Source: a virus. From it: DNA of 64,000 nt. The position numbers and the translations under genes are program-made. Positions 1 through 64,000 of this stretch are shown in pieces. Location of the stretch: the IMG/VR virus record IMGVR_UViG_3300007351_000003, positions 4,022-68,021 of that record; one strand, 5' to 3'. The notes beneath the pieces were generated by a model. It saw only the letters and a program-made list of their open reading frames with translations. It was not told the DNA's origin and made no database searches. Each line of letters opens with the position of its first letter. Within the stretch, counting starts at the first letter, position 1.

Positions 1-422
1 AGATCAGCAATATACGATTGTTCATCGAACATATCATTCGCATTTGGGGTCGTGATCTCGTCCGTGGCGATCTGAAGGCTGTCCAGTCGGGCTTCGGCAT
101 CGCTTAATTTCCCTTGCATATCAGAGAGCAAGTCGTTTGTTTTGGCGTCCGGCGAAGGTATCTGGTCGACCGCAGTATCAGCGCTGGACAGTGCCGTATC
201 GGAATCAGTCAGTTGAGTGAATGCAGGAATCTCCACACTCGAAAAGTTTGGAGTTGTTCCTGGATACGATACGGTCCCAGGCTGAAAATAAGGGGCCGCT
301 TGAGCTGCGAGTTCGTTCAGCGTCGGCATGTACGCATTGATCGCATCGATGGCTGTTGTCGTACTATCGTCAAGAGTGTCAAGATTGCTGTCTACTGCAA
401 CTCTGATATCGCTGGTACTCAA
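1..422 (-). CDS. Partial virion-associated hypothetical protein (runs off window edge)
   Basis: TTG start at 422 with GAGGT SD just after the stop of the upstream gene; frame appears open to the edge. Confidence 0.55.
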   Translation of the reverse strand, partial: MSTSDIRVAVDSNLDTLDDSTTTAIDAINAYMPTLNELAAQAAPYFQPGTVSYPGTTPNFSSVEIPAFTQLTDSDTALSSADTAVDQIPSPDAKTNDLLSDMQGKLSDAEARLDSLQIATDEITTPNANDMFDEQSYIAD

Positions 423-426
423 TTCT

Positions 427-1926
427 CTACCTCGTTCTCTTTGGGTTTACGATGTCTGTACGGATAGTCAATGTCGTGATATCAAAATCCGCGCCATCGG
501 TATTTTCAAATTTAACCGCCACAAAACGTTCCTTATGACCCTTTGCAAACGGAATGCGTTCATCGCTTAAATTTGGCCGGTCCCCCTGAACATCATAGCC
601 AGTCATATCGGATTCATCCTCATTTTCGATAATGGTCAGAACCCCGGTGCCGTCCAGCCTCCCAGATATCCAGGCATCTACGAGCTTCTGTACCTGCGGG
701 CTGTGAATATCCATGGTCCCGGTTTTGATATGAGCGTCGATTGCCGTGCCATCGTCGTCATCTCCCTCGACAAGATGCACCCCGCTTGATGTCGCTCCGT
801 ATAGCCGATCGTTTAATATTGAAAAACTGTTGAACTCAAATCCTGTATATTTCGTAATTGCTTTATTCCGCATGTTTACCGCAATGCCAAAATACTCCGG
901 TGTCGCACGAACGGTACTACCTGCTGCATTAACGATCAACGCCGCAAGTAAGCCGTTACCTACTCCTACTGCGCCCGTTATGCCATCTGCTTCTCCGGTT
1001 ATGGCAGGGAGATCTGCTTCTCCGTCCCCGATGCTCCCGGAAACTCCCGTTCCGATCGAGTCAAGCGCAGGCAATAGCCCCTCGCCAACACCTACCGCTC
1101 CCGCCGACCCATCCCCAGCCGATGAAAGCGCCGGCAAAACACCTGCGCCTGTTCCCCCCGACCCCGTGGTCCCCGTGGCTTCAGATGTAAGAATAAGTGC
1201 CGGGAGAACCCCGGCGCCTACTGCGGGCGTTATACTCGAGCCGCTTGCATCCCCGGTCATGGCTGGCAGGACACCATACCCCCACCCGGAAACCATCGTG
1301 TTGAGCAGATACCAGTTGACCCGATTATTCCCAGCGTCTTCAACCCACAGGAAATGGCTATCAACGGCACAGTTAGTTGGATAATTTAACTCTGCCGTTG
1401 ACGGTCCATACCCAAATGATCCGAATTTGAAAATAAAGTTTCCATCATGGTCGAATATCTGGAACCGGTGGTTATTGTGGTCAACGACATAGACAAACCG
1501 TGAATCAGCAGCTATCCCCTTGGGGAAATCAAATTCCCCATCGCCATCGCCATATGCACCCCACTGTGACACATATACCCCATCCAGGGTAAACTTCTGG
1601 ATGCGATGGTTTCCGGTATCCGATACATAAACATGCTCGCCATCATTAGAAACGCCGTGCGGAGAACTAAACTCTCCATCCCCTGTTCCGTAAGATCCGA
1701 ACGAAAAGAGCACATTTCCGTCATAATCCGTGACCTGAATACGGTTGTTCCCAGAGTCGCAGATATACAGATATGGGGTGCTGGTGGCGGATCCGGACAC
1801 AACAACATCGCTGGCGCTTACATCAGGAATTAAAGCGTCTGGGGTAGCCCTTGATGGATCAACCGTCGATGATAATGCAGAACGGAACCACCATGGCCGT
1901 AACGGACCTTTGAAAAGAGGTGGCAT
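427..1926 (-). CDS. Tail/virion protein with NHL-repeat beta-propeller and Gly/Ala-rich repeats
   Basis: Repeats DSGNNRIQ, DTGNHRIQKF, DHNNHRFQIF, FGSYGTGDGEF; GAGVLPAL repeats. Confidence 0.75.
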   Translation of the reverse strand: MPPLFKGPLRPWWFRSALSSTVDPSRATPDALIPDVSASDVVVSGSATSTPYLYICDSGNNRIQVTDYDGNVLFSFGSYGTGDGEFSSPHGVSNDGEHVYVSDTGNHRIQKFTLDGVYVSQWGAYGDGDGEFDFPKGIAADSRFVYVVDHNNHRFQIFDHDGNFIFKFGSFGYGPSTAELNYPTNCAVDSHFLWVEDAGNNRVNWYLLNTMVSGWGYGVLPAMTGDASGSSITPAVGAGVLPALILTSEATGTTGSGGTGAGVLPALSSAGDGSAGAVGVGEGLLPALDSIGTGVSGSIGDGEADLPAITGEADGITGAVGVGNGLLAALIVNAAGSTVRATPEYFGIAVNMRNKAITKYTGFEFNSFSILNDRLYGATSSGVHLVEGDDDDGTAIDAHIKTGTMDIHSPQVQKLVDAWISGRLDGTGVLTIIENEDESDMTGYDVQGDRPNLSDERIPFAKGHKERFVAVKFENTDGADFDITTLTIRTDIVNPKRTR

Positions 1927-1934
1927 CGATTACC

Positions 1935-2486
1935 TTAGTTTAGTGCCACCACTTCATAGGTATGAACGGTTAGGGTATTGCCTGCATCATTTATGCTCCA
2001 TGTGCCGAAAACATTGAGTGCCTGTGCCGCAGTAGAATCAAAGCCGGTACCCACTGCCGGAGCAGAAGCAGGAGCAACCACGGTCACTGCGCCGGTTGCC
2101 GCCGCTGACACGCTTTCCGAGGTAATGCAACCCATGCCCATCAGGTTTGCGGATGTCCCGCTCCCAATTGCCCGGCAGGTCAATTCAAACTCTGCCAGAA
2201 ATGATACGTTCGTCTTTGCCGTCGCGTTCAGTTGGATCGCCTGTGTGGTGAAGGCGATCACCGCACCGAGCCGAACATCAAGGGTCAGCGTCCCGGGGGT
2301 CGTAACGATGTTTGAAATTCTCCCCCCTACTTTAATACGGAGCTTTTTACCGATTTCAAAATAGTTCGCGGGGAGCGTGATCACCGCTGCGGCTGGGATG
2401 ATGCTTGTTGGAGTGACGGATGCGCCATACGCTGTCCCGTCTGCCTGCCCTACAATTAACGTCTCCATCCATTCTCTTTTTGCCAT
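1935..2486 (-). CDS. Virion structural protein (hypothetical)
   Basis: 183 aa Ala/Thr/Gly-rich ORF with AGGAGG SD in structural operon. Confidence 0.65.
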   Translation of the reverse strand: MAKREWMETLIVGQADGTAYGASVTPTSIIPAAAVITLPANYFEIGKKLRIKVGGRISNIVTTPGTLTLDVRLGAVIAFTTQAIQLNATAKTNVSFLAEFELTCRAIGSGTSANLMGMGCITSESVSAAATGAVTVVAPASAPAVGTGFDSTAAQALNVFGTWSINDAGNTLTVHTYEVVALN

Positions 2487-2512
2487 TTCAATGTCCTCCT
2501 AAAAAATTGGTT

Positions 2513-3163
2513 TTATGTCAGTCTGAATACGATATTCCCCACATTAAGCGCAGTGCCTGCGGCCTTTGTGACTTCTGTCGTGAACTGCAGGTATCCAATA
2601 ATTACATCTGCCGTCACGTCGTAGAACATGACCCCTGGTGTAGGGCCAATGGACGCACTCACCGCATTTATGGATACTGTTGGTGCCGTTGCATCGCATC
2701 GGTTATAGGTGTTATTTTGCGTCACCGTGACGGTTCCTATGGATTTTGAGTTTTGTGTGTATCCGCCCGATGCCGTTGCCAACTCATCATCTGAGGACAG
2801 TGTTTTGACCGCTGTTGAATTCACCACGGCTTCATTAAACGTGATCTTGGAAGCCGTTACCGTAGCAACTGTGAACGGCCCAGGGTTTAGCGTGTCGTTG
2901 GACGTGCATTTGTTATCCTGGACAAACCCATCGGAAATAAAAGACCCCCCATCTGTCCGCGACACGGAATTATCTGCCGCAGCCCATACAAGATTGATTG
3001 CCCCGGTATTCGTCCTTATATTCTTGAGTTGTGCATGGTTGTCCGTACTGAACACGAATCCAGATCTCATGCAGAGCATCCGGATGGTGTCCGTAGATTC
3101 ATTCACCAGTTTCTTTTTGAGTGCATACTTGTAGTAATTAGTGGGCGTAAAAACGTCTGCCAT
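2513..3163 (-). CDS. Virion structural protein (hypothetical)
   Basis: 216 aa beta-rich ORF, tight operon spacing. Confidence 0.65.
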   Translation of the reverse strand: MADVFTPTNYYKYALKKKLVNESTDTIRMLCMRSGFVFSTDNHAQLKNIRTNTGAINLVWAAADNSVSRTDGGSFISDGFVQDNKCTSNDTLNPGPFTVATVTASKITFNEAVVNSTAVKTLSSDDELATASGGYTQNSKSIGTVTVTQNNTYNRCDATAPTVSINAVSASIGPTPGVMFYDVTADVIIGYLQFTTEVTKAAGTALNVGNIVFRLT

Positions 3164-3168
3164 AGTAA

Positions 3169-4341
3169 TTAATCCTCTCTTATGCGTACACGATCGATTT
3201 CCTGCGTGCCGTGAAGGACTGAGCAGGTTGTCGGCCGCCAGAATTTACCAAGAGCAGTGCCGAGCCCGCCGAATGTTTTGAGCAGTCCCCCGTTAACATT
3301 GTATATCTTCACCTGGTTCCCTTCAGTATCGACGATGAAATATCCTATTTGTCCCATGATGCTTTGAATGGTCGATCCCGGGGTCGAGCCCGCGGCTACT
3401 CCACTACTACCATCAAACACAATCGGAAGTGCGGTGGCAATAATCGTCATGTGATATGTATCAGAACCCTCCGCATTTGAGGCCGTGAGTTGCACGGTAT
3501 AAATGCCTGCCGAACTGAACACGTACGTCGGATTCTGCAAAACCGAAAACTCGACTCCGTTTTTTTTCCACGACCATGCCGTAGGGGTGTTTGTGGAAGT
3601 GTCAGTAAAGTTCACCGTAAGCGGGGCCTGCCCCTGATAAACATCCACAGTGAACGATGCGTCCGGAGCACCTGCCAATGTTGCCTCTCCGAGGCCCGTG
3701 GTGCAGGTAGCGGTCAAGAGTGTCGGCGCAGTGGGTGGCGGAGGCGGCTCTTCGAGGGAAACAAGCACTCCTATATTCGCCTCAACTACCTCAACGCATG
3801 TGCCAGTACCTGTATTCCCGCTGATCCCTTCCAAAAAACCATAACTTGATGAGATTGTTATGCGGCCTTGCCCATCGATAAAGTTAGTCGGGATGGTATC
3901 TGTGAATATCAGATCTCCCACAGGAATACTAGAGTTTTCCCGATGCAAAAACGCAATGACATTTGCGCTTGATAGACCTGAAAGTCCGTCAAAAATACCA
4001 CCTGCCAAAGCTGCATTTGAGCGTACTGTACTATCTATCAGCGCAGATGACGTAAATCCTGATATTCGGATCATTACGCCAGCAATGTTACTTCCTGCCG
4101 CATGTGTAAATGTATGTGATGCCGTTCCAGATGACGACACAAAACGATATGCCACTACTCCATTCAACGTTGCTCCGTTGGCTGTTTGATGAAGTTGCGT
4201 CCAACCGGCAGGTATGCCGATGGCAACATTGTCGTGAGCGGTCACAACGGCAAATTCAAAGGTGTTTAATGACGAAGCCACGGTCAAAAACGTCAGGTCT
4301 CCGCTATCTGCTGTTGCTTTTTTTAATGTAGTAATGGCCAT
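3169..4341 (-). CDS. PKD-domain virion protein
   Basis: PKD signature APLTVNFTDTSTNTPTAWSW...VQLTASN; C-terminal NHL-like repeat. Confidence 0.75.
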   Translation of the reverse strand: MAITTLKKATADSGDLTFLTVASSLNTFEFAVVTAHDNVAIGIPAGWTQLHQTANGATLNGVVAYRFVSSSGTASHTFTHAAGSNIAGVMIRISGFTSSALIDSTVRSNAALAGGIFDGLSGLSSANVIAFLHRENSSIPVGDLIFTDTIPTNFIDGQGRITISSSYGFLEGISGNTGTGTCVEVVEANIGVLVSLEEPPPPPTAPTLLTATCTTGLGEATLAGAPDASFTVDVYQGQAPLTVNFTDTSTNTPTAWSWKKNGVEFSVLQNPTYVFSSAGIYTVQLTASNAEGSDTYHMTIIATALPIVFDGSSGVAAGSTPGSTIQSIMGQIGYFIVDTEGNQVKIYNVNGGLLKTFGGLGTALGKFWRPTTCSVLHGTQEIDRVRIRED

Positions 4342-4351
4342 GCTTTACACT

Positions 4352-5233
4352 CTATACCCCGCACTGCACTGACGCTATATTAGTATATGTGGAATTACCG
4401 CCTGCGTTATATGCCCTCACCCTGAAATAATTCAAAACCGTAGGGTCTACCGCGTGGAGGTTCTTGGTGACGAGAAGGGTATTTACTCCCGCCGCCGTTG
4501 TCGCAATTTGAGACCATCCAGACACACCGTTCAATGAATGTTCGACCTTAAATCCTGTCTCGTCGCCCGAATTATCCTGCCAGGAAAGCAATACCCCTGT
4601 GTCGATCGCCACTTGCTGAGATATGCTGGTACCTTCTATAGTGAGCGTAACCGTATACACCCCAGTCGAAGGGAACAGGTGGTGTGGATTAATTTCTGTT
4701 GACGTTGTGTTGTCCCCAAAGTCCCAAAGACGCGCGCCGGGCTTGGTTGACGTATCAGTAAATTGCGCCGAGATATCACCGACCGTATACGAAAACCCGA
4801 CCGTTTCCGATTCGCTTGTCACGGCCTGCGAGATTGTGATGGCCACGGTTTTTGACGATCCCCCGCTCTCGTTTATTACCGTTAGTGTCACTTGGAAAAC
4901 ACCGGCACTATTGTACTGATGGAGTGGCGATGGGTTGTACGTAAATTCACCATCTCCAAAATTCCACCTGTATTGAGATATCAGACCTGTGGAATTATTA
5001 ATAAACCCGACAATGGCGTTGGCATACACCACGTACGTGAAATCGGCATATGGCGCCGCTACTGATGTGGGCACTACCACCCCGCCCCCAGGTATTGTCC
5101 CGGCTGTTGAACCCTCATAATTCGGGTCCAGTATCCACTGCCCGGGTTGATCCGGGTTTTCTATAAACCCTGCGAGCGGAGGCGGCCCGATGTAGCTGCT
5201 GGTTGGAGGCATAATTAACTCGCCATAAGGCAA
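4352..5233 (-). CDS. Virion protein with two PKD domains and a fibronectin type III domain
   Basis: YRWNFGDG and LWDFGD PKD motifs; LSWQDNS...YFRVRAYN FN3 motif. Confidence 0.8.
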   Translation of the reverse strand: MPYGELIMPPTSSYIGPPPLAGFIENPDQPGQWILDPNYEGSTAGTIPGGGVVVPTSVAAPYADFTYVVYANAIVGFINNSTGLISQYRWNFGDGEFTYNPSPLHQYNSAGVFQVTLTVINESGGSSKTVAITISQAVTSESETVGFSYTVGDISAQFTDTSTKPGARLWDFGDNTTSTEINPHHLFPSTGVYTVTLTIEGTSISQQVAIDTGVLLSWQDNSGDETGFKVEHSLNGVSGWSQIATTAAGVNTLLVTKNLHAVDPTVLNYFRVRAYNAGGNSTYTNIASVQCGV

Positions 5234-7194
5234 AGACCGTTTATTCTCTGCACATGCCCTCCCCCATCATCTTTTTGCGGAGGGGTGATATCATTGATTT
5301 TTATTCCCGCCGTGTTAAACAGCCACCACTTCCTGTCTGTAACATCTGGATAGCAGGCGTCTGATGAAGGTGGGAACGCAATTACTGTTTCGTCAAAATT
5401 CAGGGACAAATTATTCTGAGCGTCATAAACGAGATCATGCCGGTAATTTACCGGGAACACATCGAATCCTATTAAAAGCATCCCGCTTGCGCTGGACGTA
5501 TCAATGCGCGTTACATGATAATTTTCTTCTCCTAGTGCCGCCCCGGAAGCGTCATAGCCCACATCCGCCCATGGTATCTGGACCACGTGCGAATGAACCG
5601 CAGAAATGGGAGGGCCGACATACGCCACCTTTCTCACGGTCAAGCGGTACTCGCGGGTGTAATGTTCATACGGGATATCGGTGATCACGCCGTTTACGGC
5701 AACGTGGTACGTGGTTATCGAACGAACCATTGTTTTGCGCACCTGGCACTGAGCCCCGACTGAAACGACATTCTTCGTATACGGCAGCAACTCGTCGCTA
5801 TGGCTGTCATAAACCGTCTTGCAGTAAACAACCGCTTTAAACCCGCTATCCATGTGCGAATGTAAAATCCGGTATCTTGTATTTCTGATAATAAGCGGCC
5901 CAAAGACTTCATTGTCGTGCGCTTTCGTAACTGCTTCCCATCCAGAGGATTCGATAAGTGCGTCCGCGCAGTAAAGTTCGGTCATCATAGAATCGAAGTC
6001 GCCGTTTTTCTGCACCCGGATATACGTCTGCTTTCCGTCGCTGTAAATTGCATACGGCATGCGGATGTCATCCGCTATGGTTGACGCCCCCGAGCTTATG
6101 TCTGAGTCTATGAAATAGCAGGTTTCATCCGCTGGATCTGAGCATCGACGATAAACATCGCCAGCCAGCATCGTACCTGTCGTAATATTATACGTTTCGC
6201 GCCTTGCCGGCTCAGCCATGAGCGACCCTAACCATGTATCTGTTCTGGACCGAACAAGGTTGACTTTATGCTCATATTCATTGCTTGAGTTGAGTTGTCT
6301 GTATGCTGCCGCTCCTATTACCGTATCATTCGCCTCGCCGTAGTCGGCGACCTCTGTATAGGTTATTTCCCCATCTGCGAGTTTCACCCTGAATATTCTC
6401 CGCATCTTTGCCAGCGCGTCCCGAAAATTCTCAGACTGATACGCATCCCAAACAAATGTTGCCTCGTAACCTGTCCACGGAACTATCATGGTCAATACCG
6501 AATCCCCGAGGTACTGCGTGAAGAACGGTCGTGCTGCATAAATTGAGTACGGCGCAAACGTGAGACTGTTTATCTGCCGGACGAAATTATAAGTGTAATC
6601 ATAAGGACCGGGGCCTCCCCATACCACCTGCCACGTGTACGCTTGAAAAGTTTCATCCTCAATAGCACTGTTTAGAACATAACGGACAGCCTTTCCCCGT
6701 GACACACTCTTTGCCGAAATACCTGATCCGCAGGCTGGGATGCCAAGATGCCCGGGATTCCAAAGGTAAGTATTGTTGAACGGATTTTCCGGGTCTAGTG
6801 TTAATGGCAACCCAGTTTCCGGGTCTGTGTCCGTTAGCGCGTAAAGCCCATCATCCATAAGACTCCAGCCGGGGGGACACGCCGGGAATTCTTCCGTGTC
6901 CCGGCATATTTCCGCACCGGACATAGACAAAAACCGCTTGACTGAGTAATCGCCGGTCGTTGCGCCGGCATAACAAACAATAAGAAACTCCGGCCCGCGG
7001 GCCGTAATACGGATCTCATCTTCACAATCCACGCCGGTTTTTAAAAATATCTCGACATCGTTAAGCGGCAGTAGTTTCGTCGCCCGGTCTTTGCCGGTAT
7101 TCTCCACGTACCGTTTAAGAGCCGCCAAGCGGGCCTTTGCAAAACCCTCCATGGATGCAGCTTTTACAATGTCTCCGTACAGTTTACGGATCAA
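5215..7194 (-). CDS. Large tail-associated protein (hypothetical)
   Basis: 659 aa ORF with AGGGG SD in tail gene block. Confidence 0.65.
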   Translation of the reverse strand: MIRKLYGDIVKAASMEGFAKARLAALKRYVENTGKDRATKLLPLNDVEIFLKTGVDCEDEIRITARGPEFLIVCYAGATTGDYSVKRFLSMSGAEICRDTEEFPACPPGWSLMDDGLYALTDTDPETGLPLTLDPENPFNNTYLWNPGHLGIPACGSGISAKSVSRGKAVRYVLNSAIEDETFQAYTWQVVWGGPGPYDYTYNFVRQINSLTFAPYSIYAARPFFTQYLGDSVLTMIVPWTGYEATFVWDAYQSENFRDALAKMRRIFRVKLADGEITYTEVADYGEANDTVIGAAAYRQLNSSNEYEHKVNLVRSRTDTWLGSLMAEPARRETYNITTGTMLAGDVYRRCSDPADETCYFIDSDISSGASTIADDIRMPYAIYSDGKQTYIRVQKNGDFDSMMTELYCADALIESSGWEAVTKAHDNEVFGPLIIRNTRYRILHSHMDSGFKAVVYCKTVYDSHSDELLPYTKNVVSVGAQCQVRKTMVRSITTYHVAVNGVITDIPYEHYTREYRLTVRKVAYVGPPISAVHSHVVQIPWADVGYDASGAALGEENYHVTRIDTSSASGMLLIGFDVFPVNYRHDLVYDAQNNLSLNFDETVIAFPPSSDACYPDVTDRKWWLFNTAGIKINDITPPQKDDGGGHVQRINGLCLMAS

Positions 7195-7221
7195 AAGATT
7201 TCCCCTATGCTTGCGTGCTCC

Positions 7222-8076
7222 TTACGATTCGGTCCCTGGCCATGTCAAAGAATACGTGTTCACGAATTTAAAGTCTCCTACCACGAAGTTCGTGCCAGAT
7301 GCAAAGTTTAAATCTCCGTTCGCCGTATTCACTGTCCCCTGAACTCGTTTTTGTGTGGTCGTAAGCTGGCCATCATCGGCATCGAGAATGAGCCTGTAAT
7401 GAGTGGCTGTCCCGGCGGTCGCAACCGTACCTTTCCATTCCTGCGTGGAAAGTTTTTCAATTATCCCCTGGGAGATATCAGCGACGGGCTCAAACTGCAG
7501 ACCGTAAGCATCGGCGGTAATGACTGACGTCGCCCATGCGCCCGTACCGGCACCTGCACCCGAAATCGATGCGGAATAGTCAAACGCCGTGCCTGCAACC
7601 GTAGCTTCAATGTCCAGCGTCCCGGTGTTGTCCGTAAAAGTAAATTTCTGGTAGACATCTGGGTTATTGATCGTGCAGGCTGGGGTCGTTACTGCGATCG
7701 CTCCCGAAGCCACCCGCCAAGCATTGTAAAGACCGGTGCAAATCTCTGCCGCCGTCGGCGTGCCGTCGTCCGTGAAGGTAACAAGTGTGCCGTTGAGAGT
7801 AATACCCCAGACCCCGCCATTGGCTGTACCCGGGGTCGGGGTAAACCTGATTTTTTGGGCCGCCTTGACCGATGCGCCTGACCCCGTTATTGTGCAAAGA
7901 AGCGTCCCCGTCTCGGCAAGGTCGGCTGCCGTATACCCGGCCGCAATTTGCGCTGCTGTGGGAGAAGGAGCTGTCCCGCCATACACTTTCAGCTTTGCGC
8001 ATCCACGGTTGAAAATCGCACGAAGATCAAGCGTGTGGAGTGCATTGTTTCTAGCCCCGCTGGATAACGATATCAT
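7222..8076 (-). CDS. Virion structural protein (hypothetical)
   Basis: 284 aa Thr/Ala/Gly-rich ORF with GGAGG SD. Confidence 0.65.
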   Translation of the reverse strand: MISLSSGARNNALHTLDLRAIFNRGCAKLKVYGGTAPSPTAAQIAAGYTAADLAETGTLLCTITGSGASVKAAQKIRFTPTPGTANGGVWGITLNGTLVTFTDDGTPTAAEICTGLYNAWRVASGAIAVTTPACTINNPDVYQKFTFTDNTGTLDIEATVAGTAFDYSASISGAGAGTGAWATSVITADAYGLQFEPVADISQGIIEKLSTQEWKGTVATAGTATHYRLILDADDGQLTTTQKRVQGTVNTANGDLNFASGTNFVVGDFKFVNTYSLTWPGTES

Positions 8077-8089
8077 TGTAGTGTTCCTC

Positions 8090-8992
8090 CTATTCCTGTA
8101 TTACTGATATGGCTTGGTAAAAACCTTTTCTGTTCTTTCGTAAAACGCTTGCCCCTGTAATGCCTTCTTGTGGAACAACTTTAGTCAAGGCGAGATTAAG
8201 CATCATCCCCCCGGCAAAGCCGATGCACGGGCCTTTTTGCGACATCCAGAAAACAGCTTTCCCCTGCAGCGGCACCTTGCTGGAAACCAGCGAGGCATCG
8301 AACTTAAGCGATGTATATGGAATAGCCGCATAATCGGCTACTTCTTCAACAGCGAATTCAGACGGCTTTTTGCCGCGAATAAATACTGTCTGATTCCTCC
8401 ATGAGGCATAAATCCCATCTGCAACCGACTTCCACATCGTTATTTGCCCAGGGAACCAAAAAAATGCACTCCGTGGGACCGCTCGCCCAAAATCCAGAGC
8501 TTCCGAATAGGCTACGCGGCCACCCTGTATCGTGTAGAGCCGATCATCATAGAAATCAACAATCTGGCCTGCAGGCATTGTGGAACTCGCCATTTTGGAC
8601 ACCGTAGGCAATGTACCGCCAGTATTATGCTCAATGATCCCGAGCACGTAGCCGTTTGAGTAAGAAATCTGGTTGTTAATTTCATCGAAACTCATCTGCG
8701 CTCCGACTGTCAGGCCAGAGCGGATGATGATAGTGGGCATTGAAATATTTTGGGGATCGATAGAGACCAGTGTCCCACCGGTAACCCCAAGCATGAGATC
8801 CCGTGCGGCATTACTCCACAATGAATGGTAATCTCCCGCGATGATAGGTGCGCCAAACCCCTCACGCCTGGAAACGCGTTTTCCCTCATCATCCACGTCA
8901 ACGTTATTCCCTTCGCGGAGATATGGGGGCTTGGTGGACGTAACATCCCCTTCATCCTTAATGCCAGCCCATTTTGTGAATTTAATGGTCAT
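8090..8992 (-). CDS. Putative tail tubular/nozzle-type protein
   Basis: 300 aa; position after adaptor; podovirus-like N-terminus (GNNVDVD...VSRREG); function is inference. Confidence 0.5.
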   Translation of the reverse strand: MTIKFTKWAGIKDEGDVTSTKPPYLREGNNVDVDDEGKRVSRREGFGAPIIAGDYHSLWSNAARDLMLGVTGGTLVSIDPQNISMPTIIIRSGLTVGAQMSFDEINNQISYSNGYVLGIIEHNTGGTLPTVSKMASSTMPAGQIVDFYDDRLYTIQGGRVAYSEALDFGRAVPRSAFFWFPGQITMWKSVADGIYASWRNQTVFIRGKKPSEFAVEEVADYAAIPYTSLKFDASLVSSKVPLQGKAVFWMSQKGPCIGFAGGMMLNLALTKVVPQEGITGASVLRKNRKGFYQAISVIQE

Positions 8993-9022
8993 TTATGGTT
9001 CGACTTCCTCTGCGCGTCCCGA

Positions 9023-9262
9023 TTAATTCGCCGGTGTAAAATCGACGTAGAACTCCTGGCCCTCGGTGAACTTGCCGATGAGCGCCGGATTCGTGATCGA
9101 CATTTTCAGTTCCGCTGAAGGCGTCCATCTGGCGAACGTGTTGTTCTCGTCGCTGCCGTCTTCCGGGTATCCGTCGATTTTCGCAACGGCGCTGAACGAC
9201 AGTTCCTCGGATGATCCATAATTCTTTACGCTTAATACTTTCATCTTTGCTCTCATTTGCAT
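9023..9262 (-). CDS. Small conserved phage protein
   Basis: MQMRAKMKV start with AAAGGGG SD; ARWTPSAELKMSITNP motif. Confidence 0.6.
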   Translation of the reverse strand: MQMRAKMKVLSVKNYGSSEELSFSAVAKIDGYPEDGSDENNTFARWTPSAELKMSITNPALIGKFTEGQEFYVDFTPAN

Positions 9263-9281
9263 TGTATTTCCCCTTTCGTTC

Positions 9282-9653
9282 CTAAAATGTTCCATCGAGG
9301 ATCCAGTCCTCGAGGCGCTCCAAAACATCATTGCTTGTATGCCCGTCCCATGCGGGAGCGAACTTCTTTTCTTCGATTCCATGCAGCATGTGATACATCG
9401 ATTCCGGGAGGTGATAGGTAATATCGCCTTTCGGCGTCCGCATGCCGGCTATGAACCAGCCCTCATGAAAACTGCCATCGTTATGCCGGAGTGACCGCCA
9501 GGACATCAACGGGTGGCTTTTCATCAGCGCGATGAAGATCAGGCACCTGTGCTGATAGAGTTCGCGGAACGTATGGCATCCGTCCGAGACGTCCTGAGCA
9601 TCGCCGACGACCTTCACCTGCTCGCCGTCAGGCATGAAAATCGTGTCGTTCAT
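9282..9653 (-). CDS. WDGH-motif phage protein
   Basis: HTFRELYQHR...ITYHLP...APAWDGHT. Confidence 0.7.
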   Translation of the reverse strand: MNDTIFMPDGEQVKVVGDAQDVSDGCHTFRELYQHRCLIFIALMKSHPLMSWRSLRHNDGSFHEGWFIAGMRTPKGDITYHLPESMYHMLHGIEEKKFAPAWDGHTSNDVLERLEDWILDGTF

Positions 9654-10081
9654 TCTGCGGTTACCGTGTCGACACCGAGACCAGTGTAGAGATCAAGCCG
9701 TGAGGCGATTTCGATCGCCTGCTCTGCTGTGGCGCCCATCTCCATTGCGGCCAGCGCGTAATCGGAGCCAGAACCGATAGCCCAAAACGGTTTGTTTATC
9801 TTTATAGGGAAAAGACCCATTTCATAACGATAAATCTCTTCGTTTTCTATAATGATCCCGACAAACCCTTGGTCTTTTTCCATTGAGGGTTTCTTATCGT
9901 TAGGTCGTCCTTCCTGAATCCAGTCAAAAAATCGTTGCGTATTATCAAATCCGCCCGACCATCCGCAAAGCAATGCGCCTATCTTGTGTATCTTTATTCC
10001 AGGAACGGGAGTCCCTCCGACATCAAACAACTTGTCTCCCGCTAATATTTTTTCATCCTTGCGATACGCAATAGTCGTCAT
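9650..10081 (-). CDS. HslV/proteasome-beta-like Ntn hydrolase
   Basis: M-TTIAY...LAGD, GWSGG, AIGSGSDYALAAM, AIEIASRLDLYT match the HslV motif order. Confidence 0.75.
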   Translation of the reverse strand: MTTIAYRKDEKILAGDKLFDVGGTPVPGIKIHKIGALLCGWSGGFDNTQRFFDWIQEGRPNDKKPSMEKDQGFVGIIIENEEIYRYEMGLFPIKINKPFWAIGSGSDYALAAMEMGATAEQAIEIASRLDLYTGLGVDTVTAE

Positions 10082-10284
10082 AACAGCCACAAATCCTTTC
10101 TTGATTCAGTTTTATTGCATCGCTGGCACTTCCAAACCGACCGCATGCCGCCGCTGTACATTATTTGGTCTCCATACAGGTTGTAAGCATGCTTCCAAAC
10201 ATGCCCCTCTTGAAAACAGGTGACCCGATCAGCCAGCCATCTAAGGTTTGCCTTGACCAGATTTATCACCCTGCCCAATCGCAT
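10078..10284 (-). CDS. Small hypothetical protein (Cys/His motif)
   Basis: 68 aa, CxxxGH...CxxC, overlaps next start. Confidence 0.45.
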   Translation of the reverse strand: MRLGRVINLVKANLRWLADRVTCFQEGHVWKHAYNLYGDQIMYSGGMRSVWKCQRCNKTESRKDLWLL

Positions 10285-10294
10285 GTCTGCTCCG

Positions 10295-11257
10295 CTACAT
10301 CAGCCCCATAGGGGTCAAATTCGTTGTTTTTTCATGTGAGCGTTTTATGTGCTCACGCTTCCAGTCCTCGATCATCTTCTCATACTGAGTTTCGTGCGTA
10401 GTCGCCCGTGTAAGATCCCGAACTTCGACATCGTTCTTACGGTACGCCAGTTCCATCATCTTTTCGACCATTGTTTCATGATGTTCTGACTTGATCTCCG
10501 GCAGGCCGTCCATGGAACTTGTCGACAGGTCGGCCAGAGGGAATCTGATAACGTCCTGCTCAATCAGTTCGATGGCGCTGGACGGTGGGCGCACAATTAT
10601 TTCATTGCTTTCGTAGTCAGGAACGCCGTGGGATACCGTCCCGTTGGCTTCAGTTTCCCAGTCCGGAAACGAGGCGTCCATGTCTTCCTTGGTAAACAGA
10701 AAAAGCGATCTGGTCTGGCTGTAGGGCTTGAACCGAGTTATCCGGATAACCTTCTCGTGTAGGGTGAGATGCCGCTGCCCGATGGAAAGAACGTGCCGAC
10801 ACAGGCCGGTGAGATTCGTTACCGCTGCGGCCATCCCGCCGCTTGCCGTAGCTGTCAGGCTGTAGCCGGTCGTTGGGTATCCGGTTTGAGGGACCGCCTT
10901 GATAATGACCAATGTTCCACGTGAAACCGCGCGATAGTTCGGGGTGGAGGAATAGGCGGTGATATTCACTGCGAGGTTTGCGGCTGTGGTTGCCTCACTT
11001 GTGGCCCAGGGCACCGCTCCGGAGGTAATGGTCACGCCGGTCACGGACACGCTGTCAATCTGTCCGGCAGAGCCCGAAAGGTCGATGTACCCGATAGTGT
11101 CTGAGTCTTTAAGCAACTCGAGCCGACGCGCAATTTCACGCTCGGCACGGTTTGCATAGGAGACCAACTCCCACAACTGAAACCCTCTTTTACTGTCCGT
11201 GCCGCGCTCGTCGTCCATGCGCTTATAGAACAGATCACAAATGTCTTGTAGGTTCAT
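10295..11257 (-). CDS. Head-to-tail adaptor (tail tubular A-like) with inserted domain
   Basis: ELVSYANRAEREIARR N-terminus; PEIKSEHHETMV...AYRKND C-terminus. Confidence 0.65.
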   Translation of the reverse strand: MNLQDICDLFYKRMDDERGTDSKRGFQLWELVSYANRAEREIARRLELLKDSDTIGYIDLSGSAGQIDSVSVTGVTITSGAVPWATSEATTAANLAVNITAYSSTPNYRAVSRGTLVIIKAVPQTGYPTTGYSLTATASGGMAAAVTNLTGLCRHVLSIGQRHLTLHEKVIRITRFKPYSQTRSLFLFTKEDMDASFPDWETEANGTVSHGVPDYESNEIIVRPPSSAIELIEQDVIRFPLADLSTSSMDGLPEIKSEHHETMVEKMMELAYRKNDVEVRDLTRATTHETQYEKMIEDWKREHIKRSHEKTTNLTPMGLM

Positions 11258-11349
11258 TTATGTCTCGCAGTTATGAACATCGTTTCCAGACCGTCTCCGG
11301 TCTTCCTGCTTGTCCAGCCATCCACGGCCTGCTCGCCATGGGTCACCGT

Positions 11350-11949
11350 TTATGCGGCTTTCGGCTGCCAGTTAGGGTTGCCCTTTTTAAAATCAGCAAA
11401 GATCGATTCCCTTTCCGGTCCCTGGATGTCCATAAGCCCGGTAAGCCGTTGTAACGCCGCCACCGAGGGCATGGGGTTGACCGGCGATTTGGTCATGTCG
11501 TTGACCGTCAGGCTGCTCATGGCGGTCATGATCATGTCGTACCGCTGGCTTGGGTTAATGGTTTCCGGAGCCTTGACTTCCGGAGCGGTCGGTTGTACCA
11601 CTGTAGAAGTTGGTGCTGGCGCGACCGTCGATGCAGTCGCTTCCGACTTCGTTTCCGTTCCCGGTGTAGAAACTGCCGTAGGAGATCCTGCTTGGCTTGC
11701 CTTCCACCTCTCGAATTCTTCCCATTTGGCAATATCATCCGCCGATTTGCCCGCGCTTACGGACATCTGCTTTTGCCACTCGGCCAGATTTACCCGGCCG
11801 TTTTTGGGGATGGGCGCCGTCCAGGGGATGAATCGGTTCCGGTAACGTTCGTCTGTCTCAATGACTTCCGTTGCTGCCTTGATAAACCCGGTCTGCATGT
11901 CGAGGTAATGCGAGTGCTTGACTTTATATGGTGCTTTTTGGGTGCTCAT
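11350..11949 (-). CDS. Hypothetical head-associated protein
   Basis: 199 aa with a low-complexity linker, downstream of capsid genes. Confidence 0.6.
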   Translation of the reverse strand: MSTQKAPYKVKHSHYLDMQTGFIKAATEVIETDERYRNRFIPWTAPIPKNGRVNLAEWQKQMSVSAGKSADDIAKWEEFERWKASQAGSPTAVSTPGTETKSEATASTVAPAPTSTVVQPTAPEVKAPETINPSQRYDMIMTAMSSLTVNDMTKSPVNPMPSVAALQRLTGLMDIQGPERESIFADFKKGNPNWQPKAA

Positions 11950-11980
11950 ACTGAGGTTTTCCTTTCAGAATTAGAATTTT

Positions 11981-12010
11981 AGAAAAGAGGCCGGAATGAA
12001 AACCGGCCCC
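11981..12010 (-). terminator. Rho-independent terminator
   Basis: GGCCGG/CCGGCC stem followed by U-rich tract on the minus strand. Confidence 0.55.
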
Positions 12011-12030
12011 AGGAGGTAGATTGGTTGTTC

Positions 12031-13344
12031 CTATGCGATCGTGATGCCGGTGGCGTTTTGGTTCAGAATTCGCGCGGTGAACGCACCAGTATGGTTGTCC
12101 GCACCGGCACCGCCACGGGTGATCGCAACCTTAATGGTGAATGTATTGGGATCGCCCACGGCGCCAGCAATGGCGCTGGCCGTTACAACAACGCTGGTGA
12201 TCGCCTGACCGCCTGCGACGTTTGCAGCCGCACCGCCAATCGCCGACGAGACAGTGGCGACGGCATTGACGCCCGCCGTACGCACAACAACGATCTGGTA
12301 CTTTGAGTTGCGTGTCGCTTCACCCGCACCGATTGCGCCGCCCGCACCGAGTACCCCAAGGCAATCGACCTCGATGACTGCCGCATGCGCGGCGTTCGGG
12401 ATCGTCACGGTAAACACGTCCTTCGCCACCGTGTCGCTGAACGCCGTGATTGCCTTGGTGAGTTCTGTCTGGACTGCGGCTCCGCCGGGGACGCCGGTTC
12501 CGCCGATGGTCCGGGACGTTGTTGCGCGAAGCGTATCCACGGCCTTGTTTGCATCAGCCACGACGGTTTTGGCTGCTATGACCGTTCCGCCCGTCACGCC
12601 TGCGTTGACGTTCAGTTCTGCGGCCGTGGCTGTAACTGATGTTCCGGCACCAGCTCCGAGTTTCAGATCGGCAACGGCCAGCACGTCCACGTTCTTGTCT
12701 GCGCCGAGAGCAAGCGCTTTGCTTGCCACTGCTGTACCGGCAACCGATCCGTCGAGCAAGTTCAGTTCAGCCGCCGAAGCGGTCAGGCCGGTGATGGTGT
12801 CGGTTGCGGCTGATACATACCACAGGGTTGCAGACCGGCAGACGAATATTGCCATCTGGCCGGCGGTGATGGTGAACGCATTGCCAGCGCCGAGAGCGTT
12901 GATCTGCGTACCCGCAGCATCCGGGTAAACCGGGAGGGCATTGCTTGCGTTGGAATTGATAACCATGACGATTTTGTTTACAGCGGGAACGGGGAGAGAG
13001 ACCGCCTTGGTGCCATCTGCGCCCGTAACGACCGTGGTATCTGCCGTGATATCCGCTGCAGTTGCAAGGCTGTTACCCGTTGCCGCTAGGGTCGCCGTGG
13101 TTCCGGTTTCCGCCGACGTGAACGTGCAGGACGTAATTGAACCTGTGTTGACGTAGACATTGCCCGTTGCAGTATCGATCATCTGGCAGCCAACCGCATA
13201 ACCTGCCAATGCGCTCGGCAAGGTCGTACATGTGCCCAAAAGCACATTCTGGTACTTATCGCGTATATAAACCGATACCGTTGAGTGACCGTTCGGGAGA
13301 CCGTCAACCGTGATAACATTTCCTCTGAATTCATTTCTCTGCAT
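12031..13344 (-). CDS. Head fibre/decoration-type structural protein
   Basis: 437 aa Ala/Thr/Gly-rich; repeated TASAAELN/TATAAELN motif; AGGAGG SD. Confidence 0.65.
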   Translation of the reverse strand: MQRNEFRGNVITVDGLPNGHSTVSVYIRDKYQNVLLGTCTTLPSALAGYAVGCQMIDTATGNVYVNTGSITSCTFTSAETGTTATLAATGNSLATAADITADTTVVTGADGTKAVSLPVPAVNKIVMVINSNASNALPVYPDAAGTQINALGAGNAFTITAGQMAIFVCRSATLWYVSAATDTITGLTASAAELNLLDGSVAGTAVASKALALGADKNVDVLAVADLKLGAGAGTSVTATAAELNVNAGVTGGTVIAAKTVVADANKAVDTLRATTSRTIGGTGVPGGAAVQTELTKAITAFSDTVAKDVFTVTIPNAAHAAVIEVDCLGVLGAGGAIGAGEATRNSKYQIVVVRTAGVNAVATVSSAIGGAAANVAGGQAITSVVVTASAIAGAVGDPNTFTIKVAITRGGAGADNHTGAFTARILNQNATGITIA

Positions 13345-13440
13345 GATGTTCCTCCTGCCCCGCGATAAGCGGGATTGCTACCTGCTGGATTCGCCAGCAA
13401 ACGAAAATTGCGGCAAGGGCTTTACCCCTGCCGCATAAGA

Positions 13441-13989
13441 TTAGTCGTTGAAGTCTACGATCTCGGCAATAACGTCGATCACGACGGCACCAGCCGGGTT
13501 GGTAACCGTAACAAACGCAAGGTCGATGGTGTCGTCGGCAGCGTAATACTTGCCGCCCGAGGTAATGTACGCATCGGTTCCGTCAATGCCGTAGGTCCGG
13601 GTGCCAGCGGCGCCTTTGAGACTCATTGCGGCGTCAAAACTGGATGCGCCGTCGCCGTCGCCGATATTTGCCGTCAGAGCATCGCCGGTTGTAGGGGTTA
13701 CCATGATGATATGAACCTGTTTCACCAGCCAACCTGCCTTAACGTTCAAAATCTTCACGATATCGGAAGCAACCTGCAGGGCAAGCGGGATCGTGATACG
13801 CTTGCGGATGCGGGTAGTCTTTCCGATCGCATTGGCCGGGTAACCCGTCTGGCTGTCCGTCAGGTCCGTGGTGGTAACGCCGAACAGCCCGAACGCAAGC
13901 GCCGGGGTGAGCGCGCCGAAGCTGGCCATGACCGCGACTACCGCGACGAATGCCAGCGCAAACTTGTGTTTCAAAATGAATTTCTTCAT
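13441..13989 (-). CDS. Capsid decoration/cement-type protein with hydrophobic N-terminal leader
   Basis: Directly after MCP; GAGGAG SD; GGKYYAADDTIDL beta-sandwich motif. Confidence 0.65.
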   Translation of the reverse strand: MKKFILKHKFALAFVAVVAVMASFGALTPALAFGLFGVTTTDLTDSQTGYPANAIGKTTRIRKRITIPLALQVASDIVKILNVKAGWLVKQVHIIMVTPTTGDALTANIGDGDGASSFDAAMSLKGAAGTRTYGIDGTDAYITSGGKYYAADDTIDLAFVTVTNPAGAVVIDVIAEIVDFND

Positions 13990-14072
13990 GTCCTGGTCTC
14001 CTCTCTGCTTGAGAGATTTACCCGGCCCGGAGGCCGGGGTTAATGGTTATTGCCAAAAATCAACGGTTACGA

Positions 14073-15146
14073 TTAGCCCAGGCGAGCGTACAGGACGCCC
14101 AAGGATTCCGTCTTGATCACCTTCCAGTCGAAGACCTGGATACCGCGCATACCCTTGCCGGCCGTGTTTTCGAACTTATCGAAATAGGTCATGTCGGTCA
14201 GCTGGGCCGCAAACGTCACGCCGGACTTGTGGCCGAACGTGATGTTGTAGCAGGAGTAGGTATCCGAAACCGCGGTGTAAAGGTTTGAGATGTAAAGGTC
14301 GAAATCGTACAGGCTCTTGAAGTACCCGCCGCTCACCATGAACGAAGAGGCGGCGCCGGTCACACCGACGTCCTTCAGTTCCGAGGTGTCGAGCAGATAC
14401 TTCGCCCAGGTCGGAAGGACCATCCAGCGGCCTTCCTTGGGCCAGTTCTGCTCGTTCGCCACGGCCGCGCACTCGGCGATCTTGTCCGTGATATTGCCCT
14501 TGGTCAGGGGGATGGATGAGCCCGTGGTGCCGAGGTTGTAGGAACCGCTTTTACCGGCGGTCGTGCCCTGGTTGTCAGCATGCGCTTCGAGGTACACATC
14601 GGCCAGGAAGTCGGTATCGATGGCGATACGCATCTTCTCGCCGCCATGCTTGGTGTACTTGTCGAGGGTGCCCTTGTCGCCCAGCTGCGCGAGGGTCACA
14701 TCATCTAGGCGGAGAGCGAAATATTTCGATCGGTCGACCTTGAGTTCAACCTTCCCGCCGGCCAGCACCTGCCAGTTGATCGTGCCGTTTACCTCGTAAT
14801 TCGAGATGTCGATGTCGGGCAGGGTGTTGATGACAACGGTATCGCCCTTCTTCTTGATCATGCCCTCATAGTCGCTATTGGCCACAAACGGCGCAACGCT
14901 GACGTCGTAGAACACTTCCACGGTCTTGTCCGCGAACAGGACCGGGATCTCACCAGAGCCGGAAGCATAGGTGTAGTCCGGGGAGCCGGGGGCGCCTGCG
15001 ACAGTGCCGAACAGAAGGGGCAAGCCGAGACCGAACAGTGCGGTGGAGGCATCAGCCGTACCGCAGATACCGAGCGCATAGAGCGCAAGTACAACTCCGA
15101 GCACGACAAGGTTGATCGTGCTGATTTTTTTGATAAACTTTTTCAC
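14073..15146 (-). CDS. Major capsid protein (N4-gp56/P22-type HK97 fold) with hydrophobic N-terminal leader
   Basis: NSDYEGMIKKKGDTVVIN and GMRGIQVFDWKVIK motifs; GTG start with AGGAG SD; follows scaffold gene. Confidence 0.85.
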   Translation of the reverse strand: MKKFIKKISTINLVVLGVVLALYALGICGTADASTALFGLGLPLLFGTVAGAPGSPDYTYASGSGEIPVLFADKTVEVFYDVSVAPFVANSDYEGMIKKKGDTVVINTLPDIDISNYEVNGTINWQVLAGGKVELKVDRSKYFALRLDDVTLAQLGDKGTLDKYTKHGGEKMRIAIDTDFLADVYLEAHADNQGTTAGKSGSYNLGTTGSSIPLTKGNITDKIAECAAVANEQNWPKEGRWMVLPTWAKYLLDTSELKDVGVTGAASSFMVSGGYFKSLYDFDLYISNLYTAVSDTYSCYNITFGHKSGVTFAAQLTDMTYFDKFENTAGKGMRGIQVFDWKVIKTESLGVLYARLG

Positions 15147-15157
15147 TTTGGGTTCTC

Positions 15158-16327
15158 CTAACCCCTAATCCTCCCTTCTGCGCGTGCCAATGCGAATTCA
15201 TCAGACCAGTGCTGTTTTTCCTTCGCCAACTTTGCGGCTTCCTCCGCAGTCTTTCCGATCACGTTGTAGTAGCCGCTTCTGATCTTTTTGTTATGCGCAT
15301 CTACGTCAGCTTGGGAGTAGATGGGTTTTTTGTTGGTATTCAGGTCCCCTGCACCCGTCTGAGAAGCGGGCATCAGGTGACTTGGTTTTTTGTTTGGGTC
15401 TGCGACAGCCAGTGCTGCCTTGCCTTTCCATTCGACGAAAGACCTGTAGACTTCCGCCATTGTTACCGAATCTTTTGCCGCATGTGCTTCTTCCGCGATC
15501 TCCCGGATAGGTCTTTTGGTGCCCGCATCGATCATGGCCAGAAATTCAGGGAACTTCGGATTATTTACGATCGACAGCCTGACTGCCTCGCCTCCAACCA
15601 GTGCGTCCAGCGTTTCTATATACGAGGGGTCAACGCTTGGTGCCGCTGGTGCAGGTGGTGCTGCAGGTTGTGCCGGTGTTGCATGCACGGGAGCAGGAGC
15701 AGGTTGTTCTGCAGGCTTGGGGACCGTGGCAAGAACGGCGTCCACAATGGATTGTCTCCATGTGGCTACCTTTGCCGGGTCGGCTCCAAGTTCATCAGCC
15801 CAGTCCTTGTCGGCTTCGGTAATGGTTGCCTTCGTTACGTCTGCCTGTGCGGACTGAGGTTTCGCCTTCAACTCTGCTATCTGTTTCTCGAGGTCGGAGA
15901 CCGATGCTTTTAGCCGGTCATTCTCGGCCTTGAGTTCCCCTGTATTGGCGATTTGCCTTTTCAGGTCGGCGTTTTCCTTCATGAGCGGCTGGACTTCAGA
16001 GTTGTATTTCCCCTGAAGGATTCTGAGTGCCGCTGCCTGCCGGGTGATCGTGTCTACGGGGGATTCGCCCATCTTTGCGCCCTGGTCGTCCTTGGGAGCA
16101 GGTTCCGGGGTAATCGTGCCGCTGACCGGTGGTTTCGGTTCTGCGGGTGCCGGAGGAGCGGGTTGAGGTGCTGCCGGAGGAGTTGCCGGAGGCGGTTCTA
16201 CGGGAGCCGGGGGAGCCGGTGGGGTATTCCCTGGCGGTGTTCCTGCATTCGCTTCAGCAATCTTCTTCTCGTTTTCCTCAATGCGCTTCTTAATGTGTTG
16301 CGGTAACGCTGCTTTCGGTGCTGGCAT
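15158..16327 (-). CDS. Capsid scaffolding protein
   Basis: Pro/Ala-rich with coiled coil (LQGKYNSEV) and C-terminal ARAEGRI; ATG at 16327 with AAGGAG SD. Confidence 0.75.
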   Translation of the reverse strand: MPAPKAALPQHIKKRIEENEKKIAEANAGTPPGNTPPAPPAPVEPPPATPPAAPQPAPPAPAEPKPPVSGTITPEPAPKDDQGAKMGESPVDTITRQAAALRILQGKYNSEVQPLMKENADLKRQIANTGELKAENDRLKASVSDLEKQIAELKAKPQSAQADVTKATITEADKDWADELGADPAKVATWRQSIVDAVLATVPKPAEQPAPAPVHATPAQPAAPPAPAAPSVDPSYIETLDALVGGEAVRLSIVNNPKFPEFLAMIDAGTKRPIREIAEEAHAAKDSVTMAEVYRSFVEWKGKAALAVADPNKKPSHLMPASQTGAGDLNTNKKPIYSQADVDAHNKKIRSGYYNVIGKTAEEAAKLAKEKQHWSDEFALARAEGRIRG

Positions 16328-16451
16328 ACTGACTGTCTCCTTCTGCGATCCCTTTCGGGTGTTCGCTACGACGCAGAGCCCGTCAGGGTGTTCTGCGTTA
16401 AAATTGGTTCCCGCCGAGCCCGGAGGTCCAGGTATTCGGTCGAGAGAAAAC

Positions 16452-16505
16452 AAAAAAAGGCCGGACAGAAAGAAACCCTTTCGGGAATCCTTCCATCCGG
16501 CCTTC
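16452..16505 (-). terminator. Leader terminator 2 of head-gene transcript
   Basis: GAAGGCCGGA...TCCGGCC followed by T-tract. Confidence 0.65.
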
Positions 16506-16537
16506 GATAGTTATTATCGGTGGTGCCTTTTGTGGGC

Positions 16538-16557
16538 TATTCAGTTTTCAAAGAGCA
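16538..16557 (-). promoter_or_regulatory. boxA antitermination element
   Basis: TGCTCTTTGAAAACTGAATA, an rrn-type boxA. Confidence 0.7.
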
Positions 16558-16560
16558 AAT

Positions 16561-16599
16561 AAAAAAGGCCGCTTGATCTACTTGATCAAAGCGGCCTTC
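16561..16599 (-). terminator. Leader terminator 1 of head-gene transcript
   Basis: GAAGGCCGCTTTGATC...GATCAAGCGGCC followed by T6. Confidence 0.7.
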
Positions 16600-16782
16600 A
16601 GGACAACCTGGTGGTGCCGAGATATTCAGTTTTTGGTAGCGGGAGTGAGCGTTGATCTCACCGGTCCAGGCTTATGAGACCCAGATAGGCACCGGCCTCC
16701 CCGCAATCATTTTAAGAGGCTGGCCCGGGTCTATCCCCGGGTCGCCCAAACTCAAAAAAATCAGATTACTTCATCAGACTCA

Positions 16783-16810
16783 AGTATTGCACATTTAACA
16801 GGAAAGTCAA
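16783..16810 (-). promoter_or_regulatory. Sigma70-type promoter upstream of scaffold/capsid leader
   Basis: TTGACT-N16-AATACT with extended -10 TGn. Confidence 0.55.
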
Positions 16811-16820
16811 GAAAAAAAAT

Positions 16821-17030
16821 TCACAGTGTTAATATGGTTTCGTCATCCATCTCCCCAAACTGCCGAATTTTTTCATCACGCACTTCACTTGCCACAAGCA
16901 TGCGAAGAAGTTTAGAGGGAATGGTTATCTCTTCATCAGAACCTTCTTTCTTGATAAAAACTCCGCTTGTACCCCCACGGGAATACAACTTCCACTTCTT
17001 GTTCGGCAAATCATGTGACGTCCAACCCAT
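16821..17030 (-). CDS. Small hypothetical protein
   Basis: 69 aa, AAAGGA SD. Confidence 0.55.
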   Translation of the reverse strand: MGWTSHDLPNKKWKLYSRGGTSGVFIKKEGSDEEITIPSKLLRMLVASEVRDEKIRQFGEMDDETILTL

Positions 17031-17060
17031 ACCACGTCCTTTCTCGCCTATTCTGGCGCG

Positions 17061-17234
17061 CTACTCCACTATCTCTCGGAAAGCATGCGCCTGCTTCGAC
17101 ACATTCCCCTTGTGGAAGTTAAAGATCACGGGCCCGGTGTACTTCTTACTCCAGAGTTTATAGAACAGGACGATGACCCACTTCACGTGATCATAATATG
17201 CCAGTAAATCCATTCTTTCCTGTGCATCCGCCAT
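17061..17234 (-). CDS. Small DUF2292-like protein (57 aa, not in ORF track)
   Basis: Hand translation MADAQERMDL...KYTGPVIFNFHKGNVSK; G-x-V-x-F-N-F-H-x-G motif. Confidence 0.5.
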   Translation of the reverse strand: MADAQERMDLLAYYDHVKWVIVLFYKLWSKKYTGPVIFNFHKGNVSKQAHAFREIVE

Positions 17235-17259
17235 TCAATCCTCGCCAGTTGATAGAAAA

Positions 17260-18138
17260 TTACTGTCTCGTGTCCTGAGATATTTCGAGTTTGCCTTCCC
17301 AGCACGTCAACGGGTTTGATGTCCCATCAGCATCTCTGCGTTCGATTTCTGCATAATAGGTATCGACTACGGCCAGCTCGTTGGCGGTGAATATAATGTT
17401 CATCGCGCAGTTGGCCGCATCGGTTACGGTCATTTCACGGTTTACTATCGCAGTTGAATTAGGCGAGTTCTGAGATTCTTTCGCGCAGAAGAAGTAGCGG
17501 CCTCCGGACTTGAAGAATGTCGCCCCGAGATTGAACGATGCGGTATCGACATCGCCGCGCTTTACCCGGATCGTCGCGTTATTCGATTTCACGACAATGC
17601 GCCTGAGTACGCCCGTGCCAACCTGGAGAGGTGAGACTGTGACGCCGGCAACGAGTTTTTCCTGCAAAGCCTCGAGGCTGTCCGTCGCGGGGTCGAACGT
17701 GCCGCCGATATCGGAGACGGCCGACGCGACCTTGGATGCCAGCGCGCGGACTGCGCCGAGAACCGTGTTTACACCGGTCCCGGTGAAGGCCCCGATCCGG
17801 GTAATAATGCTTGCTACACTGGCATCAACGGGGTATTCAATGATTTGTATCGTGGTGCCGAGTGCTTCGGCGGTGTTTGCGCTCTTGTAGCGGCCCTCAA
17901 TGACGGAACGATCAGCGATATTGACCGCATCCTGAGTTAGTTCGGCGTAATACCTGCCGTTGCCAATCGCAACCAGAACGCCTATCCCTGTGTTTGCCCA
18001 GGGCGGGCCATTTACGGCGATTTGGGGCTGTCCGCCTGCCTCGAGTGTCTCAGGGGTCATGCCGTCGGTTGCATCAACACAGTGGAAATACATGCGTCTG
18101 AGTGCTGCGGTTGCTTCGTTCTTTTTTACCTGGATCAT
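17260..18138 (-). CDS. Virion protein with BppU-like C-terminal domain
   Basis: 292 aa; C-terminal GDVDT..F..G....YYAEIE..EGKLEI pattern. Confidence 0.55.
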   Translation of the reverse strand: MIQVKKNEATAALRRMYFHCVDATDGMTPETLEAGGQPQIAVNGPPWANTGIGVLVAIGNGRYYAELTQDAVNIADRSVIEGRYKSANTAEALGTTIQIIEYPVDASVASIITRIGAFTGTGVNTVLGAVRALASKVASAVSDIGGTFDPATDSLEALQEKLVAGVTVSPLQVGTGVLRRIVVKSNNATIRVKRGDVDTASFNLGATFFKSGGRYFFCAKESQNSPNSTAIVNREMTVTDAANCAMNIIFTANELAVVDTYYAEIERRDADGTSNPLTCWEGKLEISQDTRQ

Positions 18139-20045
18139 GCCGCATGCCTCCGTAAAAGGGTTTGATAGTAGCTGCGTCCGCCCTGCGACTCTTCCGGCCC
18201 GATCTCATATGTGGGCTCAACCGTGGCATATTGGCCGACGGCGAATGAATAGATCCGGATTTTATGCGTTGATGCATATGCCGCGCCGTAAAGCCCGAGC
18301 GGATTGGCGAGGTTCGGCACCTGCGCGCTCGTTTCTACCTCGCCCAAAAGTGCTCCGGCGGTGTCCCGCCAAATGGTTTTTGCATACCCGCTGCGCTTGA
18401 CCAGCTCGATAATGCGGGTCGTGTTATACCAGGAGTTATACGCGATAGCCCCGACGCTACTGTCGCTGAGGCTGGTCGTGTAGGTGCTGAGCCGGGCGTT
18501 TGCTGCGCCGTAGCGCTGCCCGGTGAGTGCCCACGGGTTCGCGCCACCGGCATTGTCCGTGCCGCACTGGCCGACCATGAGATTGGTGTTTATTTCATCG
18601 ACTAAAACCTGCGCCTTGCACAATATCCTCCAGCTGCCGCCTGCTGCCGGAGAGTAGCCGGACCGGGCGGATGAAAAATAACCGGACTTCGGCAGATATT
18701 CTAATTTACCGTGTGATTTTGTGAGCGTGCCGTAGGTGTTGGTCCACGTCTTTTCCGCACGGGCCTGCAGTAATTCCCGGCGGTTTGCGCTTGTGGCGAG
18801 GCCGATCGCTCCATTAGTGCCGTCGCTGCCGGAAAAAAGCGTGTACCACGTGCCGCCGACGAGCGCCTGGGACGGCCAGAAACACCAATAGGAATCGAAC
18901 TGGTCAATCTGTGTAACAAGCAGCGCGCCGTCTCGTGTCCACGGCCCTTCGGGCGCTGGCGCGCTCGCCAGGTTTACAAACTCGTCGCTGGCAAAATAGG
19001 TGATGTAGTAGGTCGAGCCCTCTTTCCAGAATTCCGATGGAGAGATGTAGTTTGCTGCGTTGGTCCAGACATAATTGTTGCTGTACCGAGTCCACGGACC
19101 CTCGGGCGCGGGTGCCGTGGCATACATCATATTGTACTGCCCGCCGGCATTGTGACCGGTGTAGAGCATACGCCAGACAGCTCCGTCCTTGAGCACGGCG
19201 CAGGCATACAGGTCGAGCGAATCGTCGGCAGAGCCTTGTGAGAGAATCGGAGATACATCGCATGTCCACGGCCCGGTAACGACCGAGGCAGAAGCATGCC
19301 CGATGGTTACGAAATCCGTTGCGGGGGGGTTGTCGCGGTTTGCCTCGAAAAATGCGTGGAATGTCGCGGTATCCGGATCATAGACGGCGGTGATGACCAC
19401 ATGGTCGGCAGCATAATATGTTGCAGGCACAACAGGCATTACTGGATTGCTGCCGTAGCGCGTCCATGTTATTAAATCAGTTGACCACATGAGGCCGGTC
19501 TGGTCCTGGCTCCCGGATGATTGAACAGCGCCCCCGGCATAAAACGCCCAGTATTTACCGGAACCATCTTGGTATGCCGTGCCGTCGGCGTTTTTGATGA
19601 TGCGCGGGACATACACCACATCCTTTTCCCAACCTGAGCCGGTTTTTGACAGAATGGGGTTTCCGCTGTAGCGGTCGAGCCCGCCGGTCCAGAGTATCCG
19701 ATCATCAAACCACTCCCATACGAGGTCTCCGTCGGTCGTATTGTCGTGCGCGACTGAGGGGTTGCCGTAATACAGATAGATTGTGGATTCGCCTGCGGGG
19801 ATGGACGGGACTTTGACCGTGAGCCGGGTGGTTGCGGAGTTTGCTCCCCAGTCGAGCGTGTGCGGCAGGATTGTGGTGCCGTCGGCACCGGTGAACCGGA
19901 TGTCGCCGCAGTCCGCGCGGAGCTTGCCTGCGGCAACGAGGGCGGCAGTGTTCATCTCGGTGAAATACTGGTAATTGGTCAAGAGCACATCAGTATTGGT
20001 GATGACTATCGGCTTTCTGTATGTCCAACCTGTGAGCCAGCCCAT
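18135..20045 (-). CDS. DUF2341-domain protein with glycoside-hydrolase-like five-bladed propeller
   Basis: GWTYRKPIVI...CGDIRFT...VKVPSIP...YLYYGNP (DUF2341); repeated WTRYGSNPV, GPWTR blades. Confidence 0.7.
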   Translation of the reverse strand: MGWLTGWTYRKPIVITNTDVLLTNYQYFTEMNTAALVAAGKLRADCGDIRFTGADGTTILPHTLDWGANSATTRLTVKVPSIPAGESTIYLYYGNPSVAHDNTTDGDLVWEWFDDRILWTGGLDRYSGNPILSKTGSGWEKDVVYVPRIIKNADGTAYQDGSGKYWAFYAGGAVQSSGSQDQTGLMWSTDLITWTRYGSNPVMPVVPATYYAADHVVITAVYDPDTATFHAFFEANRDNPPATDFVTIGHASASVVTGPWTCDVSPILSQGSADDSLDLYACAVLKDGAVWRMLYTGHNAGGQYNMMYATAPAPEGPWTRYSNNYVWTNAANYISPSEFWKEGSTYYITYFASDEFVNLASAPAPEGPWTRDGALLVTQIDQFDSYWCFWPSQALVGGTWYTLFSGSDGTNGAIGLATSANRRELLQARAEKTWTNTYGTLTKSHGKLEYLPKSGYFSSARSGYSPAAGGSWRILCKAQVLVDEINTNLMVGQCGTDNAGGANPWALTGQRYGAANARLSTYTTSLSDSSVGAIAYNSWYNTTRIIELVKRSGYAKTIWRDTAGALLGEVETSAQVPNLANPLGLYGAAYASTHKIRIYSFAVGQYATVEPTYEIGPEESQGGRSYYQTLLRRHAA

Positions 20046-20462
20046 CTATTCCCCTTTAGTCACAATGTCAGATTGCTTTGACGACATATCGTGCGTTCGC
20101 CACCAATTAAACCCGCCAACAAGCAGTGCGGCAACTACTATTGCCGCTACGCCTGCCAGAAATCCCTTATAGCCCCTCACCCATTTCACGTCTGCGTGAT
20201 CTGATATTCGAGCATCTAAACCGTATGCACCGATTTCTGTTTTGATGGCAACCATGTCTTGTTCCACTTTATTGAGCCGAGGGTGTATGATATCGGCTTG
20301 ATCTTTTACGGCTTGCCGTATTTCCATGATTCTGTTGTCGAGGGCGTCGTAATGGCTCTGCATCAAGTCCTTGATATTATGTATGCCTTGCTCTTGCGAC
20401 CTGAGCATAGATGCTTCTACTTGTTTCGCAAAACATGAGACAGATCCGCATTCTGAAGCCAT
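20046..20462 (-). CDS. Membrane protein with coiled coil and C-terminal TM helix (holin-like candidate)
   Basis: FLAGVAAIVVAALLVGGF TM segment; function is inference. Confidence 0.55.
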   Translation of the reverse strand: MASECGSVSCFAKQVEASMLRSQEQGIHNIKDLMQSHYDALDNRIMEIRQAVKDQADIIHPRLNKVEQDMVAIKTEIGAYGLDARISDHADVKWVRGYKGFLAGVAAIVVAALLVGGFNWWRTHDMSSKQSDIVTKGE

Positions 20463-20486
20463 GCCATACCCCCTTACTGTAAAAAA

Positions 20487-21212
20487 TTAGCCGTTCTTCC
20501 TCAGAAGGATTGCAAATCCTCCTTCGGCAACCGTGTTGTTAGCCGTTGCGGTGAACTTGAGCTTTACGTCAGACTTCGCCGGGATCTCTTTGCCGAGGAT
20601 CGGCAAAGGCTGCGGCAGGTGCTCCTGGAAGAGGTACATATCCCGGTACTTGATGAAAGCCCCGCCGAATTCCCGAACGTCTAGCGTCATGGTGCCGTCA
20701 AACGCTTTCTGCGTGTTGCCGAACCAGTCGGTCAGGATCCCAATATAGCCGTCAGGGATTGAATAGAACCCCTGCTTTGCAATCCCGCTTGCGGCAATAA
20801 TTTTCGCCCTCACCTTGGCTGCGTCTCCGGGAACACCTGCAACGGGTACGAGGTCTTCATAGACATACACATCTCCGGCAGGGTTGGACGCGCTGGTGTT
20901 TTTCACCTCGTTTATCCTGATCCACGTGCCCGATATGGCCGTTTTCGTCTGCCCGACCAGGGTAACGGTAGTGGTTTGCACGTCCCAGTTTGCATCGAGC
21001 CCGGTGACTCTGATCACCATGTCGTCGGCATTGTTTGAGCTTGATATATAAAGTGCCGCAGCAGCAGCCATGAACGTATGATCGCCGCCGAAATCCCACA
21101 CGTCTTCGGTCCCTGTGTCAACATCCGGGTTGATGCCTATTATTTCCACCCGTGAATACTGAGAGTCCCGCCCGAGAGCAATATCAACCATTTTTTCCTG
21201 TAGCATGTTCAT
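20487..21212 (-). CDS. Conserved phage structural/hypothetical protein
   Basis: 241 aa; GINPDVDTGTEDVW motif; AGGAGG SD. Confidence 0.6.
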   Translation of the reverse strand: MNMLQEKMVDIALGRDSQYSRVEIIGINPDVDTGTEDVWDFGGDHTFMAAAAALYISSSNNADDMVIRVTGLDANWDVQTTTVTLVGQTKTAISGTWIRINEVKNTSASNPAGDVYVYEDLVPVAGVPGDAAKVRAKIIAASGIAKQGFYSIPDGYIGILTDWFGNTQKAFDGTMTLDVREFGGAFIKYRDMYLFQEHLPQPLPILGKEIPAKSDVKLKFTATANNTVAEGGFAILLRKNG

Positions 21213-21223
21213 GTCGTTTCCTC

Positions 21224-21451
21224 CTAAGAATTTCGCGATTCGATGAATTGTTTTTTCAGATACAGATACCCGAGGGATTCACCCTGCAGCCACCTGGATG
21301 TTACGTTTTCGATCGCCGCTCTGCTCTGCTTGAGCGAGTCAATCTCCATTGCGTCCAGCAGTTCAACGAGTTTTTGCCCATCCCCCCGGTTTGGAGAGTC
21401 AACCATGATCCGGGAGAGCAGTTTTCTCTGATCGTCCTTGAGTGTCATCAT
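21224..21451 (-). CDS. Small portal-adjacent protein
   Basis: 75 aa coupled to portal stop; RWLQGES motif. Confidence 0.55.
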   Translation of the reverse strand: MMTLKDDQRKLLSRIMVDSPNRGDGQKLVELLDAMEIDSLKQSRAAIENVTSRWLQGESLGYLYLKKQFIESRNS

Positions 21452-23649
21452 TATGCGGCTACCCCTTTCTTTTGCTGCATTGTAGAATAATCACGTCCTG
21501 CTACACGCTCACCAGATGGAGAAAGCGGCTGCATTGGTTTCATGGGGCGCTGCTCACCGCTCTGCGGCGTCATCTCGCCGTTTTCTCCGGTCAGTTGATC
21601 AATCTGTTCTTGTTCCTCGGGGAGGATTTTGTCACGGTCCAGCCCGGGGAGGCTTTTCATTGCATCCCTGAGCATGTGACGGCGCCCGGTCATGCCGATG
21701 ATTGCCATGTCGACAGGGTTATTTGTATTCCGGAGCATTTCATTCATGCGGATAATCGTCTGCTCACGCACGATCAGCGCAGATGATCCTTTTGCGACCG
21801 GCTTCATGTCCCCTGCGGGAGGCTCCGCAGAATCATCGTTATCCATGATGTAATAGGATTCGGCTTCAACCGAGGGTTCCGTCAGTCCGCGGTCAATGTG
21901 CTCAATCACAGCCTTAATACCCCTCGACGACTGCGACAGGAGCATGGATGTTGCCGAGGCTGTGTCTATGTTCGCCGGGGTTGATCCCCCGTGCGCGAAC
22001 TTTGGCACTCCGGAGTCAAAATCAGCGAGGTTCATGAGGAAATCGTAGAAATCGGCGAGAGGGCCGACTATCAGCTGTACTTGGTAGAACCGGAGGGCCG
22101 GCGCATTGGCCTGCATTTGGTTTGTCGTGACGTAGAACCGCTTGTACGGATGGAGCGGGCTTTTGTCCGGGCATCTTTCCTGGTCCTGTTCAATAATAGG
22201 ACCGGATGCCATGGCCGCATTGATGCCGCATGCCCGGAATACCGCGTTTGCCGTGACCTGATGCGCCCAGAGAACGTCGGGAATAGCCTGACCCCAGAAC
22301 TTGTCGGGATCTTCAATGAATGATGCCTTATAATAATTGATCTTTCCGTCTGCGTTCGGGTTGAGACGGGCCATAATGACATGATTGCCGATGAGGATGC
22401 AGTAAACGCGATACCATTTGTCGAGGTCGGTAATAATCTCACCGCTTTTATTCATCCCCCACTCGACCAGTATGCTGCCCGGCGCCGTGCCCCAGTAAAT
22501 GAGCGCGTCGACATTATCACCCATATACATCGTGTTCGTGGACTTGTTGTCCAGTGCGGCAACGCGGGAATCGATCGCCGTCCATTCCCGGAGGGCTCCA
22601 TTCCCAGCTTCGCGCAGTACCGCTCGGATCTCGTTGTCGTCAAACCCGTCTACTCCAAGCATTCCTTGCAGGTCCAGCGGGGAGTACTGAGTTTTTTCAA
22701 TCAGTCCGTCCTGACAACTTCTGGCTCCTACCAACGGATAAACGTTGATTGGGGAAACGCGCGAGAACTTCTCATGCACCACATTTTCAAATGCGAACTT
22801 ACGCTTCCCGGTTGCCGGATCGAACGGTCTGGTGCGCTTCACAACCATACGTTCTTCCGGTCCCTTGACGAAACAGGCCGGGAATGTCACGATATCATGG
22901 ATAATCTCACGGATAGCGTTATACCACCCTCCCTCTTTCAGTTTGTCGTCTACCTTGACTTCAAACTTTTCCGTTAATTCCTTGGCCATCTGGAGCGTTT
23001 GGCGGTGTATTTCGTCAACTTTGGCCTTGAGCGCAGCCGCAACTTGTTGGGCCACCAACTCTTCTACCTCGGCGTCCATGGCCTCGACGTCATAATTGCC
23101 CCGCGCCGTGTGCTTTTGGGCGACCATCTGGGCAACCTGACGGCCGAATGTCTGACGGACCTCTTGCTCGATCTGTTGTCCATATGCCATCTGGACCGTT
23201 TGTTCGATTTCTGGAGGGAGGTCGGGGTCCGGGGTGTTCTCAATGCCGAACGGTCGGGTACCGGCTTGGAAATATACGTCCATGATCCAGTCTTCCCCCG
23301 CACGGCACTTGGTTTCGATCACCGGCATGTACGGAGGCTCCCAGTCTTTCCCGTGCAGAATTGCGATTTCTGCCAGCTTCTTCGCATCGTACTCCAATGC
23401 TCTCGCCTGTTTTGCCCGGATCATCCGTTCTTCGATGCCAGAGGAAATTCGTTCCTGCTTGGCTCGATCGAATTGACCGCGGACAAACGACGCCAAACTG
23501 TTGATCAGGCCGGCATTGGTCTGAGGTGTCGGCACCGGGACGGGTGCTGCCTGAGCGTTTACGGCCGGCAACGTTGGGAGCGGTGCGCTCCCTGCCATCA
23601 CCGGGATGATTCCTTTCTGCATTTCTGCGGGAGATATTGGAGTTATCAT
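21451..23649 (-). CDS. Portal protein
   Basis: About 730 aa downstream of terL; FSRVSPINVYP, KFWGQAIPD, DFDSGVP motifs; ATG at 23649 preferred over the track start 23679. Confidence 0.85.
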   Translation of the reverse strand: MITPISPAEMQKGIIPVMAGSAPLPTLPAVNAQAAPVPVPTPQTNAGLINSLASFVRGQFDRAKQERISSGIEERMIRAKQARALEYDAKKLAEIAILHGKDWEPPYMPVIETKCRAGEDWIMDVYFQAGTRPFGIENTPDPDLPPEIEQTVQMAYGQQIEQEVRQTFGRQVAQMVAQKHTARGNYDVEAMDAEVEELVAQQVAAALKAKVDEIHRQTLQMAKELTEKFEVKVDDKLKEGGWYNAIREIIHDIVTFPACFVKGPEERMVVKRTRPFDPATGKRKFAFENVVHEKFSRVSPINVYPLVGARSCQDGLIEKTQYSPLDLQGMLGVDGFDDNEIRAVLREAGNGALREWTAIDSRVAALDNKSTNTMYMGDNVDALIYWGTAPGSILVEWGMNKSGEIITDLDKWYRVYCILIGNHVIMARLNPNADGKINYYKASFIEDPDKFWGQAIPDVLWAHQVTANAVFRACGINAAMASGPIIEQDQERCPDKSPLHPYKRFYVTTNQMQANAPALRFYQVQLIVGPLADFYDFLMNLADFDSGVPKFAHGGSTPANIDTASATSMLLSQSSRGIKAVIEHIDRGLTEPSVEAESYYIMDNDDSAEPPAGDMKPVAKGSSALIVREQTIIRMNEMLRNTNNPVDMAIIGMTGRRHMLRDAMKSLPGLDRDKILPEEQEQIDQLTGENGEMTPQSGEQRPMKPMQPLSPSGERVAGRDYSTMQQKKGVAA

Positions 23650-23669
23650 ATAGCCCTCAAGTACTTCAG

Positions 23670-23900
23670 TTAAACCCAAACGATATTTATTCCCAAAACG
23701 GTTGTAATGCCTGCCTCAAACTGCTCGCGAAAATGCCGTTTTGATAATTTGACATACCTTCCTGCGCGAGGCATGCCTTTGCTATCGGCGTGTTTTACCC
23801 GTGGTAACATAATTTCAACCAGCGGCATTACAAGACGCACTTTCTCGTCGATCTCGCAAAGGGTACGCTCTAAGATTTCCATCCGGTCAAGAGTTGTCAT
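23670..23900 (-). CDS. Small hypothetical protein
   Basis: 76 aa, ATGA-coupled. Confidence 0.55.
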   Translation of the reverse strand: MTTLDRMEILERTLCEIDEKVRLVMPLVEIMLPRVKHADSKGMPRAGRYVKLSKRHFREQFEAGITTVLGINIVWV

Positions 23901-24208
23901 GCGTTCCCCTCATACTTCATCTTGAAACGAATTCGTGCATGTTCCGCAACTAACTCTCTCCAATTTGCAGGCGGTTCTGGCATTTCGTGCTTTAAAGCAA
24001 AGTAACAGGATTCGCCGTTCTTGTGCGTTGCCAGTCCACGGGTACCGTAACCGAAAGTCTCGAGTCTGAACGTTTCTACATAAAACACTGTAAACTCTTC
24101 AGGCTTTTCCTCTCTCCACCCAAGGGCTGGGACAGTGGGAACAGTAACCGCAACGACTGCACCTATCATTGCTTTCAGGAAGCCACGTCTTGAAATGTCA
24201 TTCATCAT
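23897..24208 (-). CDS. Small protein with twin-arginine (Tat) signal
   Basis: MMNDISRRGFLKAMIGAVVAV; ATG 24208 with AAGGGG SD. Confidence 0.65.
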   Translation of the reverse strand: MMNDISRRGFLKAMIGAVVAVTVPTVPALGWREEKPEEFTVFYVETFRLETFGYGTRGLATHKNGESCYFALKHEMPEPPANWRELVAEHARIRFKMKYEGNA

Positions 24209-24666
24209 GCGTTCCCCTTGATATGTTTTGAGCTGATGACGATGTTCGACGTCTGCAGCGGTATCATCATCTGCGGCAGCAACTGCCCGTTCTTCATCTT
24301 CCGATCCGGGAACGATACCAGCGGCTGATACTCCGGTTTCTTTCTCGGATCCGGGTTGTGGAGCACTTTCATGATCCATGTGCCGGTCAGTTCCGGTTTC
24401 TTCCGAACGTTCACATGCAGGACCACGATGTTCATGAACTGCATGCGGCGCTTGAGGTCTTCCATGGGGAGGTTTAAGTCCCGGGCTCCGATCACCCCGC
24501 AGTGCTCCTCGAGGAATAACCTAACGTTGCCTTCTAAGTCCGCATGCGCCTTCGAAATCATCTTCTGCAACTTGGGACTGGCTAGGATGATCTGCTTCCC
24601 CTGCTCCCCGCGCAGTTCTTCGGGCAGGATCTCGACGCCGGTTAAAAGTCCGTTCTTGGCGGCCAT
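24205..24666 (-). CDS. Hypothetical protein
   Basis: 153 aa, stop overlaps next start. Confidence 0.6.
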   Translation of the reverse strand: MAAKNGLLTGVEILPEELRGEQGKQIILASPKLQKMISKAHADLEGNVRLFLEEHCGVIGARDLNLPMEDLKRRMQFMNIVVLHVNVRKKPELTGTWIMKVLHNPDPRKKPEYQPLVSFPDRKMKNGQLLPQMMIPLQTSNIVISSKHIKGNA

Positions 24667-24748
24667 GGCTATACCCCAATCCCAAACAGGCCCGTCGGTT
24701 TTCCGTTATTCATCGTTGTATTTGCTGTTAATGTGATCAAGAACTTTT

Positions 24749-25666
24749 TCATTGCGCCTTCCTTTCTGTGGAGGTCGACCCGGATGCTTTCTCTGCGCTC
24801 GGAGTGCATTCGGCACATTTCCCAACCGTCTCGTTTGTGCTGCATGAGCATGGTACCGGCTCTGTCTTTCGAATGATACTGGACGGATTGTCAAAGGGGT
24901 AATGCTTGAACGGTGTAGGGTCTTTAAATTCCATTGGCCGCCCCGGTTTCAAGTTCCCCAGATCGATCTTCGGAGCGCACCCTTGTTTTTCTCTGACTTG
25001 ATTACGAGCATACAGTGCCCGCTCGATTGCATATTTCGTTCGTTCTGCCGTTGATCTCCCTTGGTTACGCTCACATATTTTTTTGAATGTGGCATCCAGA
25101 TCTCCAAGTCCATCGTAATAATCTCGCAATTCCTTCTCGTGCTCTTCACGAATAATGTCATCAAGGATTGCAACTGTTTCGGTTGATATAATGTTTCCTT
25201 CTGTCGCTGTCGGTTGCGGCGCGCAGGACTTGCAGTAGTAGGGAGTGACGATACGCTCCTCTCTGGTGGGTTCAAACGTACCTGAAAGTGTCATAAATCC
25301 CGTCTTTTCCTCAATGAACGATTTACCCCTGACCGCCTTCTCTTGCTTCACCATGCAGCCGCAGGTGGCGCAGTCGATGGTATTGGTTGCGCCACTCTTA
25401 AATAATTCTTTTAGGAATTCAATCTCCTCTCTGGTCATCGGAGTCGGTTTCTCGGGAGTTGCAGCGCATGCGTCGGTAGCTGCACGTGCGAGGTTCGGAA
25501 TACCAGACATACTTTCTGCCACGTCGTGCAGCATGCTCACTGTTTTCGCAAAATACTTTGCGGCCTGCATATGCTGTATCCGCATGTACTGAATAAAATT
25601 AGTCGCCACTAACGTAGCCAGCAACACCCCCAATATCACGAGTACAACAATCGGTAATGTAATCAT
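24749..25666 (-). CDS. Membrane-anchored hypothetical protein with CxxC motifs
   Basis: N-terminal TM helix; CATC, CKSC, CAEC. Confidence 0.6.
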   Translation of the reverse strand: MITLPIVVLVILGVLLATLVATNFIQYMRIQHMQAAKYFAKTVSMLHDVAESMSGIPNLARAATDACAATPEKPTPMTREEIEFLKELFKSGATNTIDCATCGCMVKQEKAVRGKSFIEEKTGFMTLSGTFEPTREERIVTPYYCKSCAPQPTATEGNIISTETVAILDDIIREEHEKELRDYYDGLGDLDATFKKICERNQGRSTAERTKYAIERALYARNQVREKQGCAPKIDLGNLKPGRPMEFKDPTPFKHYPFDNPSSIIRKTEPVPCSCSTNETVGKCAECTPSAEKASGSTSTERKAQ

Positions 25667-25686
25667 CTCAACTTCCTTTCCGCGCG

Positions 25687-25854
25687 TCAGCGCACTCGGT
25701 ATCTTCCCAGGATTGTCTTTCTATAAAAATCTTCCAGCATCTTCCTTGATTTGATTTTTGGGTCCGGGTCAGGCGTTTTAATAAGCACTACTGCAACTGT
25801 GAATAACGTTGTTAGCGTTACTATAATGCACCATACTATTTCGAAAACATTCAT
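25687..25854 (-). CDS. Small membrane protein (55 aa, not in ORF track)
   Basis: Hand translation MNVFEIVWCIIVTLTTLFTVAVVLIK... Confidence 0.4.
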   Translation of the reverse strand: MNVFEIVWCIIVTLTTLFTVAVVLIKTPDPDPKIKSRKMLEDFYRKTILGRYRVR

Positions 25855-25867
25855 CTCTTATCCTTTC

Positions 25868-26200
25868 TCAGCGCACCGGCACCCCGGTATTGGTTTTTAC
25901 CTGCACGCAGCGGTCGTCCCAAATTTCATCAAACCGCATGCTTTTCTCGTTCGTGACCTCGAGATGCCCGATCCCCTGCTTGGACAGCCAGTCCTTGACA
26001 AACGGAACGGCATCAGGATTATCAGCGCGCGCCGTGAAAATAACGACCTCATGACCATGCTTGAGCCAGGCCTTAACTCTCCTGAGCATCCCCGGGACCG
26101 GAGCCCCGATGTGCTCAATGCCCATCCACCCGCCATATTTGGCGAGCGTACCGTCCAGGTCGACGGCATAAACTTTACGGTCTGAAAACAGGCTTTTCAT
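25868..26200 (-). CDS. HAD-superfamily phosphatase
   Basis: AVDLDGTLA motif I, IFTAR motif II, WDDR motif IV; ATGA overlap with terL stop. Confidence 0.8.
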   Translation of the reverse strand: MKSLFSDRKVYAVDLDGTLAKYGGWMGIEHIGAPVPGMLRRVKAWLKHGHEVVIFTARADNPDAVPFVKDWLSKQGIGHLEVTNEKSMRFDEIWDDRCVQVKTNTGVPVR

Positions 26201-27954
26201 ACCAGTGCTCCAGCCGGCACCGTCGGGCCCATCGTGCTCCCGGACATCACTGCCCTGATCACGCTGGGGAGAGGTAGCCGCTTCCGAACCCACTGCCCGA
26301 TCGCGTAGGATATCACCCGGTCGTCGAAACAACCGGACTCGGCGCCTATCGTCCCGTCATCGTTGTGCTTCATGGACATCATTTCCCAGTACGTTTCTGG
26401 GCAGACGATGCCCTCGGCACCCTGATTAAAAAGCTCTACTAGGCCGTCAATAACGAGTGACTTCGCGTCTCCGTACTTCCCGCCCTTAGTCACCCATCCA
26501 TAACGCTTAACGGGCATATGCGGAGGATTCGGCTGGGTTTCTGCGTAAATGTTCGGGTACGCCATCTCTACCAGCTTCCCGACCACGGCTGTACCATGAT
26601 TGTTTCTCTCGGGCACCAACCAGGCTGTGTTATACCTGTACCCCAGATGTGCGAGCAAAATACCGAATTGCACGGCGTCAATACGTCCATGCCATTGAGC
26701 AACCTGTTTCCCTGTCAGTTGTTCAATCACATCGGCGTTTGAAAAATCCGCATGCTTGCTGGTGATCATGATGCCTTCGGCAACGTCTGCGGAAATCAAA
26801 TAGGGCACCCCGGGCTTCGGTTCTTCCCACACCTGCAGCAGTTTATCGGTATCGCCGGCAAGCGGGTTCTTCGCTATGAACTGGCCGATAGAGGTTAAAC
26901 ACTCGTAATATGCAACGGGCTTTTTGCATGCCTTCCGCCGGTCGTCGGCTTTTTCTGCGTCTACAATCGGACGCCCAGAGGCAAGGAAAGCCTCTTTCGC
27001 ATTACTCGGATACTCCTGGCGGAAAATTCTTTCATCGCCGCGGCATTTGTTCTGGATCGCCCAGCGACGATATTGTAGATGGCAATCGTTGATGCCGTAT
27101 CTAACAACCATCTCCTGTTCATACGGCGTTCTGGTAAACCCGGGCTCGGGATCCATCTGGTATTTCGGGAACACGAACCACGGGATAAACACGCTCGAGA
27201 ATTCATTGTCTTTGTCGGCGTCGGGGTTGACTGTGCAGCGGAAGTCGGGGTTGCCGTCTCTGCCGATGAAAACCTCATACCGGTACCGGGCCGCCCAGTA
27301 GTTGTCGTGGAACTCGCCGCCGGTCCCGGCTGCGGTGCTTTCTCCGATGATCTCAGTGTCTGGCTCGTCAGGAACGCACTGAATAAGCGAAGTCAGCAGG
27401 GCTGAAACCGTGTGCTTCGGCCACTTGGCCAATTCGCTCAAATGCAGATAATGAATCAACTGGCCGGAACCGAGGTGTAGTTTCCCCGCCGTGCCCACGC
27501 GGATCGCGGAGTCGAGGCCGGTGCCTTCTTTGGTGTTGAATTCGAGGATTGATGTGTTATTGAATCGGGTCTTTGGTTTCAGAGGAGCATGGTCGTAATA
27601 CCGCTTGACCATGCCGAAAATAAAATCAGTGGCGTCCGGCTCGTGGGTCACATGCATTGCATACCGGTTTCGTGCGTGGGTTGTTTTGTGATAGAAGCAT
27701 CCCGTTGTGTCTGTAGATATTCCTTCGCGCCGGGCTTTCAATACCCACATGCGCAACAGCCTACCGTTATTAACAATGTCGCGCTTGATTTTGTGGAGAA
27801 CCAACTGGACGGGGTTGAAAGTAAAGTCAATCAGGTCGCCTTCTGGGGTCTGAATCTTCAGGTTGGCGGGCGCATACTTTTCGAAATCAAGTCCAACCTC
27901 GATCATTTCGTCGGTGATTTCGAATTTACTATGTTGAGTTTCGGTATCGATCAA
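26197..27954 (-). CDS. terL: Terminase large subunit
   Basis: LKARREGIST (Walker A), LHLSE (Walker B), GESTA motif C, ISADVAEG and FDDRVIS nuclease motifs. Confidence 0.93.
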   Translation of the reverse strand: MIDTETQHSKFEITDEMIEVGLDFEKYAPANLKIQTPEGDLIDFTFNPVQLVLHKIKRDIVNNGRLLRMWVLKARREGISTDTTGCFYHKTTHARNRYAMHVTHEPDATDFIFGMVKRYYDHAPLKPKTRFNNTSILEFNTKEGTGLDSAIRVGTAGKLHLGSGQLIHYLHLSELAKWPKHTVSALLTSLIQCVPDEPDTEIIGESTAAGTGGEFHDNYWAARYRYEVFIGRDGNPDFRCTVNPDADKDNEFSSVFIPWFVFPKYQMDPEPGFTRTPYEQEMVVRYGINDCHLQYRRWAIQNKCRGDERIFRQEYPSNAKEAFLASGRPIVDAEKADDRRKACKKPVAYYECLTSIGQFIAKNPLAGDTDKLLQVWEEPKPGVPYLISADVAEGIMITSKHADFSNADVIEQLTGKQVAQWHGRIDAVQFGILLAHLGYRYNTAWLVPERNNHGTAVVGKLVEMAYPNIYAETQPNPPHMPVKRYGWVTKGGKYGDAKSLVIDGLVELFNQGAEGIVCPETYWEMMSMKHNDDGTIGAESGCFDDRVISYAIGQWVRKRLPLPSVIRAVMSGSTMGPTVPAGALV

Positions 27955-28535
27955 CTCTTTTTCCCCTGTGACTCTTTCCGCTTTTGCTCCAGCCGGTCGA
28001 TGTACGCTGAGAAAGGATCCTCGACTACCACGGTGGAACGATAAATCCCCAGACGCTTGCCTTTCATGTCTAGGGCTTTCAGTTTGTCATAAACCTTCAG
28101 GTTGGTGACTTTGATGAGCGGCTTACTGCCATTACCCCCGCCGACCTGCGTATGCTCAATTTCGTGAATTATGGCCAGTTGCTCGTCAGTAAGCTCGCTG
28201 ATGTCTTTGAGAGTTCCATCGGGCTTATAGAAATCATGATGCCCGCGGTAGAAAGCGATCATGTCAATTTCTCGGTCCCAATCTTCCGCAGTTTTAATGG
28301 CCTTATTTTCCACTTTGGCCATAAGCTCTTGAATTCGCTTCTGAACCTTTGCTAAAGCTAACCATTTGGCTGCGACCACATCTGGGTTTTTAGCCTTACT
28401 CCCCGCCCGCCTTGCGGCCTCGGCGCCTTTCCCCTTCATGCCGCCCAACTCCACGTATTTAAAGCAGAAAAACTCTTGAGCCTGAGTTAGTTTGTCACGC
28501 TTGGGGGTCTTCCTTTTCTCCCTAGCTTTTGCCAT
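27951..28535 (-). CDS. terS: Terminase small subunit
   Basis: LTQAQEFFC...AEAARRAG HTH; KVYDKLKALDMKGKRLG; directly upstream of terL. Confidence 0.85.
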   Translation of the reverse strand: MAKAREKRKTPKRDKLTQAQEFFCFKYVELGGMKGKGAEAARRAGSKAKNPDVVAAKWLALAKVQKRIQELMAKVENKAIKTAEDWDREIDMIAFYRGHHDFYKPDGTLKDISELTDEQLAIIHEIEHTQVGGGNGSKPLIKVTNLKVYDKLKALDMKGKRLGIYRSTVVVEDPFSAYIDRLEQKRKESQGKKS

Positions 28536-28558
28536 AACCTATTGCGTTCCTTTCGCCC

Positions 28559-28765
28559 TCAACCCCAACCCCTGCCCAGGTATTCCGGTTTTTCCGTAAA
28601 CATTCGCGGCTCGTAAACAGGTACCTGTATGTCTGCAAGTGCCTGTATATCTTTCTTGAATTCACTGACCATATAAAGAGATCGCTCGATGATCCCTCGC
28701 AGTTCTATTGCCCTGCTTCTCCGTTTCCGGGTCTTTACCCGTCTGATGTTTAACTGGTTACTCAC
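28559..28765 (-). CDS. Small hypothetical protein
   Basis: 68 aa, coupled to upstream ORF. Confidence 0.45.
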   Translation of the reverse strand: MSNQLNIRRVKTRKRRSRAIELRGIIERSLYMVSEFKKDIQALADIQVPVYEPRMFTEKPEYLGRGWG

Positions 28766-28962
28766 GCCTTCCGTCCCCTTGCCCCCACATGCTTCACGCT
28801 ACCTTCTGCTGGAATTTGCCGTAGCAACCGCTTTGCCTGCATCAGTCCTGAAATAAATCCCTTCCTCCAACTCTCGGATTTGGTAGGTGCCATATTCTTA
28901 TTTGCTCGGCACCACTCTATTTCATCCTGCAGCACCCGTTTGGCGTTTTTTTTATTGATCAT
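28762..28962 (-). CDS. Small hypothetical protein
   Basis: 66 aa with AAAGGTG SD. Confidence 0.45.
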   Translation of the reverse strand: MINKKNAKRVLQDEIEWCRANKNMAPTKSESWRKGFISGLMQAKRLLRQIPAEGSVKHVGARGRKA

Positions 28963-29127
28963 CAGTACCCCACCTTTCCCGGAATATTTCCCGCCTCCTC
29001 TGCCTTCGTTCTTTCCGGTGAGTGAGATGCTTTCCGTATCTTCCCCAGGACCATGCTCCCCTGAGTCTGCGGCTCCAATACTCCCGGCCTAGATGACCTG
29101 CCCGCTCTGCTCGTTCGCCGTGTGTCA

Positions 29128-29478
29128 TTACGGGCTGTTTCTTCGGCTGCGGATATATGCCTTCCTTGCTCCGCCCATCAGCCCCTGTTTAACCGCTTGC
29201 TCTCTGACTAATGACATCCATCCCCTGTGAGTTCTCAGACCATTAAGGTTATGGGCCGCCCATCGCGGCAAAACTGCCCAGAGATCCTTTATTTCAATTC
29301 TGCATGTGATAGTGGATATCTCTGGCCCGCTGACCATGATTGATTCACGATGTGTTCGGTCGATCTCGTCCGCTGTCATGATGACCATTGGAATATGCCC
29401 GGAGGCGATTTCTTCGAGGTATTGCCGGTCTATAGCATCACGCAGTCCTTGGGCTGCTGCATCAATTGCCTTGGCCAT
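29128..29478 (-). CDS. Hypothetical protein
   Basis: 116 aa ORF at the head of the late operon. Confidence 0.5.
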   Translation of the reverse strand: MAKAIDAAAQGLRDAIDRQYLEEIASGHIPMVIMTADEIDRTHRESIMVSGPEISTITCRIEIKDLWAVLPRWAAHNLNGLRTHRGWMSLVREQAVKQGLMGGARKAYIRSRRNSP

Positions 29479-29781
29479 CTAAGGGCTGAGGTAGATGATC
29501 TCTGCCATAGAAAGACAACACCTCTCCTGTTGGATCGGTGATACGTGAAATCAAGATGTTACGTTACGCCGATTGTGATAAAACCCTTTCGCACTGCTTC
29601 CGCGTCTCTTCGTCCAGCGGCTGCGCAGTACGCAGGATTTGTAGGGCGTGCTCCCTGCTCTCTATTTGCTCCGTGCGGTCCATAACTTATGAATAAATTC
29701 ATTGAATAATTCCTCAAAACGGACCTTGTGCAACATATCTATACAGCCTCTATTATTTCATATACTTTGGAAAAACGTGAG

Positions 29782-29826
29782 TGGAATCACTGGAATATGT
29801 GGAATATTTGGAATACGTGGAATAAA
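29782..29826. repeat. Five tandem 9-bp repeats TGGAATnnn
   Basis: tggaatcac tggaatatg tggaatatt tggaatacg tggaataaa in the intergenic region upstream of late genes. Confidence 0.9.
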
Positions 29827-29883
29827 AACAGGCGTAATTACCCGTTTTAGTGGGTGGGTGTCTTGCTGGTGAGAATAATGTTG

Positions 29884-30069
29884 TCACGCATAAGGCTTGC
29901 CGTACTTCTTTTCATACCGAGTGATGTTCAGTCTCCATTTGCCGCCTGGGGTTTTACGGAAAATTTCTTTGTCGGAGATCCGATCAAGGAATTTCCGCTT
30001 CGCTACTTTGAAACAGCATTCGAAATACTTTTCAATTGGATCATTCCCGGTACGGATATCTTCTGCCAC
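29884..30069 (-). CDS. Small winged-HTH-like DNA-binding protein (candidate late regulator)
   Basis: 61 aa; FRKTPGGKWRL wing; AAAGGGGGAG SD; function is inference. Confidence 0.5.
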   Translation of the reverse strand: MAEDIRTGNDPIEKYFECCFKVAKRKFLDRISDKEIFRKTPGGKWRLNITRYEKKYGKPYA

Positions 30070-30146
30070 ATTCTCCCCCTTTCAACTTAAGCCCGGGGAT
30101 TTCCACCCCGGGCTCTCGTAACAAATGATCCGGCCGTGGCCGGCGC

Positions 30147-30239
30147 CTACATCATCTTTTTACCGCATTCAGGACAACCCTTCTTACCCTTCATGCCCTT
30201 CCCACTGCATGTGCTGCACTTCTTTTTCGGAACTGCCAT
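30147..30239 (-). CDS. 30-aa zinc-finger-like micropeptide (not in ORF track)
   Basis: MAVPKKKCSTCSGKGMKGKKGCPECGKKMM; SD AAGGAGGTGA. Confidence 0.55.
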   Translation of the reverse strand: MAVPKKKCSTCSGKGMKGKKGCPECGKKMM

Positions 30240-30277
30240 TAATGATCACCTCCTTTCAACTTGTCGCTTATTAGAAA

Positions 30278-30703
30278 TTACGGCACTTCAAAAAATCCAA
30301 GTGCCCCCTTGAACTTTTGAAACGGCAGTGGTTTGGTATCACGGAGAAGTAATGCGTAATCTCCCATAAACCAGTTCGACAGCGATTCTTTTACGCAGTC
30401 GTATATCACCGACTGCCCGACTATGCCGCCCCGCGGCAGTTCATCGAATGTCGGTAGTTTGATGTTGGTAAATTCGGAAATGAACCGTTGACAGAAATCA
30501 TATTCGCTTTTTGTCATGCCGATGGATGCGTGAATTTTGAACGGTCCTCGAAATTGACGCCATCCGGGACAGCCTTCCCAATCGCGGTTTTCAAGCGGCT
30601 TTATTTCCTCGGCAGCAAAGGCCCGTGCTCTTTCTGACGGATCGGTAATATCAGGCCGGACAATCAGCCACGCCCACGGTTGCCGTATGGATAATGCTTT
30701 CAT
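30278..30703 (-). CDS. ASCH-domain protein
   Basis: MKALSIRQPWAWLI, ENRDW, PRGGIVG, KGALGFFEV. Confidence 0.9.
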   Translation of the reverse strand: MKALSIRQPWAWLIVRPDITDPSERARAFAAEEIKPLENRDWEGCPGWRQFRGPFKIHASIGMTKSEYDFCQRFISEFTNIKLPTFDELPRGGIVGQSVIYDCVKESLSNWFMGDYALLLRDTKPLPFQKFKGALGFFEVP

Positions 30704-30736
30704 AATTTTTATCTCCCCGTAAATTCCAACTAAGCG

Positions 30737-31060
30737 TTATAACCCATACCATGTACTCATCGACCTTTGAAATTCGATTTCATCCTGTTCGGTCCATCTC
30801 CCTTTCTTTGCTTCATGCTGTCGAATCAGGCGATACACCTGTGGATAATACGGTTCATCTATCGCAACACAGATAAATGGCTTTCCTTTTTTCAGGAGCT
30901 TTCCGGCACGAGTGGTATCAATAAGATGCTCCGCATTAAAAAGACGATCCATCATCTGCTTGTTTTGATCGGCCAAAATACGCTTCAAATCGGACTCGTC
31001 CTTCTTTGTCATTTTACCGAATGTCGGTTCTGGTCCACCTCTTGGCATATAGTCCTCCAC
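30737..31060 (-). CDS. Hypothetical protein
   Basis: 107 aa, GGAGG SD; stop TAA lies in a TAAC half-site. Confidence 0.6.
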   Translation of the reverse strand: MEDYMPRGGPEPTFGKMTKKDESDLKRILADQNKQMMDRLFNAEHLIDTTRAGKLLKKGKPFICVAIDEPYYPQVYRLIRQHEAKKGRWTEQDEIEFQRSMSTWYGL

Positions 31061-31319
31061 AAAAAACGGATACGTTGTTCAACTGTTCGAGACAAAAATC
31101 ATAAAATGGCCGAAACCGAGCGGCGTTATATGGATTCTCTTTGCCACTTAAAGGGTCGATTTCTCCGATGCTTTCCTGAACGTGTACGCCGCGATTACCA
31201 TCCTTATCCGCATAAGGGATAACTGACCGAATCGTATATATTTCTCCCATCACGGTCGGAGGAGAATGTCTTTGAATATTTCGATCATCTATGCAAATTA
31301 CCTTATCTCCTATTTTCAT
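31014..31319 (-). CDS. Hypothetical protein (SH3-like MKIGDKVICID family)
   Basis: MKIGDKVICIDD...GEIYTI...YNAARFRP. Confidence 0.6.
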   Translation of the reverse strand: MKIGDKVICIDDRNIQRHSPPTVMGEIYTIRSVIPYADKDGNRGVHVQESIGEIDPLSGKENPYNAARFRPFYDFCLEQLNNVSVFCGGLYAKRWTRTDIR

Positions 31320-31338
31320 ATCGTCTCCCGAAAAGAAG

Positions 31339-31394
31339 GCCCAACCAGTCAGTCCTGCCGTCCAAAAGGACGGCAGCTGACTTCCCCGTTCCTG
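31339..31394. repeat. attC-like site
   Basis: GCCCAAC...GCCGTCC-AAAA-GGACGGC...GTTCCTG; near-copy of 48059-48115. Confidence 0.7.
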
Positions 31395-31484
31395 CCGTCG
31401 CTACGTAGAGGTGAAGTTGCGAAATTGCAATCGTTCCAACGCGGGCCATAAACTCTTTAGGCAAATCGCTTGCCTTATACGCCC

Positions 31485-31937
31485 TCACTGGTATTCGAGA
31501 ATAATTAGATTCCGTTTTTTAGTTCGTCCGACCTCGCGCCATCCACATTTTTTGAAACAACAACCCGGATTCGTGGATCGTATCTTTTTCTGATTAATGA
31601 ACGTGTATAGCCGCTCTCCGGGCCATCGGCTCCCAGCTCGTGACATTGCCTCCCGGATCAGGCCGGACGATAGGCGCGGCCCCTCGTTTCGGAAGACGGC
31701 ACAGTTGATTCCCTTGTTGCCTGATGCGTCGACGAATTTTCGCCAAATGAATATTGCATCGGCCTCCGGTGTGATGAGTGCCATATACTGCCCCGGTCCT
31801 GCCGTCTTTTTCGGCTGTCTGCCGTCCCGATATTGGTACGCCGAATAGTGCCGATTGTAGAGCGTCCGAAGGCGCGGATCACCGTCCCTGATTTCTATCC
31901 ATGAATCCACGCTTATCGGCATTTCAGTTTGAAGCAT
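31485..31937 (-). CDS. GNAT/Mom-like hypothetical protein
   Basis: LYNRHYS, CAVFRNEG..LSS.LIREA, STNPGCCFKKCGW; family assignment is inference; start uncertain (track gives 31973). Confidence 0.55.
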   Translation of the reverse strand: MLQTEMPISVDSWIEIRDGDPRLRTLYNRHYSAYQYRDGRQPKKTAGPGQYMALITPEADAIFIWRKFVDASGNKGINCAVFRNEGPRLSSGLIREAMSRAGSRWPGERLYTFINQKKIRSTNPGCCFKKCGWREVGRTKKRNLIILEYQ

Positions 31938-32328
31938 AGAACCTCGCCCAACCATCGTATCGACGGGTCGCAAGAACCACGCCCGTCATCCGGGTGTTCT
32001 CTGCCCGCAAGGTGCATGCGGCTAATAGCTACAAAATATAATCATGCCGTGATCGAAATCTGCTTTTAGCGCATCGAGCAAGCTACACTTACGACACGCG
32101 CCGCATGGTTCGGGATAAAAGCGATTCGAGCGGGCAGAGAACGGGGGCGAGTTGAGAACCTGTCCCCTCGGCTCAGGATTATGAGCTGGACATGTTTCTG
32201 GTTCAAGGCCGTCTATGCATCCAGAAAATAATAGTTTCCCGCAGTTTATATTATGGCATTCGCTCATACTCCCGATCCTCTTCGCCCCGATCCACCGCAA
32301 CTTTTACATTTCACCCAAACACTCATGG

Positions 32329-32790
32329 TTATTCCTCCTTATTCTCAGCGGCAAACTGTTCTTTCGTTTTTCCAAAGTGCTTTTCTGCGCACGGAAGGCA
32401 AAACCAGAAGGAGCAATACAAGCACTTGTACGCATTCGCCATTGAAACTTTACGACCGCATTGTTGGTGATCTTTACCGCTCAACCTTGCGGGGTGCGTT
32501 CCCTGGCAGGTCACATAGTCAGTAAATTCCGTGTCCATTCCGGTCCCGGTGATGGACTTGGTGCGCAGCTTCTCGACCTCGATGCACTGAACTTGATAGC
32601 GTTTTAGTACGGTCTGCTGTGATATTGGCAAGTTGCCTCCCTGACTAACCAGTCGTTCGTGTGGGATGCTTCGCACCCCACAACTCAGCGTTATCGTCCT
32701 ACTATCTCGCCCAAATTGGTCATTTCTTCGATTGACCATGCCGATTTTATAGTCGGCTGCATTGATGATTTCTTTGTGTATGAGGACCAT
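32329..32790 (-). CDS. Hypothetical protein with C-terminal zinc finger
   Basis: CGRKV...YKCLYCSFWFCLPCAEKHF. Confidence 0.5.
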   Translation of the reverse strand: MVLIHKEIINAADYKIGMVNRRNDQFGRDSRTITLSCGVRSIPHERLVSQGGNLPISQQTVLKRYQVQCIEVEKLRTKSITGTGMDTEFTDYVTCQGTHPARLSGKDHQQCGRKVSMANAYKCLYCSFWFCLPCAEKHFGKTKEQFAAENKEE

Positions 32791-32906
32791 TTTTTGACGG
32801 CCTCACTTGCATTCCGAGCAATAATTATGCCTGTTGTCCAAGAGCTTCTTATCTGCCATGCAAACATGATTTTCTCCTTTCCCGGGCGCGAATCAGAGCG
32901 CACGGA

Positions 32907-33374
32907 CTACCCTGTTGCCGCCGGCAATAGGTTTTTTGAATTAACAAAATCTATAACGCGCTGCCCAGATCCCAAAAGAATATGCGGCATAAACACAGCA
33001 TCAAAACTCATTGCGCCCATCTCGGCCGCTGTTATCTGCGCTTTGAGCATATCCCTGAGCATGGAACATACCGCGATTTTACCCTGTTCAAGGGCCATGG
33101 CATCATAATCTGCTTTTTTCATGCGTCGATGGCCGTTAAAAGGGTGTCTTTGCAGGTACATGGCCGCATACCCACGCCAGGACATGACGATAGAAACCGG
33201 CCGATCCCGGTGACGGAACTGTAGAATGGTTTCACCCTTGACGGTATCCTGCATGGTCCCGAACTGGGAGCAGCCAAAATCGGAAAGAATTTTTTCAAGG
33301 TCTGCAATTGCCTCTTTCCCACTTCTGGCGTGCTCATACGGCAAACTTTTAACCTTCTTTTTACGCTGTATCAT
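32907..33374 (-). CDS. Conserved phage hypothetical protein
   Basis: YEHARSG..A...LEKILSDFGC..FG...SWRGYAA motif; AAGGAG SD. Confidence 0.65.
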   Translation of the reverse strand: MIQRKKKVKSLPYEHARSGKEAIADLEKILSDFGCSQFGTMQDTVKGETILQFRHRDRPVSIVMSWRGYAAMYLQRHPFNGHRRMKKADYDAMALEQGKIAVCSMLRDMLKAQITAAEMGAMSFDAVFMPHILLGSGQRVIDFVNSKNLLPAATG

Positions 33375-33386
33375 GATTCTCCTTTC

Positions 33387-33584
33387 TTAAATTCCAGATC
33401 CCGCATCAGTCCTTGCCGTGTCTACTACAGTTTTTCTATCTACTGCCCGGATTATTCTCAATAACGGCTTCCGTAGTGGATTTTCGTGAATATGGGAAAG
33501 TCCGACACACAAACTCTCCCGCTTCTCCTTGGGGAGTTTAATGCGACTGATGAGTAAATAAACATGATGGCCGAAGATCTTCAC
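33387..33584 (-). CDS. Small hypothetical protein
   Basis: 65 aa, GTGA-coupled. Confidence 0.4.
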   Translation of the reverse strand: MKIFGHHVYLLISRIKLPKEKRESLCVGLSHIHENPLRKPLLRIIRAVDRKTVVDTARTDAGSGI

Positions 33585-33805
33585 GGGTGGAATCTCCTTT
33601 CCCTCCTGAGCACACCATCAATCCCGGCCTCCGGGTATTTCCGGTGCAACTCCTCGTACCCTTCCCTCTCCCGGCAAAGCTTCTCCTGGTCGCTGTGTGT
33701 TGAACAGTACCGCAACACATGGGAGGTAAAGTCCCTAGCCTTCTGTATGTCACGGGGTACAGCCGGTTGATTGTATCCGAGGTCTTCGTGAGGTGATGTA
33801 GACAT
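33581..33805 (-). CDS. Small hypothetical protein
   Basis: 74 aa directly after dnaB stop. Confidence 0.5.
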   Translation of the reverse strand: MSTSPHEDLGYNQPAVPRDIQKARDFTSHVLRYCSTHSDQEKLCREREGYEELHRKYPEAGIDGVLRRERRFHP

Positions 33806-33806
33806 A

Positions 33807-35195
33807 TCAATGCCCTCCGTATTTTTTTTCTGCGTTTTCGAACCGTGTGAACCTGTTCAGGAAAGTGAGATCCACCTTCCCAATGGGCCCGTTTCTCTGC
33901 TTCCCAATGATAACTTCTGCCCGGCCGCGCCTTTCACAAAGGCATTCACCGTCAATAGGACATTCACACTTGTTGTATACTTCGGCCCGGTAAATAAACA
34001 GGATCACGTCTGCGTCTTGCTCTATGGCTCCGGATTCTCTCAGGTCGGCAAGCATGGGCCGCTTTTCCTTCCCCGGCCTGTTTTCCACTGCTCGGTTCAA
34101 CTGGGAGAGCGCTATCACCGGTGTTTTCAGTTCCTTTGCCAGCGCCTTGAGTGATCGTGATATGTTTGATATTTCCTGTTCTCGGCTGCCCTCATTCCCC
34201 TTCCCGCGCATCAGCTGCAGGTAATCCACAATAACCAAGTCCAGCCCCTGATCCGCTTTTAATCTCCTTGCTTTTGCGCGCAGTTCGAGGGAGGAAATAG
34301 CTGCCGTATCATCGATATAAATTTCCGCATCCGACATTGTGCCGGCTGCATGGGAAAGGGGAGACCAGTCGCGTTCTGCCAATTGCCCGGTCCGGATTCG
34401 GTGCGCGTCCACCCTTGCCTGTGACCCCAGCATGCGAAGCACCAACTGCTCTTTCGACATTTCCAAACTGAACACTGCTACCTTCTGCCTTTTCTCGATT
34501 GCTGCATATTCAGCAATATTGAGAGCGAATGCGGTCTTTCCCATGGACGGTCGGCCAGCAATAATAATCAAATCGCTCGGCTGGAGGCCAGACAGCATGT
34601 CATCAAGATCCACAAACCCGGTTGCCACCCCAGTGATCTTCTCTTTTCTTTCATACAACCTCTCAATCATCCCAAAGCTATCCCCCACGATCTGGCGCAT
34701 GGGGGAAAATGAATCCTGAGTCTTCTTTTGGGCTATTGTGAATATCTTCTCTTCTGCTTGATCCAGAAGTTCGTCAATACTCATTGTGCGGGCATCGTCG
34801 TAACTCTGGGTGATGATGTCGGTAGCGGAGTGGATCAGTTGGCGCAGGACCGATTTTTCGCGTACAATCCGGGCGTGGTTTTTAATGTTCGCGGCAGTTG
34901 GGACCAAACTGACTAGAAACGCAAGATATGAGGCTCCGTCCACCTGTTCAAGGCCCACCTTGCCGCGGATCGCATCCGGGAGTGTAACCAGGTCAATTAC
35001 TTCCCCACCCTCATACATTTCCGCCATGACACTATAGATTCTACGATGGGAGTCTTTATAAAAATCATCGGCGGTCAGAAGGTCGACAACATTTTCTATT
35101 GCGGAATTTTCAATGAGTATGGCGCCCAGCACCATCTGTTCGGCTTCAAGGTTTTGCGGCGGCAGTTTCTGAAGGCTGATTTCACTTTGCGACAT
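33807..35195 (-). CDS. dnaB: Replicative DNA helicase
   Basis: LPPQNLEAEQ; AGRPSMGKT Walker A; VIVDYLQLM; LSQLNR; DLRESGAIEQDAD; IIGKQRNGP. Confidence 0.97.
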   Translation of the reverse strand: MSQSEISLQKLPPQNLEAEQMVLGAILIENSAIENVVDLLTADDFYKDSHRRIYSVMAEMYEGGEVIDLVTLPDAIRGKVGLEQVDGASYLAFLVSLVPTAANIKNHARIVREKSVLRQLIHSATDIITQSYDDARTMSIDELLDQAEEKIFTIAQKKTQDSFSPMRQIVGDSFGMIERLYERKEKITGVATGFVDLDDMLSGLQPSDLIIIAGRPSMGKTAFALNIAEYAAIEKRQKVAVFSLEMSKEQLVLRMLGSQARVDAHRIRTGQLAERDWSPLSHAAGTMSDAEIYIDDTAAISSLELRAKARRLKADQGLDLVIVDYLQLMRGKGNEGSREQEISNISRSLKALAKELKTPVIALSQLNRAVENRPGKEKRPMLADLRESGAIEQDADVILFIYRAEVYNKCECPIDGECLCERRGRAEVIIGKQRNGPIGKVDLTFLNRFTRFENAEKKYGGH

Positions 35196-36327
35196 TGAAT
35201 ATCTCCATTTCTTTTGCTTTATATAATCGCTGTAGTTCCGTCCACTTCATGCCGAATTTTTTAAATTCTGTGTTTGCCTCATCCGACATAACTGGTTGGC
35301 TGGTGTAGTTTACATTGTCCAATTCTTTGGCGAGTTCTTCTTGTGCGGCATTATATGTATTGCCCTCGGGCTTTTTGGGCTCCTGCCATTCCACCCAATC
35401 CTGCCAGTTATTGAACCAAGTGGATCCGTTTTTTGGTTTCTTCCATGCATTTTCCTTCATGGCAAGGTGCGTGATGTAGTTGTCAAGTGCCTTATCAATC
35501 TTGGCCAATTCATCCAGGGTGTTTACTGTAGCCTTAAAATGGCGTAATGCCTCTTTTTTACCATCCTTGTTGGGGTACCGGTTCCATCGGACCATAAATT
35601 CATTTTCATGATTAATCGACTTTTCTTTTGTAGTTTCTTTTGTAGAGTTTTCTTTTGTATGTCCTGTTTTCGGTAATGACTCTTTACCTTTTTCGGTAAC
35701 ACTCATTTCCTTTTTCGGTAAGGCCGTGCTTTTTCTTTTTTCGGTAATCATACTTCGCAAAAAAGTTGACATGGCTGTCCTATTAGTGTGTGACTTCCCG
35801 TGACAACTTTTACATAATGTGATTAAATTATCATCCGTGTTATTTGTCTGATTAAAATCAATATGATGGACAGGTAAAAATTCTTTCGTAATATGCCCTT
35901 CATATCCACAAACCATACACGCGTTACCATCGGTCACCCTTATCTTGTTTTTTATTTCTGTTATACTTACACGTCCTTTTAATATTTCCTTTTTCGGTAA
36001 TGGTTTCCATGTATGAAAATCTTTATTGAAACAGTATGTTGAACACCATCCGTTTCCTTTTTCGGTAACGTTGTTTCCTTTTTTGGTAATAAGATTCATC
36101 GAAGTCAATTTATTGATGGCTTGGCACACCCGTGTCTTTGACATGCCCGTACCATCTACAAATTGAGAAAGGGAAATATCATCTTCCTTTTTGTGCCATC
36201 CATATGTTTTCCTGAAAATGAAATCGAGAACTTGACGCGCTTCTCCAGGTATTCTTGTTTTGGCGAGCGCATCCATTATTTCATTTGCAATATCTGTATG
36301 GCCGTTTTCTGCTTGTGGATTTGCCAA
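35182..36327 (-). CDS. Replication initiator (lambda O-like N-terminus) with internal HNH domain
   Basis: QAENGHTDIANE...FIFRKTYGWHKKED; CxxC...VHHID...NLITLCKSCH; C-terminal RWNRYPNKDGK. Confidence 0.85.
   Translation of the reverse strand: MANPQAENGHTDIANEIMDALAKTRIPGEARQVLDFIFRKTYGWHKKEDDISLSQFVDGTGMSKTRVCQAINKLTSMNLITKKGNNVTEKGNGWCSTYCFNKDFHTWKPLPKKEILKGRVSITEIKNKIRVTDGNACMVCGYEGHITKEFLPVHHIDFNQTNNTDDNLITLCKSCHGKSHTNRTAMSTFLRSMITEKRKSTALPKKEMSVTEKGKESLPKTGHTKENSTKETTKEKSINHENEFMVRWNRYPNKDGKKEALRHFKATVNTLDELAKIDKALDNYITHLAMKENAWKKPKNGSTWFNNWQDWVEWQEPKKPEGNTYNAAQEELAKELDNVNYTSQPVMSDEANTEFKKFGMKWTELQRLYKAKEMEIFNVAK
35667..36089. repeat. Replication origin iterons (core TTTTCGGTAA)
   Basis: Copies at 35667, 35690, 35712, 35738, 35991, 36059 and a variant at 36081, inside the initiator gene. 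Confidence 0.85.
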
Positions 36328-36370
36328 AAATTTCTACCTCTCCAAGCCCCTCATCAGGCAGTGCATTACA

Positions 36371-37126
36371 CTACGACAGGTTCACCCCTGCCGCCTCGAG
36401 CAGGTCTTTTTTGAACATGTGCTTCTTCCCCAAATGCTCCATGAGGTTCTTGGCGTCCTGGTAGAACTTTCCCCAGTCGATTTCTTCCGCCCGAGGATCG
36501 TGGTTCCACTTGCCGATTTTGAATTCATCGACATACGGCGCCGCGAAGTACATGGCCCTCAGTGATTCCTTGGGACTAATTACGGGCTCTATAGAGGCCC
36601 ACGTCGATATACCGGCGTCCTTTGCCCGGGAAAGCATCTGTAATCGGTCGTCAGGTAATGCGGCTTTTGGTTCCCATTTTCTGGATAGGTCGTTATCCAT
36701 GAAAGTCAGGGTGGCGCCGATTTTGTTCCGGGGATCCTTCACCAGGAGGTCGAAGTCCTTTACCGCCCGGGTGCCGCCCTTGGTTAGAATGTTCACGGCG
36801 TTGCCGGAATCGGTTATGATCTTGAGTATGGACCGGGTGAGGCCATGGACATCGTGGTTGGCCGGGTAGACGTCGCATAGAAAGCAGAGAAATATCGGGT
36901 CCGGTATTTTCTCCGCGCAGTCTTTTGACATCCGAGCGAAAAGGTCAGGGACGGCCGTTACTGAAGCATGAAATTTTACTTTTCCTTCTGGGCCCTTCAT
37001 CCACTTGGCTGCCGGCGCATAGCAGTAACGGCATCCGTGATCGCATCCCGAGAAGATGTTCGCAGCATAGCCTTTATCCTGGTATTCTCCTGCCCTTCCT
37101 GATGGCGTGTAAAGTATCGGTCTCAA
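36371..37126 (-). CDS. Radical SAM protein (SPL-like family)
   Basis: CDHGCRYC CxxxCxxC; ILTKG; IGATLT; WASIEPV. Confidence 0.85.
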   Translation of the reverse strand: MRPILYTPSGRAGEYQDKGYAANIFSGCDHGCRYCYAPAAKWMKGPEGKVKFHASVTAVPDLFARMSKDCAEKIPDPIFLCFLCDVYPANHDVHGLTRSILKIITDSGNAVNILTKGGTRAVKDFDLLVKDPRNKIGATLTFMDNDLSRKWEPKAALPDDRLQMLSRAKDAGISTWASIEPVISPKESLRAMYFAAPYVDEFKIGKWNHDPRAEEIDWGKFYQDAKNLMEHLGKKHMFKKDLLEAAGVNLS

Positions 37127-37141
37127 GGTGTGGCTCCTTCC

Positions 37142-38320
37142 CTATAAAAGCAATCCTACTTGTGCTGTTCTCTCTTTCTGTAGGGGCTCATACGCCCGCT
37201 GGATCTCGCAGCCGATCCATTGCCGCCCCAGCTGCTCGGCAACTTGGCCGGCGGTCCCGCTTCCGAAAAACGGATCAAGAACAATGTCGCCCGCCCGGGA
37301 CCCTGCGAGGATGCAAGGTTCGATTAATTTTTCTGGGAACGTCGCAAAGTGTGATCCGCTATACGGTTGCGTCGCCACTTTCCAAACGGATCTTTTATTT
37401 CTCATCTCAACTACGTCTCGGACTGCGTTAGAAAAACTTGCATTCTGTTTACTTCCCTTGGCATTCATTGCGGCTTTCGGGTTGACACCCGCTTTTACCA
37501 TGTGATCTAAAGAACGCGCTATCGTCTGGCCTCCGGGCCCTCCGTCGGCATATTTGTGGCTGTCGCTTCGGCCCCGAGCATACCGGGCGTGCGTGTCAAG
37601 GGAGGCTGGTTCCATAATCGCCGCCGCATCGTAGTAGTAGCGTTCCGTCTTGGAAAGAAGAAAAATATATTCATGCGACTTCGTTGGGCGATCCTTTACG
37701 GACTCTGGCATACACTGCGCCTTCTCCCATACAATGTCACACCTGAGATACCAGCCGTCAGCACGCAGGGCAAAGGCCACCATCCACGGAATGCCGACGA
37801 GGTCTTTCTGTTTCAGCCCAGGCGGTACGGTATGCCCGAGCGTGTTCCCGACGTCCTTATACTTGTTGTCCGGCACTTGGTATGATCTCGCGGCCGCGTA
37901 TGTATCCCCAAGATTCAACCACAGCGTTCCGTCATCGGCCAAAAGATCCCGCACAAATCTGAAAATCTCAACTGAGTGCTCAACGTAAAGTTGCGGAGTA
38001 GGCTCAAGCCCGAAGCAGCCGAGCCATGCACCGCATTTCTGGCACCACGTATGACTTGAATCAAAGCGTGACCCGAGCGTATGGTTCGGATCGCTGGCCG
38101 TAGTGCTTCCAGCGTTTCCCTTTGTGGAGTTTTTGAAACCCGTTTCCTGCGGACCCCATTCGTGGTCACACTCAGTATCTCCACCCCACACTGTCGGGTT
38201 ATTCCCATAATCCCGCAGCCCCCAATATGGCGGACTCGTGACGCAGGTTTGTACCTTCACGCCGTCCACTATCAGGCGCTTCATTGTTTCCCTGCAATCT
38301 CCGAAAAAGCACTTATTCAC
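37142..38320 (-). CDS. Beta-class amino (N4-C/N6-A) DNA methyltransferase
   Basis: TSPPYW motif IV before DPFFGSGT motif I; HFATFP. Confidence 0.92.
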   Translation of the reverse strand: MNKCFFGDCRETMKRLIVDGVKVQTCVTSPPYWGLRDYGNNPTVWGGDTECDHEWGPQETGFKNSTKGNAGSTTASDPNHTLGSRFDSSHTWCQKCGAWLGCFGLEPTPQLYVEHSVEIFRFVRDLLADDGTLWLNLGDTYAAARSYQVPDNKYKDVGNTLGHTVPPGLKQKDLVGIPWMVAFALRADGWYLRCDIVWEKAQCMPESVKDRPTKSHEYIFLLSKTERYYYDAAAIMEPASLDTHARYARGRSDSHKYADGGPGGQTIARSLDHMVKAGVNPKAAMNAKGSKQNASFSNAVRDVVEMRNKRSVWKVATQPYSGSHFATFPEKLIEPCILAGSRAGDIVLDPFFGSGTAGQVAEQLGRQWIGCEIQRAYEPLQKERTAQVGLLL

Positions 38321-38340
38321 CCTTCAAACTCCTTCAGCCA

Positions 38341-38802
38341 TTATTTATTCTGCGCTTCTCTAAGTTTCATGTATTCACTGTTTGCCGGTATCTTGATATC
38401 GCAGCCAATGCTCTGGGCCCAGTCAAGTATTTCCGTGGTGTATTGGTATGCCTCTCCGACATCAAGTGCGGCAGTCGGTCTCAATACTTCATGGACTGTC
38501 TTTTTGCCGGTTACAACATCGGTGAATTCTCTCTGCACCCAGCCGAGAAATTTATTTTTCAACATATCTTTTACCCACTCAGGCGAACAATCAGTCCTGC
38601 CTTTGTTGATCAGGTATTTACTAATCTCCTGGTATATGACATGCTGAAATGCGTTTTGCGAAAGGGACCTATGCTCTCTCCATGGGGTAAAGGTGATGCG
38701 CCATCCTTCTTTCGGGATGCTCACTTTTAGCAACCGGGAGCATTCATCTATTTGCTCTGCGGTTGTTGCTCTGTATGATTGAGGAGTTGACATATTGACC
38801 AA
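38341..38802 (-). CDS. NinB/YbcN-like recombination protein
   Basis: RSLSQNA...EISKYL...VKDMLKNKFLG...TAALD. Confidence 0.75.
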   Translation of the reverse strand: MVNMSTPQSYRATTAEQIDECSRLLKVSIPKEGWRITFTPWREHRSLSQNAFQHVIYQEISKYLINKGRTDCSPEWVKDMLKNKFLGWVQREFTDVVTGKKTVHEVLRPTAALDVGEAYQYTTEILDWAQSIGCDIKIPANSEYMKLREAQNK

Positions 38803-39741
38803 CTATCCGCACAACCCGTATGCCGATTGACATTCCGATGAATCTATCAAAGCCATCATGTCCTGCTGCTTGCCTCCGTGCGTTGTCCGGGACCAGCGCA
38901 CTACATCGCGTATGCCCCGGCCCATGAGATCGCCCCGGCTGTCGTCCGGCGACGGGAAAAAAGAAGATTCCTGACGCTTGCTCGCCAGCGCAACCATGCT
39001 TTCCCATTCGGCTATACGTTCAATCTGCTCTGGAAACCGTTTTGAAATTTCCCGGATTTCCCCCTTCGCGGCATTGATGCAAGGCATGCAGCCCACTCGA
39101 TTCATTCCCATCGAATAAAGCGGGTTTGGCTTTATGCCGTGCCGAGCGTGTATCTTGAAACAGTCCTCGGCGGTCCAGTCCAATATCGGTCGGTAATTAT
39201 ACAGTCTGCCGTCGTCCACGCGCTCAAGAGGAAGGAGACGAGCCCGGCTCTCTGATTCGCTTGCTCGCACTCCCTGCCACGAGAAAACCATAAACGCCTC
39301 GTTGTCCAGTAGGTCAATATTGTATTCAAGTAGCGGCATGGTCTTCAAGAACTGTGTACAGAACTGGGCCTTTCGTGACGGGAAGCGCCCTTTCCAGATG
39401 CAAAGATCAAGGTACGGGTTCCCGGTCGGGACCAGTGCTTTTGCGGCCCGCTCGATCACGCCTTGCGGCACACCCTTATCCGCCCACTTCGACAGCACGT
39501 ACTCTTTCTTTCCCGCGATCTGCAGGATAAAATCCCGTTTCAGCCGGTCGATCTTGATTCCCAACTTGTACTCTAAATATTCCAGGTACTCGTAAACGAT
39601 AGGATGCTCGTTCCCTGTGTCGGCAAAGACAAACCGGCACTCATCCATGTTGTACTGCTCAATGGCAAGCAGTGCCGTTGCCGTTGAATCCTTCCCACTA
39701 CTCATCGATACCACGCGCAAAACTTTCAACATGAAAATCAC
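38803..39741 (-). CDS. PAPS-reductase-family (adenine nucleotide alpha hydrolase) protein
   Basis: SMSSGKDS PP-loop; FADTGNEH; QGVRASES; RVGCMPC. Confidence 0.88.
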   Translation of the reverse strand: MIFMLKVLRVVSMSSGKDSTATALLAIEQYNMDECRFVFADTGNEHPIVYEYLEYLEYKLGIKIDRLKRDFILQIAGKKEYVLSKWADKGVPQGVIERAAKALVPTGNPYLDLCIWKGRFPSRKAQFCTQFLKTMPLLEYNIDLLDNEAFMVFSWQGVRASESESRARLLPLERVDDGRLYNYRPILDWTAEDCFKIHARHGIKPNPLYSMGMNRVGCMPCINAAKGEIREISKRFPEQIERIAEWESMVALASKRQESSFFPSPDDSRGDLMGRGIRDVVRWSRTTHGGKQQDMMALIDSSECQSAYGLCG

Positions 39742-39848
39742 CCCTATCTAACTACACATTTTAAAATGATTCGATCCATTGGTTTCCCCCGGCTGCCATA
39801 CTGCGGTACGTGACCTACCGGCTTATTTGTGGGCTGGCCGGGGAAGAT

Positions 39849-40190
39849 TTATTTACTCAAACTCAATTTCAATAATCGTTTGGTCTTCCGCTCCTCTTTC
39901 TTGCGAGTACGATACTTCTTTGATGATGCTGGCGTTATCGTCTGCAAGTATTCCTGCTTTTGTAATCCCGTCCAAGACAGCTTTAATACTCGCTCCGTCG
40001 GGATCTGTGAGATGTTTTCTGATGCTATGCACTCTGATACGGCATGGTGTATGGCATCCCGTACTTTCTTTCTTTGCCATGGGCTCATGGCGAGAAGCGC
40101 GTTCCATGTCGGCAGCCTGAACGGGAGTGCCAACACTATTTTTTTGACAGGCACCACAGATGAGCTTATTTCCTTTCCATTTACATCCAT
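39849..40190 (-). CDS. Overlapping ORF carrying the RusA-like N-terminal segment
   Basis: TAATG coupling to upstream gene; LALPFRLPTWN...RKKVRDAIHHAV resembles the RusA N-terminus. Confidence 0.5.
   Translation of the reverse strand: MDVNGKEISSSVVPVKKIVLALPFRLPTWNALLAMSPWQRKKVRDAIHHAVSECIASENISQIPTERVLKLSWTGLQKQEYLQTITPASSKKYRTRKKEERKTKRLLKLSLSK
39853..40080 (-). CDS. rusA: RusA-like Holliday junction resolvase catalytic core
   Basis: TDPDGASIKAVLDGITKAGILADD matches RusA DxD...D...DD; start uncertain. Confidence 0.7.
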   Translation of the reverse strand: MAKKESTGCHTPCRIRVHSIRKHLTDPDGASIKAVLDGITKAGILADDNASIIKEVSYSQERGAEDQTIIEIEFE

Positions 40191-40627
40191 TAATGCAAGC
40201 CATCTCTCTTTGCCTTTTCTTCAAGTTTTTCTTTATATTCGATCAATAACTGTTCATACACATCCTCGAAATCCAACATACATATCGCCCGGGCCAGCTG
40301 CCAAAGCCTGTCATAAAGCCCCGGAGATCTCTTCTCAATCCATGCCTTGAAAGCATTCTCGTTCGAGTGTGCTTCTGCATGGCATCCTACACACAGAGGG
40401 ATCAAGTTTTCTTTCAAAGTGCAGGTGTTTCCATATTTCCGGTGAACAATATGGTGCGGGTGCAGCGCCATGGACGGGCTGTCCGGCCGGTTGCACTTCG
40501 CACACCGGGCATCCAGGAGTACGATCTTGCAGGCGACGGCAATGGCTTTATCCTGCCATTCCTTCTGGGGTGTCTGTCGTTCTGGTTTCGGGACCGGCTT
40601 TGTAAAAACGCTCACGCCACCCTCCAA
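40190..40627 (-). CDS. NinG-like HNH nuclease
   Basis: CAKC...LHPHHIV...NLIPLCVGCH. Confidence 0.75.
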   Translation of the reverse strand: MEGGVSVFTKPVPKPERQTPQKEWQDKAIAVACKIVLLDARCAKCNRPDSPSMALHPHHIVHRKYGNTCTLKENLIPLCVGCHAEAHSNENAFKAWIEKRSPGLYDRLWQLARAICMLDFEDVYEQLLIEYKEKLEEKAKRDGLH

Positions 40628-40896
40628 TAGAGGTATTTATTAGGACCTGCGCTCGGCACAGCCTTCCTGTCCAATAACCCCATATCCCGCATTTCCCGGA
40701 GCGCCTGGGCCGCTGTTGTCTGTATCATGTCGTGCTGACTCGCCAGTTCGCGGGATGAGATGCAAGGGACTTTACGGAGTAGGTTGAAAATTCTCTTCTG
40801 CGTAGGTGACAGTCCTCGGATAAGCACGGCATTCATGTCCGGGGCTATCTGCGGGTGCTTCTTTTTCAGGCGTATGAGGTCTTTGAGGGAAATCAC
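40612..40896 (-). CDS. Winged-HTH (MarR-like) DNA-binding protein
   Basis: LSPTQKRIF...ISSRELA...AQALREMRDMGLL; GTGA-coupled start. Confidence 0.7.
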   Translation of the reverse strand: MISLKDLIRLKKKHPQIAPDMNAVLIRGLSPTQKRIFNLLRKVPCISSRELASQHDMIQTTAAQALREMRDMGLLDRKAVPSAGPNKYLYWRVA

Positions 40897-41261
40897 GCCT
40901 TCACCGCCTTGAAATAGGATATGAGGTCCTCCAGTGAATGAAACACCGGTATCCCGAGAGAATATGCGCGTTCCAGTTCCTTCTGTGCCCCGCGGCTGTT
41001 TTCCCAACCTTCCACGAGTAAAATTGCGTCACTTACTTCCATCCACGCTAACGACTGCGCCTGTATCATCTCAATCGGGATAGACTCGCCTTCGCGGAGT
41101 TGGAAAAATAAACTGTAATCAATAAACGGGGAAAATACCGCAAAACCTTCTAGGAGCAGCTGGGTGGATATCCGCATGCCCTTCCGGAGATTGTCGAGGA
41201 ACTTGATAGGGTTGGGGTCGCTCATCGCGCCAGCACAATAGATACGCTTCTTGGTATTCAA
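40893..41261 (-). CDS. Nucleoside 2-deoxyribosyltransferase-like (DUF1937/DUF4406) protein
   Basis: RIYCAGAMS...FSPF...WENSRGAQKE...LGIPV; TTG start with GGGAGG SD. Confidence 0.75.
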   Translation of the reverse strand: MNTKKRIYCAGAMSDPNPIKFLDNLRKGMRISTQLLLEGFAVFSPFIDYSLFFQLREGESIPIEMIQAQSLAWMEVSDAILLVEGWENSRGAQKELERAYSLGIPVFHSLEDLISYFKAVKA

Positions 41262-41271
41262 TGATTCCTCC

Positions 41272-44262
41272 CTATGCGTGGGCATAAACCGCATGATTGG
41301 CGTAATTTGCCTTCACCAGTGCTGCCGCGATCCCTGGGCATACCGAATTACCGCACAGTCTTACCTGTGCTGTTTTGGTGAATGGCTTACCGTGCATATC
41401 GTGCTCGATAATATAGGTGTCGTAGAATCCCTGAGCACGGAATATTTCGCGTGGCGCGAGCATGCGGAGACCTATATCAATGATTTGGTAGTCTTCCCCG
41501 TGGACCTTTACTAAACCGAAACGATCTCTTGTTGAAATTGTATTAATTGGCTTCCGTATGTCATGGGATTCACTGGCTGCATGGTATTGCAAGAGGAATG
41601 CCCGGACTTCTCCGAAGTGAAGGCCGCCAGCCGTGATTGTCTGCAGCGGTTCACGTGAGTCCTGACCGATATTCGTACCCTTGAGCTTAACCAAGTGTGA
41701 CGTTACAAGGCTGTCTTTGTCACGTTGAGTAACCGTCCGCACTGGTTCGTCGGCAGCATATCCTATGCTCGATCCCATGTATCGAACAAGACTCGCGGCT
41801 ACCAGGGAATGATGGTCTACTGACGTGACCGTGCCGAGCGGCATTTCAACCTGCGAGCCCACGACTCCGCCGTAGTGTTTGGCGAGGAAGGCAGAAACGA
41901 GGGCATGCCTTTGAGTTGCGGTAATTGTTGGTAGTGGATCATCGACAGGATGGCAACGGTCCTCGTCACCTTTTGAAGAATAGAGTGAAGACAAAACAGG
42001 AGATACCAGCGCCAGCTCTCCCCGGTGCGCAGCGGTTATCGTCGGAAATGGGTCTTTAATATCATTGGTCCTATCGCCTCCCTGATGGGTCAGTGGAATA
42101 AGATGTGGCATGACGAGTGCGCTGTCTGCCTTTGCCGTAACCGTTGCAACAGGTTCCTCTATATGCCTCGGCCTTGACTGTCCTGCCCGTCCGCCAACTC
42201 CTATTATATGGGGCGCAACGAGCGCAAAGTGTCCGCCCTTTGTCTCCGCACAGATAGTTCTGAGCGGTTCATCAATGGGCATAGAACGCGGCGATGATCC
42301 GTTGGCGTGCTCAGTAATATACGGGACTACCAGTCCGTGCCGGTTCTCCGTAGTTTGCGTTGCCAGCGGATCGCCAACAGATTGCCCGCGGAACTCTCCG
42401 CCCTTATCGCCATAGTACGTCACGATAAACGGCTCAGTCGAATCTGTGACATACCGCTTAATACCCATGGCAATGCGGCGTTGCGTGGCTTCGGCCAGCG
42501 GTTTCTTGCGCTCGAATATAGACGGCGCGGGAATATCCCATTGGATGCACTCGGCCGCAGTTCTCCAAGGCAGGAGTTTTCCACTCTTTACGGCTGCGCT
42601 TTTCGGGTCACCATGTGTCGGCTCGGGCCACACAATAGGCTGTCCGTCTGAGCGGGCAATGAGAAAGAGACGCTTCCGGATGGTCGGGTCGCCATAATCA
42701 CAAGCCCTGAGCATTTTATGGTCAACTTCGTAACCATTTTTACGGAGGGCATTGAGAAACGAACGGAAGGTTCGGCCCTTGCGTTTCGGACACGGGTACT
42801 GCTTGCCGTCCGTTTTGGTGATCAGCGGTCCCCAAGTGATGAATTCCTCGACGTTCTCGAGCATGATTACCCGTGGTTTTACCGTAGCAGCCCAGCGGAG
42901 AACTACCCAGGCAAGCCCACGGATCTTCTTACTGACAGGTTTCGTGCCCTTGGCCTTAGAGAAATGTTTGCAATTATGAACGACAATACCTTCAACAATG
43001 TAGCTTTCATCGTCCTCGACGCCAATATTAAAAACATCGGTTTCAACAACTGCGGGTTCCTGGCTACGAATAGGACACCACTCAAGGCCACTCTCGGCAA
43101 TAGTTTGACTATGACCATCAACAATATTTTCTCGCCATCGAAGCAGGTAAATTGGCCTCGCGTTGACAATTCGGCCTTGAATTTCATTGCTGTTTTGTAA
43201 AAGATGAACTGTGACTGTTTTCCCAAGAGAATTCAGGAGGGCTTTGATTCCGAAAGCGAGGTGTTTGGATACCGTGCGGCATTCGGTAAATTGTTTTCCT
43301 GCCCATCCATCCGCAGAAAGGTATCCGTCAAGCAAAGACTGTTTAAAGGCTGGTCCGATACCGAGTGCCCAAGCTGGAATTCGTTTTGACTCGGCCCTGT
43401 GCCCAAAGTGTTCTCGTAACCATTCCACTAAACCACGGTGGTTTGTACTGAATTGATATGCTGTACCAGTCTCCCGCTCGTGCCACGCCAACTCATTAAA
43501 ACCGGCACGTTCTCCTTCACGCATCCATGTGTTGATTGTCTGGCGAAGTTTTTCTACCTCATGCTTACCGCAGGTGAGAACCAATTCAGCGCGTGTATCT
43601 GTGAGGCGTGTCCAGCCGTCTCCAAGGTAACGACCAACAAGCCACATAAAGCGGTTGTCTGCAACCATGCCGCGACCCAACACAGGAGGTATTGTTGACG
43701 CCGGGAAGGTCGTAGGAGTTGCCCAATACCACCCTTTTGTGAGAAGCGATGCTGGTGCCCAGCCAGCGTCTCCCAGAACACGCCCATATCCTCGAGGTTC
43801 GGTACACCATACGCTTTTACGATGACGAACATAGAATGGATGCTCAGGACTCACAAGTAACCCGGGATGCCCATGTCCCTTAATTGACATCAACGGCTTG
43901 CGTGTATGAGATACCTCTGTTACCCGTCCCCAACGCAGTTTATGTGTGAGTACTTCATCGCCAACTTCGATTTCTTCAATGGCTTGATAGCCCCGGCGCG
44001 TGAGTACCAGTGTTCCTGCCGGGAAACAGTCCGGGCTGAACCATGCCAGGCCGACGGGCCTGCCGGCGCATTCAACCATCGGGTTGACTTTCCACACGTC
44101 TTCCCGGAGATGCTTTGTGAACGGGTGATTTACCTGATGCATCCGGATCGCGTCCGCATCGTGGTTTACAGCGATATCGATCGGGCGCCCAAGGGCCCGC
44201 TCTATCCCCGTTGATGCTCCGCCGCCGCCCGCAAAATTATCGACTACGATTTCTCCTGTCAT
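41272..44262 (-). CDS. C5 cytosine DNA methyltransferase interrupted by an intein
   Basis: DNFAGGGG motif I; SPD|C motif IV; LENVEEF; RKRLFLIAR; CGNSV; EPLxTIT repeats. Confidence 0.93.
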   Translation of the reverse strand: MTGEIVVDNFAGGGGASTGIERALGRPIDIAVNHDADAIRMHQVNHPFTKHLREDVWKVNPMVECAGRPVGLAWFSPDCFPAGTLVLTRRGYQAIEEIEVGDEVLTHKLRWGRVTEVSHTRKPLMSIKGHGHPGLLVSPEHPFYVRHRKSVWCTEPRGYGRVLGDAGWAPASLLTKGWYWATPTTFPASTIPPVLGRGMVADNRFMWLVGRYLGDGWTRLTDTRAELVLTCGKHEVEKLRQTINTWMREGERAGFNELAWHERETGTAYQFSTNHRGLVEWLREHFGHRAESKRIPAWALGIGPAFKQSLLDGYLSADGWAGKQFTECRTVSKHLAFGIKALLNSLGKTVTVHLLQNSNEIQGRIVNARPIYLLRWRENIVDGHSQTIAESGLEWCPIRSQEPAVVETDVFNIGVEDDESYIVEGIVVHNCKHFSKAKGTKPVSKKIRGLAWVVLRWAATVKPRVIMLENVEEFITWGPLITKTDGKQYPCPKRKGRTFRSFLNALRKNGYEVDHKMLRACDYGDPTIRKRLFLIARSDGQPIVWPEPTHGDPKSAAVKSGKLLPWRTAAECIQWDIPAPSIFERKKPLAEATQRRIAMGIKRYVTDSTEPFIVTYYGDKGGEFRGQSVGDPLATQTTENRHGLVVPYITEHANGSSPRSMPIDEPLRTICAETKGGHFALVAPHIIGVGGRAGQSRPRHIEEPVATVTAKADSALVMPHLIPLTHQGGDRTNDIKDPFPTITAAHRGELALVSPVLSSLYSSKGDEDRCHPVDDPLPTITATQRHALVSAFLAKHYGGVVGSQVEMPLGTVTSVDHHSLVAASLVRYMGSSIGYAADEPVRTVTQRDKDSLVTSHLVKLKGTNIGQDSREPLQTITAGGLHFGEVRAFLLQYHAASESHDIRKPINTISTRDRFGLVKVHGEDYQIIDIGLRMLAPREIFRAQGFYDTYIIEHDMHGKPFTKTAQVRLCGNSVCPGIAAALVKANYANHAVYAHA
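42973..44028 (-). mobile_element. Intein (352 aa) with LAGLIDADG homing endonuclease
   Basis: CFPAGTLV start, IVVHN end, +1 Cys; GRYLGDG and DGYLSADG motifs. Confidence 0.92.
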
Positions 44263-44274
44263 GCCATACCTTTC

Positions 44275-44589
44275 TTAAAACGGCAATTCCATTTCCTTCC
44301 CGAACTTCACGCGCCACCAGGAGCGCAACCTGTACCCCCAGATTTTCCACCGGTACAGCGCACGCTTGATGCTTTGCCAGATCGGGTGCGTCAGATAGCG
44401 CATGAACATCCCGACATCAAATAAGGCCATCAGGATAACGACCGCTTCCCATGCCTTTTCGTTGTCAACAGCCTCGTGCTTGATCAGGCTGTTGTACTGG
44501 GTCACCGGGGGATGGATCAGGATCGGCAGTGTGTGTGTCGGTGTAAGTTTTTTCTTGATATTTATAAAACCATGCCCGCCCCGTTCCAT
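44275..44589 (-). CDS. Hypothetical protein
   Basis: 104 aa; start uncertain. Confidence 0.4.
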   Translation of the reverse strand: MERGGHGFINIKKKLTPTHTLPILIHPPVTQYNSLIKHEAVDNEKAWEAVVILMALFDVGMFMRYLTHPIWQSIKRALYRWKIWGYRLRSWWRVKFGKEMELPF

Positions 44590-44749
44590 CGCACGACCAA
44601 CAAGGCTTGGTTATCACCTGCTTATCATACCCATCCTGCACCCCGTACCTGCGGAGGATCTTGTCCTTGAGCTGGTAGAACCATCCCTCTTTCCGGGATA
44701 GGTGCCGTTATTGGCAAGGATGAGCAGATTGAGGATGGACGGGTGCATG

Positions 44750-45280
44750 TTATGGCCTCTCCCCAATGATTTCCTCGATACACCTGATAAGTTTCTCAAC
44801 ATCCCCACTCTCGGCCCGGATGGTGTAATCGCAATCGATGGAATCAACAAACCGTTCGCTGTCATGGGTGGTCCCGGCCGTTTCATCTGTGTACCCGATG
44901 CGCTCCACCTTGATCAGGACACCGCCGAGGTCGCGGATGCGCTTGGCCTCTTCGGGGAAACGGACATCATCGACAACAACGTGCTTCTTTTCTTCGCCCA
45001 TGATCCTGCAGATTTCGTCCTCGCAGCGGTTGACCCAATAAAGCGGGTCTACCTGCTTCCGGAATATCTCGGTTCCGACCTTCTGCATCAGCCATCTGGA
45101 ACGTTCGGTTTTTGCTCCGTAACATTCTTCATGCGTACACATGCCGGCGGTAATGAGCATCTTCTTTAGCGGGTCCGCGAAGGCCACACGTGCGTAATCG
45201 AAATTAGCAGTGAGATGATCGCCGATGGTTGTCTTGCCGACATATGCCTTGCCTACTATGCCGAAGAGATGGAGTTTCAT
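44750..45280 (-). CDS. Deoxynucleoside monophosphate kinase
   Basis: GKAYVGKTT P-loop; FADPLK; MQKVGTE; DDVRFPEE; THDSE. Confidence 0.9.
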   Translation of the reverse strand: MKLHLFGIVGKAYVGKTTIGDHLTANFDYARVAFADPLKKMLITAGMCTHEECYGAKTERSRWLMQKVGTEIFRKQVDPLYWVNRCEDEICRIMGEEKKHVVVDDVRFPEEAKRIRDLGGVLIKVERIGYTDETAGTTHDSERFVDSIDCDYTIRAESGDVEKLIRCIEEIIGERP

Positions 45281-45555
45281 GCCGTTACCGCCGCATTCCG
45301 GTACTCGTTCATCAGGCTTTTCGGGATGTTTATAATCTGCTTCTTGATCTCCCTTTCCACCCCTCCGCAATCAGCCAGACACCAAGCATGTTGCTTTCCC
45401 GGAGTTACCCTGAGCACCCGGAGCACAACCGCCTTGGGCTTCGGCCTTGACGGTGATCCTGCGAACGCAAATGCTCTCTTCGCCACAGCCACGGCAACGG
45501 CCATCATCGAAGCCAGCCGATAATATTTATTGCTCACCAGATTTACCTTGCTCAT
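45277..45555 (-). CDS. Hypothetical protein
   Basis: 92 aa, GGAGG SD, ATGA overlap. Confidence 0.5.
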   Translation of the reverse strand: MSKVNLVSNKYYRLASMMAVAVAVAKRAFAFAGSPSRPKPKAVVLRVLRVTPGKQHAWCLADCGGVEREIKKQIINIPKSLMNEYRNAAVTA

Positions 45556-45638
45556 GCTTCCTCCCTTGAAATCTCCCGCCCTTCCCCGGGCCAGTGCTTC
45601 CCGACACTGGTTGTTCCGGGGTCAGGGGGAAGGTTTGA

Positions 45639-46472
45639 TTACTGATTATTGCTGCTGAATTTCCCGTTCAGAAATACCCATCCGGGCAGTTTGGTTTTCA
45701 GTGTTGCGATTTCCTGGGCGAGAGCATCGCGCTCGGTCCGCTCGTGCTTGACGTTGATGATCTTGAACACGGGCTTTTCGTCCTGGCTCTTGGGCATCTC
45801 GACCTCAAAGTCCGCTTCGATCCTGATTTTGTTTTCCGACCCTTCATAGAACGGCAGCGTCAGCGTAAGTTTCTTGGGCAGATTGCTTATCTGCGCCCCG
45901 TTCTTATCTGCAAACATTAAGGTCGTATTGTCCGGATCAAGGTCGCTCTCGAATTTCAATTCGCGGTCCATCTTGATCAGGGCAATGTTGCCGCGCAGGA
46001 GTCCGGAATTCTGGAAGCATTCCGGGTAGGTATCAAACAGTTTGAGCAGGGATTTTTGGTCAAATTCGCCGATACCGGGTTCCCCCCTCCTGTTTAAGAA
46101 GATCGCTTTCATTTCGAGAGAGATGGCCAAGGGGAGGGCGATTCTCTCCTGCCGCGTTTTTTCGTCGAAGAACATGGTGATCTTGGTGTTGTTTCTGCCA
46201 TACTCCCCGACGTAAAAAATCACTCCCTCTTCAGGCTTGGCGCCGCACTTATTGATCGCATTGACGAACGCCTCGGAATCATTCGCCGTGTAAAGCCGGT
46301 CGTTGTGCCGACGGATCGGAGTGATCGGATCCTTGGTGACTTCTGTGTACCCCACTCCACCCCGCAAAAAATGCCGCTCCTGATTGGTGGTGGTGTCTTT
46401 AAAACTGATGTGGTCGTCAGGCAGTGCGGTTTTGCCGACGGTCAGTTGTACTTCCTGCGTGTTTTTTTCCAT
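45639..46472 (-). CDS. DUF2303/YfdQ-like protein
   Basis: 277 aa; LPKKLTLTLPFYEG C-terminal motif; paired with a small upstream ORF. Confidence 0.55.
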   Translation of the reverse strand: MEKNTQEVQLTVGKTALPDDHISFKDTTTNQERHFLRGGVGYTEVTKDPITPIRRHNDRLYTANDSEAFVNAINKCGAKPEEGVIFYVGEYGRNNTKITMFFDEKTRQERIALPLAISLEMKAIFLNRRGEPGIGEFDQKSLLKLFDTYPECFQNSGLLRGNIALIKMDRELKFESDLDPDNTTLMFADKNGAQISNLPKKLTLTLPFYEGSENKIRIEADFEVEMPKSQDEKPVFKIINVKHERTERDALAQEIATLKTKLPGWVFLNGKFSSNNQ

Positions 46473-46822
46473 TACGATGCCGCTCCTTCCCTGTGTGCCG
46501 TTGTGATTGACCGAACCTTGTCGGAATCTGTGAATTCAAATCCCGGCTGCTTGGCGTTGTCGGACGTGGTTTCGATCTTGATCTTTTCGTCCTCGATGAC
46601 CGCTATCGCCTTAGACGATCTTTTCGGGACTTTTGCCTCGCAATCGAACGTGATAATTACGCTTCCACCGTCCAGATCAACCGTGATGTCGATCGAGATT
46701 TTCCGCTTTCCTGGGATGTCGTTCTCAAAAATAACGGATTGCAGCACTTTCGCCATCTCGTTATTATAAAGCGGAAGTAATTTTGTATCCTTCAGGTTTG
46801 CCAATGACAATTCTTTCAGCAT
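46472..46822 (-). CDS. YfdP-like partner protein
   Basis: KRKISIDITV motif; GAGGAGGTG SD; TAATG coupling. Confidence 0.55.
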   Translation of the reverse strand: MLKELSLANLKDTKLLPLYNNEMAKVLQSVIFENDIPGKRKISIDITVDLDGGSVIITFDCEAKVPKRSSKAIAVIEDEKIKIETTSDNAKQPGFEFTDSDKVRSITTAHREGAAS

Positions 46823-46852
46823 ATGTCTCACCTCCTCTCTCTACTGCTGTTG

Positions 46853-47269
46853 TTATTTTTCTTTTGCCATCTGCATGAGTCGCGCAGCTACAACGACCTC
46901 ATCAACTTGGTATCGTTTCGCAAAAAATGACACAACATCCGGTCGATCCTTGTATTTTTCCCAGTCGGGAAGAAACAGGCTATCCGGCATCAGTAAGTGC
47001 AGCGCAAATTCATTCGCTTCTTTCTCGTCTCGATCTTCTAGTATCGTGGTCATATTTACCCTTGTTATCGTGTCTTGCGCTCGCTTATTCCATAGCCCAA
47101 TCGCGCCTCTGCGTGATTTCTTCGGATAAGTACGAACTAGGCATTTTAGGCATTCGATCTGCCACCATTTATGATTGACCATCGTGCTTTCATAGTTATC
47201 AACCCGCGCTTTACCGCCGCAGAATGGACACGATAACAAAACGGTCGAATCAGATTTCGCTTTGCTCAA
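46853..47269 (-). CDS. Lar-family zinc finger fused to an ImmA/IrrE-like C-terminal fragment
   Basis: CPFCGG...CLKC...AIGLWNKR, then EKEANEFALHLLMP. Confidence 0.7.
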   Translation of the reverse strand: MSKAKSDSTVLLSCPFCGGKARVDNYESTMVNHKWWQIECLKCLVRTYPKKSRRGAIGLWNKRAQDTITRVNMTTILEDRDEKEANEFALHLLMPDSLFLPDWEKYKDRPDVVSFFAKRYQVDEVVVAARLMQMAKEK

Positions 47270-47290
47270 CTGTTCACCTCCACGTTGGTG
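47231..47290. repeat. attC-like site
   Basis: CGATAAC...GGT[C]GAA/TTCACC...GTTGGTG, 60 bp. Confidence 0.8.
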
Positions 47291-47310
47291 CGGCGCTTCG
47301 CGCCGGAAAC

Positions 47311-47456
47311 CTTTTACGTCTGGGCGGGCTGGTAGGGACTTTCGGTTCTGCCACCATCACCCGACGATCGGGAGTCCTCCCGGCGAAGGGATTCTCATCC
47401 ACGGTACGGTATCGTTTTAGCGACAGCCGCCGCCAGTTCCCGCCCAGACGTAAAAG
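47311..47456 (-). ncRNA. 146-nt structured RNA candidate, copy 1 (strand assumed from operon direction)
   Basis: 18-bp closing stem and internal hairpins; 139/146 identical to 63489-63634. Confidence 0.65.
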
Positions 47457-47539
47457 CTTTTTATATTAAGCGCCGCACCAATGGGGCCGTTAAGTCGTGA
47501 CCGGCAAGCATTGGTTGATGCGTCGCACACTACGCGCCG

Positions 47540-47604
47540 CACCAACCAAGCCGTTCAAGACCGACCGCCCCTAACGGGGCGGCGACTTAACGGCCCCATT
47601 AAAT
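47540..47604. repeat. attC-like site (ATT variant)
   Basis: GCACCAAC...GTT[C]AAG/CTTAAC...ATTAAAT. Confidence 0.8.
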
Positions 47605-48045
47605 TTCTTCATGCCTCACGAAGACGGCGGTTGATAGTTCCAACCTCCGCAAAACTGAGACAAGCATCACTACTTCGGCGCTCTTGTTCGCAGCGGTATA
47701 CGTTGCCTCTTTTGCCGTTCGCACTTGTTTATCGTATAACTCAAGCAAGCCCCACGAGTCAGGCAATTCATCGGGCTTGACGAGTTTCGCGGGAACTAGA
47801 AAATAACGGTGATCCCCCATACCGCGCTCTTGTTCCCGGCGAAATATTTTATTCTTATCCGAGAGAAAATCTGCTCTCGATGCCTTGCACTCCACAAGGA
47901 TGCTAGCTCCACCAGAAGCATAGAAGCCTATCGCGTCTGGAGTTTCGGTGTTGTGTGTAGTGGCAAGTTCGGCCAAAATGATTGTGCAACGCCGATTATT
48001 TGCAAGCCATGCCTGAGCTTTTTTGACCAACTCTTTATGAGTCAA
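47599..48045 (-). CDS. PD-(D/E)XK nuclease-like (MmcB-related) cassette gene
   Basis: ETPDAIGF...LVECKASRADF. Confidence 0.7.
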   Translation of the reverse strand: MTHKELVKKAQAWLANNRRCTIILAELATTHNTETPDAIGFYASGGASILVECKASRADFLSDKNKIFRREQERGMGDHRYFLVPAKLVKPDELPDSWGLLELYDKQVRTAKEATYTAANKSAEVVMLVSVLRRLELSTAVFVRHEEI

Positions 48046-48058
48046 ACCGACCTCTGAA

Positions 48059-48115
48059 ATTTAACCAGTCAGTCCAGCCGTCCAAAAAGGACGGCAGCTG
48101 ACTTCTGCGTTATGG
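48059..48115. repeat. attC-like site
   Basis: ATTTAAC...AGT[C]CAG/CTGACT...GTTATGG, 57 bp. Confidence 0.8.
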
Positions 48116-48322
48116 TTCCAACCTCTTCATGAATTCTGCATTGCCATCCTCATGGCACCTGCTGCAGATATATCTTTTTGTCTTGATCGTCTTGTATGCC
48201 CTCGGTGCCTTATCTCGTGGCGGGTATGTGGTGCGGTTATCTGTATTGAATGCCTCTATGCCGAGGAATATCAATCCAAGAGTGAGAGCGATGCTGACTA
48301 TTGTGAGTCCGGGATTGGCCAT
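48110..48322 (-). CDS. Small membrane-anchored protein
   Basis: N-terminal TM, CSRCH; stop lies in the attC TAAC. Confidence 0.55.
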   Translation of the reverse strand: MANPGLTIVSIALTLGLIFLGIEAFNTDNRTTYPPRDKAPRAYKTIKTKRYICSRCHEDGNAEFMKRLEP

Positions 48323-48325
48323 GTT

Positions 48326-48475
48326 CTAATCTCCACTGTCGTCGGTCTGGTTTATGTCTTTCGGAGTAACCGCCATTTGTATCCTGTGCAATGCGCTGTA
48401 TACCGCTTCCCGGTTCTTCGGGTCGTTGTAGTTCTCAATTGCAAAATCAATATCTTTCTTTATCGTTTCGATCAT
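48326..48475 (-). CDS. Small hypothetical protein (49 aa, not in ORF track)
   Basis: Hand translation MIETIKKDIDFAIENY... Confidence 0.45.
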   Translation of the reverse strand: MIETIKKDIDFAIENYNDPKNREAVYSALHRIQMAVTPKDINQTDDSGD

Positions 48476-48614
48476 TCGTCACCACCTTGGTTAAGTTTGC
48501 AGGGCGACCCCGGACCAGGAGCCGCCCTGCATATGTAAAGGAGGTCCACTCCCCATGAGTGGCAAAAGAAACCCTGCCAGTAAGGAGAACCAGAAACCCG
48601 GCAGGGCAAATCAT

Positions 48615-48833
48615 TTATTCGTCTCCGTCTTGAGTGGGGTAAAGTATGTCATACGGTTTAAATGTTGCCTCGTGGATCGCCCTCGCTACTTCAACTCGCA
48701 TACGCTCGTAGGCCCTGATACGAATTTCTTTCGGGAGGCTGTCGAATTGTTTTTTTACGTCCGGGTGGACACGAAAGGAAACTGGGGGGCCTGTTTTTTC
48801 ATACTGCTGCAGATCGTCGCAATCTTTAGCCAT
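48615..48833 (-). CDS. Small regulator in cII position (ribbon-helix-helix-like)
   Basis: PVSFRVHPDVKKQF; AAAGGA SD; follows cro. Confidence 0.55.
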   Translation of the reverse strand: MAKDCDDLQQYEKTGPPVSFRVHPDVKKQFDSLPKEIRIRAYERMRVEVARAIHEATFKPYDILYPTQDGDE

Positions 48834-48900
48834 ATGTGTCATTCCTTTCGTAAATAGTGAACCAATGTAGACAGTGACAAAGAAAAAAATATATGTATAC

Positions 48901-49122
48901 TCAGGACGCTTTCCCCATGCGCTTGCCGAGTGACGGATTTTCAGCGAGGTGATATTTTCGAAAACCTTTTCGCTTGCTGAGAAAATAAATCGGTTTTTTA
49001 CCGGCGAAGATGGCAAGGTCGATCGCAAGGGGGATGATGGTAGTTTTTTTATCCCCCCGCAGGAGTGGGGTTAGGAAGCTCGGCTCGACGCCGTGCTTAT
49101 TGGCAATCTCAATCTTTTTCAT
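48901..49122 (-). CDS. cro: Cro-like HTH protein
   Basis: EIANKHGVEPSFLTPLLRG; divergent from repressor. Confidence 0.75.
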   Translation of the reverse strand: MKKIEIANKHGVEPSFLTPLLRGDKKTTIIPLAIDLAIFAGKKPIYFLSKRKGFRKYHLAENPSLGKRMGKAS

Positions 49123-49130
49123 TAGGCTTA

Positions 49131-49209
49131 ATTGTACTTTAGTACAAGTTAAAAGTCAACATAAAATTGTACTATAGTTTATTGACGTAGCTTTGAGGAT
49201 GCATATAAT
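49131..49209. promoter_or_regulatory. OR region: PR (minus), PRM (plus) and two operators
   Basis: PR TTGACT-N17-TACAAT (49159 to 49131); PRM TTGACG-N16-TATAAT (49182-49209); operators 49132-49147 and 49167-49182. Confidence 0.85.
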
Positions 49210-49215
49210 GAATGG

Positions 49216-49506
49216 ATGGAGAACTCCATGAAGGTTTTAGGGCGGCATATAAGAGCTTTGCGTAAATCCAGAGGATTAAAGGCAAAAGACATTGCAGAAC
49301 GTGCCAATTTGACACCTACTTATATAAGCAGGGTAGAAAACGGGAGAGTTGATGGCGTTTCGGTCGAGGTAATCATGAGGATCGCCCAAGCCATGTCTGT
49401 ACCCACGGCAGCTTTGTTTAAAGACGATGAGATCGTGGAAGAATTAATAAAACATGCGGAACTAATGAAGAAATTTTTTAAGGAAGAAGGCAAAAAAGAC
49501 AAATAA
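49216..49506 (+). CDS. XRE-family HTH repressor (cI position, no peptidase domain)
   Basis: IRALRKSRGL..KDIAERANLTPTYISRVENG. Confidence 0.85.
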   Translation: MENSMKVLGRHIRALRKSRGLKAKDIAERANLTPTYISRVENGRVDGVSVEVIMRIAQAMSVPTAALFKDDEIVEELIKHAELMKKFFKEEGKKDK

Positions 49507-49542
49507 TACCCTGAAAATACCCTGAAAGTATTAGATATGAGG

Positions 49543-49571
49543 TTGACAAATAATCCTTTCTTATGTTTAAT
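49543..49571 (+). promoter_or_regulatory. Sigma70-type promoter for a small lysogeny-region gene
   Basis: TTGACA-N17-TTTAAT with extended TG. Confidence 0.55.
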
Positions 49572-49600
49572 TGGCTTATTAAATCAAGGAGGATTAAGGA

Positions 49601-49777
49601 ATGAAAAAAGAAGAACCCTGCAACAATCTGAGGAACAACCTGTGCAAGCGATGCAGATCCAGCCGTATTGTTGTGGTGCCACGGGCCGCATTTGTGAAAT
49701 ATCTGAAACAAGGAAACGCCCTGCTATCGAAGTCGTTTTGCCCTCCCAACTCCATCCATAAACTACCGAAACAATAA
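49601..49777 (+). CDS. Small Cys-containing protein (58 aa, not in ORF track)
   Basis: MKKEEPCNNLRNNLCKRC...; AAGGAGG SD; own promoter and terminator. Confidence 0.5.
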   Translation: MKKEEPCNNLRNNLCKRCRSSRIVVVPRAAFVKYLKQGNALLSKSFCPPNSIHKLPKQ

Positions 49778-49798
49778 AAAATAATAATACTTTGACTT

Positions 49799-49826
49799 AA
49801 AAAAGGCACCCTTGGGTGCCTTTTTT
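49799..49826. terminator. Bidirectional Rho-independent terminator
   Basis: A6-GGCACC-CTTG-GGTGCC-T6. Confidence 0.85.
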
Positions 49827-49842
49827 ATTGTCCGAAAAATAA

Positions 49843-49895
49843 TTGTACTATAGATATATTTTTTACTTGCATTGTTAGTTGTACTATGGTACAAT
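49843..49895 (+). promoter_or_regulatory. OL region: PL and two operators
   Basis: TTGCAT-N17-TACAAT (49867-49895); operators 49843-49858 and 49879-49894. Confidence 0.8.
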
Positions 49896-50060
49896 TCAAC
49901 CATGCTTAATTTGCTGCGTTAGTTTCACCCTCTGCCCCTTCTTACGAAGCAGGGCGTGAGGGTTCTAATAGCAACATGGTACATCCACCAGCATCGGGAT
50001 GGTTTCAAAGGCGGATTACAATCGGCCAAAGGTAATTGAGCTTCTTACCGCACCGCAGTA

Positions 50061-50262
50061 CCAGTAGGTAGTTCTTGGAGGGGGTTGAGCTACGGAGGGC
50101 CAAACCGGTAGCGCAAATCGAAAACGACACAGTGCGTACCCTGATCCCGGGGTCTGAAGCGCACGAGAGATACAGGAAGGGGCCGCTTGCTGGTCGTCGA
50201 AGCAACGCGTTGGTCTGCAGGCAACAGACACTCTTCCTGCCTCGCCAAGAACTACTTACTGG
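50061..50262 (+). ncRNA. Structured RNA candidate in the PL leader
   Basis: 17/18-bp closing stem 50061-50078/50245-50262 enclosing several hairpins. Confidence 0.45.
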
Positions 50263-50326
50263 ACACCACGAGCGCAGCACCAGCGATTTTAAGAATCGCG
50301 CCATTCTCCAAGAAAGGAGGGGCACT

Positions 50327-50560
50327 GTGAGCGCATTAGCGGAAACACTCAGCAAAGCCAGAACGCGCCGTAAGTTGTCGATGAACGACGTATCCAGGCA
50401 GTCCAGCATCGCCAAAGATCACCGCGGCAGGATCACTCAGGGCTACATCTCCCGCCTTGAGTCTGGCAAAGAAACAAACCCATCATTCCTGAAACTGCAG
50501 ACGCTGTGCAATATTTACCGGATCAATCCGGGGACACTCTTTAAGCAAACGGTGAGATAG
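50327..50560 (+). CDS. XRE-family HTH protein
   Basis: GTG start with AAGGAGG SD; ITQGYISRLESG..NPSF. Confidence 0.8.
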   Translation: MSALAETLSKARTRRKLSMNDVSRQSSIAKDHRGRITQGYISRLESGKETNPSFLKLQTLCNIYRINPGTLFKQTVR

Positions 50561-50634
50561 ACTTGTACGGCGCAAGAGCGGACTGTAAATCCGATCCGAA
50601 AGGCCAGGAGGTTCGATTCCTTCTCTCACCACCA
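50551..50634 (+). tRNA. tRNA-Tyr(GTA) with encoded CCA and atypical D-arm
   Basis: GGTGAGA/TCTCACC acceptor stem, A73-CCA, CT-GTA-AA loop, GGTTCGATTCC T-arm, long variable arm. Confidence 0.8.
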
Positions 50635-50651
50635 TCACGCTCGATCATGAT

Positions 50652-50667
50652 AGTTCCACGTGAAACA
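50652..50667. promoter_or_regulatory. parS: parS-like ParB loading site
   Basis: AGTTCCACGTGAAACA, 15/16 to TGTTCCACGTGAAACA. Confidence 0.7.
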
Positions 50668-50767
50668 TCGGTGCAAAATCCTCAACCGGAGGTGATTGCC
50701 CTATGAAGTAGGAAAAACACTTATTTTATCACTGTTCCTTATTGAGAGTACCAAAAGCAAAGTTTTA

Positions 50768-50779
50768 CGTTCTTTCACA
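50768..50779 (+). promoter_or_regulatory. boxA-like element
   Basis: CGTTCTTTCACA in the PL leader. Confidence 0.4.
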
Positions 50780-51017
50780 TCAAGATCCACATCCAGAATT
50801 ACATCAAGTTAAAAAGGGCGGGCAGAGCCTCTTGCACCCGTGAGATAGGGTTCAGCTCCAATAAAACTTCGCGGCTTTCAGATACTCTGAGCCGCACACT
50901 AATCGAGCGATGGGGAGAAATAAAAAATTACCCGACGCAAAGCTCTGCCGCCCTCACCTACGAGCATCCTATATCGGAATCATATTTTTATTTTATTCAA
51001 CGTCGAAAGGTGAACCC

Positions 51018-51209
51018 ATGTCAGAATCAAAATATGAGTCATTTTCGTCAATCAGCGAACTGAAGCCGGGAATGATCGTTCGCGGAAAGTCAACCGGACA
51101 AACGTTTATGGTCCTCGTAAGCTTTGGGGACCGCGTGACTGCCGTAAGCACGGCAGACATAACGAATCCCGATGAGTGGGAAGTTTTAAAAAAAATAACG
51201 CCAAGCTGA
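51018..51209 (+). CDS. Small hypothetical protein
   Basis: 63 aa from MSESKY, AAAGGTG SD; LKPGMIVR SH3-like. Confidence 0.55.
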   Translation: MSESKYESFSSISELKPGMIVRGKSTGQTFMVLVSFGDRVTAVSTADITNPDEWEVLKKITPS

Positions 51210-51434
51210 CCCGCAGCCGAGGAGGAGAAGCATGAGCATGTGTCGAATACCAGACTGTGGATATTATTTCAAGGGATGCTGTAAAAAGAAAGATGGAACT
51301 ATTTGCACTGCTCAGGCTTCGCCGTCTCGAACGAGTGGTTCTCCGACCGCGTCGCGGTCGGACTCGGTCGAGGCGGCTGCCTCTCAACTCGCCGCCATTC
51401 CAGCGGTCACAATCGAAAGTTGAGGAGCGAGTCT

Positions 51435-51599
51435 ATGCAAAAACTTACAGTAAAGGAACTCAGAGACGCACTGCAAAAGGCAGACGATAATGCAGATATC
51501 ATTATTCATACTGCCAAAGAGATTTCGACAGCGAGGCAAGTAGTGATAGGCAGAGAACCGTTCATCATGATAATCGCAAGCGACGAAACTTGTCCTTAG
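51435..51599 (+). CDS. Small hypothetical protein
   Basis: MQKLTVKELRDAL, GAGGAG SD. Confidence 0.55.
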   Translation: MQKLTVKELRDALQKADDNADIIIHTAKEISTARQVVIGREPFIMIIASDETCP

Positions 51600-51668
51600 A
51601 AGCGTGACCGCTGGAATGCTTGCGTAACTCGCAGGCGTAGCCAGTCGAAGTTGACGCGATTGTTACGA
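51594..51668. repeat. Degenerate attC-like site
   Basis: Imperfect hairpin ending TTGACGCGATT-GTT; left AAC lost. Confidence 0.45.
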
Positions 51669-51702
51669 TTGTTATGATTGCGTCTAAAGGTGGTAATTGA
51701 AA

Positions 51703-51840
51703 ATGGACGAAAAAGTTTACGATCTTTCATTAGAAGATATCAGACCATTGATTGACCTACCTGCCGAATATGAATTGGTTCGCGCAGATAGCAACGGAAA
51801 CGGAACAGGCGTGATTGTCAAACTGGTCAAGCGATCATAA
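51703..51840 (+). CDS. 45-aa cassette-like ORF (not in ORF track)
   Basis: MDEKVYDLSLEDIRPL...; flanks GTTATGATT / GATCATAAT pair. Confidence 0.5.
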   Translation: MDEKVYDLSLEDIRPLIDLPAEYELVRADSNGNGTGVIVKLVKRS

Positions 51841-51894
51841 TGCGGCGGTAAGCCTCGGCACGCGAAGCGACGGGTTCGACCCGTTTGGTTAAGA
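51835..51894. repeat. Degenerate attC-like site
   Basis: TCATAAT-GCGGCGGTAAGCCTCGGC...GTTAAGA; left arm resembles 62609. Confidence 0.55.
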
Positions 51895-51915
51895 CTTTTT
51901 GGAGGGCTGATATAT

Positions 51916-52224
51916 ATGCCAAGAAAATTATCTGAACCCGTTATGCGATACGCGAATGCCATGCAATTGAAATTGAACAAAAACGCGCACAAAGGCGGCT
52001 GGATTCGCTATGACAATCGGGGCCGACGAATATGGGCTCCTGAAGACGTGCGTTTTTTGCTCAACAAACTTAAAGAAGAGCACGACGAACTGATTGCAGA
52101 GGTGGAAAAGTATTTGTCTAATCCATGCATGTATCAAGGGAACAATCTGCTGAAAGAAGCTGCGGATAATGGAAATATTTCGATGATGCTTGCGGATGTA
52201 TGTAGGCAATTGAAAAAAGTATAA
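51916..52224 (+). CDS. MazG-like nucleotide pyrophosphatase-fold protein
   Basis: KLKEEHDEL...EAADNGNISMML; stop in TAAC. Confidence 0.55.
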   Translation: MPRKLSEPVMRYANAMQLKLNKNAHKGGWIRYDNRGRRIWAPEDVRFLLNKLKEEHDELIAEVEKYLSNPCMYQGNNLLKEAADNGNISMMLADVCRQLKKV

Positions 52225-52276
52225 CGCGCCGGATGAACGGCGCAGCGGAAGCGGAATGTCGGTCCGCTGGTTGAAA
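52219..52276. repeat. Degenerate attC-like site
   Basis: GTATAAC...CTG-GTTGAAA, 58 bp. Confidence 0.5.
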
Positions 52277-52299
52277 ACGGCGATATCAGGAGGCCCACC

Positions 52300-52548
52300 A
52301 TGAAGAAACAGAAATTGCTCTGCGGAAAGTGCAAAACGGAACTGGACGAAAGCATGCTCTGCTCGGTAACTGATACTGTCGGCGAGGTTTACCGGGAAAG
52401 AAAGGCTTTGTGCTGCAATAATCCAGATTGCTCGGCACCGATCCATGTAATTTCTATGACCGAGGGGCCGATTGAGAAACCCAAAACGTTTTTTGGCCGC
52501 TCCTGGCTCCTCGCTCCTATTGGCCGGCTGCTCATGGGGAGGACATAG
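52300..52548 (+). CDS. Zinc-finger hypothetical protein
   Basis: CGKC...CCNNPDC; AGGAGG SD. Confidence 0.55.
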   Translation: MKKQKLLCGKCKTELDESMLCSVTDTVGEVYRERKALCCNNPDCSAPIHVISMTEGPIEKPKTFFGRSWLLAPIGRLLMGRT

Positions 52549-52660
52549 TCATGGAGATAACCTATTGCTCCTGGATTCGCGTGATCGAACAGGCACAGCG
52601 GGAAGCCCCTGTCTGGCTGGAAGAAGCATTCGCTCGGATCAAGCAGAAAGAAGTTGCGTA

Positions 52661-52858
52661 ATGACCGAAACCGCACCCATACACAACTTGGCCGACGCCC
52701 TGCCATATCTGCAGGAACTGATGAAAGTCACCTGCACCTGTCAGCACAAGCACACAAATCCGAAATATCATAAAGCCGGGTGCCCCTACCCGGAAGAAGC
52801 ATATAAACTTTGTCCAATGTTGAAGGAGACCACCGATGAACCCGAACGCAACAGTTGA
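52661..52858 (+). CDS. Small hypothetical protein
   Basis: TAATG-coupled MTETAPIH... Confidence 0.45.
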   Translation: MTETAPIHNLADALPYLQELMKVTCTCQHKHTNPKYHKAGCPYPEEAYKLCPMLKETTDEPERNS

Positions 52859-53008
52859 TCAGCAGTGCAGCAATGCCCATGGAACCAATACCTGTGGAGC
52901 TGGCTGGAAGCAGTGCCCCTGCCCTCAGTCGATCGACCACATCAAAAAGGTACGGCGCCGGGGAGATCCCGGGCCCCTGCCGCCGAGAGAAGAAAGCGAG
53001 GAATACCG

Positions 53009-54988
53009 ATGAAAAAGATCAGCCTGAAGAAACTGGTGCTCAAGGACTTCCAGGGCGGGAATTTCACGCTCGAATCGAACGGACAGGATGTTCATATCAG
53101 CGGGGATAACGGGGTAGGCAAAACGAGGCTTATCAGCGCCTTCACGTGGCTCCTGTTCAATAAAGACTCCCTCGGCCGCAACGACTTCCAGATTAAGAAC
53201 CTTGACGCGACCGGCGAAGCCGCGCACGGGCTCGAGCATACCGTCGAAGCGGTACTGGATGTAAACGGCGACCTCGTAACACTCAAGAAGGTCTACGTGG
53301 AAAGATGGACCAAACAGCGCGGCCGAGCGCACGCGGAATTCTCCGGCCATACCACGAACCATTTTATCGATGAGATACCCGTATCCGAAAAAGACTACAA
53401 GGCCCGAATCGCCGAGATCACCGGGGATGAGGCACGGTTCCGCCTTCTGACCTCCCCTACCACATTCCCCGCCCTACACTGGAAGGAAATGCGGTCCATC
53501 CTGCTTTCGGTCTGCGGAGATATCAGCGACCAGGATGTGATCAACTCCGACGAGAAGCTTTTCGCCCTTACCGCAATCCTCGGGAAGAGAAAACTGGACG
53601 ACCACAAGAAGGTCGTTGCAGCCAGAAAAGCTGAGATCAATGGGGAACTCGGGAAGATCCCCGTCCGGATAGACGAGGTGCGCCGGTCCCTGCCTGACAT
53701 CGCTGGATTGGACAAGGACGCGCTTTGGAACGAGCAGTTGCGGCTCGAGGGCGCCATCTCTGACGCCAAACTCCGGAAGCAGGGTGTGGACACCGGAGGG
53801 GCCATTGCGGACCTGACCAAACAACTGAAAGCCATCGACTCCGACCTGTACCGGATGGAGCGCGCGCACAGCGACGAGATCGGAAAAACAGTGGGCAGAC
53901 TGAGCGGAGAAGTCACGGAAGCCTATGAAAAACTTCGTGCCAGCCGCAACCGTCTGGATGCCATTGACGGGGAAATAAATCGCAAGAAGTCCTCTGTAAG
54001 CGCCCTTGAAAACGATCTGGACCGATACCGGTCCCAGTGGGGCGGCATTGAAGCCGAACGGTTCCAGGACACAACAGCCGAAGCATGCGCTGCCTGCGGC
54101 CTGTCCCTTCCCGCTGGTCGTGTTCAGGAAGCTCGGAATAAAGCCCTGAAATTATTCAACGATACCAAGGCGAACCGACTGGCAGAGATCACAAGGAAGG
54201 GCGTACAACTTAGTGACGAGCGGGACGGGCTGCAGTCCCAGATTGCAGCACTTGAAACAGAAAAACAAGGTCTTACCGTGACCATTCCGGAGGCAGAAAA
54301 GCGGCACCAGGAACTTACCGCCGAGCGCGATGCGGTCAAGAAGCAAGCAGAGGACTATTCCGCGATACCGGGCAGGGCCGCACTGCTCGCCCAGAAGACC
54401 GATATCGAACAGAAGATTACGGCCGCCAAGGGCTCGGTAGCCCAGGACACCGCCAAGATCGAGCAGGAAATCGACGGCATGGAAACTACCCTGAAGGGCG
54501 TCAAGGAGAAGCACGGCCGGTTCGAAACACGCGAAAAGGCAGAGAAGCGGATCGAAGAACTGAAAGCCGAGGAAAAGAAACTGGCGTCCGAGTTTGAACA
54601 GCTCGAATCCGAACTCTTCCTGTGTGAACAGTTCATCAGGACCAAGGTGAGCATGCTGACCGACCGGATCAATTCCCGGTTCGAGATCGTGCGCTTCAAA
54701 CTGTTCAATGTTCAGGTCAATGGCGGACTGGATGAGTGCTGCGAGATCACCGTCAATGGGGTGCCTTATAACGGCGGTCTGAACAATGCGGCCCGGATCA
54801 ATTCCGGCCTTGACATTTGCCGGACCCTCTCCCAGCACTACGGCCTTCTGGCGCCGGTCTTTGTAGACAATGCCGAATCCGTGACCAGTTTGGTAAAAAT
54901 GGACGCCCAGGTTATCCGGCTGGTCGTGAGCGCGCTGGACAAGACGCTCCGGGTGGAGATGGCAAACAGGAAAATGGTGGCAGCATGA
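53009..54988 (+). CDS. SbcC/RecF-like ABC ATPase with long coiled coil
   Basis: GDNGVGKT Walker A; CAACG zinc hook; LNNAARIN signature; VFVDNAES Walker B. Confidence 0.88.
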   Translation: MKKISLKKLVLKDFQGGNFTLESNGQDVHISGDNGVGKTRLISAFTWLLFNKDSLGRNDFQIKNLDATGEAAHGLEHTVEAVLDVNGDLVTLKKVYVERWTKQRGRAHAEFSGHTTNHFIDEIPVSEKDYKARIAEITGDEARFRLLTSPTTFPALHWKEMRSILLSVCGDISDQDVINSDEKLFALTAILGKRKLDDHKKVVAARKAEINGELGKIPVRIDEVRRSLPDIAGLDKDALWNEQLRLEGAISDAKLRKQGVDTGGAIADLTKQLKAIDSDLYRMERAHSDEIGKTVGRLSGEVTEAYEKLRASRNRLDAIDGEINRKKSSVSALENDLDRYRSQWGGIEAERFQDTTAEACAACGLSLPAGRVQEARNKALKLFNDTKANRLAEITRKGVQLSDERDGLQSQIAALETEKQGLTVTIPEAEKRHQELTAERDAVKKQAEDYSAIPGRAALLAQKTDIEQKITAAKGSVAQDTAKIEQEIDGMETTLKGVKEKHGRFETREKAEKRIEELKAEEKKLASEFEQLESELFLCEQFIRTKVSMLTDRINSRFEIVRFKLFNVQVNGGLDECCEITVNGVPYNGGLNNAARINSGLDICRTLSQHYGLLAPVFVDNAESVTSLVKMDAQVIRLVVSALDKTLRVEMANRKMVAA

Positions 54989-55233
54989 CACAGAACAACG
55001 ATACCAAAATCCCTTTGATGCAGGAAGTCGAATCCAGCAACATTGCCTCCATCGGACACGATGAGGAAGAAAACGCACTGCACGTTCAGTTTAAGAACGG
55101 CGGGCACTATGTCTATTCCGGCATCGCGCGTGATGCATTCAATGAAATCCTAAAGGCCAAAAGCGTGGGCGGCTATATCCACAAGCACGTGAAAGGCCAG
55201 TGTGCCTGCAGGAAGATCGAGATCAAGAAATAG
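54985..55233 (+). CDS. KTSC-domain protein
   Basis: VESSNIASIGHD...LHVQFKNGGHYVY...AKSVGGY. Confidence 0.88.
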   Translation: MTQNNDTKIPLMQEVESSNIASIGHDEEENALHVQFKNGGHYVYSGIARDAFNEILKAKSVGGYIHKHVKGQCACRKIEIKK

Positions 55234-55259
55234 GAAGATAGTAAATAGAAAGGCGAAAC

Positions 55260-55565
55260 ATGAAAACAGTATCGATTTGCAAAGCTCAGGGTATTCCACG
55301 GGTGAACAGCATCGAACCCGTGACAATAGTGATTGAACGGGAATTCCCGGAGTACAAGGCCCTGAGCCAATCTGCCGAGCATTTTGAAAAGGATGCAGAT
55401 GCCCTTGTGGGCGCCATCTTAACCACTCTACCGGGTGGGACGATTGACAGATTGATATGCAAACTTCTTCAGAAGAAGGCGTCACTTTTCGTTGTACCGT
55501 TATTTAATGAAAAAAAACCAGACGAAGGAGGCATCACCCATGGCAACACAGACAGCAACAGATAA
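55260..55565 (+). CDS. Hypothetical protein
   Basis: 101 aa; LPGGTIDRL motif. Confidence 0.55.
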   Translation: MKTVSICKAQGIPRVNSIEPVTIVIEREFPEYKALSQSAEHFEKDADALVGAILTTLPGGTIDRLICKLLQKKASLFVVPLFNEKKPDEGGITHGNTDSNR

Positions 55566-56538
55566 GGCCCCGGCAAAGCCCGGGAACGTACCGGCAACAC
55601 AAAAGGCAGCAGCCCCGACAATTTCGGGCACATCCAAGAGCATCACCGATATGGTTGAGTCCAGCATCAGCCAGATGGTCATGGCCGGGAAACTCGTTCT
55701 CCCTCCCGATTACGCAGTGGCGAACGCCCTCAAATCGGCCTACCTGATGCTCCAGACGGTGGAAAATCGGGATCACAAGAAGGCCCTTGAGGTTTGCACC
55801 AGGGAGAGCGTGGCAAACGCTCTACTGGATATGGTGGTGCAGGGCCTGAACGTCGGCAAGGACCAGGGATATTTTATCGTCTTCGGCAACCAACTGGTGT
55901 TTATGCGCTCTTACATGGGCGCCATGGCCGTCGTAAAGATGGTCAACCCGGCCGTTAAGGACTTCGCCTTTGCCGTGGTATATGAGGGAGACGTGTTTAA
56001 ATACTCCCTCAAGAACGGTCAAAAAACCGTCGTGCAGCACGAGCAGGAACTGGCAAATATCGACAAGGCCAATATTCTCGCGGCCTATGCCATCGCCCTA
56101 GACAAAGACAACAACCCGATCAGGACCGAGATTTCCACGATCGACGAGATCCATCAGGCATGGAAGCAGTCCAGAAACAACCCGTTTGATGATAAGGGCG
56201 ATGTTAAGGAATCGAGCACGCACGGCAAATTCGCGTCAGACATGGCCCAAAAAACCGTGATCAATAAACTGTGCAAGTTCATTATCAACTCATCATCCGA
56301 CAACACCCTGCTGAAAGAAACAGTCAACAAGACGTATGAAGTCGTGGATGCCGCCGCGGTAAAGGCGGAAATCAGCGATGCGGCAAACGCTGGTCCGGTG
56401 CTGGAAATCCCCGCGGAGACCATCACCGAGACTGCCCAGGCAGCCGAGCAGTCAACCCAGCCCGAGAAGTCCCCGCCGCCGGCAGGAGACGGGCAGCTTC
56501 CGCTTACGGGAGCAACGGCAAGGAAACCGGGATTTTAA
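55540..56538 (+). CDS. recT: RecT-family single-strand annealing protein
   Basis: PPDYAVANAL, SVANALLDMVVQGL, YFIVFGNQL..RSYMG, MAQKTVI. Confidence 0.9.
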   Translation: MATQTATDKAPAKPGNVPATQKAAAPTISGTSKSITDMVESSISQMVMAGKLVLPPDYAVANALKSAYLMLQTVENRDHKKALEVCTRESVANALLDMVVQGLNVGKDQGYFIVFGNQLVFMRSYMGAMAVVKMVNPAVKDFAFAVVYEGDVFKYSLKNGQKTVVQHEQELANIDKANILAAYAIALDKDNNPIRTEISTIDEIHQAWKQSRNNPFDDKGDVKESSTHGKFASDMAQKTVINKLCKFIINSSSDNTLLKETVNKTYEVVDAAAVKAEISDAANAGPVLEIPAETITETAQAAEQSTQPEKSPPPAGDGQLPLTGATARKPGF

Positions 56539-56633
56539 ACCTTCGGCGAAGGGCTGCCTGACAGAAATGCAGGACAGCAGCCGATCACTCCCGGTACCGG
56601 TGTAATCCGGACCGGGAGTTTAATAAAAAAATT

Positions 56634-57206
56634 ATGAATGAAATTTGGAAAGACATACCTGAGTTTGAAGGTGTTTATCAAATCTCAAATCATGGTAGAT
56701 TGAAAAAACTAAAATGCGAAAGAAGACCGCATTCCTATCCTCGGATTGTATCGGTTAAAAACGGGAATGGGTGGTATCTCACGATTATTTTGCAGTTCGA
56801 AGGGAAAAAGAAAACTGCGAGAATACACCGTCTTGTGGCAGAGGCATTCATTCCTAATCCAGAAAATAAGCTAGAGGTAAACCACAAAGATACGAATAAA
56901 CAAAACAACCACTGGAGCAATTTAGAGTGGGTCAGCCGAAAAGAAAATCATGCTCATGCGGTCAAGAATACAGATATCGTAAAGGGCATGAATCATTACA
57001 ACAAGTTTGTCAGGCCAAATATCATAGTGCAAGTTTCTCCTGAAGGAGATGTAATTAAAGAATTCCCAAACGCATGCGAAGCTGCGCGAACTACAGGCGT
57101 ATGTAACAGAAATATTCTCCAAGTTGCTCATAAGACGCAATATAAGCCTGGGAAAATCAGGAAGCAAGCGGGTGGTTTTATCTGGAGGTTTAAGGATGCA
57201 GTTTGA
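56634..57206 (+). CDS. NUMOD4-HNH homing endonuclease
   Basis: EIWKDIPEFEGVYQISNHGR; IHRLVAEAFI; VNHKDTNKQNN..SNLEW. Confidence 0.9.
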   Translation: MNEIWKDIPEFEGVYQISNHGRLKKLKCERRPHSYPRIVSVKNGNGWYLTIILQFEGKKKTARIHRLVAEAFIPNPENKLEVNHKDTNKQNNHWSNLEWVSRKENHAHAVKNTDIVKGMNHYNKFVRPNIIVQVSPEGDVIKEFPNACEAARTTGVCNRNILQVAHKTQYKPGKIRKQAGGFIWRFKDAV

Positions 57207-57901
57207 GTCATTGGCGTCATCCAGTAAAGGAAATGCTTATATCGTTACAGCGGAAGGGGCAGCGCCGTTGCTCATCGAAGCAGGTATGCCAATCCGCACT
57301 TTGAGAGAACGCCTAGGTTTTGGCGTTACGGGTCTCGCGGGGTGCCTTGTATCCCACGAGCATCTTTGACCACGCCAAAGGCGTCAAGGACTTGCTTAAA
57401 GCAGGCGTAGACTGCTGGATGAGCGCAGGGACCGCCGAGGCACTTGGAGTATTCGGCCATCACCGGCATTGCCTGCTTTTGCCTGACGATACTGCGACAC
57501 TAGGAAATGGATGGACGGTAAAGCCTTTTGATCTACAACACGACGCCTCAGAGCCGCTCGGCTTCCTCATAGGCCACAAAGATGAAAGGCTTCTGTTCGT
57601 TCCAGATACCGCATACGTCGAGAACCGCTTCGCAGGTGTCACCCTGGCCGCGATCGAATGTAACCACGTGGAGTCCATCCTGTCGCAGAATATCGTAAGC
57701 GGCCGGGTGGATCCTTCTCTCGGGAAGCGGATACGCAGGAATCACATGAGCCTGGAAACCGCAATCGCCATGCTCAAAGCCAATGATCTGAGCAAGTGCC
57801 GGAAGATTTTTTTGCTTCATCTCTCAGACGCTAACTCGGATGAGCAGCGCATGAAACTTGAGATCCAGCAGGCCACAGGAATACCGACTGAAATATGCTG
57901 A
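57196..57901 (+). CDS. MBL-fold exonuclease requiring a +1 frameshift at 57364-57370 (or a pseudogene)
   Basis: LASSSKGN...SHEHL in one frame, DHAKG...HDA...DT...IECNH...LLHLS in the +1 frame; junction CTT TGA C. Confidence 0.85.
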
Positions 57902-58146
57902 AACTTGAATTCAACAAACCATCCATTAATTGTATGTATTTCCGGGAGAAACTTTCCGGGGTTGGGGAGAATGTCTGCATCCATAAATTCGATACTTGTA
58001 CACCAGTAGACTGTGAAGATAAGGCGCCATATCCTGCAGCGGAAGATATCCGACAAGAAAATTGGAAGCGCAACTACGAAGAATGCCCAAGCATGGACTG
58101 TGAGCTATGCGAGGATAGAGAAATCTGTGAAGGAAGTGAAGTGTAG
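57895..58146 (+). CDS. Cys-rich hypothetical protein
   Basis: 83 aa overlapping the upstream stop. Confidence 0.45.
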   Translation: MLKLEFNKPSINCMYFREKLSGVGENVCIHKFDTCTPVDCEDKAPYPAAEDIRQENWKRNYEECPSMDCELCEDREICEGSEV

Positions 58147-58223
58147 AGCAGCCCGCACCACGCGGGCAGAGAACGCCAAGCTGACCCGCAGCCGAGGAGA
58201 AGCTATCGGAAAGGAGAAATATC

Positions 58224-58625
58224 ATGGGCATGCCTGACAGAACGGTTGATCCGAACGGAATTGAAGAAGACGACGCATATATGACCATCTTCGAAGAGGC
58301 ACGCAAGGAGAAAATGGCCGATATGGACGTATGGGTTGCCTGGAAGATGGGTCTTGCAGCATATCAGCAGGCGCGGAAACTCGACGTGAAGTTTCCACAC
58401 GACACACCGGAACCGATTGATACCCCGGACCACATGACCATCGCGGATATGAAAGTTGAAGTTGCCGACTACGAACCGCATTATAACATGATTGATGCCG
58501 AAACCATCCGCGAATCATCATGTCCGGCTTGCAAGGGCCCGCTTATGTACCGTGGATTCAAGCATGGTGACTCATACCGTGCGTTTGCCGTATGCAAGAA
58601 ATGCAATCGAGCGGACGAATTTTAA
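58224..58625 (+). CDS. Hypothetical protein with C-terminal zinc ribbon
   Basis: CPACKG...CKKC; AAAGGAG SD after an attC half-site. Confidence 0.6.
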   Translation: MGMPDRTVDPNGIEEDDAYMTIFEEARKEKMADMDVWVAWKMGLAAYQQARKLDVKFPHDTPEPIDTPDHMTIADMKVEVADYEPHYNMIDAETIRESSCPACKGPLMYRGFKHGDSYRAFAVCKKCNRADEF

Positions 58626-58771
58626 AGCGTCCAACGCGGTCGATAGGATAGATGGCGCTGAAATCGTACTGGAAAATAAAATAGCCCAGGCAATCCCCGG
58701 CCCGGACGGGAAGTCAAGATGGACTGCCAACCCTTATGTATGGAGCATTTACTTTAAGAGAATACCTAACC

Positions 58772-59113
58772 ATGACACATTTTGAAGACGGACCCGCAAA
58801 AGGGGAAACCCTGATGCTGAAACGTTCTCCCATCTTTCTCCGTGTGGTAGAAGTTAACGGACAATGGGACGCTCTTGATCAGTTGGATGACGAACCAGCC
58901 CCCCATGAGAAGATATACGCCTATGAACGCATAGGCGAGCCCGGCATGGTGCATATCAATGCAGGGCGTAAGGGCAACAGTGGGTGGTATCCGATGGCAG
59001 CTTACCGGTTCATAACTGATCAACCAACCGATTCTGCAATGCTCGACAGCGAAGCCTGGCGGCAGTGGTGCCGGAATAGAGTAAAACCGAAATCTACAGA
59101 GGTCTTAAAATAA
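58772..59113 (+). CDS. Conserved phage hypothetical protein
   Basis: FEDGPAKG...WDALDQLDDEP motif. Confidence 0.6.
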   Translation: MTHFEDGPAKGETLMLKRSPIFLRVVEVNGQWDALDQLDDEPAPHEKIYAYERIGEPGMVHINAGRKGNSGWYPMAAYRFITDQPTDSAMLDSEAWRQWCRNRVKPKSTEVLK

Positions 59114-59574
59114 TGGTCATCCTTGCCTTTCTGCAAAACATGTGGGTTCGGGAGCCCGAGAAGGTCCGGGCTTGGCTGGACAAGAATCCGCATCTCTGGA
59201 ACCGTGCCGTAACCGGCTTTTTGTTCTCGGGCTGTCTGACCGGCCGGAGGATTAAAGCCTGCTTCGGTGACCTGGTCGAGAAGATGACATTCGAGGAATG
59301 TACAAGGGAGATCGCCGGCGATTCCCGAACCATCTGCCCACCGAACACCGCACACATCGAGGCTTGTATCGAGAAGTACAAACCGACGGTTGTGGTCACG
59401 TTCGGGAGGATCGCAGCTGAGGCGGTACGACCGATCTGGCATGCCTGGTCCACATTGACGCCTGAATATTTTATCGCATTGCCTCACCCAGCAGCCAGGC
59501 AGGTCGACACGATCAGCAAACTGAAGTCTGCAGCCAATAAGATCAGGAGGCTCTGTGGAAACTACATCAGTTAG
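59113..59574 (+). CDS. Uracil-DNA glycosylase-like superfamily protein
   Basis: PTVVVTFGRIA and IALPHPAAR motifs. Confidence 0.6.
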   Translation: MVILAFLQNMWVREPEKVRAWLDKNPHLWNRAVTGFLFSGCLTGRRIKACFGDLVEKMTFEECTREIAGDSRTICPPNTAHIEACIEKYKPTVVVTFGRIAAEAVRPIWHAWSTLTPEYFIALPHPAARQVDTISKLKSAANKIRRLCGNYIS

Positions 59575-59734
59575 CGGCGAAATCAAAAAAGAAACCGACC
59601 TCGCCATACTGTTCTTTGACGGGGAAAAGGAAGTCTGGATACCGAAATCACAGATCGAATCCCGGGTGAATTACAGCGATAGCGTGGAGATTGAGATTCC
59701 GGCCTGGTTAGCAGAAGAAAAGGAGTTGGTATGA
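59555..59734 (+). CDS. Small conserved phage protein (59 aa, not in ORF track)
   Basis: GTG with AGGAGG SD; WIPKSQI...IPAWLAEEKEL. Confidence 0.6.
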   Translation: METTSVSGEIKKETDLAILFFDGEKEVWIPKSQIESRVNYSDSVEIEIPAWLAEEKELV

Positions 59735-60129
59735 GCGACGTTATTAGAGACATTACAGATTACTCCATGAGCGAAGACTATGAACTGCTTTGGGACTTGG
59801 CACAAAAGCAGTCAGTCGTGTGCGAGGTGGACTATGATTCCAGAAACAATGATCCATCCAAACCTATCCGGGACATAGCAGCCACTCGATCTCACAAGCA
59901 TCGTGATGAAATAGTGGTCGAGGTTGAAGTCAGAGGGTACGGGTATATCTATGCCACTGATAAAGAAGATTTCCTGATGCAGTGCCGGAGATCGCGGCTG
60001 AAGTTCATATTGCCCCACATCAGAAAAAAAGAGAGATGCATACACTACTCGTGCAGACTGTGCTTATTGGGCAGTGGTATATGCTCAGGATGCGAGGGCT
60101 GTAAAGAATATGAACCTGACGGGTTGTAA
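59731..60129 (+). CDS. Hypothetical protein
   Basis: 132 aa, ATGA-coupled. Confidence 0.55.
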   Translation: MSDVIRDITDYSMSEDYELLWDLAQKQSVVCEVDYDSRNNDPSKPIRDIAATRSHKHRDEIVVEVEVRGYGYIYATDKEDFLMQCRRSRLKFILPHIRKKERCIHYSCRLCLLGSGICSGCEGCKEYEPDGL

Positions 60130-60132
60130 TTA

Positions 60133-60402
60133 ATGGCCGCCTTCTCCAAAGATGGCTGGGTTAACCGCTTCTGGCACTGTGACGGTTGCGGGAAAGAAGG
60201 ATCATGGGAAGAAGGCTGGTCATGGTACGGGTCAATCTTACATCTCGACACATGCCCGAACGATGTCCCGGTTGCCTGTTCAGATGCTTGCGCGAAGATC
60301 GTTCAGGAGAGGATCGACAGCGGCCAGTACGTTTTACCGAAACCGAAGCTGAGGAATAAGAAATACTACTCGGCAGTGGTGACGAAGAGAAAGGGGTACT
60401 GA
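60133..60402 (+). CDS. Zinc-binding hypothetical protein
   Basis: CDGCG...W...ACSDAC. Confidence 0.55.
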   Translation: MAAFSKDGWVNRFWHCDGCGKEGSWEEGWSWYGSILHLDTCPNDVPVACSDACAKIVQERIDSGQYVLPKPKLRNKKYYSAVVTKRKGY

Positions 60403-60591
60403 ATGAGCGAAGAACTTAATCCAATCCCCTGCCCGTCATGCGGCGAAGATCTGGTAAAAAAAGATGACCATCACGGAGACTGGTGGGCTCACAAGAATGA
60501 TCTGTCAAGCTGCATTTTTTCATTCATTCAATTGATGGATCAATCTGATGTTAAACGGTGGAATATTCGACCGACTATCCCCGGGCTCTAA
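60403..60591 (+). CDS. Lar-like zinc ribbon protein
   Basis: PCPSCG...KRWNIR. Confidence 0.55.
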   Translation: MSEELNPIPCPSCGEDLVKKDDHHGDWWAHKNDLSSCIFSFIQLMDQSDVKRWNIRPTIPGL

Positions 60592-60821
60592 GTAACCCAC
60601 ATCCCAGAACACGATGGGGCCACAGGATTCACCCGGGGGCTCACGCTGGCCGAAGGTATGGAGTTGCTGCCGAAGTTGGTTGAATACATCCTTACCGCCG
60701 AGGGGATGCAGTGTATAAGCGGACTGTCTGTCAATCTAGTGCTTACCCTGCCCTGCGGGGATCGCGTAGAGGTCCAGAAAGATGATATTGCAGAAAGTAC
60801 CAAGAGATAAGAGGAGTCATT

Positions 60822-61073
60822 ATGAGTAACGAGCAGCCGCAAAAAGTAGTGAATACTCTCCCGGCCGAGGGCCTTTGTCGACTCAGGCAGATCATAGGAT
60901 ACAGGGATAAAGATTCTGGTGAATGGGTGCCAGGCTTCCTTGCTATCAAAAAAAGTGCATGGTATCGGGGGATCATAGAAGGCAAATACCCGAAGCCTGC
61001 AAAGAAGTTTGGCACTCGCTGCACTTTATGGGATGTTGATGATATCAGGAAGCTGAAAGAAAAGGCATCGTAA
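60822..61073 (+). CDS. alpA: AlpA-family excisionase/regulator
   Basis: LCRLRQII...IKKSAWYRGI.EGKYPKP.KFG.RCTLW. Confidence 0.85.
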   Translation: MSNEQPQKVVNTLPAEGLCRLRQIIGYRDKDSGEWVPGFLAIKKSAWYRGIIEGKYPKPAKKFGTRCTLWDVDDIRKLKEKAS

Positions 61074-61126
61074 TGCGATACTGACCCCTGCTACTTTAGC
61101 GTGGGTGTCGAGCACTCTGGTTAGTT
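61068..61126. repeat. attC-like site (AAT variant)
   Basis: CT-GAC-CCC pairs with GGG-[T]-GTC-[G]-AG; ends GTTAGTT. Confidence 0.75.
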
Positions 61127-61148
61127 TTCCAGAGTGCGGAAAGGCAGC

Positions 61149-61391
61149 ATGATAAAGATTACAGACAGACGGTCAATTTTAAAACAGGTCATCAGCGGGA
61201 TTTGCTGGTCTCCGGTGGCTCTCATCGGCTTATTTATTGCTGCGCTCGTGGGCCTGATGGCATACGGTATTACAATTACCATTCTTGGCGGCGGGCTGCT
61301 TAAAGTCATTATTGGATTAGCGAAGTCTGCCGGTATTATGGCCGTGGTTTTCGGATACATCATTGCATTTATATGGTCGAACCAAAACTAA
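61149..61391 (+). CDS. Cassette gene: two-TM membrane protein
   Basis: Hydrophobic 80 aa; stop in TAAC. Confidence 0.65.
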   Translation: MIKITDRRSILKQVISGICWSPVALIGLFIAALVGLMAYGITITILGGGLLKVIIGLAKSAGIMAVVFGYIIAFIWSNQN

Positions 61392-61489
61392 CGCGAGCAT
61401 GAGCCGCGTACACATTGGAGGGCAAATGAAGCATTTTATTAAAACCACAACGGAGCAGATCGGGCGACGGCTCGATGCTCTGGTTAGAA
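61386..61489. repeat. Long attC-like site (104 bp)
   Basis: GAGCAT-GAGCCG pairs with CGGCTC-[G]-ATGCTC; ends GTTAGAA. Confidence 0.85.
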
Positions 61490-61614
61490 TTTGTCATGTT
61501 CATTGGCATTCTAAGTTTGCGAGATCGTGGATATGTCACTCATACCCATGCTATTATCCTGTTTCTGATTATCGCTGCCGATGTGGGCACATTAAGACAT
61601 ATCGCACAAATTGA
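61426..61614 (+). CDS. Cassette ORF initiating inside the attC loop (62 aa, Cys/His-rich)
   Basis: GGAGGG SD and ATG within the attC variable loop. Confidence 0.45.
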   Translation: MKHFIKTTTEQIGRRLDALVRICHVHWHSKFARSWICHSYPCYYPVSDYRCRCGHIKTYRTN

Positions 61615-61677
61615 TTTTAACGCGGCGCTGACCTGCCGCAGCGAAGCGGAGGCCAGTGTCGAGCGTCCTGGTTAGAA
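61615..61677. repeat. attC-like site
   Basis: GCT-GAC-CTG pairs with CAG-[T]-GTC-[G]-AGC. Confidence 0.85.
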
Positions 61678-61680
61678 TTT

Positions 61681-62304
61681 ATGCCAATGATCGCAGCACT
61701 ATATGTTATGAAAAACGGCGTCTATTATGGGTTGCCCGACGTGGACCCATGGGACGCTCACCGCGACGCCCGGAAGTACGCAGGGCCTTTCCCGGTTGTC
61801 GCACATCCGCCCTGTGAACGATGGGGCCGCTATTGGAGCGGAGGGCCGATGTTGGCAAGGACGCCGAAGGCCAAAAAAAAGGGCGACGATCAGGGATGTT
61901 TTGAGGCGGCGATAAATGCAGTACGCCGATTCGGCGGAGTCATTGAACATCCCGAGGGCAGCCACGCATGGACGGCATTCGGTTTGAACAAGCCACCGCG
62001 AACCGGGGGATGGGTGACGGCAGACTTTGAGGGCGGCTGGACATGTTGTGTCGAACAGGGACATTACGGGCACAGAGCTCGCAAGGCAACCTGGTTATAT
62101 GCGCACAGCGTAGAATTGCCGGATTTGAAGTGGGGTTCGTGCGGTAAAAAGGAACGGCTGGAAGACGGATACCATTCAACGGAAGAGCGGCGGCGGGCAG
62201 TTCGTACCGGGATTTGCCAGAGGTTATCGAAAAACCAGCGCACCGCGACGCCGCAGGAGTTCCGGGATTTGTTGATTGGAATTGCAAAGACGGTACGGAA
62301 TTAA
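61681..62304 (+). CDS. Cassette gene: minimal C5-methyltransferase-like protein
   Basis: AHPPC (motif IV-like), VIEHP (VI-like), QGHYGHRARKATW (VIII-like); no FxGxG. Confidence 0.65.
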   Translation: MPMIAALYVMKNGVYYGLPDVDPWDAHRDARKYAGPFPVVAHPPCERWGRYWSGGPMLARTPKAKKKGDDQGCFEAAINAVRRFGGVIEHPEGSHAWTAFGLNKPPRTGGWVTADFEGGWTCCVEQGHYGHRARKATWLYAHSVELPDLKWGSCGKKERLEDGYHSTEERRRAVRTGICQRLSKNQRTATPQEFRDLLIGIAKTVRN

Positions 62305-62306
62305 AA

Positions 62307-62365
62307 TTCCAACGCTTGCGTCAACCGCGAGCGAAGCGTAGACGGTTTGGACGCAATTGTTATGC
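62307..62365. repeat. attC-like site (59 bp)
   Basis: TTGCGT-C-AACCG pairs with CGGTT-[T]-G-[G]-ACGCAA. Confidence 0.85.
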
Positions 62366-62387
62366 GCCATCACGGAAAAGGAGAACA

Positions 62388-62606
62388 GTGAAAACTATTA
62401 TCACGAAACAACAGTTCACAGAGTTAGTGGGGATTCTGGCACTCGCAGATCATGAAATGAAAATCCTCAACACCCTAAACGATGCGGCACACGCTATCAC
62501 AGGTGAAAAAGATGATTGGGGACATACGGCAGATGCGATCTGGGACGACAACCTACGAGACGCGAAAAAATTGTTGAGGAAGCTCAAAATCATCGTTAAA
62601 AAGTAA
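62388..62606 (+). CDS. Cassette gene: 72-aa hypothetical protein
   Basis: GTG with AAGGAG SD. Confidence 0.6.
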   Translation: MKTIITKQQFTELVGILALADHEMKILNTLNDAAHAITGEKDDWGHTADAIWDDNLRDAKKLLRKLKIIVKK

Positions 62607-62608
62607 GC

Positions 62609-62672
62609 GCATAATGCGGCAGTTAAGCCTCGGCCCCGTCAGGGGCCGAAGGTCTTGAACTCCTGGTTCTCT
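62609..62672. repeat. attC-like site (AAT variant)
   Basis: GTT-AAG-CC pairs with GG-[T]-CTT-[G]-AAC. Confidence 0.85.
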
Positions 62673-62776
62673 CAGCGCTGATTTATAGCGCGTTTTGAGA
62701 AGGAGTTCAGGCTTAACTGCCGCATTCCCTCAGCGCGGCTCATGTAAAAGGCTTTAAGCTGAAAGGAGATTACACA

Positions 62777-62923
62777 ATGGCAACGAAAATCGAAAAGGTG
62801 CTTCAAGATACAGAAAAATGGCTTGAAAAAGAAAAAACGTGGGAAGACGATTTAGACGGATTAGATGCCATAGATATAGCGAAGGCTGTAATTCATCGGA
62901 TCAGAGAGCGGCTTTCAGCTTAA
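62777..62923 (+). CDS. Cassette gene: 48-aa protein (not in ORF track)
   Basis: MATKIEKVLQDTEKW...; AAAGGAG SD. Confidence 0.55.
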   Translation: MATKIEKVLQDTEKWLEKEKTWEDDLDGLDAIDIAKAVIHRIRERLSA

Positions 62924-62945
62924 AGCCTACCTCTAATCAGCGCTG

Positions 62946-63002
62946 AGGGAACCCGACAAAATGAGGGGTGCGGAGCATCCCGCTCGATTTTAATGGTTAG
63001 CC
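62946..63002. repeat. attC-like site
   Basis: AAAAT-GAG-GGG pairs with CCC-[G]-CTC-[G]-ATTTT. Confidence 0.8.
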
Positions 63003-63035
63003 GCTTTCATCGGTTTAGCCAGAAAGGATACTATT

Positions 63036-63350
63036 ATGAGTTGGGGAGAAAGAAGCTGCAAGCGGCCTTGTCGTTGTCCTCAGAAATGTAAAATGGAAAC
63101 GTGTAATGTTGATTGTTCCTCGTATGAATGGGATGGTGTGACAAAACCAGATTCGGCGTCAAAAATAATGAAATATTGGCCTTGTGAATGTCCTTTTATC
63201 GTGGGGCAGAATAGGTGTCAAGTTCATGATGCTGAAGCTACATGGATAATGTTCGATACGCCATTACGGGGTTATGACAACCAGAGAGTACAGGAGGCCC
63301 TTAAATCACTGGAAGAGCTGTGCAGGTCGGGCAAGAAGTTAAGCGGCTAA
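63036..63350 (+). CDS. Cassette gene: Cys-rich hypothetical protein
   Basis: 104 aa; stop in TAAC. Confidence 0.6.
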   Translation: MSWGERSCKRPCRCPQKCKMETCNVDCSSYEWDGVTKPDSASKIMKYWPCECPFIVGQNRCQVHDAEATWIMFDTPLRGYDNQRVQEALKSLEELCRSGKKLSG

Positions 63351-63405
63351 CCCCGGGGCTAAGCCATCGCCCGTAGGGCGATTGGTTTTGAACTCCTGGT
63401 TGATA
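63345..63405. repeat. attC-like site
   Basis: GGCTAAC...ATCGCCC-GTA-GGGCGAT...TT[G]AACTCCTG-GTT. Confidence 0.8.
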
Positions 63406-63488
63406 CGGCGCGTAGCTTGCGCCGTGCCAACCGATTAGAGACTTCAGCGGCTCAAGGCCCCCATTGGTGCGGCGCTTAATATAAAAAG

Positions 63489-63634
63489 CTTTTACGTCTG
63501 GTCGGGAACTGGCGGCGGCTGTCGCTAAAACGATACCGTACCGTGAATGCGAATCCCTTCGCCGGGAGGACTTCCGATCGTCGGGTGATGGTGACAGAAC
63601 CGAAAGTCCCTACCAGCCAGACCAGACGTAAAAG
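63489..63634 (+). ncRNA. 146-nt structured RNA candidate, copy 2
   Basis: Inverted copy of 47311-47456 with a compensatory G-C to U-A change in the closing stem. Confidence 0.65.
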
Positions 63635-63654
63635 GTTTCCGGCGCGAAGCGCCG

Positions 63655-63712
63655 GGAGAACGTCAAAATGACGCGCAAGCGTAGCGCGTCGCTATCGATT
63701 TTATGGTTAGGC
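63655..63712. repeat. attC-like site
   Basis: AAAAT-GA pairs with TC-[G]-ATTTT; ends GTTAGGC. Confidence 0.8.
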
Positions 63713-63724
63713 CACGGAGGGGAA

Positions 63725-63964
63725 ATGAAAAAGCCATTAGACATAGCCAACAAATGGAGAGATGAAAACGGGTACATCGGCAAGGGTGGCGTCATTGTTA
63801 TTTTAAATGGTGAGGTCAACAGTTGGGTGAATGAGTTACGCAATCCTGAGCATTGGGTGCCGGGATGTATCGCAGTAGATGAACGCGGCAACGAGTGGCG
63901 CACTGTCGGAGGAACCGAACAGGCCGGGGCTGATCGTTGGGAGCCGATAAAGATAGTGGCCTAA
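63725..63964 (+). CDS. Cassette gene: 79-aa conserved hypothetical protein
   Basis: GGAGGGG SD; stop in TAAT of the next, truncated attC. Confidence 0.65.
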   Translation: MKKPLDIANKWRDENGYIGKGGVIVILNGEVNSWVNELRNPEHWVPGCIAVDERGNEWRTVGGTEQAGADRWEPIKIVA

Positions 63965-64000
63965 TGGGGCCAGCTGACCCATATTCCAGATAAGGACATC

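Follow-up and report, generated by a model that had tools for sequence, protein, structure and literature searches.

Transmembrane-like leader peptides on the major capsid and cement proteins of an uncultured short-tailed phage

Tailed-phage heads are, in the textbook account, assembled from soluble cytoplasmic subunits and, to our knowledge, the only contact of tailed-phage head assembly with a membrane is the one made via the T4 portal. In the window considered here (the whole stretch of DNA that was analysed, 64,000 nucleotides from the 83-kb genome of an uncultured, short-tailed phage), the major capsid protein (MCP) and the cement protein both carry a basic and then hydrophobic N-terminal leader. 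This raises the question as to whether such leaders are made at all and, if they are, whether they serve secretion, membrane anchoring or the particle itself. The features of the locus are collected in Table 1.

Table 1. Positions of the head-protein genes, their leaders and neighbouring elements in the window.
Feature	Position	Strand	Remarks
MCP gene	14073..15146	-	357 aa, GTG start rather than ATG; predicted HK97 fold
MCP leader	15006..15146	-	residues 1-47
MCP junction codons Gly47/Thr48	15003..15008	-	proposed processing site; start point of leaderless homologues
MCP Shine-Dalgarno AGGAG	15155..15159	-	8 nt upstream of start; overlaps scaffold stop codon
Cement/decoration protein gene	13441..13989	-	182 aa, ATG start; predicted jelly-roll fold
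Cement-protein leader	13879..13989	-	residues 1-37
Cement-protein Shine-Dalgarno GAGGAG	13998..14003	-	8 nt upstream of start
Scaffolding protein gene	15158..16453	-	coiled-coil, Pro/Ala-rich; without leader
Terminator-like hairpin	13409..13435	-	12-bp stem and T run; closes the scaffold-MCP-cement unit
HslV-like gene	9653-10081		in virion module

The window MCP has its family match in phrog_267, a major head protein profile that covers residues 62-353 (E 1.2e-29), and its relatives match PF25209 (Phage_capsid_4); a profile of the MCP family matches 4337 library proteins at E<=1e-3, and tblastn retrieves the proteins annotated as MCP in Rhizobium phage RHph_TM3_14A and in Puniceispirillum phage HMO-2011. 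The AlphaFold model (pLDDT 76) matches many phage capsid chains with a Foldseek probability of 1.00, the top structures being those of Che8, P-SCSP1u, HRP29, T7, SU10 and GP4; the protein is accordingly assigned, from model and profile, as a major capsid protein of predicted HK97 fold. The cement protein, modelled with moderate confidence (pLDDT 68), has as its top Foldseek PDB matches chain 8h89_J of the Ralstonia phage GP4 capsid entry (E 7.7e-6) and chain 7eel_H of the cyanophage Pam1 capsid entry (E 6.9e-5), small cement chains whose fold it matches; weaker matches include KHP30 and the KHP40 entry named 'Trimeric cement protein' (7dou, rank 45, E 0.017). It is thus a predicted jelly-roll capsid cement or decoration protein. 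Its gene lies directly after that of the MCP, and the same arrangement is found in HMO-2011, where a small jelly-roll gene (gene 46, 25% identical to the window cement protein in alignment A3) follows the MCP gene. The MCPs of HMO-2011 (genes 47/46 being MCP and small gene) and of RHph_TM3_14A are members of the window MCP's family at 28-36% identity, and the scaffold-MCP gene order is shared as well. The scaffold gene, first of the scaffold-MCP-cement unit, is identified by a weak match to PF06810 (Phage_scaffold) and by its position, and has homologues upstream of the MCP in five related loci (L004, L028-31). The overlap between its stop codon and the MCP Shine-Dalgarno sequence probably couples the translation of the two genes. 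One MCP gene was found in the genome and no second; a Tat-like small open reading frame (23897-24379) was considered as a copy of a piece of an MCP and rejected.

Both N-termini read as the preliminary description had quoted them, with leaders of 47 and 37 residues preceded by strong Shine-Dalgarno sequences. The MCP leader consists of a basic MKKFIKK, an uncharged helix of transmembrane length (about residues 8-29), a short polar loop (GTADAS) and then a further hydrophobic stretch that closes with LPLLFG; the cement leader opens with a basic MKKFILKHK, continues with 28 uncharged residues interrupted by a central G..P, has no charged residue past residue 10 and ends in FGLFG. Common to both are the basic MKKF start, 19-28 uncharged residues and the LFG end, with 0-1 charged residue across 28-40 residues. 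A scan of all open reading frames for a basic N-terminus followed by a hydrophobic stretch picked out, among real genes, the MCP and the adjacent cement gene, and no other real gene in the 83-kb genome; the scaffold gene was not picked up, nor was a leader found on the portal or the terminase subunits. On an apparent insertion-energy scale whose hydrophobicity values were entered by hand, the best 19-residue window scores -0.97 kcal/mol in the MCP leader, compared with +8.5 in the mature part, and -0.64 kcal/mol in the cement leader; across the window's clade, the best 19-mer of both proteins stays at or below about 1 kcal/mol and the mature parts lie above 6. AlphaFold places a helix at residues 10-24 of the MCP leader and, after a break, helices at 33-40 and 42-45 leading into a disordered N-arm, and in the cement leader a helix at 2-23 that breaks at residue 8 and gives way to a low-confidence linker. 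Both leaders are transmembrane-like in composition; the later hydrophobic stretch of the MCP leader is not strong enough to insert by itself and the cement leader has no clear second helix.

The window holds neither an in-frame ATG or GTG nor a Shine-Dalgarno-preceded start near either junction, and the leaders must therefore be translated; it also holds no internal start that would yield a leaderless isoform, the next Met of the MCP being residue 95, inside the fold. In some relatives a Met is present at position -2 or -1. The same leader architecture is kept in 26 MCP homologues of 40-79% identity, and the leader-bearing MCP lineages, at least 26 in number, come from many metagenomes; a look-up of sequencing runs containing the window's region listed none. 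The cement leader is kept in 12 of 13 homologues, where it ends in F-(A/G)-G followed by VTTTD, the exception (P0061) starting at the junction. Frame, hydrophobic character and motifs survive saturated synonymous divergence with pN below pS, so that the leaders are real and under purifying selection; a downstream translation start and a lack of conservation among relatives, the two observations that the preliminary description had named as damaging to its reading, were not encountered. Homologues are 38-53% identical in the leaders and 68-83% in the mature parts, and pN/pS is 0.37-0.60 in leaders (0.56-0.60 for the MCP leader) compared with 0.19-0.25 in mature parts, the leaders evolving two to three times faster than the lattice-forming parts. 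This faster divergence is the behaviour of propeptides and signal sequences. At the very start of both proteins, MK-x-F is kept across the family in A/U-rich codons, and nearly all long leaders have 2-5 Lys or Arg among their first 12 residues.

That the leaders are extras placed before ordinary head proteins is borne out by comparison with relatives: homology to phrog_267 and to the MCPs of cultured phages begins only after residue 58-68. The boundary suggested earlier, a cut after LFG, also coincides with a natural one, the Met of leaderless homologues aligning precisely with Gly47 of the MCP and with Gly37 of the cement protein. Leaderless MCPs begin M/SV, M/TV, M/PF and the like (the slash marking the boundary), with their own Shine-Dalgarno sequence and no upstream open frame (alignments A1 and A4, locus open reading frames), and include those of cultured Rhizobium and Puniceispirillum phages; the HMO-2011, RHph_TM3_14A, GP4 and Pam1 proteins are without a leader and begin at the point that matches the end of the window's leaders. 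On a tree of 178 MCPs, the leader must have been gained or lost at least eight times, seven of these events being forced by supported branches, and leader-bearing and leaderless forms of the two proteins occur together in every combination (the locus search used alignment A2, alignment A1 being too diverse for it). The leaders are thus modular add-ons, carried independently by the two proteins, and such frequent gain or loss in all combinations indicates that the leader is dispensable for the lattice. The LFG end is present in both window leaders; in the family it broadens to Pro, 2-4 hydrophobic residues, F or M, G, and then T, V or I, a motif that persists in both proteins over more than 50% divergence. 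Distant leaders are shorter (20-30 aa) and resemble ordinary cleavable Sec signal peptides, and two of them (L027, 21 aa; P0028, 9 aa) lack the length needed to cross a membrane.

The leaders suggest that the shell subunits begin their existence tied to the cell membrane. In the reading we prefer, at a probability of roughly 0.4, they are cleavable membrane-anchoring propeptides processed by a host enzyme and not secretion signals, with insertion, topology, cleavage and the host protease being what we infer. The choice of a cleavable anchor over secretion follows from there being only one MCP together with cytoplasmic packaging: terminase packaging is ATP-driven and takes place in the cytoplasm, and with a single MCP gene and with portal, scaffold and terminase devoid of leaders, the body of the MCP must stay on that side. 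Both outer-shell proteins would be made as precursors whose basic start remains in the cytoplasm while the uncharged segment of transmembrane length enters the inner membrane, the MCP leader as a helix-loop-helix hairpin and the cement leader as a single long kinked or re-entrant segment. The folded body would then face the cytoplasm, where scaffold, portal and terminase act; as the second MCP stretch is weak and the cement leader lacks a clear second helix, this topology with both ends inside is a model only. The precursor pool held at the membrane may be concentrated there or kept incompetent for assembly, until a cut at the conserved (hydrophobic)-(F/M)-G / (T/V) junction, or one position ahead of it, would free the protein with an N-arm in the same position as in leaderless relatives. 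Further points count against such an anchor: the distant leaders are Sec-like or, in two cases, of insufficient length for a membrane span, so that the conserved end motif may serve a purpose of its own, and we know of no protease acting at the cytoplasmic face or within the membrane on a hydrophobic-F-G/T site.

As for the enzyme, S26, S78, S49, rhomboid and Prp profiles found no match in the 83-kb genome, and Prp (PF04327) is likewise absent from two related virus records and from a Geobacter MAG containing a relative, the one candidate host genome. A propeptide of the delta-domain type, cut by a prohead protease, was considered and set aside, the genome having no S78 or S49 match and the HslV-like gene not co-varying with the leaders; so was a leader-specific factor encoded by the 241-aa gene after the portal, which L028-30 and L017 carry and L031 and L004 do not. 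Since no phage protease co-varies with the leaders, and since the leader is evolutionarily easily gained or lost, host insertion and processing machinery is the most likely. A bolder extension, speculative and clearly less probable than the anchor itself, would have a clade of tailed phages build its HK97 shell from procoat-like, membrane-inserted MCP and cement proteins released by a host membrane protease; the freed leader peptides, Gly/Ala-rich, of two helices each and numbering tens of thousands per cell, would build up in the membrane and could there double as a holin-like lysis timer coupled to the capsid.

The alternative that survives best, doubtful as it is, holds that host signal peptidase I removes the leaders as Sec-type signal peptides and that export to the periplasm applies to both proteins or, at the minimum, to the cement protein; exported cement would bind capsids only once the compartments mix at lysis. 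It accounts for the basic n-region, the hydrophobic core, a Pro 5-9 residues before the junction, the small Gly or Ala at -1, the lack of positive charge within the first 19-26 mature residues, and the patchy gain and loss expected of a generic host pathway; the leaders of the L008/L009 cement proteins and of the L010, L016 and P0122 MCPs resemble textbook signal peptides. A small-x-small site does stand right after the first helix in most MCP leaders of the clade; of the AxA sites proposed earlier as cleavage points, the small residues are kept, but the sequence is not conserved. Against this stands the length of the uncharged stretch in the window's clade, 17-21 residues in the MCP and 26-33 in 10 of 12 cement leaders (17 in the other two), which is that of an anchor, whereas cleavable signals have a core of about 7-15, a length found in the distant leaders L010 and L014-16 and not in the clade. 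At -1, Gly (rarely Ala) is found almost throughout; at -3, L, M, F, V or A predominate, of which the large residues would be unusual for signal peptidase I, and an end motif conserved in sequence is atypical of its sites. Export of the MCP, as the preliminary description had envisaged, is hard to reconcile with a sole MCP whose partners (scaffold, portal and terminase) are leaderless and have to be met in the cytoplasm; a periplasmic function would conflict with cytoplasmic packaging for the MCP and is possible for the cement protein. Other signal classes were rejected: the window MCP has the lipoprotein-like L-G-I-C, with a Cys that is not kept in homologues, and the cement leaders have no Cys motif; neither leader has the RR of a Tat signal (S/T-R-R-x-F-L-K); and the hydrophobic segment precedes the Gly here, and does not follow it as in a type IV prepilin leader.

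It is also conceivable, though unlikely, that the leaders are retained as structural elements, those of the MCP bundling inside the shell under each capsomer as internal or delta-domain-like hydrophobic elements and those of the cement protein forming hydrophobic bundles on its trimers. The two very short leaders that keep only the end motif would then suggest a part of the N-arm and not a cleavage site, the profile searches identified no protease, and cleavage of the leader of the phage 80alpha capsid protein (CP) is dispensable (PMC5744158). Yet closely related lattices function without leaders, in any combination of MCP and cement protein; the charge-free, transmembrane-like sequence does not resemble the soluble scaffolding or delta domains that are known and diverges well ahead of the lattice-forming parts, and hundreds of exposed hydrophobic helices would be costly in or on an aqueous particle. 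Less probable still is a cytosolic role away from the membrane, the leader serving as a handle for a chaperone or holdase (of the SRP, trigger factor, SecB or DnaK type) or as a degradation or timing tag that prevents premature assembly or host sensing of free subunits, with the A/U-rich MKKF start as a translation enhancer. The conserved MK-x-F start suits this, and a common chaperone for two leader-bearing head proteins has been proposed for 80alpha (PMC5744158). But a 20-30-residue uncharged segment of negative insertion energy would be captured by membrane targeting through SRP, as is well established, in any bacterium, and the conserved Gly junction is left unexplained.

The phage's own HslV-like protein, a putative Thr1 protease, was a candidate for a maturation protease cutting after LFG. 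Its gene lies in the virion module, its product has an Ntn-hydrolase-like start (M-TTIAYR), a related phage (L031) has a copy of 49% identity in the same place, and in L035 a family member directly follows the portal gene, a typical position of a prohead protease. The link between leaders and this gene that had been suggested does not hold, however: the 79%-identical P0008 phage (L028-30) carries both leaders but lacks the gene in its syntenic region, with no family member listed on its 92-kb contig, and searches of two other virus records with leaders and of the Geobacter MAG did not find the gene. Conversely, it adjoins leaderless MCPs (L034, L035) and occurs in a bacterial locus (L033), and its match to Pfam Proteasome is below threshold (E 0.007). 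Absent co-occurrence thus largely refutes this very improbable reading. That the true starts lie downstream and the leaders are an annotation artefact has nothing more in its favour than the general unreliability of start calls and is extremely improbable, given strong Shine-Dalgarno sequences at the leader starts and none before internal candidates near the junction, an MCP with no further Met before the fold, and selection on the leaders at the protein level.

The best comparison is with the leaders of Staphylococcus phage 80alpha, whose CP and scaffolding protein (SP) share an N-terminal leader motif cut by the host protease Prp, the motif being patchily distributed on non-homologous proteins of other phages (PMC5744158). 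In both cases, a single phage has two different head proteins that are extended at the N-terminus by a leader with a common, Phe-containing end motif, and the 80alpha leaders are processed by a host enzyme and not by a phage enzyme, as would be so here. In contrast, the 80alpha leaders are 13-14 residues long, non-hydrophobic, mimic ribosomal protein L27 and are cut F/A, whereas those described here have 37-47 residues, are transmembrane-like, end in F/M-G followed by T/V, and are found on the MCP and cement protein, not on the scaffold; a Prp-cleaved leader was rejected on the motif, which differs from the L27-like one, and on the lack of a Prp profile match in the phage or the candidate host genome. 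With Sec signal peptides, signal anchors and M13 procoat, the leaders share the basic start, hydrophobic core, helix breaker, small -1 residue and acidic or neutral early mature region. Procoat is the precursor of the gene VIII protein of this filamentous phage, and the helix, acidic loop and second helix of the MCP leader resemble its hairpin insertion. In contrast to these systems, what follows the leader is an HK97-fold shell protein of 310 residues or a cement protein, both of which must assemble in the cytoplasm, the hydrophobic stretch is longer, -3 is mostly large and the end motif is conserved in sequence. As with the HK97 delta domain, the N-terminal portion of the MCP diverges more quickly than its shell domain and would be missing from the mature lattice; delta domains, however, are charged, coiled-coil, scaffold-like segments of about 100 residues that need a phage protease of the S78, S77 or S49 type, while here the scaffold has a gene of its own, the leader is uncharged and no such protease was found.

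Our literature search, which is no proof of absence, found no description of a transmembrane-like or signal-like leader on an HK97 MCP. For annotators, a signal-peptide call on an MCP is thus not necessarily erroneous. Either these phages use the membrane and a host protease to control how the shell assembles, or the particle carries hydrophobic segments, and either outcome would be a new step in capsid maturation. If the membrane-precursor reading is true, head assembly would be coupled to the membrane through the coat protein itself.

The virus record (83,217 bp, estimated to be 93% complete), of which the window is a part, carries a late module of short-tailed-phage type on the window's minus strand. 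The MCP aligns with phrog_267 starting at residue 62, and its AlphaFold model (pLDDT 76) is matched by many solved phage capsids. A family search with the 182-aa protein gave no match; it is modelled as a jelly roll (pLDDT 68) whose best PDB matches are small chains in the capsid entries of Ralstonia phage GP4 and cyanophage Pam1, Helicobacter phage cement proteins matching more weakly. The preliminary description of a decoration protein was thus right, and on this model "cement protein" is the more exact name. The genes for scaffold, MCP and cement protein make up a single unit, in which the scaffold stop codon is overlapped by the MCP Shine-Dalgarno site; a strong terminator-like hairpin lies 3' of the cement gene, and a GC-rich hairpin lacking a T run, in the gap between MCP and cement genes, may set their expression ratio. 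Directly 3' of the cement gene, a 437-aa Ala/Thr/Gly-rich protein, conserved only over its first ~80 residues in L004, L005, L012, L028 and L031, resembles a fibre of the head or tail in which the anchor is conserved and the distal part varies. A 305-aa ORF sited between the genes for large terminase and portal begins with a hydrophobic anchor and has several Cys pairs; it gave no family match. A small ORF, also between terminase and portal genes, offers from an internal start a twin-arginine-type signal (MMNDISRRGFLK, then a hydrophobic stretch; weak PF10518 match, E 0.004); it shows no similarity to the MCP (BLASTP E 0.41).

Coordinates of the late module, the mini-HslV family and other features
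Feature	Locus	Position	Strand
Small terminase	window	27951-28535	minus
Large terminase	window	26197-27954	minus
305-aa ORF	window	24749-25666	minus
Small ORF, twin-arginine-type signal	window	23897-24379	minus
Portal	window	21451-23679	minus
Scaffold, coiled-coil	window	15158-16453	minus
MCP	window	14073-15146	minus
GC-rich hairpin	window	14024-14041	
Cement protein (182 aa)	window	13441-13989	minus
437-aa protein	window	12031-13344	minus
SU10-type adaptor	window	10295-11257	minus
Head-closure protein	window		minus
Mini-HslV	window	9653-10081	minus
Mini-HslV	L031	14815-15249	
Mini-HslV	L035	10001-10441	
Mini-HslV	L034	5392-5964	
Mini-HslV	L033	10001-10468	
C5 cytosine methylase (996 aa), split by Hint/intein-type domain (PF00145 + PF13403)	window	41272-44262	minus
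Leader-bearing MCP relative	L032	1-9000	

Both N-termini quoted in the preliminary description are exact, except that the MCP start codon is GTG, and the strong Shine-Dalgarno sites it saw lie 8 nt upstream in each gene. Translation from below the leaders finds no basis, there being no usable in-frame start near either junction, and a scan of every ORF returned the combination of a basic start and a hydrophobic stretch in these two adjacent genes and in no other real gene. The leaders are also conserved: of 43 metagenomic MCP homologues, most of those at 40-79% identity keep theirs, and 12 of 13 cement homologues have one ending F-(A/G)-G before VTTTD, the remaining one starting at the junction. 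Leaderless MCPs among the 43 have Met exactly at the Gly47 position; leaderless genes in IMG/VR loci possess their own Shine-Dalgarno sites with no open frame upstream, so that leaderlessness is not a gene-calling effect. Homology to the MCPs of the cultured relatives, both leaderless (36% identity for Rhizobium phage RHph_TM3_14A, 28% for Puniceispirillum phage HMO-2011), begins behind the leader, at query residues 58-68. The small gene 3' of the HMO-2011 coat gene starts MADTFTTT and aligns in the cement-protein family (25% identity) with the VTTT behind the window's cement leader.

Leaders diverge faster than the proteins they precede (38-53% identity between homologues versus 68-83% for mature parts; pN/pS 0.37-0.60 versus 0.19-0.25) and are still under purifying selection. 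What is conserved is an MK-x-F start, a charge-free stretch, of membrane-spanning length in the window's clade, and an end motif in which Pro, 2-4 hydrophobic residues, F/M and G precede T/V/I. Estimated insertion energies are at most about 1 kcal/mol for leaders of the window's clade versus >6 for any segment of the mature proteins. In the MCP leader a short loop, acidic and rich in Gly, divides the hydrophobic sequence in two, and AlphaFold models this leader as helix, break, helix, while the cement leader is a single stretch of 26-33 residues with a central G..P; very short forms, of 21 aa (L027, from a Geobacter MAG contig) and 9 aa (the homologue P0028), keep the end motif only.

The composition of the leaders points to the membrane as their probable target. 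Sec export, the first alternative, has its best case in the cement protein on its own. As no second MCP was found and scaffold, portal and terminase are leaderless, the body of the MCP must stay cytoplasmic, whole-protein secretion is therefore not its fate, and the proposed export of the MCP is not borne out. An uncleaved structural extension would make the leader part of the lattice; the fixed junction with a small residue preceding it, the fast-evolving but selected leader and its easy gain and loss point instead to a putative removable propeptide. A cytosolic chaperone tag fits less well with a composition that points to the membrane. Our preferred reading, to which we give a probability of roughly 40%, is a membrane-anchoring propeptide: the leader would hold the precursor at the membrane and a host protease would release the mature protein from it.

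As to the protease, the HslV-like ORF suspected in the preliminary description exists, starting M-TTIAYR (Thr1) and resembling a mini-HslV or proteasome-beta subunit (family of about 140 aa, 226 detectable homologues), and its proposed co-occurrence with the leaders fails. L028-30, a 79%-identical phage with both leaders, lacks this gene in the syntenic region; searches of two other virus records bearing leaders did not find it, and it also stands beside leaderless MCPs. Head modules of SU10-like podophages carry mini-HslV genes repeatedly, and a bacterial locus has one too; in L035 the gene is immediately 3' of the portal gene, where a prohead protease usually lies. Profiles for signal peptidase, HK97-type protease, S49, rhomboid and Prp found no match in the 83-kb genome, and no other gene in the portal-to-scaffold interval co-varies with the leader; with no phage gene seen to co-vary, the machinery is probably the host's.

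Searched with the family profile, 1.84 billion representative proteins yield 4337 members of the MCP family; about 130 of the best 150 are leaderless, starting at the junction, and hydrophobic leaders are confined, among these 150, to a few clusters. On a tree of 178 mature MCP domains the leader is found mostly in the window's clade, where 21 of 35 have it, and also in three separate small groups, with at least 8 gains or losses, of which supported branches force 7. Its presence on the MCP does not depend on its presence on the cement protein: both have it in the window, L004 and L028-31, neither in L005-7, the cement protein only in L008/9 and the MCP only in L010/11, L027 and L032. In a separate leader-bearing MCP group (L014, L015, L016, L019, L020), the gene 3' of the MCP is cement-like with a 45-60 residue N-terminal extension, basic and not hydrophobic, a different kind of add-on. 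The relative with a leader-bearing MCP in L032 is found where a bacterial contig of 238 kb ends, next to ECF sigma/anti-sigma and ferredoxin genes, and this prophage or remnant could point to a host.

In kind, the known relatives of these leaders are capsid-protein propeptides. Among precedents, the logic comes closest to that of phage 80alpha, in which the host protease Prp cleaves an N-terminal motif common to the capsid protein and the scaffolding protein (PMC5744158); the 80alpha leaders need Prp and are short and non-hydrophobic (PMC5744158), whereas the present ones are long and hydrophobic. Profile searches of the phage genome and of one candidate host genome (the Geobacter MAG) found no Prp gene. 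Keyword searches of a paper library turned up no account of an HK97 MCP with leaders of this sort, and membrane-coupled shell assembly, if shown, would be a categorically new finding.

Follow-up and report, generated by a model that had tools for sequence, protein, structure and literature searches.

The 64,000-nucleotide stretch analysed here (the window) belongs to an 83-kb temperate phage record that carries 16 full attC-type sites and three partial ones. We consider it probable that these are genuine attC sites, that they form CALINs of reversed gene polarity in the divergent early operons of the phage, and that they draw on a phage cassette pool recombined in trans by IntI. On this interpretation the phage is a lambdoid one, whose divergently transcribed early operons would contain two integrase-less arrays, with two isolated sites in addition. 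When the whole record was scanned, attC-type sites occurred at 31-33 kb and at 47-64 kb of the window, and the remainder of the record was free of them.

Sites were scored with a covariance model derived from the phage sites (R1) and with one derived from 21 bacterial sites only (R3). The alignment for R3 was made under the phage-derived model, and thus R3 is not fully independent. The full sites are listed below.

61613..61679, + strand: attC site K; R1 54.1 bits, R3 21.1 bits on the + strand; 3'-arm bulges G, T and AGGC; its bottom strand is the + strand
62607..62674, + strand: attC site M; R1 49.6 bits; L boxes almost identical to the bottom-strand L boxes of attC_aadA1 (R100)
62305..62367, + strand: attC site L; R1 47.9 bits, R3 26.8 bits on the + strand
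63343..63407, + strand: attC site N; R1 45.7 bits, R3 22.5 bits
63653..63714, + strand: attC site O; R1 42.9 bits, R3 12.2 bits
61066..61128, + strand: attC site e; R1 43.6 bits; bulges G, T and T
61384..61491, + strand: attC site J, from the hairpin aligner; R3 17.3 bits over the whole site; long loop with a Shine-Dalgarno sequence and ATG
62944..63004, + strand: attC site N0; 3'-arm bulges G and CG (hairpin aligner); weak by covariance model (R1 only 9.6 bits)
51609..51670, + strand: attC site a; R1 44.9 bits; bulges G, A and T
51833..51896, + strand: attC site b; R1 45.2 bits
52217..52278, + strand: attC site c, a weaker site; R1 29 bits
47538..47606, - strand: attC site x2 of the left arm; R1 53.2 bits, R3 28.9 bits on the - strand; extrahelical G, T and T at 3 + 3 bp
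47229..47292, - strand: attC site x1; R1 45.8 bits; Shine-Dalgarno sequence in the 5' arm and the TTG of a Lar-like gene in the loop
48057..48117, - strand: attC site x3; R1 29.3 bits, R3 34.8 bits on the - strand
32641..32698, - strand: isolated attC site outside both arms; R1 21.9 bits, R3 26.1 bits
31337..31396, - strand: isolated attC-like site, a relative of x3; R1 17.1 bits, R3 15.2 bits

The partial sites are the following.

51197..51227, + strand: attC remnant consisting of the 5' arm only, with a Shine-Dalgarno sequence and ATG after it; shares 97% identity with the copy at 58172
58172..58202, + strand: second copy of the 5'-arm-only remnant, preceding a different ORF
63953..63985, + strand: incomplete ninth right-arm site (5' arm); compared by eye, the right flank of site O pairs with its left flank

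Seven sites had been quoted in an earlier note on this DNA, and all of them are present with the positions and letters given there. Sites a, b and c, the two isolated sites and the three remnants are additional to that list.

Fourteen sites were folded on the gene-sense strand with a purpose-made unbranched-hairpin aligner. All 14 had single-base bulges in the 3' arm, first a G and then a T or A 3 bp further in, and often a third bulge another 2-3 bp beyond. The model-fitted alignment, also of 14 sites, had G in the first bulge column in 13 of them, and in the second column T in eight, A in three and G in one. Extrahelical bases confined to a single arm, with G first and T or A further in, are expected of attC sites, and so is a structure kept while the sequence varies. 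In the L-box helix 89% of cells were paired, with changes on both sides at 8 of the 9 pairs, and when the partner was slid by 1-3 columns the pairing fell to only 24-51%. These compensatory changes satisfy the second expectation. The R boxes of an attC form an imperfect inverted repeat within 5'-RYYYAAC ... GTTRRRY-3'; the left box contained AAC or AAT and the right box GTT in all 14 aligned sites. The spacers between R and L boxes were unpaired and 2-6 nt long, as required. With 6-nt flanks the sites measured 61-108 nt, against a total of about 57-141 bp for attC sites, and their terminal loops were variable. According to Nivina et al. 2016 (PMC5027507), extrahelical bases face the 5'-AAC triplet on the bottom strand and usually comprise a G at 16, an optional base at 20 and a T at 23/24. 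The three-base pattern at 3 + 3 bp of attCoxa2 and VCR2 (PMC5027507) is present in several phage sites; the second base is 3 bp from the G, and the third, which gives the 6-bp spacing that is said to be a requirement of IntI1, is missing from some. In adjacent sites the right flank of one is complementary to the left flank of the next over 9-19 nt, the longest match (19 nt, 95%, 18 pairs) being that between M on its right side and N0 on its left.

The coding strand of three genes beside these sites was set by PHROG and Pfam matches.

61681..62304, + strand: cassette gene of 207 aa that fills the K-L interval; phrog_12600, E 3.5e-66
47599..48045, - strand: cassette gene of 148 aa between x3 and x2; phrog_631, E 1.4e-43
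46853..47269, - strand: Lar-like restriction-alleviation or IrrE-like gene; PF14354 (Lar_restr_allev) 4e-10, PF06114 1.2e-08, phrog_599 1.8e-12

Furthermore, ORFs of the + strand span the inter-site intervals and have Shine-Dalgarno sequences. Several of the small cassette ORFs have no homologues, and some intervals also contain antisense ORFs of similar length.

In all sites the extrahelical G and the T or A 3 bp inward sit in the 3' arm of the gene-sense strand. The class 1 controls (aadA1, aac(6')-IIa, IMP-1, dfrA1 and a gcu) are the mirror image, with the bulges in the 5' arm of the gene-sense strand. The earlier note had started from the premise that the extrahelical G belongs in the 3' arm of the bottom strand, which agrees with both PMC5027507 and these controls. 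All 14 sites with E < 0.1 under R1 were on the gene-sense strand, and none of its 23 matches up to E 10 was on the antisense strand of a site; two matches on the odd strand were marginal (E 7-10) and lay in the structural region, at no site. The same model matched attC_aadA1 (36 bits), the attC of aac(6')-IIa, the pIMP26 attC located 3' of a group II intron and a gcu attC, and all four matches were opposite to the strand of the annotated cassette genes. Model R2 gave 16 matches opposite to the flanking ORFs in 10 chromosomal IntI loci of Desulfobacterota; as a gauge of chance matches, 2.3 Mb around related integrases yielded at most one marginal match (E 0.67) to it, and the 842 kb surrounding homologues of one cassette gene yielded none. 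Conversely, R3 matched the window and a second phage, G406, on the gene-sense strand only. R3 produced full-length matches with E < 1 at ten window sites, including five with E <= 1.2e-4, which satisfies the covariance-model criterion for attC; an eleventh match covered only part of site c. Both reciprocal models thus put the bottom strand on the gene-sense strand. This upholds the claim that every ORF is inverted relative to a normal cassette, and it is the opposite of the normal orientation that had been named as its refutation. Judging from these sequences, the strand that the integrase should cut is the coding (mRNA-like) strand, opposite to the situation in bacterial integrons.

The Lar-like ORF indicates on which side of its gene the attC lies. 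Its sole possible start is the TTG at 47269, in the loop of x1 and after the GGAGGTG of the x1 5' arm, and the ORF reads on from there across the x1 GTT box. A crossover at GTT is excluded because it would cut this gene, and since the gene starts inside attC x1, each attC precedes its gene. The canonical arrangement of a promoterless top-strand ORF followed by its attC is therefore not met. The 148-aa gene stops at a TAA whose last two letters are the AA of the x2 AAT triplet. In the 51197 and 58172 remnants identity begins exactly at the AAC triplet and runs rightwards, and the sequences to the left differ. On the coding strand a cassette would consist of the C of AAC, the attC body with extrahelical bases in the 3' arm, GTT, the gene and a final AA; the bottom strand, recognised by IntI and cut inside 5'-AAC, would be the mRNA-like strand; and some attCs would supply the following gene with its ribosome-binding site and start codon. 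A non-coding cargo occurs in both arms.

63448..63663, + strand: 216-nt non-coding cargo, right-arm copy; the two copies align as an inverted repeat, 93%
47282..47497, - strand: 216-nt non-coding cargo, left-arm copy of the same inverted repeat, 93%

The two copies stop matching 6-7 nt short of the AAC in the downstream site, not exactly at it. Homologues of the 207-aa gene in 80 other viral contigs had no attC nearby in any of them.

No IntI was found in the phage record or in G406 (TIGR02249 had no match in the whole phage record). A P4-type integrase (Arm-DNA-bind_3, Phage_int_M, Phage_integrase), located just past the window end, is the sole tyrosine recombinase. A complete integron, with intI, attI and Pc beside the array, is thus not present, although attI and Pc were not searched for. 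CALINs are defined as at least two same-strand attC sites less than 4 kb apart without an IntI nearby (PMC4889954), and the clusters at 47.2-48.1 kb (- strand), 51.6-52.3 kb (+ strand) and 61.1-63.7 kb (+ strand) meet this definition. The nearest relatives of the P4-type integrase are from the phylum Desulfobacterota, and we infer this host phylum only from those 55-60% identical integrases. IntI above the family cut-off was present in 136 of 401 sampled Desulfobacterota genomes. Presumably the arrays rely on a host integrase; its supply by the host and its action on the sites are inferred, and no recombination event was observed. Recombination would then take place in trans, and phages in IntI-bearing hosts might gain, lose and reorder accessory genes. 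There would be no integron Pc promoter, and the genes would be read through from phage early promoters, both arrays being served by the following pair.

49131..49209, no strand assigned: divergent promoter-like pair between the arms, matching the consensus at 11/12 and 10/12, with HTH regulators nearby

G406 resembles the window phage by its recombination module only, the SbcC-like protein being 56% identical. It has 11 sites, nine on the + strand and two on the - strand, with the same two-arm polarity, and each is co-oriented with its genes (NinB-like, phrog_8937, methyltransferase and radical SAM). These four genes were set on the sense strand by PHROG and Pfam. The methyltransferase frame continues through one attC, and thus a start codon in the loop is ambiguous there. 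Such arrays were present at only one of the roughly 150 loci that have related SbcC-like genes. The same polarity in two arms of a phage with no cassette in common with the window phage supports the earlier view that the orientation is not due to chance capture.

The sites might instead be real attCs that no longer recombine, their polarity being an accident of one founding event that both phages inherited and that has no function. The absence of IntI from both phages, the decayed 5'-arm-only sites (51197, 58172 and ~63953) and the location of both arrays at the same place, downstream of the common SbcC/RecT/exonuclease module, are all consistent with such relics. However, the two arrays contain different cassettes, compensatory changes have kept the pairing and the flanks are complementary over up to 19 nt, which argue for turnover after the phages diverged. 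We therefore regard relics as unlikely. Less plausible still is that the hairpins act mainly in RNA, as stabilisers, processing sites or attenuators of early transcripts, and owe their orientation to RNA folding. The sense strand was more stable in 13 of 16 sites with RNA parameters, and some sites hold the ribosome-binding site of the next gene, but the mean difference was small (2.8 kcal/mol) and with DNA parameters both strands were near-equal. No consistent terminator-type T runs follow the sites, and an RNA function leaves unexplained the flank complementarity across genes, the AAC/GTT boxes, the fixed extrahelical G and the matches to the bacterial-attC model; it could be a secondary role. 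Finally, the near-palindromic nature of attC sites, together with the small orphan ORFs and antisense ORFs mentioned above, could suggest ordinary cassettes with the gene strand or the site strand mis-assigned, but we give this hardly any credence, since three cassette genes here and four in G406 are fixed on the sense strand, a long antisense ORF that was tested had no PHROG or Pfam match, bulge side, spacer lengths and the two reciprocal models are concordant, and the annotated class 1 controls give the opposite answer.

Among the forms of selection suggested earlier, one on the replication strand fits poorly with the position of the λ-O-type origin. A λ-O-type replication gene with tandem repeats lies at 35.2-36.3 kb, and therefore, with a rightward fork, the lagging-strand template would carry the bottom strand of the right arm, whereas at 47-48 kb the bottom strand would be on the leading-strand template. 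Array orientation matched transcription in every case. In sedentary chromosomal integrons, a reverse orientation is possible for cassettes that bring a promoter of their own, toxin-antitoxin cassettes being an example. For reversed CALINs with IntI in trans, the most economical explanation would be a single polarity fixed across the phage cassette pool, because recombination of the bottom strand preserves polarity; selection for transcription would then align each array with its operon. Fixed pool polarity and the need for transcription are enough to give the agreement between arms, and thus this agreement is no proof of an adaptive reversal.

The reason for the reversal is a matter of inference. 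It is possible, though we hold this only tentatively, that phages maintain a separate cassette pool as a mirror image of the bacterial one, with the attC lying before the gene and able to serve as its translation-start region, with cleavage falling on the non-template strand of early operons under strong transcription, and with the reversal being adaptive. If so, it would insulate the phage pool from the bacterial one and vice versa: a phage cassette that entered a bacterial attI would run antisense to Pc, and capture by the phage would leave a bacterial cassette, for example a defence gene, antisense to the early transcript. Site folding, and hence gene swapping, could also be coupled to early transcription. 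Since the cassettes contain ordinary phage genes, such phages could be a birthplace of new cassettes.

Phage and canonical cassettes (class 1, such as In2 of R100, and chromosomal) share the R boxes, the unpaired central spacer, the L boxes, the extrahelical G and T and the variable loop, as well as a stop codon often in the xxTAAC box and complementary flanks spanning each gene, and their sites match each other's covariance models. They differ in that the phage gene is on the opposite strand relative to its attC, IntI is absent, expression would come from phage early promoters, and the cargo consists of phage-type genes (PHROG families) and a non-coding element. CALINs in phage genomes have been published, and IntI1 was shown in experiments to recombine attCs of virulent phages, with a preference for the bottom strand over the top (Qi, Rajabal, Ghaly, Tetu & Gillings 2023, PMC9892861). 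Those are likewise attC clusters in phages without IntI, but the CALINs illustrated in that study have two to a few attC sites, and its cassettes are described as having the typical structure of bacterial arrays (PMC9892861). Here most of the 16 full and three partial sites form two opposed arms, and every gene is on the bottom strand with the attC in front. No mention of reversed gene polarity was found in that study (PMC9892861), nor did we find any published description of it.

Bottom-strand orientation is also a known control point in sedentary integrons. In a Vibrio cholerae array inverted by experiment, cassette excision rose from below 7e-5 to 3e-2 once the lagging-strand template carried the bottom strand (Richard et al. 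2024, PMC13108822). There the whole array including its genes was inverted relative to replication (PMC13108822), whereas in the phage each gene is inverted relative to its own attC, and the orientation tracks transcription and not the replication origin.

The sites lie in a single virus record of 83,217 bases, of which the window covers bases 4022-68021. The phage is of the lambdoid, temperate type. Its genes switch from the minus to the plus strand at about 49 kb, where both skews also flip sign. No match to the integron-integrase family TIGR02249 was found in the entire record, and an Rfam scan of the window at the gathering threshold gave no matches.

Features of the phage (window coordinates; strand in brackets for the attC-type sites)
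33.8-36.3 kb, λ-O-like replication protein (with an HNH insert) and DnaB helicase
35.62-35.72 kb, tandem repeats
47229-47292 (−), attC-type site x1
47480-47497, 18-nt inverted copy of a 5′ arm, after x2
47538-47606 (−), attC-type site x2
48057-48117 (−), attC-type site x3
~49-50.5 kb, HTH regulators and divergent promoter-like sites
52.9-57.9 kb, SbcC-like ATPase, RecT, HNH endonuclease and exonuclease
61384-61491 (+), attC-type site J
61613-61679 (+), attC-type site K
62305-62367 (+), attC-type site L
62607-62674 (+), attC-type site M
62709-62726, 18-nt inverted copy of a 5′ arm, after M
Just past the window end, P4-type tyrosine integrase

The earlier note had claimed that these sites face backwards, with the mRNA strand being the attC bottom strand in both arms, and the strings it quoted were all found in the sequence. 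We took 14 sites bounded by AAC or AAT and GTT boxes and aligned their arms with our own simple aligner for unbranched hairpins. On the gene-sense strand, the single-base bulges of every site fell in the 3′ arm. The first, a G, lay 3-4 pairs in from the spacer, and the second, a T, A or G, followed after 3 bp; in many sites a third unpaired base or small loop came another 2-3 bp in. A covariance model (R1) was built from 11 sites carrying this hairpin structure. At E < 0.1 it detected 14 sites in the record, all on the gene-sense strand, and none of its 23 hits up to E 10 was on the antisense strand of any site. The first bulge was a G in 13 of the 14 sites in the fitted alignment, and the second was a T in eight, an A in three and a G in one. 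The L-box helix was 89% paired, both sides varying in 8 of 9 pairs, and sliding the partner by 1-3 columns left 24-51% paired. The background of model hits was essentially nil: the 2.3 Mb surrounding related integrases gave no more than one marginal hit, and 842 kb from other viral contigs gave none. When the sites were aligned with MAFFT, the left box and two of the sites fell out of register, which was remedied by refitting to the first model. A generic scan that folded all AAC...GTT pairs under constraint was too noisy and was dropped. A reading of the hairpins as intrinsic terminators was considered and set aside.

Sites M and x2 are each followed (62675-62735 and 47475-47540) by a short hairpin, behind which the 5′ arm of the same site recurs as a perfect 18-nt inverted copy; the resulting nested fold reaches −55 kcal/mol in the left arm. 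This structure looks like an internally deleted, inverted attC copy.

In the description by Nivina et al. (PMC5027507), the extrahelical G occupies position 16 and a T position 23/24, with an optional base at 20. Annotated class 1 integrons served as controls (R100, pNY8709-IMP, pIMP26 and two others). The attCs of aadA1, aac(6′)-IIa, IMP-1, dfrA1 and a gcu cassette, read on the resistance-gene strand, carried their bulges in the 5′ arm; these were C and A, or equivalents, the mirror image of the phage sites. On its plus strand, site M is nearly the same as the aadA1 site seen from the bottom strand, down to the lengths of the spacers. The phage-derived model recognized class 1 sites at 36, 26, 24 and 15 bits, in each case only on the strand opposite to the cassette gene. 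In the reciprocal test, a model built in bottom-strand orientation from 21 bacterial sites only (R3) matched ten window sites over their full length and ten sites in a second phage, all on the gene-sense strand. Because the alignment behind R3 was made with the phage-derived model, R3 is not fully independent, unlike the analysis of bulges in the control sites. A covariance model placing the sites in normal orientation would have refuted the claim, and R3 did not do so. The identification of the gene-sense strand with the attC bottom strand is thus upheld by the side of the bulges, the class 1 controls and both reciprocal model tests. In plasmid pZ0117KP0020-2 (locus L005, 6518-6615), the stretch between attI1 and dfrA1, which has no listed gene, contains an attC-like hit that may represent a cassette without an ORF.

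The phage integrase has its nearest relatives in assemblies of Geobacteraceae, Syntrophaceae, Smithella and Desulfuromonadaceae. IntI (TIGR02249) scored above the curated family cut-off in 136 of 401 sampled Desulfobacterota genomes, often with several copies per genome. Within ten of these IntI regions, 16 of 16 model hits were on the strand opposite to the flanking ORFs. Therefore, attC polarity is ordinary in this candidate host phylum. Five whole candidate host genomes yielded one weak hit, and no host was identified.

The coding strand of the cassette genes was supported by homology. The 207-aa ORF filling the K-L interval matched phrog_12600 (E 3.5e-66), the 148-aa ORF between x3 and x2 matched phrog_631 (E 1.4e-43), and the ORF after x1 matched Lar-like restriction-alleviation families and an IrrE-type domain. 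The long antisense ORF that we tested had no match. The remaining plus-strand ORFs fill their intervals and are preceded by Shine-Dalgarno sequences; a number of the small ORFs lack homologues.

Over 9-19 nt, well past the conserved triplets, each site's right flank is the complement of the following site's left flank. Since the flanks are complementary, each gene with its two flanks shows itself, on sequence evidence and without recombination having been observed, as a past recombination unit. Flank complementarity alone cannot separate the two polarities because both predict it. Besides the bulges, the feature that discriminates between them is the start of the Lar-like gene. The first codon of its frame is TTG 47269, which sits in the x1 loop, five bases past the GGAGGTG of the x1 5′ arm. 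The frame then crosses the GTT box and reaches the CPFC zinc ribbon, at which the Pfam match starts, and there is no later in-frame start upstream of the ribbon. A crossover in GTT would cut this gene, while a crossover inside AAC, as expected for the bottom strand, would keep the attC and the gene as one unit. Weaker support came from three other features. The long loop of site J holds a Shine-Dalgarno sequence and an ATG. The 5′-arm remnants at 51197 and 58172 are identical for about 30 nt rightward from AAC and diverge immediately leftward, and behind each is a ribosome-binding site and then a different ORF. Many ORFs stop at the TAA of the next site's xxTAAC box, where the cassette itself ends.

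Each arm carries one copy of a 216-nt non-coding element bounded by 22-nt terminal inverted repeats, at 47282-47497 (−) and 63448-63663 (+); the copies are 93% identical and have no Rfam match at the gathering threshold. As duplicated cargo it was tried as a test of which attC travels with which gene. The attC sites downstream of the copies are dissimilar and those upstream alike only at the family level, and these similarities were insufficient to settle the question.

Homologues of the 207-aa gene were found in 80 other viral contigs at 55-75% identity, and in none of the 80 was there an attC-like site within 6 kb. From this we infer that a normally free phage gene sits inside a cassette here.

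A profile of the SbcC-like protein retrieved 80 viral and 80 metagenome loci, and only one record among them carried arrays: the second phage (IMGVR_UViG_3300033407_000004, 76 kb), whose SbcC-like protein is 56% identical. It has nine plus-strand sites downstream of the shared recombination module and two minus-strand sites about 19 kb leftward of them. The adjoining genes share the strand of the sites (NinB-like, phrog_8937 and methyltransferase on the plus strand, a radical SAM protein on the minus strand), and the rule of flank complementarity also holds. Tabulating ORF against attC orientation, as the earlier note had suggested, thus gave the same polarity in this phage and ordinary polarity at the Desulfobacterota IntI loci. 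The two phages have the recombination module in common and share no cassettes. No tyrosine recombinase at all was found in the second record. One of its attCs has a Shine-Dalgarno sequence and ATG in the loop, but the methyltransferase frame reads on through and the site was not counted. Single-protein searches with the SbcC-like protein and a 636-aa virion-region protein found no close phage relatives. Loci around related P4-type integrases were unrelated elements without attC. Exact-pattern scans of viral contigs for two site families produced a single chance match, which fell within a long ORF, and metagenome relatives of the SbcC-like gene gave just two marginal hits, both on the gene strand.

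Site orientation tracks transcription without exception, at the 16 sites here and the 11 of the second phage. Our preferred and minimal explanation is a founding polarity combined with the need for transcription. Bottom-strand recombination would keep gene and attC polarity unchanged, and therefore a single founding polarity, given that need, would leave every array oriented with its operon. The reversal might also be useful, through insulation from the host cassette pool or because the bottom strand, being the non-template strand, would be exposed; both are ideas only. Under RNA parameters the sense strand folds slightly better at 13 of 16 sites (mean 2.8 kcal/mol), and under DNA parameters the two strands are nearly equal. 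A template-strand effect on excision has been described (PMC13108822). Replication-strand bias, which the earlier note had offered as a possible driver, was set aside, as it fits less well with the position of the λ-O-type gene and the repeats: from an origin in or near that gene, a fork moving rightward would have the bottom strand as lagging-strand template in the right arm and as leading-strand template at 47-48 kb.

Integrase-less attC clusters in phages have already been published and recombined experimentally by IntI1 (PMC9892861). A limited literature search found no published statement of phage arrays with the gene on the bottom strand. In integrons, the integrase recombines the attC bottom strand, and promoterless genes are thereby correctly oriented behind Pc. 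The phage arrays are a natural system with intact-looking attCs in which this rule would orient every gene wrongly, and the cassette genes are nonetheless arranged for expression from phage promoters. Three consequences can be tested. The first is the strand choice of IntI on sites with a reversed coding context, and the second is the transfer of cassettes between phage and host arrays, which should silence the cassette in the recipient. Bacterial integrons are now known to store anti-phage defence genes. Such silencing matters because host integrons hold anti-phage defence and the phage cassettes carry anti-restriction-type genes (Lar-like, methyltransferase). Third, phage genes that are cassette-free in 80 other phages and in cassettes here bear on the unsolved origin of cassettes.

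Outside the arrays, the exonuclease gene (57190-57892) has a +1 frame change at about 57363-57368, reflecting either programmed frameshifting or an error in assembly; tblastx shows the second-phage homologue running through this point in a single unbroken frame. An HNH_3/NUMOD4 homing-type endonuclease (56634-57206) separates RecT from the exonuclease and is missing at the matching place in the second phage. The λ-O-like initiator (35182-36327, −) contains an internal HNH endonuclease domain, and its 12-22-nt tandem repeats lie inside the gene (35621-35721). A C-5 cytosine DNA methylase of 996 aa (41272-44262, −) has a Hint_2 (intein-type) domain near its N-terminus. A tRNA-Tyr (GTA) gene is located at 50551-50634 (+), in the regulatory region separating the two arms.

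Follow-up and report, generated by a model that had tools for sequence, protein, structure and literature searches.

Integron-type attC sites between the early genes of an integrase-less phage probably supply stop codons and, at a minority of junctions, start signals

An uncultured phage of 83 kb carries attC-type hairpins between its small early genes. We analyzed a window of 64,000 nucleotides from this phage, and positions are those of the window unless another contig is named. The hairpins are probably integron-type attC sites in integrase-less arrays of both early arms, in which the TAA of the 5' box is used as a stop codon, starts are conventional in about two thirds of cassettes, and attC sequence has been co-opted in the rest. 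In this model, the gene-sense strand would be the attC bottom strand, and cassettes would be tightly packed, each ORF filling the space from a GTT box to the next AAC box. The T-A-A of the 5' box (YTAAC or YTAAT) would act as a stop when in frame, and the cassette's terminal inverted repeat (8-13 nt) would encode the last codons of a gene. Most cassettes would then start from a Shine-Dalgarno sequence (SD) and start codon in the spacer that follows GTT, while the remaining third would draw in various ways on attC-derived sequence. The GTTRRRY box, rich in purines, may serve as SD, a truncated attC may be the SD source (51197), and in the Lar cassettes a remodelled 5' arm or loop may hold both SD and start, leading to translation of the 3' arm. 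Where an SD is absent and the start lies 6-10 nt past GTT, as at 61681, expression is probably dependent on ribosomes arriving from the upstream ORF. The analysis shows what the sites are, their strand bias, the excess of stops in the box and where SDs and starts lie; the starts in use, translational coupling and the travel of an attC with its downstream ORF are inferred.

By their sequence, the phage hairpins are real attC-type sites. Every site has the inverted repeat of attC, with terminal triplets AAC...GTT within RYYYAAC and GTTRRRY boxes, and the phage consensus reads YTAACGCG...TGACC ... GTCGA...CTGGTTAR. An extrahelical G (GTC[G]A opposite TGAC) is present in the sense-strand 3' arm of all sites detected by weight matrix and gives the site its polarity; with this matrix, sense-strand scores run from 18 to 35 bits at 14/14 sites, and antisense scores stay under 6 bits. 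The confident sites are all on the gene-sense strand, and the bottom-strand form occupies that strand at all sites in both arms and in contigs L083 and L086. One genome holds 16 full or large sites and two truncated ones, all co-oriented with transcription in the bottom-strand sense. In pairwise alignment of site 62305-62366 to the aadA1 attC of plasmid R100, the bottom strand reached z=13.1 and the top strand 3.5, a preference for the bottom strand also seen in three other sites. An nhmmer profile built from seven phage sites matched, across a search space of 1.39 Mb, its own seven sites and the aadA1 attC (E=0.014, bottom strand), the sole foreign match.

The sites are also linked as cassette boundaries would be. 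In both main arrays (the plus arm and 47-48 kb), the right flank of a site is the reverse complement of the next site's left flank at 8-12 of 13 positions, and in L083 adjacent sites agree at a mean of 4.5 of 10 positions vs 3.0 for non-adjacent ones; a cluster at 31-33 kb does not obey this flank rule (3-4 of 13 positions). A search with TIGR02249 found no integron integrase or other tyrosine recombinase in the phage. At least two attC sites lie within a few kb with no integron integrase nearby, the arrangement that defines a CALIN, and at no site does an ORF lie on the attC top-strand side with the attC 3' of it, as it would in a canonical cassette. Because the phage is without an integrase, we infer recombination activity only from mosaicism, and mobility only from near-identical cores in unrelated phages. 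The attC cores match sites in L086, a contig with unrelated genes, at 94-98% identity, and a 207-aa gene has 80 relatives, none of which shares any neighbor with this phage.

The sites whose box TAA ends the upstream gene include the following.

51839-51890, plus strand: attC-like site; box CATAAT is the stop of gene 51703-51840; matrix 28.6 bits sense, -5.8 antisense
52223-52272, plus strand: attC-like site; box TATAAC is the stop of gene 51916-52224; SD AGGAGG and ATG 52300 downstream of the hairpin
61072-61122, plus strand: attC-like site; box CGTAAT is the stop of gene 60822-61073
61390-61485, plus strand: attC-like site of 96 nt; box ACTAAC is the stop of gene 61149-61391; as RNA, a hairpin of -33.5 kcal/mol with z -2.6
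63349-63465, plus strand: large hairpin site; box GCTAAC is the stop of gene 63036-63350
48063-48111, minus strand: attC-like site; box CATAAC is the stop of gene 48110-48322; SD AGAGG and TTG 48045 downstream
47480-47600, minus strand: large hairpin site; box TTTAAT is the stop of gene 47599-48045

A sequence-only reading of the window had placed ten stop codons in such boxes, and all ten are indeed ORF ends at which the sense strand reads TAA followed by C or T. Eight of them (47599, 48110, 51838, 52222, 61071, 61389, 63348 and 63962) fall in the 5' box of an attC-like hairpin. At 30737 the box is backed by a remnant only (TAACGCTTAGTTGG), and at 46853 the hairpin is absent; it may be the solo box of a lost attC, as the L088 version of this gene leads into a complete site. 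For sites with TAA in the box, we scored whether an ORF of 40 codons or more ended in frame on that TAA, against a random-frame null of 1/3. This held for 9/12 TAA-bearing sites in this phage (p=0.004), for 19/23 weight-matrix sites across five contigs (p=1.7e-6), and for 23/29 when hand-curated sites were added (p=5e-7), so the box TAA is in frame far above chance. A gene in an integron array has GTTRRRY before it and RYYYAAC after it, on either strand. As this geometry is the same in normal integrons, the inverted orientation, to which the earlier reading had attributed the translational role of the sites, is unnecessary for it. The stop-in-attC habit is supported, but it was already known from integron cassettes, does not depend on inversion, and is the rule in most resistance cassettes (PMC11511950).

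The window also holds the following sites.

62311-62361, plus strand: attC-like site, alignable to the bottom strand of the aadA1 attC; box CCAAC without TAA
62613-62726, plus strand: large hairpin site of 114 nt (AAT...ATT); upstream stop 9 nt before the box, out of frame with the box TAA
62950-62998, plus strand: divergent attC-like site; SD AAAGGA and ATG 63036 downstream
63659-63708, plus strand: attC-like site; SD GGAGGGG from 6 nt after GTT; ATG 63725
31343-32692, minus strand: second cluster, in the minus arm, with three sites (32647-32692, 31950-31998 and 31343-31390)

At 62311-62361 the upstream stop lies 9 nt before the site, and an SD (AAGGAG) with GTG 62388 follows it. The cargo after site 63349-63465 is a 216-nt repeat and not an ORF. 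ATG 63725 is a better start than ATG 63668 inside site 63659-63708 (SD -10.0 vs -7.4). In the minus-arm cluster, an SD and start follow the GTT in 3/3 sites, and only the first holds the upstream stop.

We tallied SD and start positions at 34 junctions, where starts are predictions from SD strength, frame and gene calls. At 23 of these, an ordinary SD and start lie wholly downstream of the GTT box, 12-52 nt after GTT and outside the hairpin; site 51839-51890, for instance, is followed by SD GGAGGG and ATG 51916 at 10-25 nt past GTT. Four junctions have an SD overlapping GTTRRRY, three are without SD, three have the start inside the site (Lar cassettes), and one further junction is ambiguous. 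Start signals derived from attC are therefore true for a minority of junctions, limited to the Lar cassettes, the truncated site 51197 and the four sites with an SD over GTTRRRY. The spacer that carries SD and start is not conserved between copies of one attC type: cores of the H and P types, which recur in L086 or within this phage, diverge directly after GTT.

These counts bear on a broader proposal from the earlier reading, in which an inverted attC stands upstream of its own ORF and was selected as a portable SD, start and leader module through which promoterless cassettes are expressed at any place of insertion. As a general rule we consider this unlikely, since 23/34 junctions start outside the site, in sequence that same-type copies do not share, and since normal integrons have the same geometry. 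The sequence observations of the earlier reading are all confirmed, and its interpretation has partial support. The four GTTRRRY boxes that double as SD are consistent with it, and its best support is the block formed by attC 61072-61122 and the sequence that follows.

61123-61151, plus strand: leader after the GTT box, with SD GGAAAGG and ATG 61149

This attC and its 25-nt leader are conserved ahead of three unrelated ORFs (in this phage, L083 and L085), from the AAC box to the start codon, and all three copies end in AAACTAAC. For one attC type at least, such conservation suggests that passive compaction is not the whole explanation.

The Lar cassettes offer a second case.

47235-47286, minus strand: degenerate attC-like junction of Lar; 5' arm GGAGGTGAAC is the SD; TTG 47269 in the loop
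47064-47074, minus strand: solo box GACACGATAAC, inverted repeat of GTTATCGTGTC at 47227-47237

As first read, the sense strand at the 47231 site is GGAGGTGAACAG-TTG, in which the SD forms an anti-SD duplex of -10.6 kcal/mol and the TTG opens a 138-codon Lar-like ORF. Residues SDSTVLLS of the Lar-like protein are encoded by the 3' arm and the GTTATCG box. This site, weak by itself (leave-one-out matrix 15 bits, not significant, with ~21 pairs matching it in shuffled genomes; RNA fold z -0.45), obeys the flank rule on either side. A 93% identical copy of the 55-nt Lar site, with SD and TTG, precedes a diverged Lar body in L083/L085. In L082, a Lar body 86% identical to ours sits behind a different, bona fide attC of 112 nt, whose loop holds an SD and an ATG that is in frame with that body. 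In-frame starts inside two different attC cores favor the portable module, but the L082 arrangement argues against it, as attC and ORF do not always travel together. At 47064-47074 a 4-nt length difference shifts the box TAA out of frame, and the Lar and M78-like genes are consequently fused into the one 138-codon ORF.

A truncated attC appears to supply an SD in a third case.

51197-51227, plus strand: truncated attC of which the left half is present; GAGGAGGAG serves as SD of ATG 51232
58172-58202, plus strand: second copy of the truncated left half; candidate SD AAAGGAG outside the repeat

The two copies have 31 nt in common at 97% identity, and the full-length form of the 51197 type is found in L087 (5336-5393). 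The upstream gene 51018-51209 has its TGA stop inside the truncated attC. That an attC left half leads into an SD and ORF, as had been proposed for both copies, holds at 51197; at 58172, AAAGGAG, 7 nt before the ATG and downstream of the repeat, is the more likely SD for gene 58224-58625.

The example most prominent in the sequence-only reading, an ORF starting in the loop of site 61390-61485, fares less well, and this also counts against the portable module.

61426-61614, plus strand: ORF of the earlier reading, 62 aa, doubtful; reads GRRLDALVR over the 3' arm
61496-61675, plus strand: rival ORF, 59 aa, membrane-like; without SD; starts 10 nt after GTT
61619-61673, plus strand: attC-like site, matched at 98% identity by one in L086, an unrelated phage contig

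The loop does contain GGAGGG-CAA-ATG at 61417-61428, and the frame through RRLDALVR is present. The ORF itself is unsupported: a homologue search gave none, its codon log-likelihood is -6.9 overall, and its codons in the cassette body resemble an off-frame reading (-4.36 per codon vs -4.01±0.10 for coding and -4.43±0.20 for off-frame sequence), with the rival frame scoring -4.17 there. The source's gene call, a 66-aa product matching ORF 61475-61675, is in that same rival frame. ORF 61496-61675 runs on through the attC behind it and ends with the TAG of GGTTAG; 5 nt later comes ATG 61681, which follows site 61619-61673 and GTTAGAATTT without an SD.

Such junctions raise a second possibility, that the hairpins act mainly as punctuation of a polycistronic early mRNA, in its processing, its stability or termination-reinitiation over the hairpin base, with stops and starts placed for translational coupling and the likeness to attC being historical. 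The SD-less junctions L083 14227 and 14543, where the stop occupies the 5' foot and 6-10 nt separate the 3' foot from the start, would fit this, as would 61681, although there the upstream stop is not in the box. ORF 61496-61675 and L083 ORF 7191-7352 each cross a site and stop in GTTAG or GTTAA, an alternative 9-bp hairpin (61112-61137) competes with the attC 3' arm just ahead of the leader SD, and the transcribed strand carries all sites. We nevertheless hold this to be quite improbable, given the homology to aadA1 attC including the extrahelical G, the flank rule and the near-identical cores in unrelated phages; moreover, the sites are not terminator-like, the region has no promoter excess, and several RNA folds show no gain in stability over shuffles. 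Least credible, and very improbable in our view, is that in-attC starts are gene-calling artefacts, with SD-like strings arising by chance in G-rich arms and real starts downstream (Lar TTG 47239, in frame; nothing or ORF 61496 after 61390): in typical members of the Lar family, no more than 3-5 residues precede the position aligning to our residue 11, a short N-terminus that TTG 47239 would give, the Lar site is not significant in leave-one-out scoring, the 61426 codons are off-frame, and full 61619-type sites have GGAGG in the apex without a usable start, but the SDs are strong (-10.1 to -12.5 kcal/mol), correctly spaced, in frame and stop-free at two unrelated Lar upstream sites, and the downstream TTG has no SD before it.

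Read as integron-type attC arrays, the phage sites can be set beside known systems. They share with integron attC (59-base elements of the aadA1 or Xanthomonadales type) the AAC...GTT boxes, a spacer that stays unpaired, the extrahelical G of the L box and a GCGAAGC-type apex, and they measure 40-117 nt. Each unit holds a single ORF, the outer flanks of the boxes are complementary in a cassette-specific manner, and in most cassettes, as in integrons (PMC11511950), the site overlaps the stop codon; there is also direct sequence similarity to aadA1 attC. Unlike integrons, the phage has its ORFs on the bottom-strand side in every cassette, lacks an integrase and attI, and arranges its arrays in two divergent early operons, with RNA-like or truncated cargo in several units. 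Phage CALINs, attC clusters without intI, have been described, virulent phages included, and some of their sites recombined with attI1 via IntI1 (PMC9892861). Those reported have 2-4 sites, compared with 16 and two truncated here, and translation is not discussed there (PMC9892861).

About 20% of integron cassettes are without their own initiation signals, and hairpins are relieved by short ORFs within attC (PMC8876359). ORF-11, ORF-17 and ORF-18 of attI1 and short in-attC ORFs (Hanau-Bercot 2002; Jacquier 2009; reviewed in PMC8876359) likewise join a recombination site to an SD and start, and the stop of ORF-11 is the TAG of GTTRRRY (PMC8876359). Their coupling serves cassettes without signals of their own, and its geometry is that of ORF 61496-61675, GGTTAG and the SD-less ATG 61681; the phage ORF differs in having no own SD, no homologue and only intermediate codon usage. 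The attI1 ORFs are short peptides (11, 17 or 18 aa) that only deliver ribosomes, whereas in the Lar cassettes attC-encoded residues are the predicted N-terminus of the cargo protein. The promoter-early stem-loop (PeSL) cassettes of T4-type phages (PMC2839356, PMC4122927) also have conserved intergenic stem-loops on either side of small variable early genes; they move from phage to phage and are a source of expression signals. Each PeSL has its promoter and terminator and recombines through homology, whereas the phage sites are homologous to integron attC, and no terminator tails were found in them. Lastly, in fused integron cassettes, partial or total attC loss joins neighbors and the downstream gene uses upstream signals (PMC4670013). 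The Lar-M78 fusion at 47064-47074 and the truncated sites 51197 and 58172 resemble these, except that here they occur in a phage, in inverted orientation, with fusion through a small length difference.

The window covers bases 4022-68021 of an 83,217-bp IMG/VR phage record that is estimated to be 93% complete. Its genes are minus-strand up to ~48.6 kb and plus-strand from ~49.2 kb, and in both arms short imperfect hairpins separate the small genes. We conclude that these hairpins are integrase-less attC arrays with their genes on the bottom-strand side. When aligned pairwise with the aadA1 attC taken from plasmid R100, site 62305-62366 scored z=13.1 on the bottom strand and z=3.5 on the top strand, and the sites at 61613, 51836 and 52217 also preferred the bottom strand (z of 4.6, 6.9 and 3.6 versus ~0). 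An nhmmer profile built from seven phage sites only, searched against 1.39 Mb made up of the genome, 80 unrelated phage loci and 50 kb of R100, recovered its own seven sites and the aadA1 attC, on the bottom strand (E=0.014), with no further significant match in that target. Common to the sites are the left-hand consensus YTAACGCG...TGACC and the right-hand consensus GTCGA...CTGGTTAR, and where the attC L box has an extrahelical base the phage sites likewise have the extrahelical G of GTCGA opposite TGAC. Half-site weight matrices gave 14/14 sites 18-35 bits on the gene-sense strand and less than 6 bits on the opposite strand. Within both main arrays, 8-12 of 13 positions in each site's right flank are reverse-complementary to the left flank of the site that follows; complementary flanks of consecutive sites are the classical signature of integron cassettes. 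A TIGR02249 search of the phage was negative for integron integrases and other tyrosine recombinases. CALINs in phages have already been published (PMC9892861). A role for the sites as intrinsic terminators or promoter modules was rejected, as they are not terminator-like and promoters are not enriched. The matrices and nhmmer were used instead of energy-based and arm-alignment scans for AAC...GTT hairpins, which were unspecific, with real and shuffled counts only about two-fold apart. RNAalifold on a MAFFT alignment of the sites returned no structure because the bulged arms are out of register in the alignment, and blastn of one site against plasmids gave chance matches only.

The usual description of an integron cassette is a promoterless gene followed by its recombination site, and its translation after landing is an active question. 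The phage arrays are similarly economical, the recombination box containing the stop codon, though their gene orientation is the opposite one, and a few phage cassettes have turned the site into part of the coding or initiation region. The observation behind the sequence-only reading is confirmed, while its interpretation, that the inverted attC is a portable translation-initiation module supplying stops, Shine-Dalgarno sequences (SDs) and starts, is partly supported. If attC does travel with the downstream gene, a cassette would bring its own translation start wherever it integrates; this would matter for the way phages put together and express their accessory early genes, among them those for anti-restriction proteins (Lar), nucleases and methylase partners.

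All ten stops proposed for the window are ORF ends with a TAA whose next base is C or T. The 5' box of a site (the AAC side, YTAAC/YTAAT) holds eight of them; the one at 30737 lies in a remnant and the one at 46853 has no hairpin. Across the TAA-bearing boxes of five contigs, and relative to a random frame, the box TAA terminates, in frame, an ORF of 40 codons or more at 19/23 matrix-detected sites (p=1.7e-6), or 23/29 with hand-curated sites added (p=5e-7); this phage alone gives 9/12 (p=0.004). The last 2-4 codons are fixed as well, because the box flank belongs to the cassette's terminal inverted repeat, as in AAG TTA AGC GGC TAA C opposite GTTAGCCGCTT. The stop in the box is real, non-random and strong, yet it was already known for integron cassettes: most resistance cassettes have a stop codon that their attC overlaps (PMC11511950). 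It is also independent of inversion, since an array ORF precedes RYYYAAC on either strand. Two gene calls enter or traverse an attC, L083 7191-7352 and L088 179-400 (L numbers denote other viral contigs compared). The stop is the TAA of a 3'-box GTTAA in one and a TAG within the GCGTAGCG loop in the other, the TAA of the AAC-side box being skipped when absent (AAAAAC) or out of frame.

Gene starts are more varied. At 34 junctions (a site with the gene end before it and the gene start after it), we listed all starts with an ORF of at least 35 codons together with their anti-SD duplex energy. The classes are as follows.

Best SD and start entirely 3' of GTT, starts at +12 to +52, 23/34 junctions; for example 51916, 52300, 61149, 62388, 62777, 63036, 63725, 48045 and three sites at 31-33 kb
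SD overlapping the purine-rich GTTRRRY box, 4/34 junctions; 67897 (window coordinate, just beyond the window), L083 10926 (GTTGGAGG), L083 11881 and L086 2888
No SD, start 6-10 nt past GTT, 3/34 junctions; ATG 61681, L083 14284 and L083 14600
Start within the site, 3/34 junctions, every one a Lar cassette; one more (site 61390) is ambiguous

In roughly two thirds of cassettes the predicted initiation signals are outside the site, which counts against a general initiation module. For a minority, initiation derived from attC is credible; these are the Lar cassettes, one leader-bearing type, the truncated sites and the SDs that overlap GTTRRRY. About 20% of integron cassettes have been reported to carry no initiation signals, a share to which we rate the SD-less junctions here as close (PMC8876359). 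ATG 63668, inside site 63659-63708, was considered as the start of the last gene and rejected, because ATG 63725 has a stronger SD and a better coding score. For annotation of such arrays, the TAAC/TAAT box can anchor gene ends, but the hairpin cannot be assumed to hold starts.

The Lar cassette is one for which a start inside attC is credible. As the sequence-only reading had described, the sense strand of 47286-47235 reads AAC-GT-GGAGGTGAAC-AG-TTG..., placing an SD in the 5' arm and a TTG in the loop, and the 3' arm and GTTATCG box would encode SDSTVLLS; the start itself is predicted and carries caveats. The same 55 nt recur at 93% identity in L083, L084 and L085 with SD and TTG kept, preceded there by a Dam gene versus RNA-like cargo in this phage, and 3' of them the Lar body diverges directly after CPFCG. 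In L082, a Lar body 86% identical to that of the phage lies behind a different, 112-nt site that scored 23.8 bits without having been used in training and whose loop holds GGGGG-N5-ATG in frame with Lar. Because two unrelated upstream sites each offer a strong, in-frame, stop-free start, we argue from these sequences that the Lar cassette probably initiates inside attC. An alternative is the in-frame TTG at 47239, which would give a typical short Lar N-terminus. The phage's Lar site is also a weak member of the family, with a leave-one-out score of 15 bits versus ~21 chance pairs and an RNA fold z of -0.45.

The Lar-like and Peptidase_M78-like domains form a single 138-codon ORF here (46853-47269, minus strand) and are separate genes elsewhere. 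L082 has Lar alone, with its stop in GACACGATAAC, and L088 has the M78-like gene alone, with its own SD and an ATG at residue M73 of the phage ORF. At the junction, 47064-47074, which holds no attC hairpin between the two halves, a 4-nt length difference relative to L082 puts the box TAA out of frame. A 216-nt repeat, 93% identical, occurs once per arm on the transcribed strand (47282-47497 and 63448-63663); it is cassette cargo without an ORF and without an Rfam match, nor did Rfam match anything else within the window.

The leader-bearing type is the strongest candidate for a site that travels with what follows it. Site 61072-61122 and the following 25 nt, including the SD GGAAAGG, are conserved in the phage, L083 and L085 (alignment A4), where they precede three unrelated ORFs (80-aa and 52-aa membrane-like, 91-aa Cys-rich), all with the ending AAACTAAC. 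Conservation runs from the AAC box and, beyond the site, past GTT on the 3' side only, and so fits a unit of attC, leader and ORF. The linkage is not general, since other attC types diverge immediately past GTT and the Lar body has a different upstream site in L082. We put forward only tentatively, as a rather unlikely reading, that the inverted attC is the 5' end of a mobile unit consisting of attC, leader, SD, ORF and TAA box, self-punctuating with its own start and stop, in which the hairpin would bring the upstream stop next to the start. Such a unit would account both for the single attC-plus-leader block that stands before three unrelated ORFs and for the start of some cargo proteins inside the site. 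At 61112-61137, a 9-bp hairpin (GCACTCTGG / CCAGAGTGC) pairs the attC 3' arm with the leader just 5' of the SD, with the GTTAG box in its loop. It is kept in L083 (10247-10271) with one G-U pair and in L085 with one mismatch, and might rival the attC fold in the mRNA.

Identical 27-nt attC left halves had been said to lead into SDs and ORFs at two places. The repeat is real (51197-51227 and 58172-58202, 97% identical over 31 nt), neither copy has a right half, and the full-length form in L087 (5336-5393) identifies both as truncated attC sites, similar to the truncated attC of fused integron cassettes (PMC4670013). At 51197, GAGGAGGAG, which comes from attC, serves as the SD for a predicted start, ATG 51232; at 58172, the SD is likely AAAGGAG further downstream, outside the repeat. 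ORF 51232-51423 is doubtful as a gene (codon score -2.5), its sole match being an 81-nt block near-identical as DNA in L087. This block, with internal palindromes, lies at 51319-51399 and L087 5118-5198 within otherwise different ORFs, and a partial copy occurs in the minus arm at 32139-32170. In L087, an AACGGGGGCGAGTTGAGA ~200 nt upstream is a perfect pairing partner for the end of the block (TCTCAACTCGCCCCCGTT); possibly the block represents attC-like sites of a second family, very long and enclosing a start codon. A short GC hairpin followed by AGAGAAC, 5' of the attC box, occurs in both arms (58147-58171, and 31999-32023 on the minus strand) and in L087 (5320-5337), and looks like a conserved 5'-side extension of one attC type.

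Site 61390-61485 offers competing frames. Its loop does contain GGAGGG-CAA-ATG, and the 62-codon frame from ATG 61426 reads GRRLDALVR and meets a TGA just 5' of the next box. The frame from ATG 61496 (MFIGILSL...), which the record's own gene call also uses, scores -4.17 per codon, and the 61426 frame scores -4.36 per codon in the cassette body; reference values in this phage are -4.01±0.10 for coding frames and -4.43±0.20 for off-frames. The 61496 ORF has no SD and no homologue besides that gene call; it traverses site 61619-61673 and ends at the TAG of GGTTAG, 5 nt 5' of the SD-less ATG 61681. This geometry matches ORF-11 of attI1 and short intra-attC ORFs, for which a role in opening the hairpin to the benefit of downstream cassettes has been proposed (PMC8876359). 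We lean slightly towards the 61496 frame as the coding one. That neither frame is coding is less probable, though a serious alternative. Translation from 61426, as first proposed, appears improbable, given its off-frame-like codons and no homologue among 5.8 billion proteins.

Near-identical sites in otherwise unrelated phages suggest that the units are mobile. A 207-aa protein without a Pfam family (61681-62304) has at least 130 viral-contig relatives, nearly always within tightly overlapping operons without hairpins; an attC-like hairpin follows the relative in L005 only. None of 80 such relatives (55-75% identity) has any neighboring gene in common with the phage. No close relative of the phage came up in searches through its 707-aa and 133-aa proteins, megablast with the 50.9-64 kb segment matched no phage record, and an exact-pattern search of viral contigs for the arms of site 61390 found none. 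Sites of this family, without exception on the sense strand, also form arrays in L083 (14 sites), L082, L085, L087 and L088. A family-pattern search among viral contigs matched one other contig, L086, a 90-kb phage contig (IMGVR_UViG_3300037484_000296) with unrelated genes, which carries a site 98% identical to 61618-61673 and sites 94-98% identical to 48062-48104. Four same-family sites lie at 1762-2941 of L086, directly 3' of a divergent promoter region, and two of the four are repeats of one core type, that of 48062-48104 (94-98% identical).
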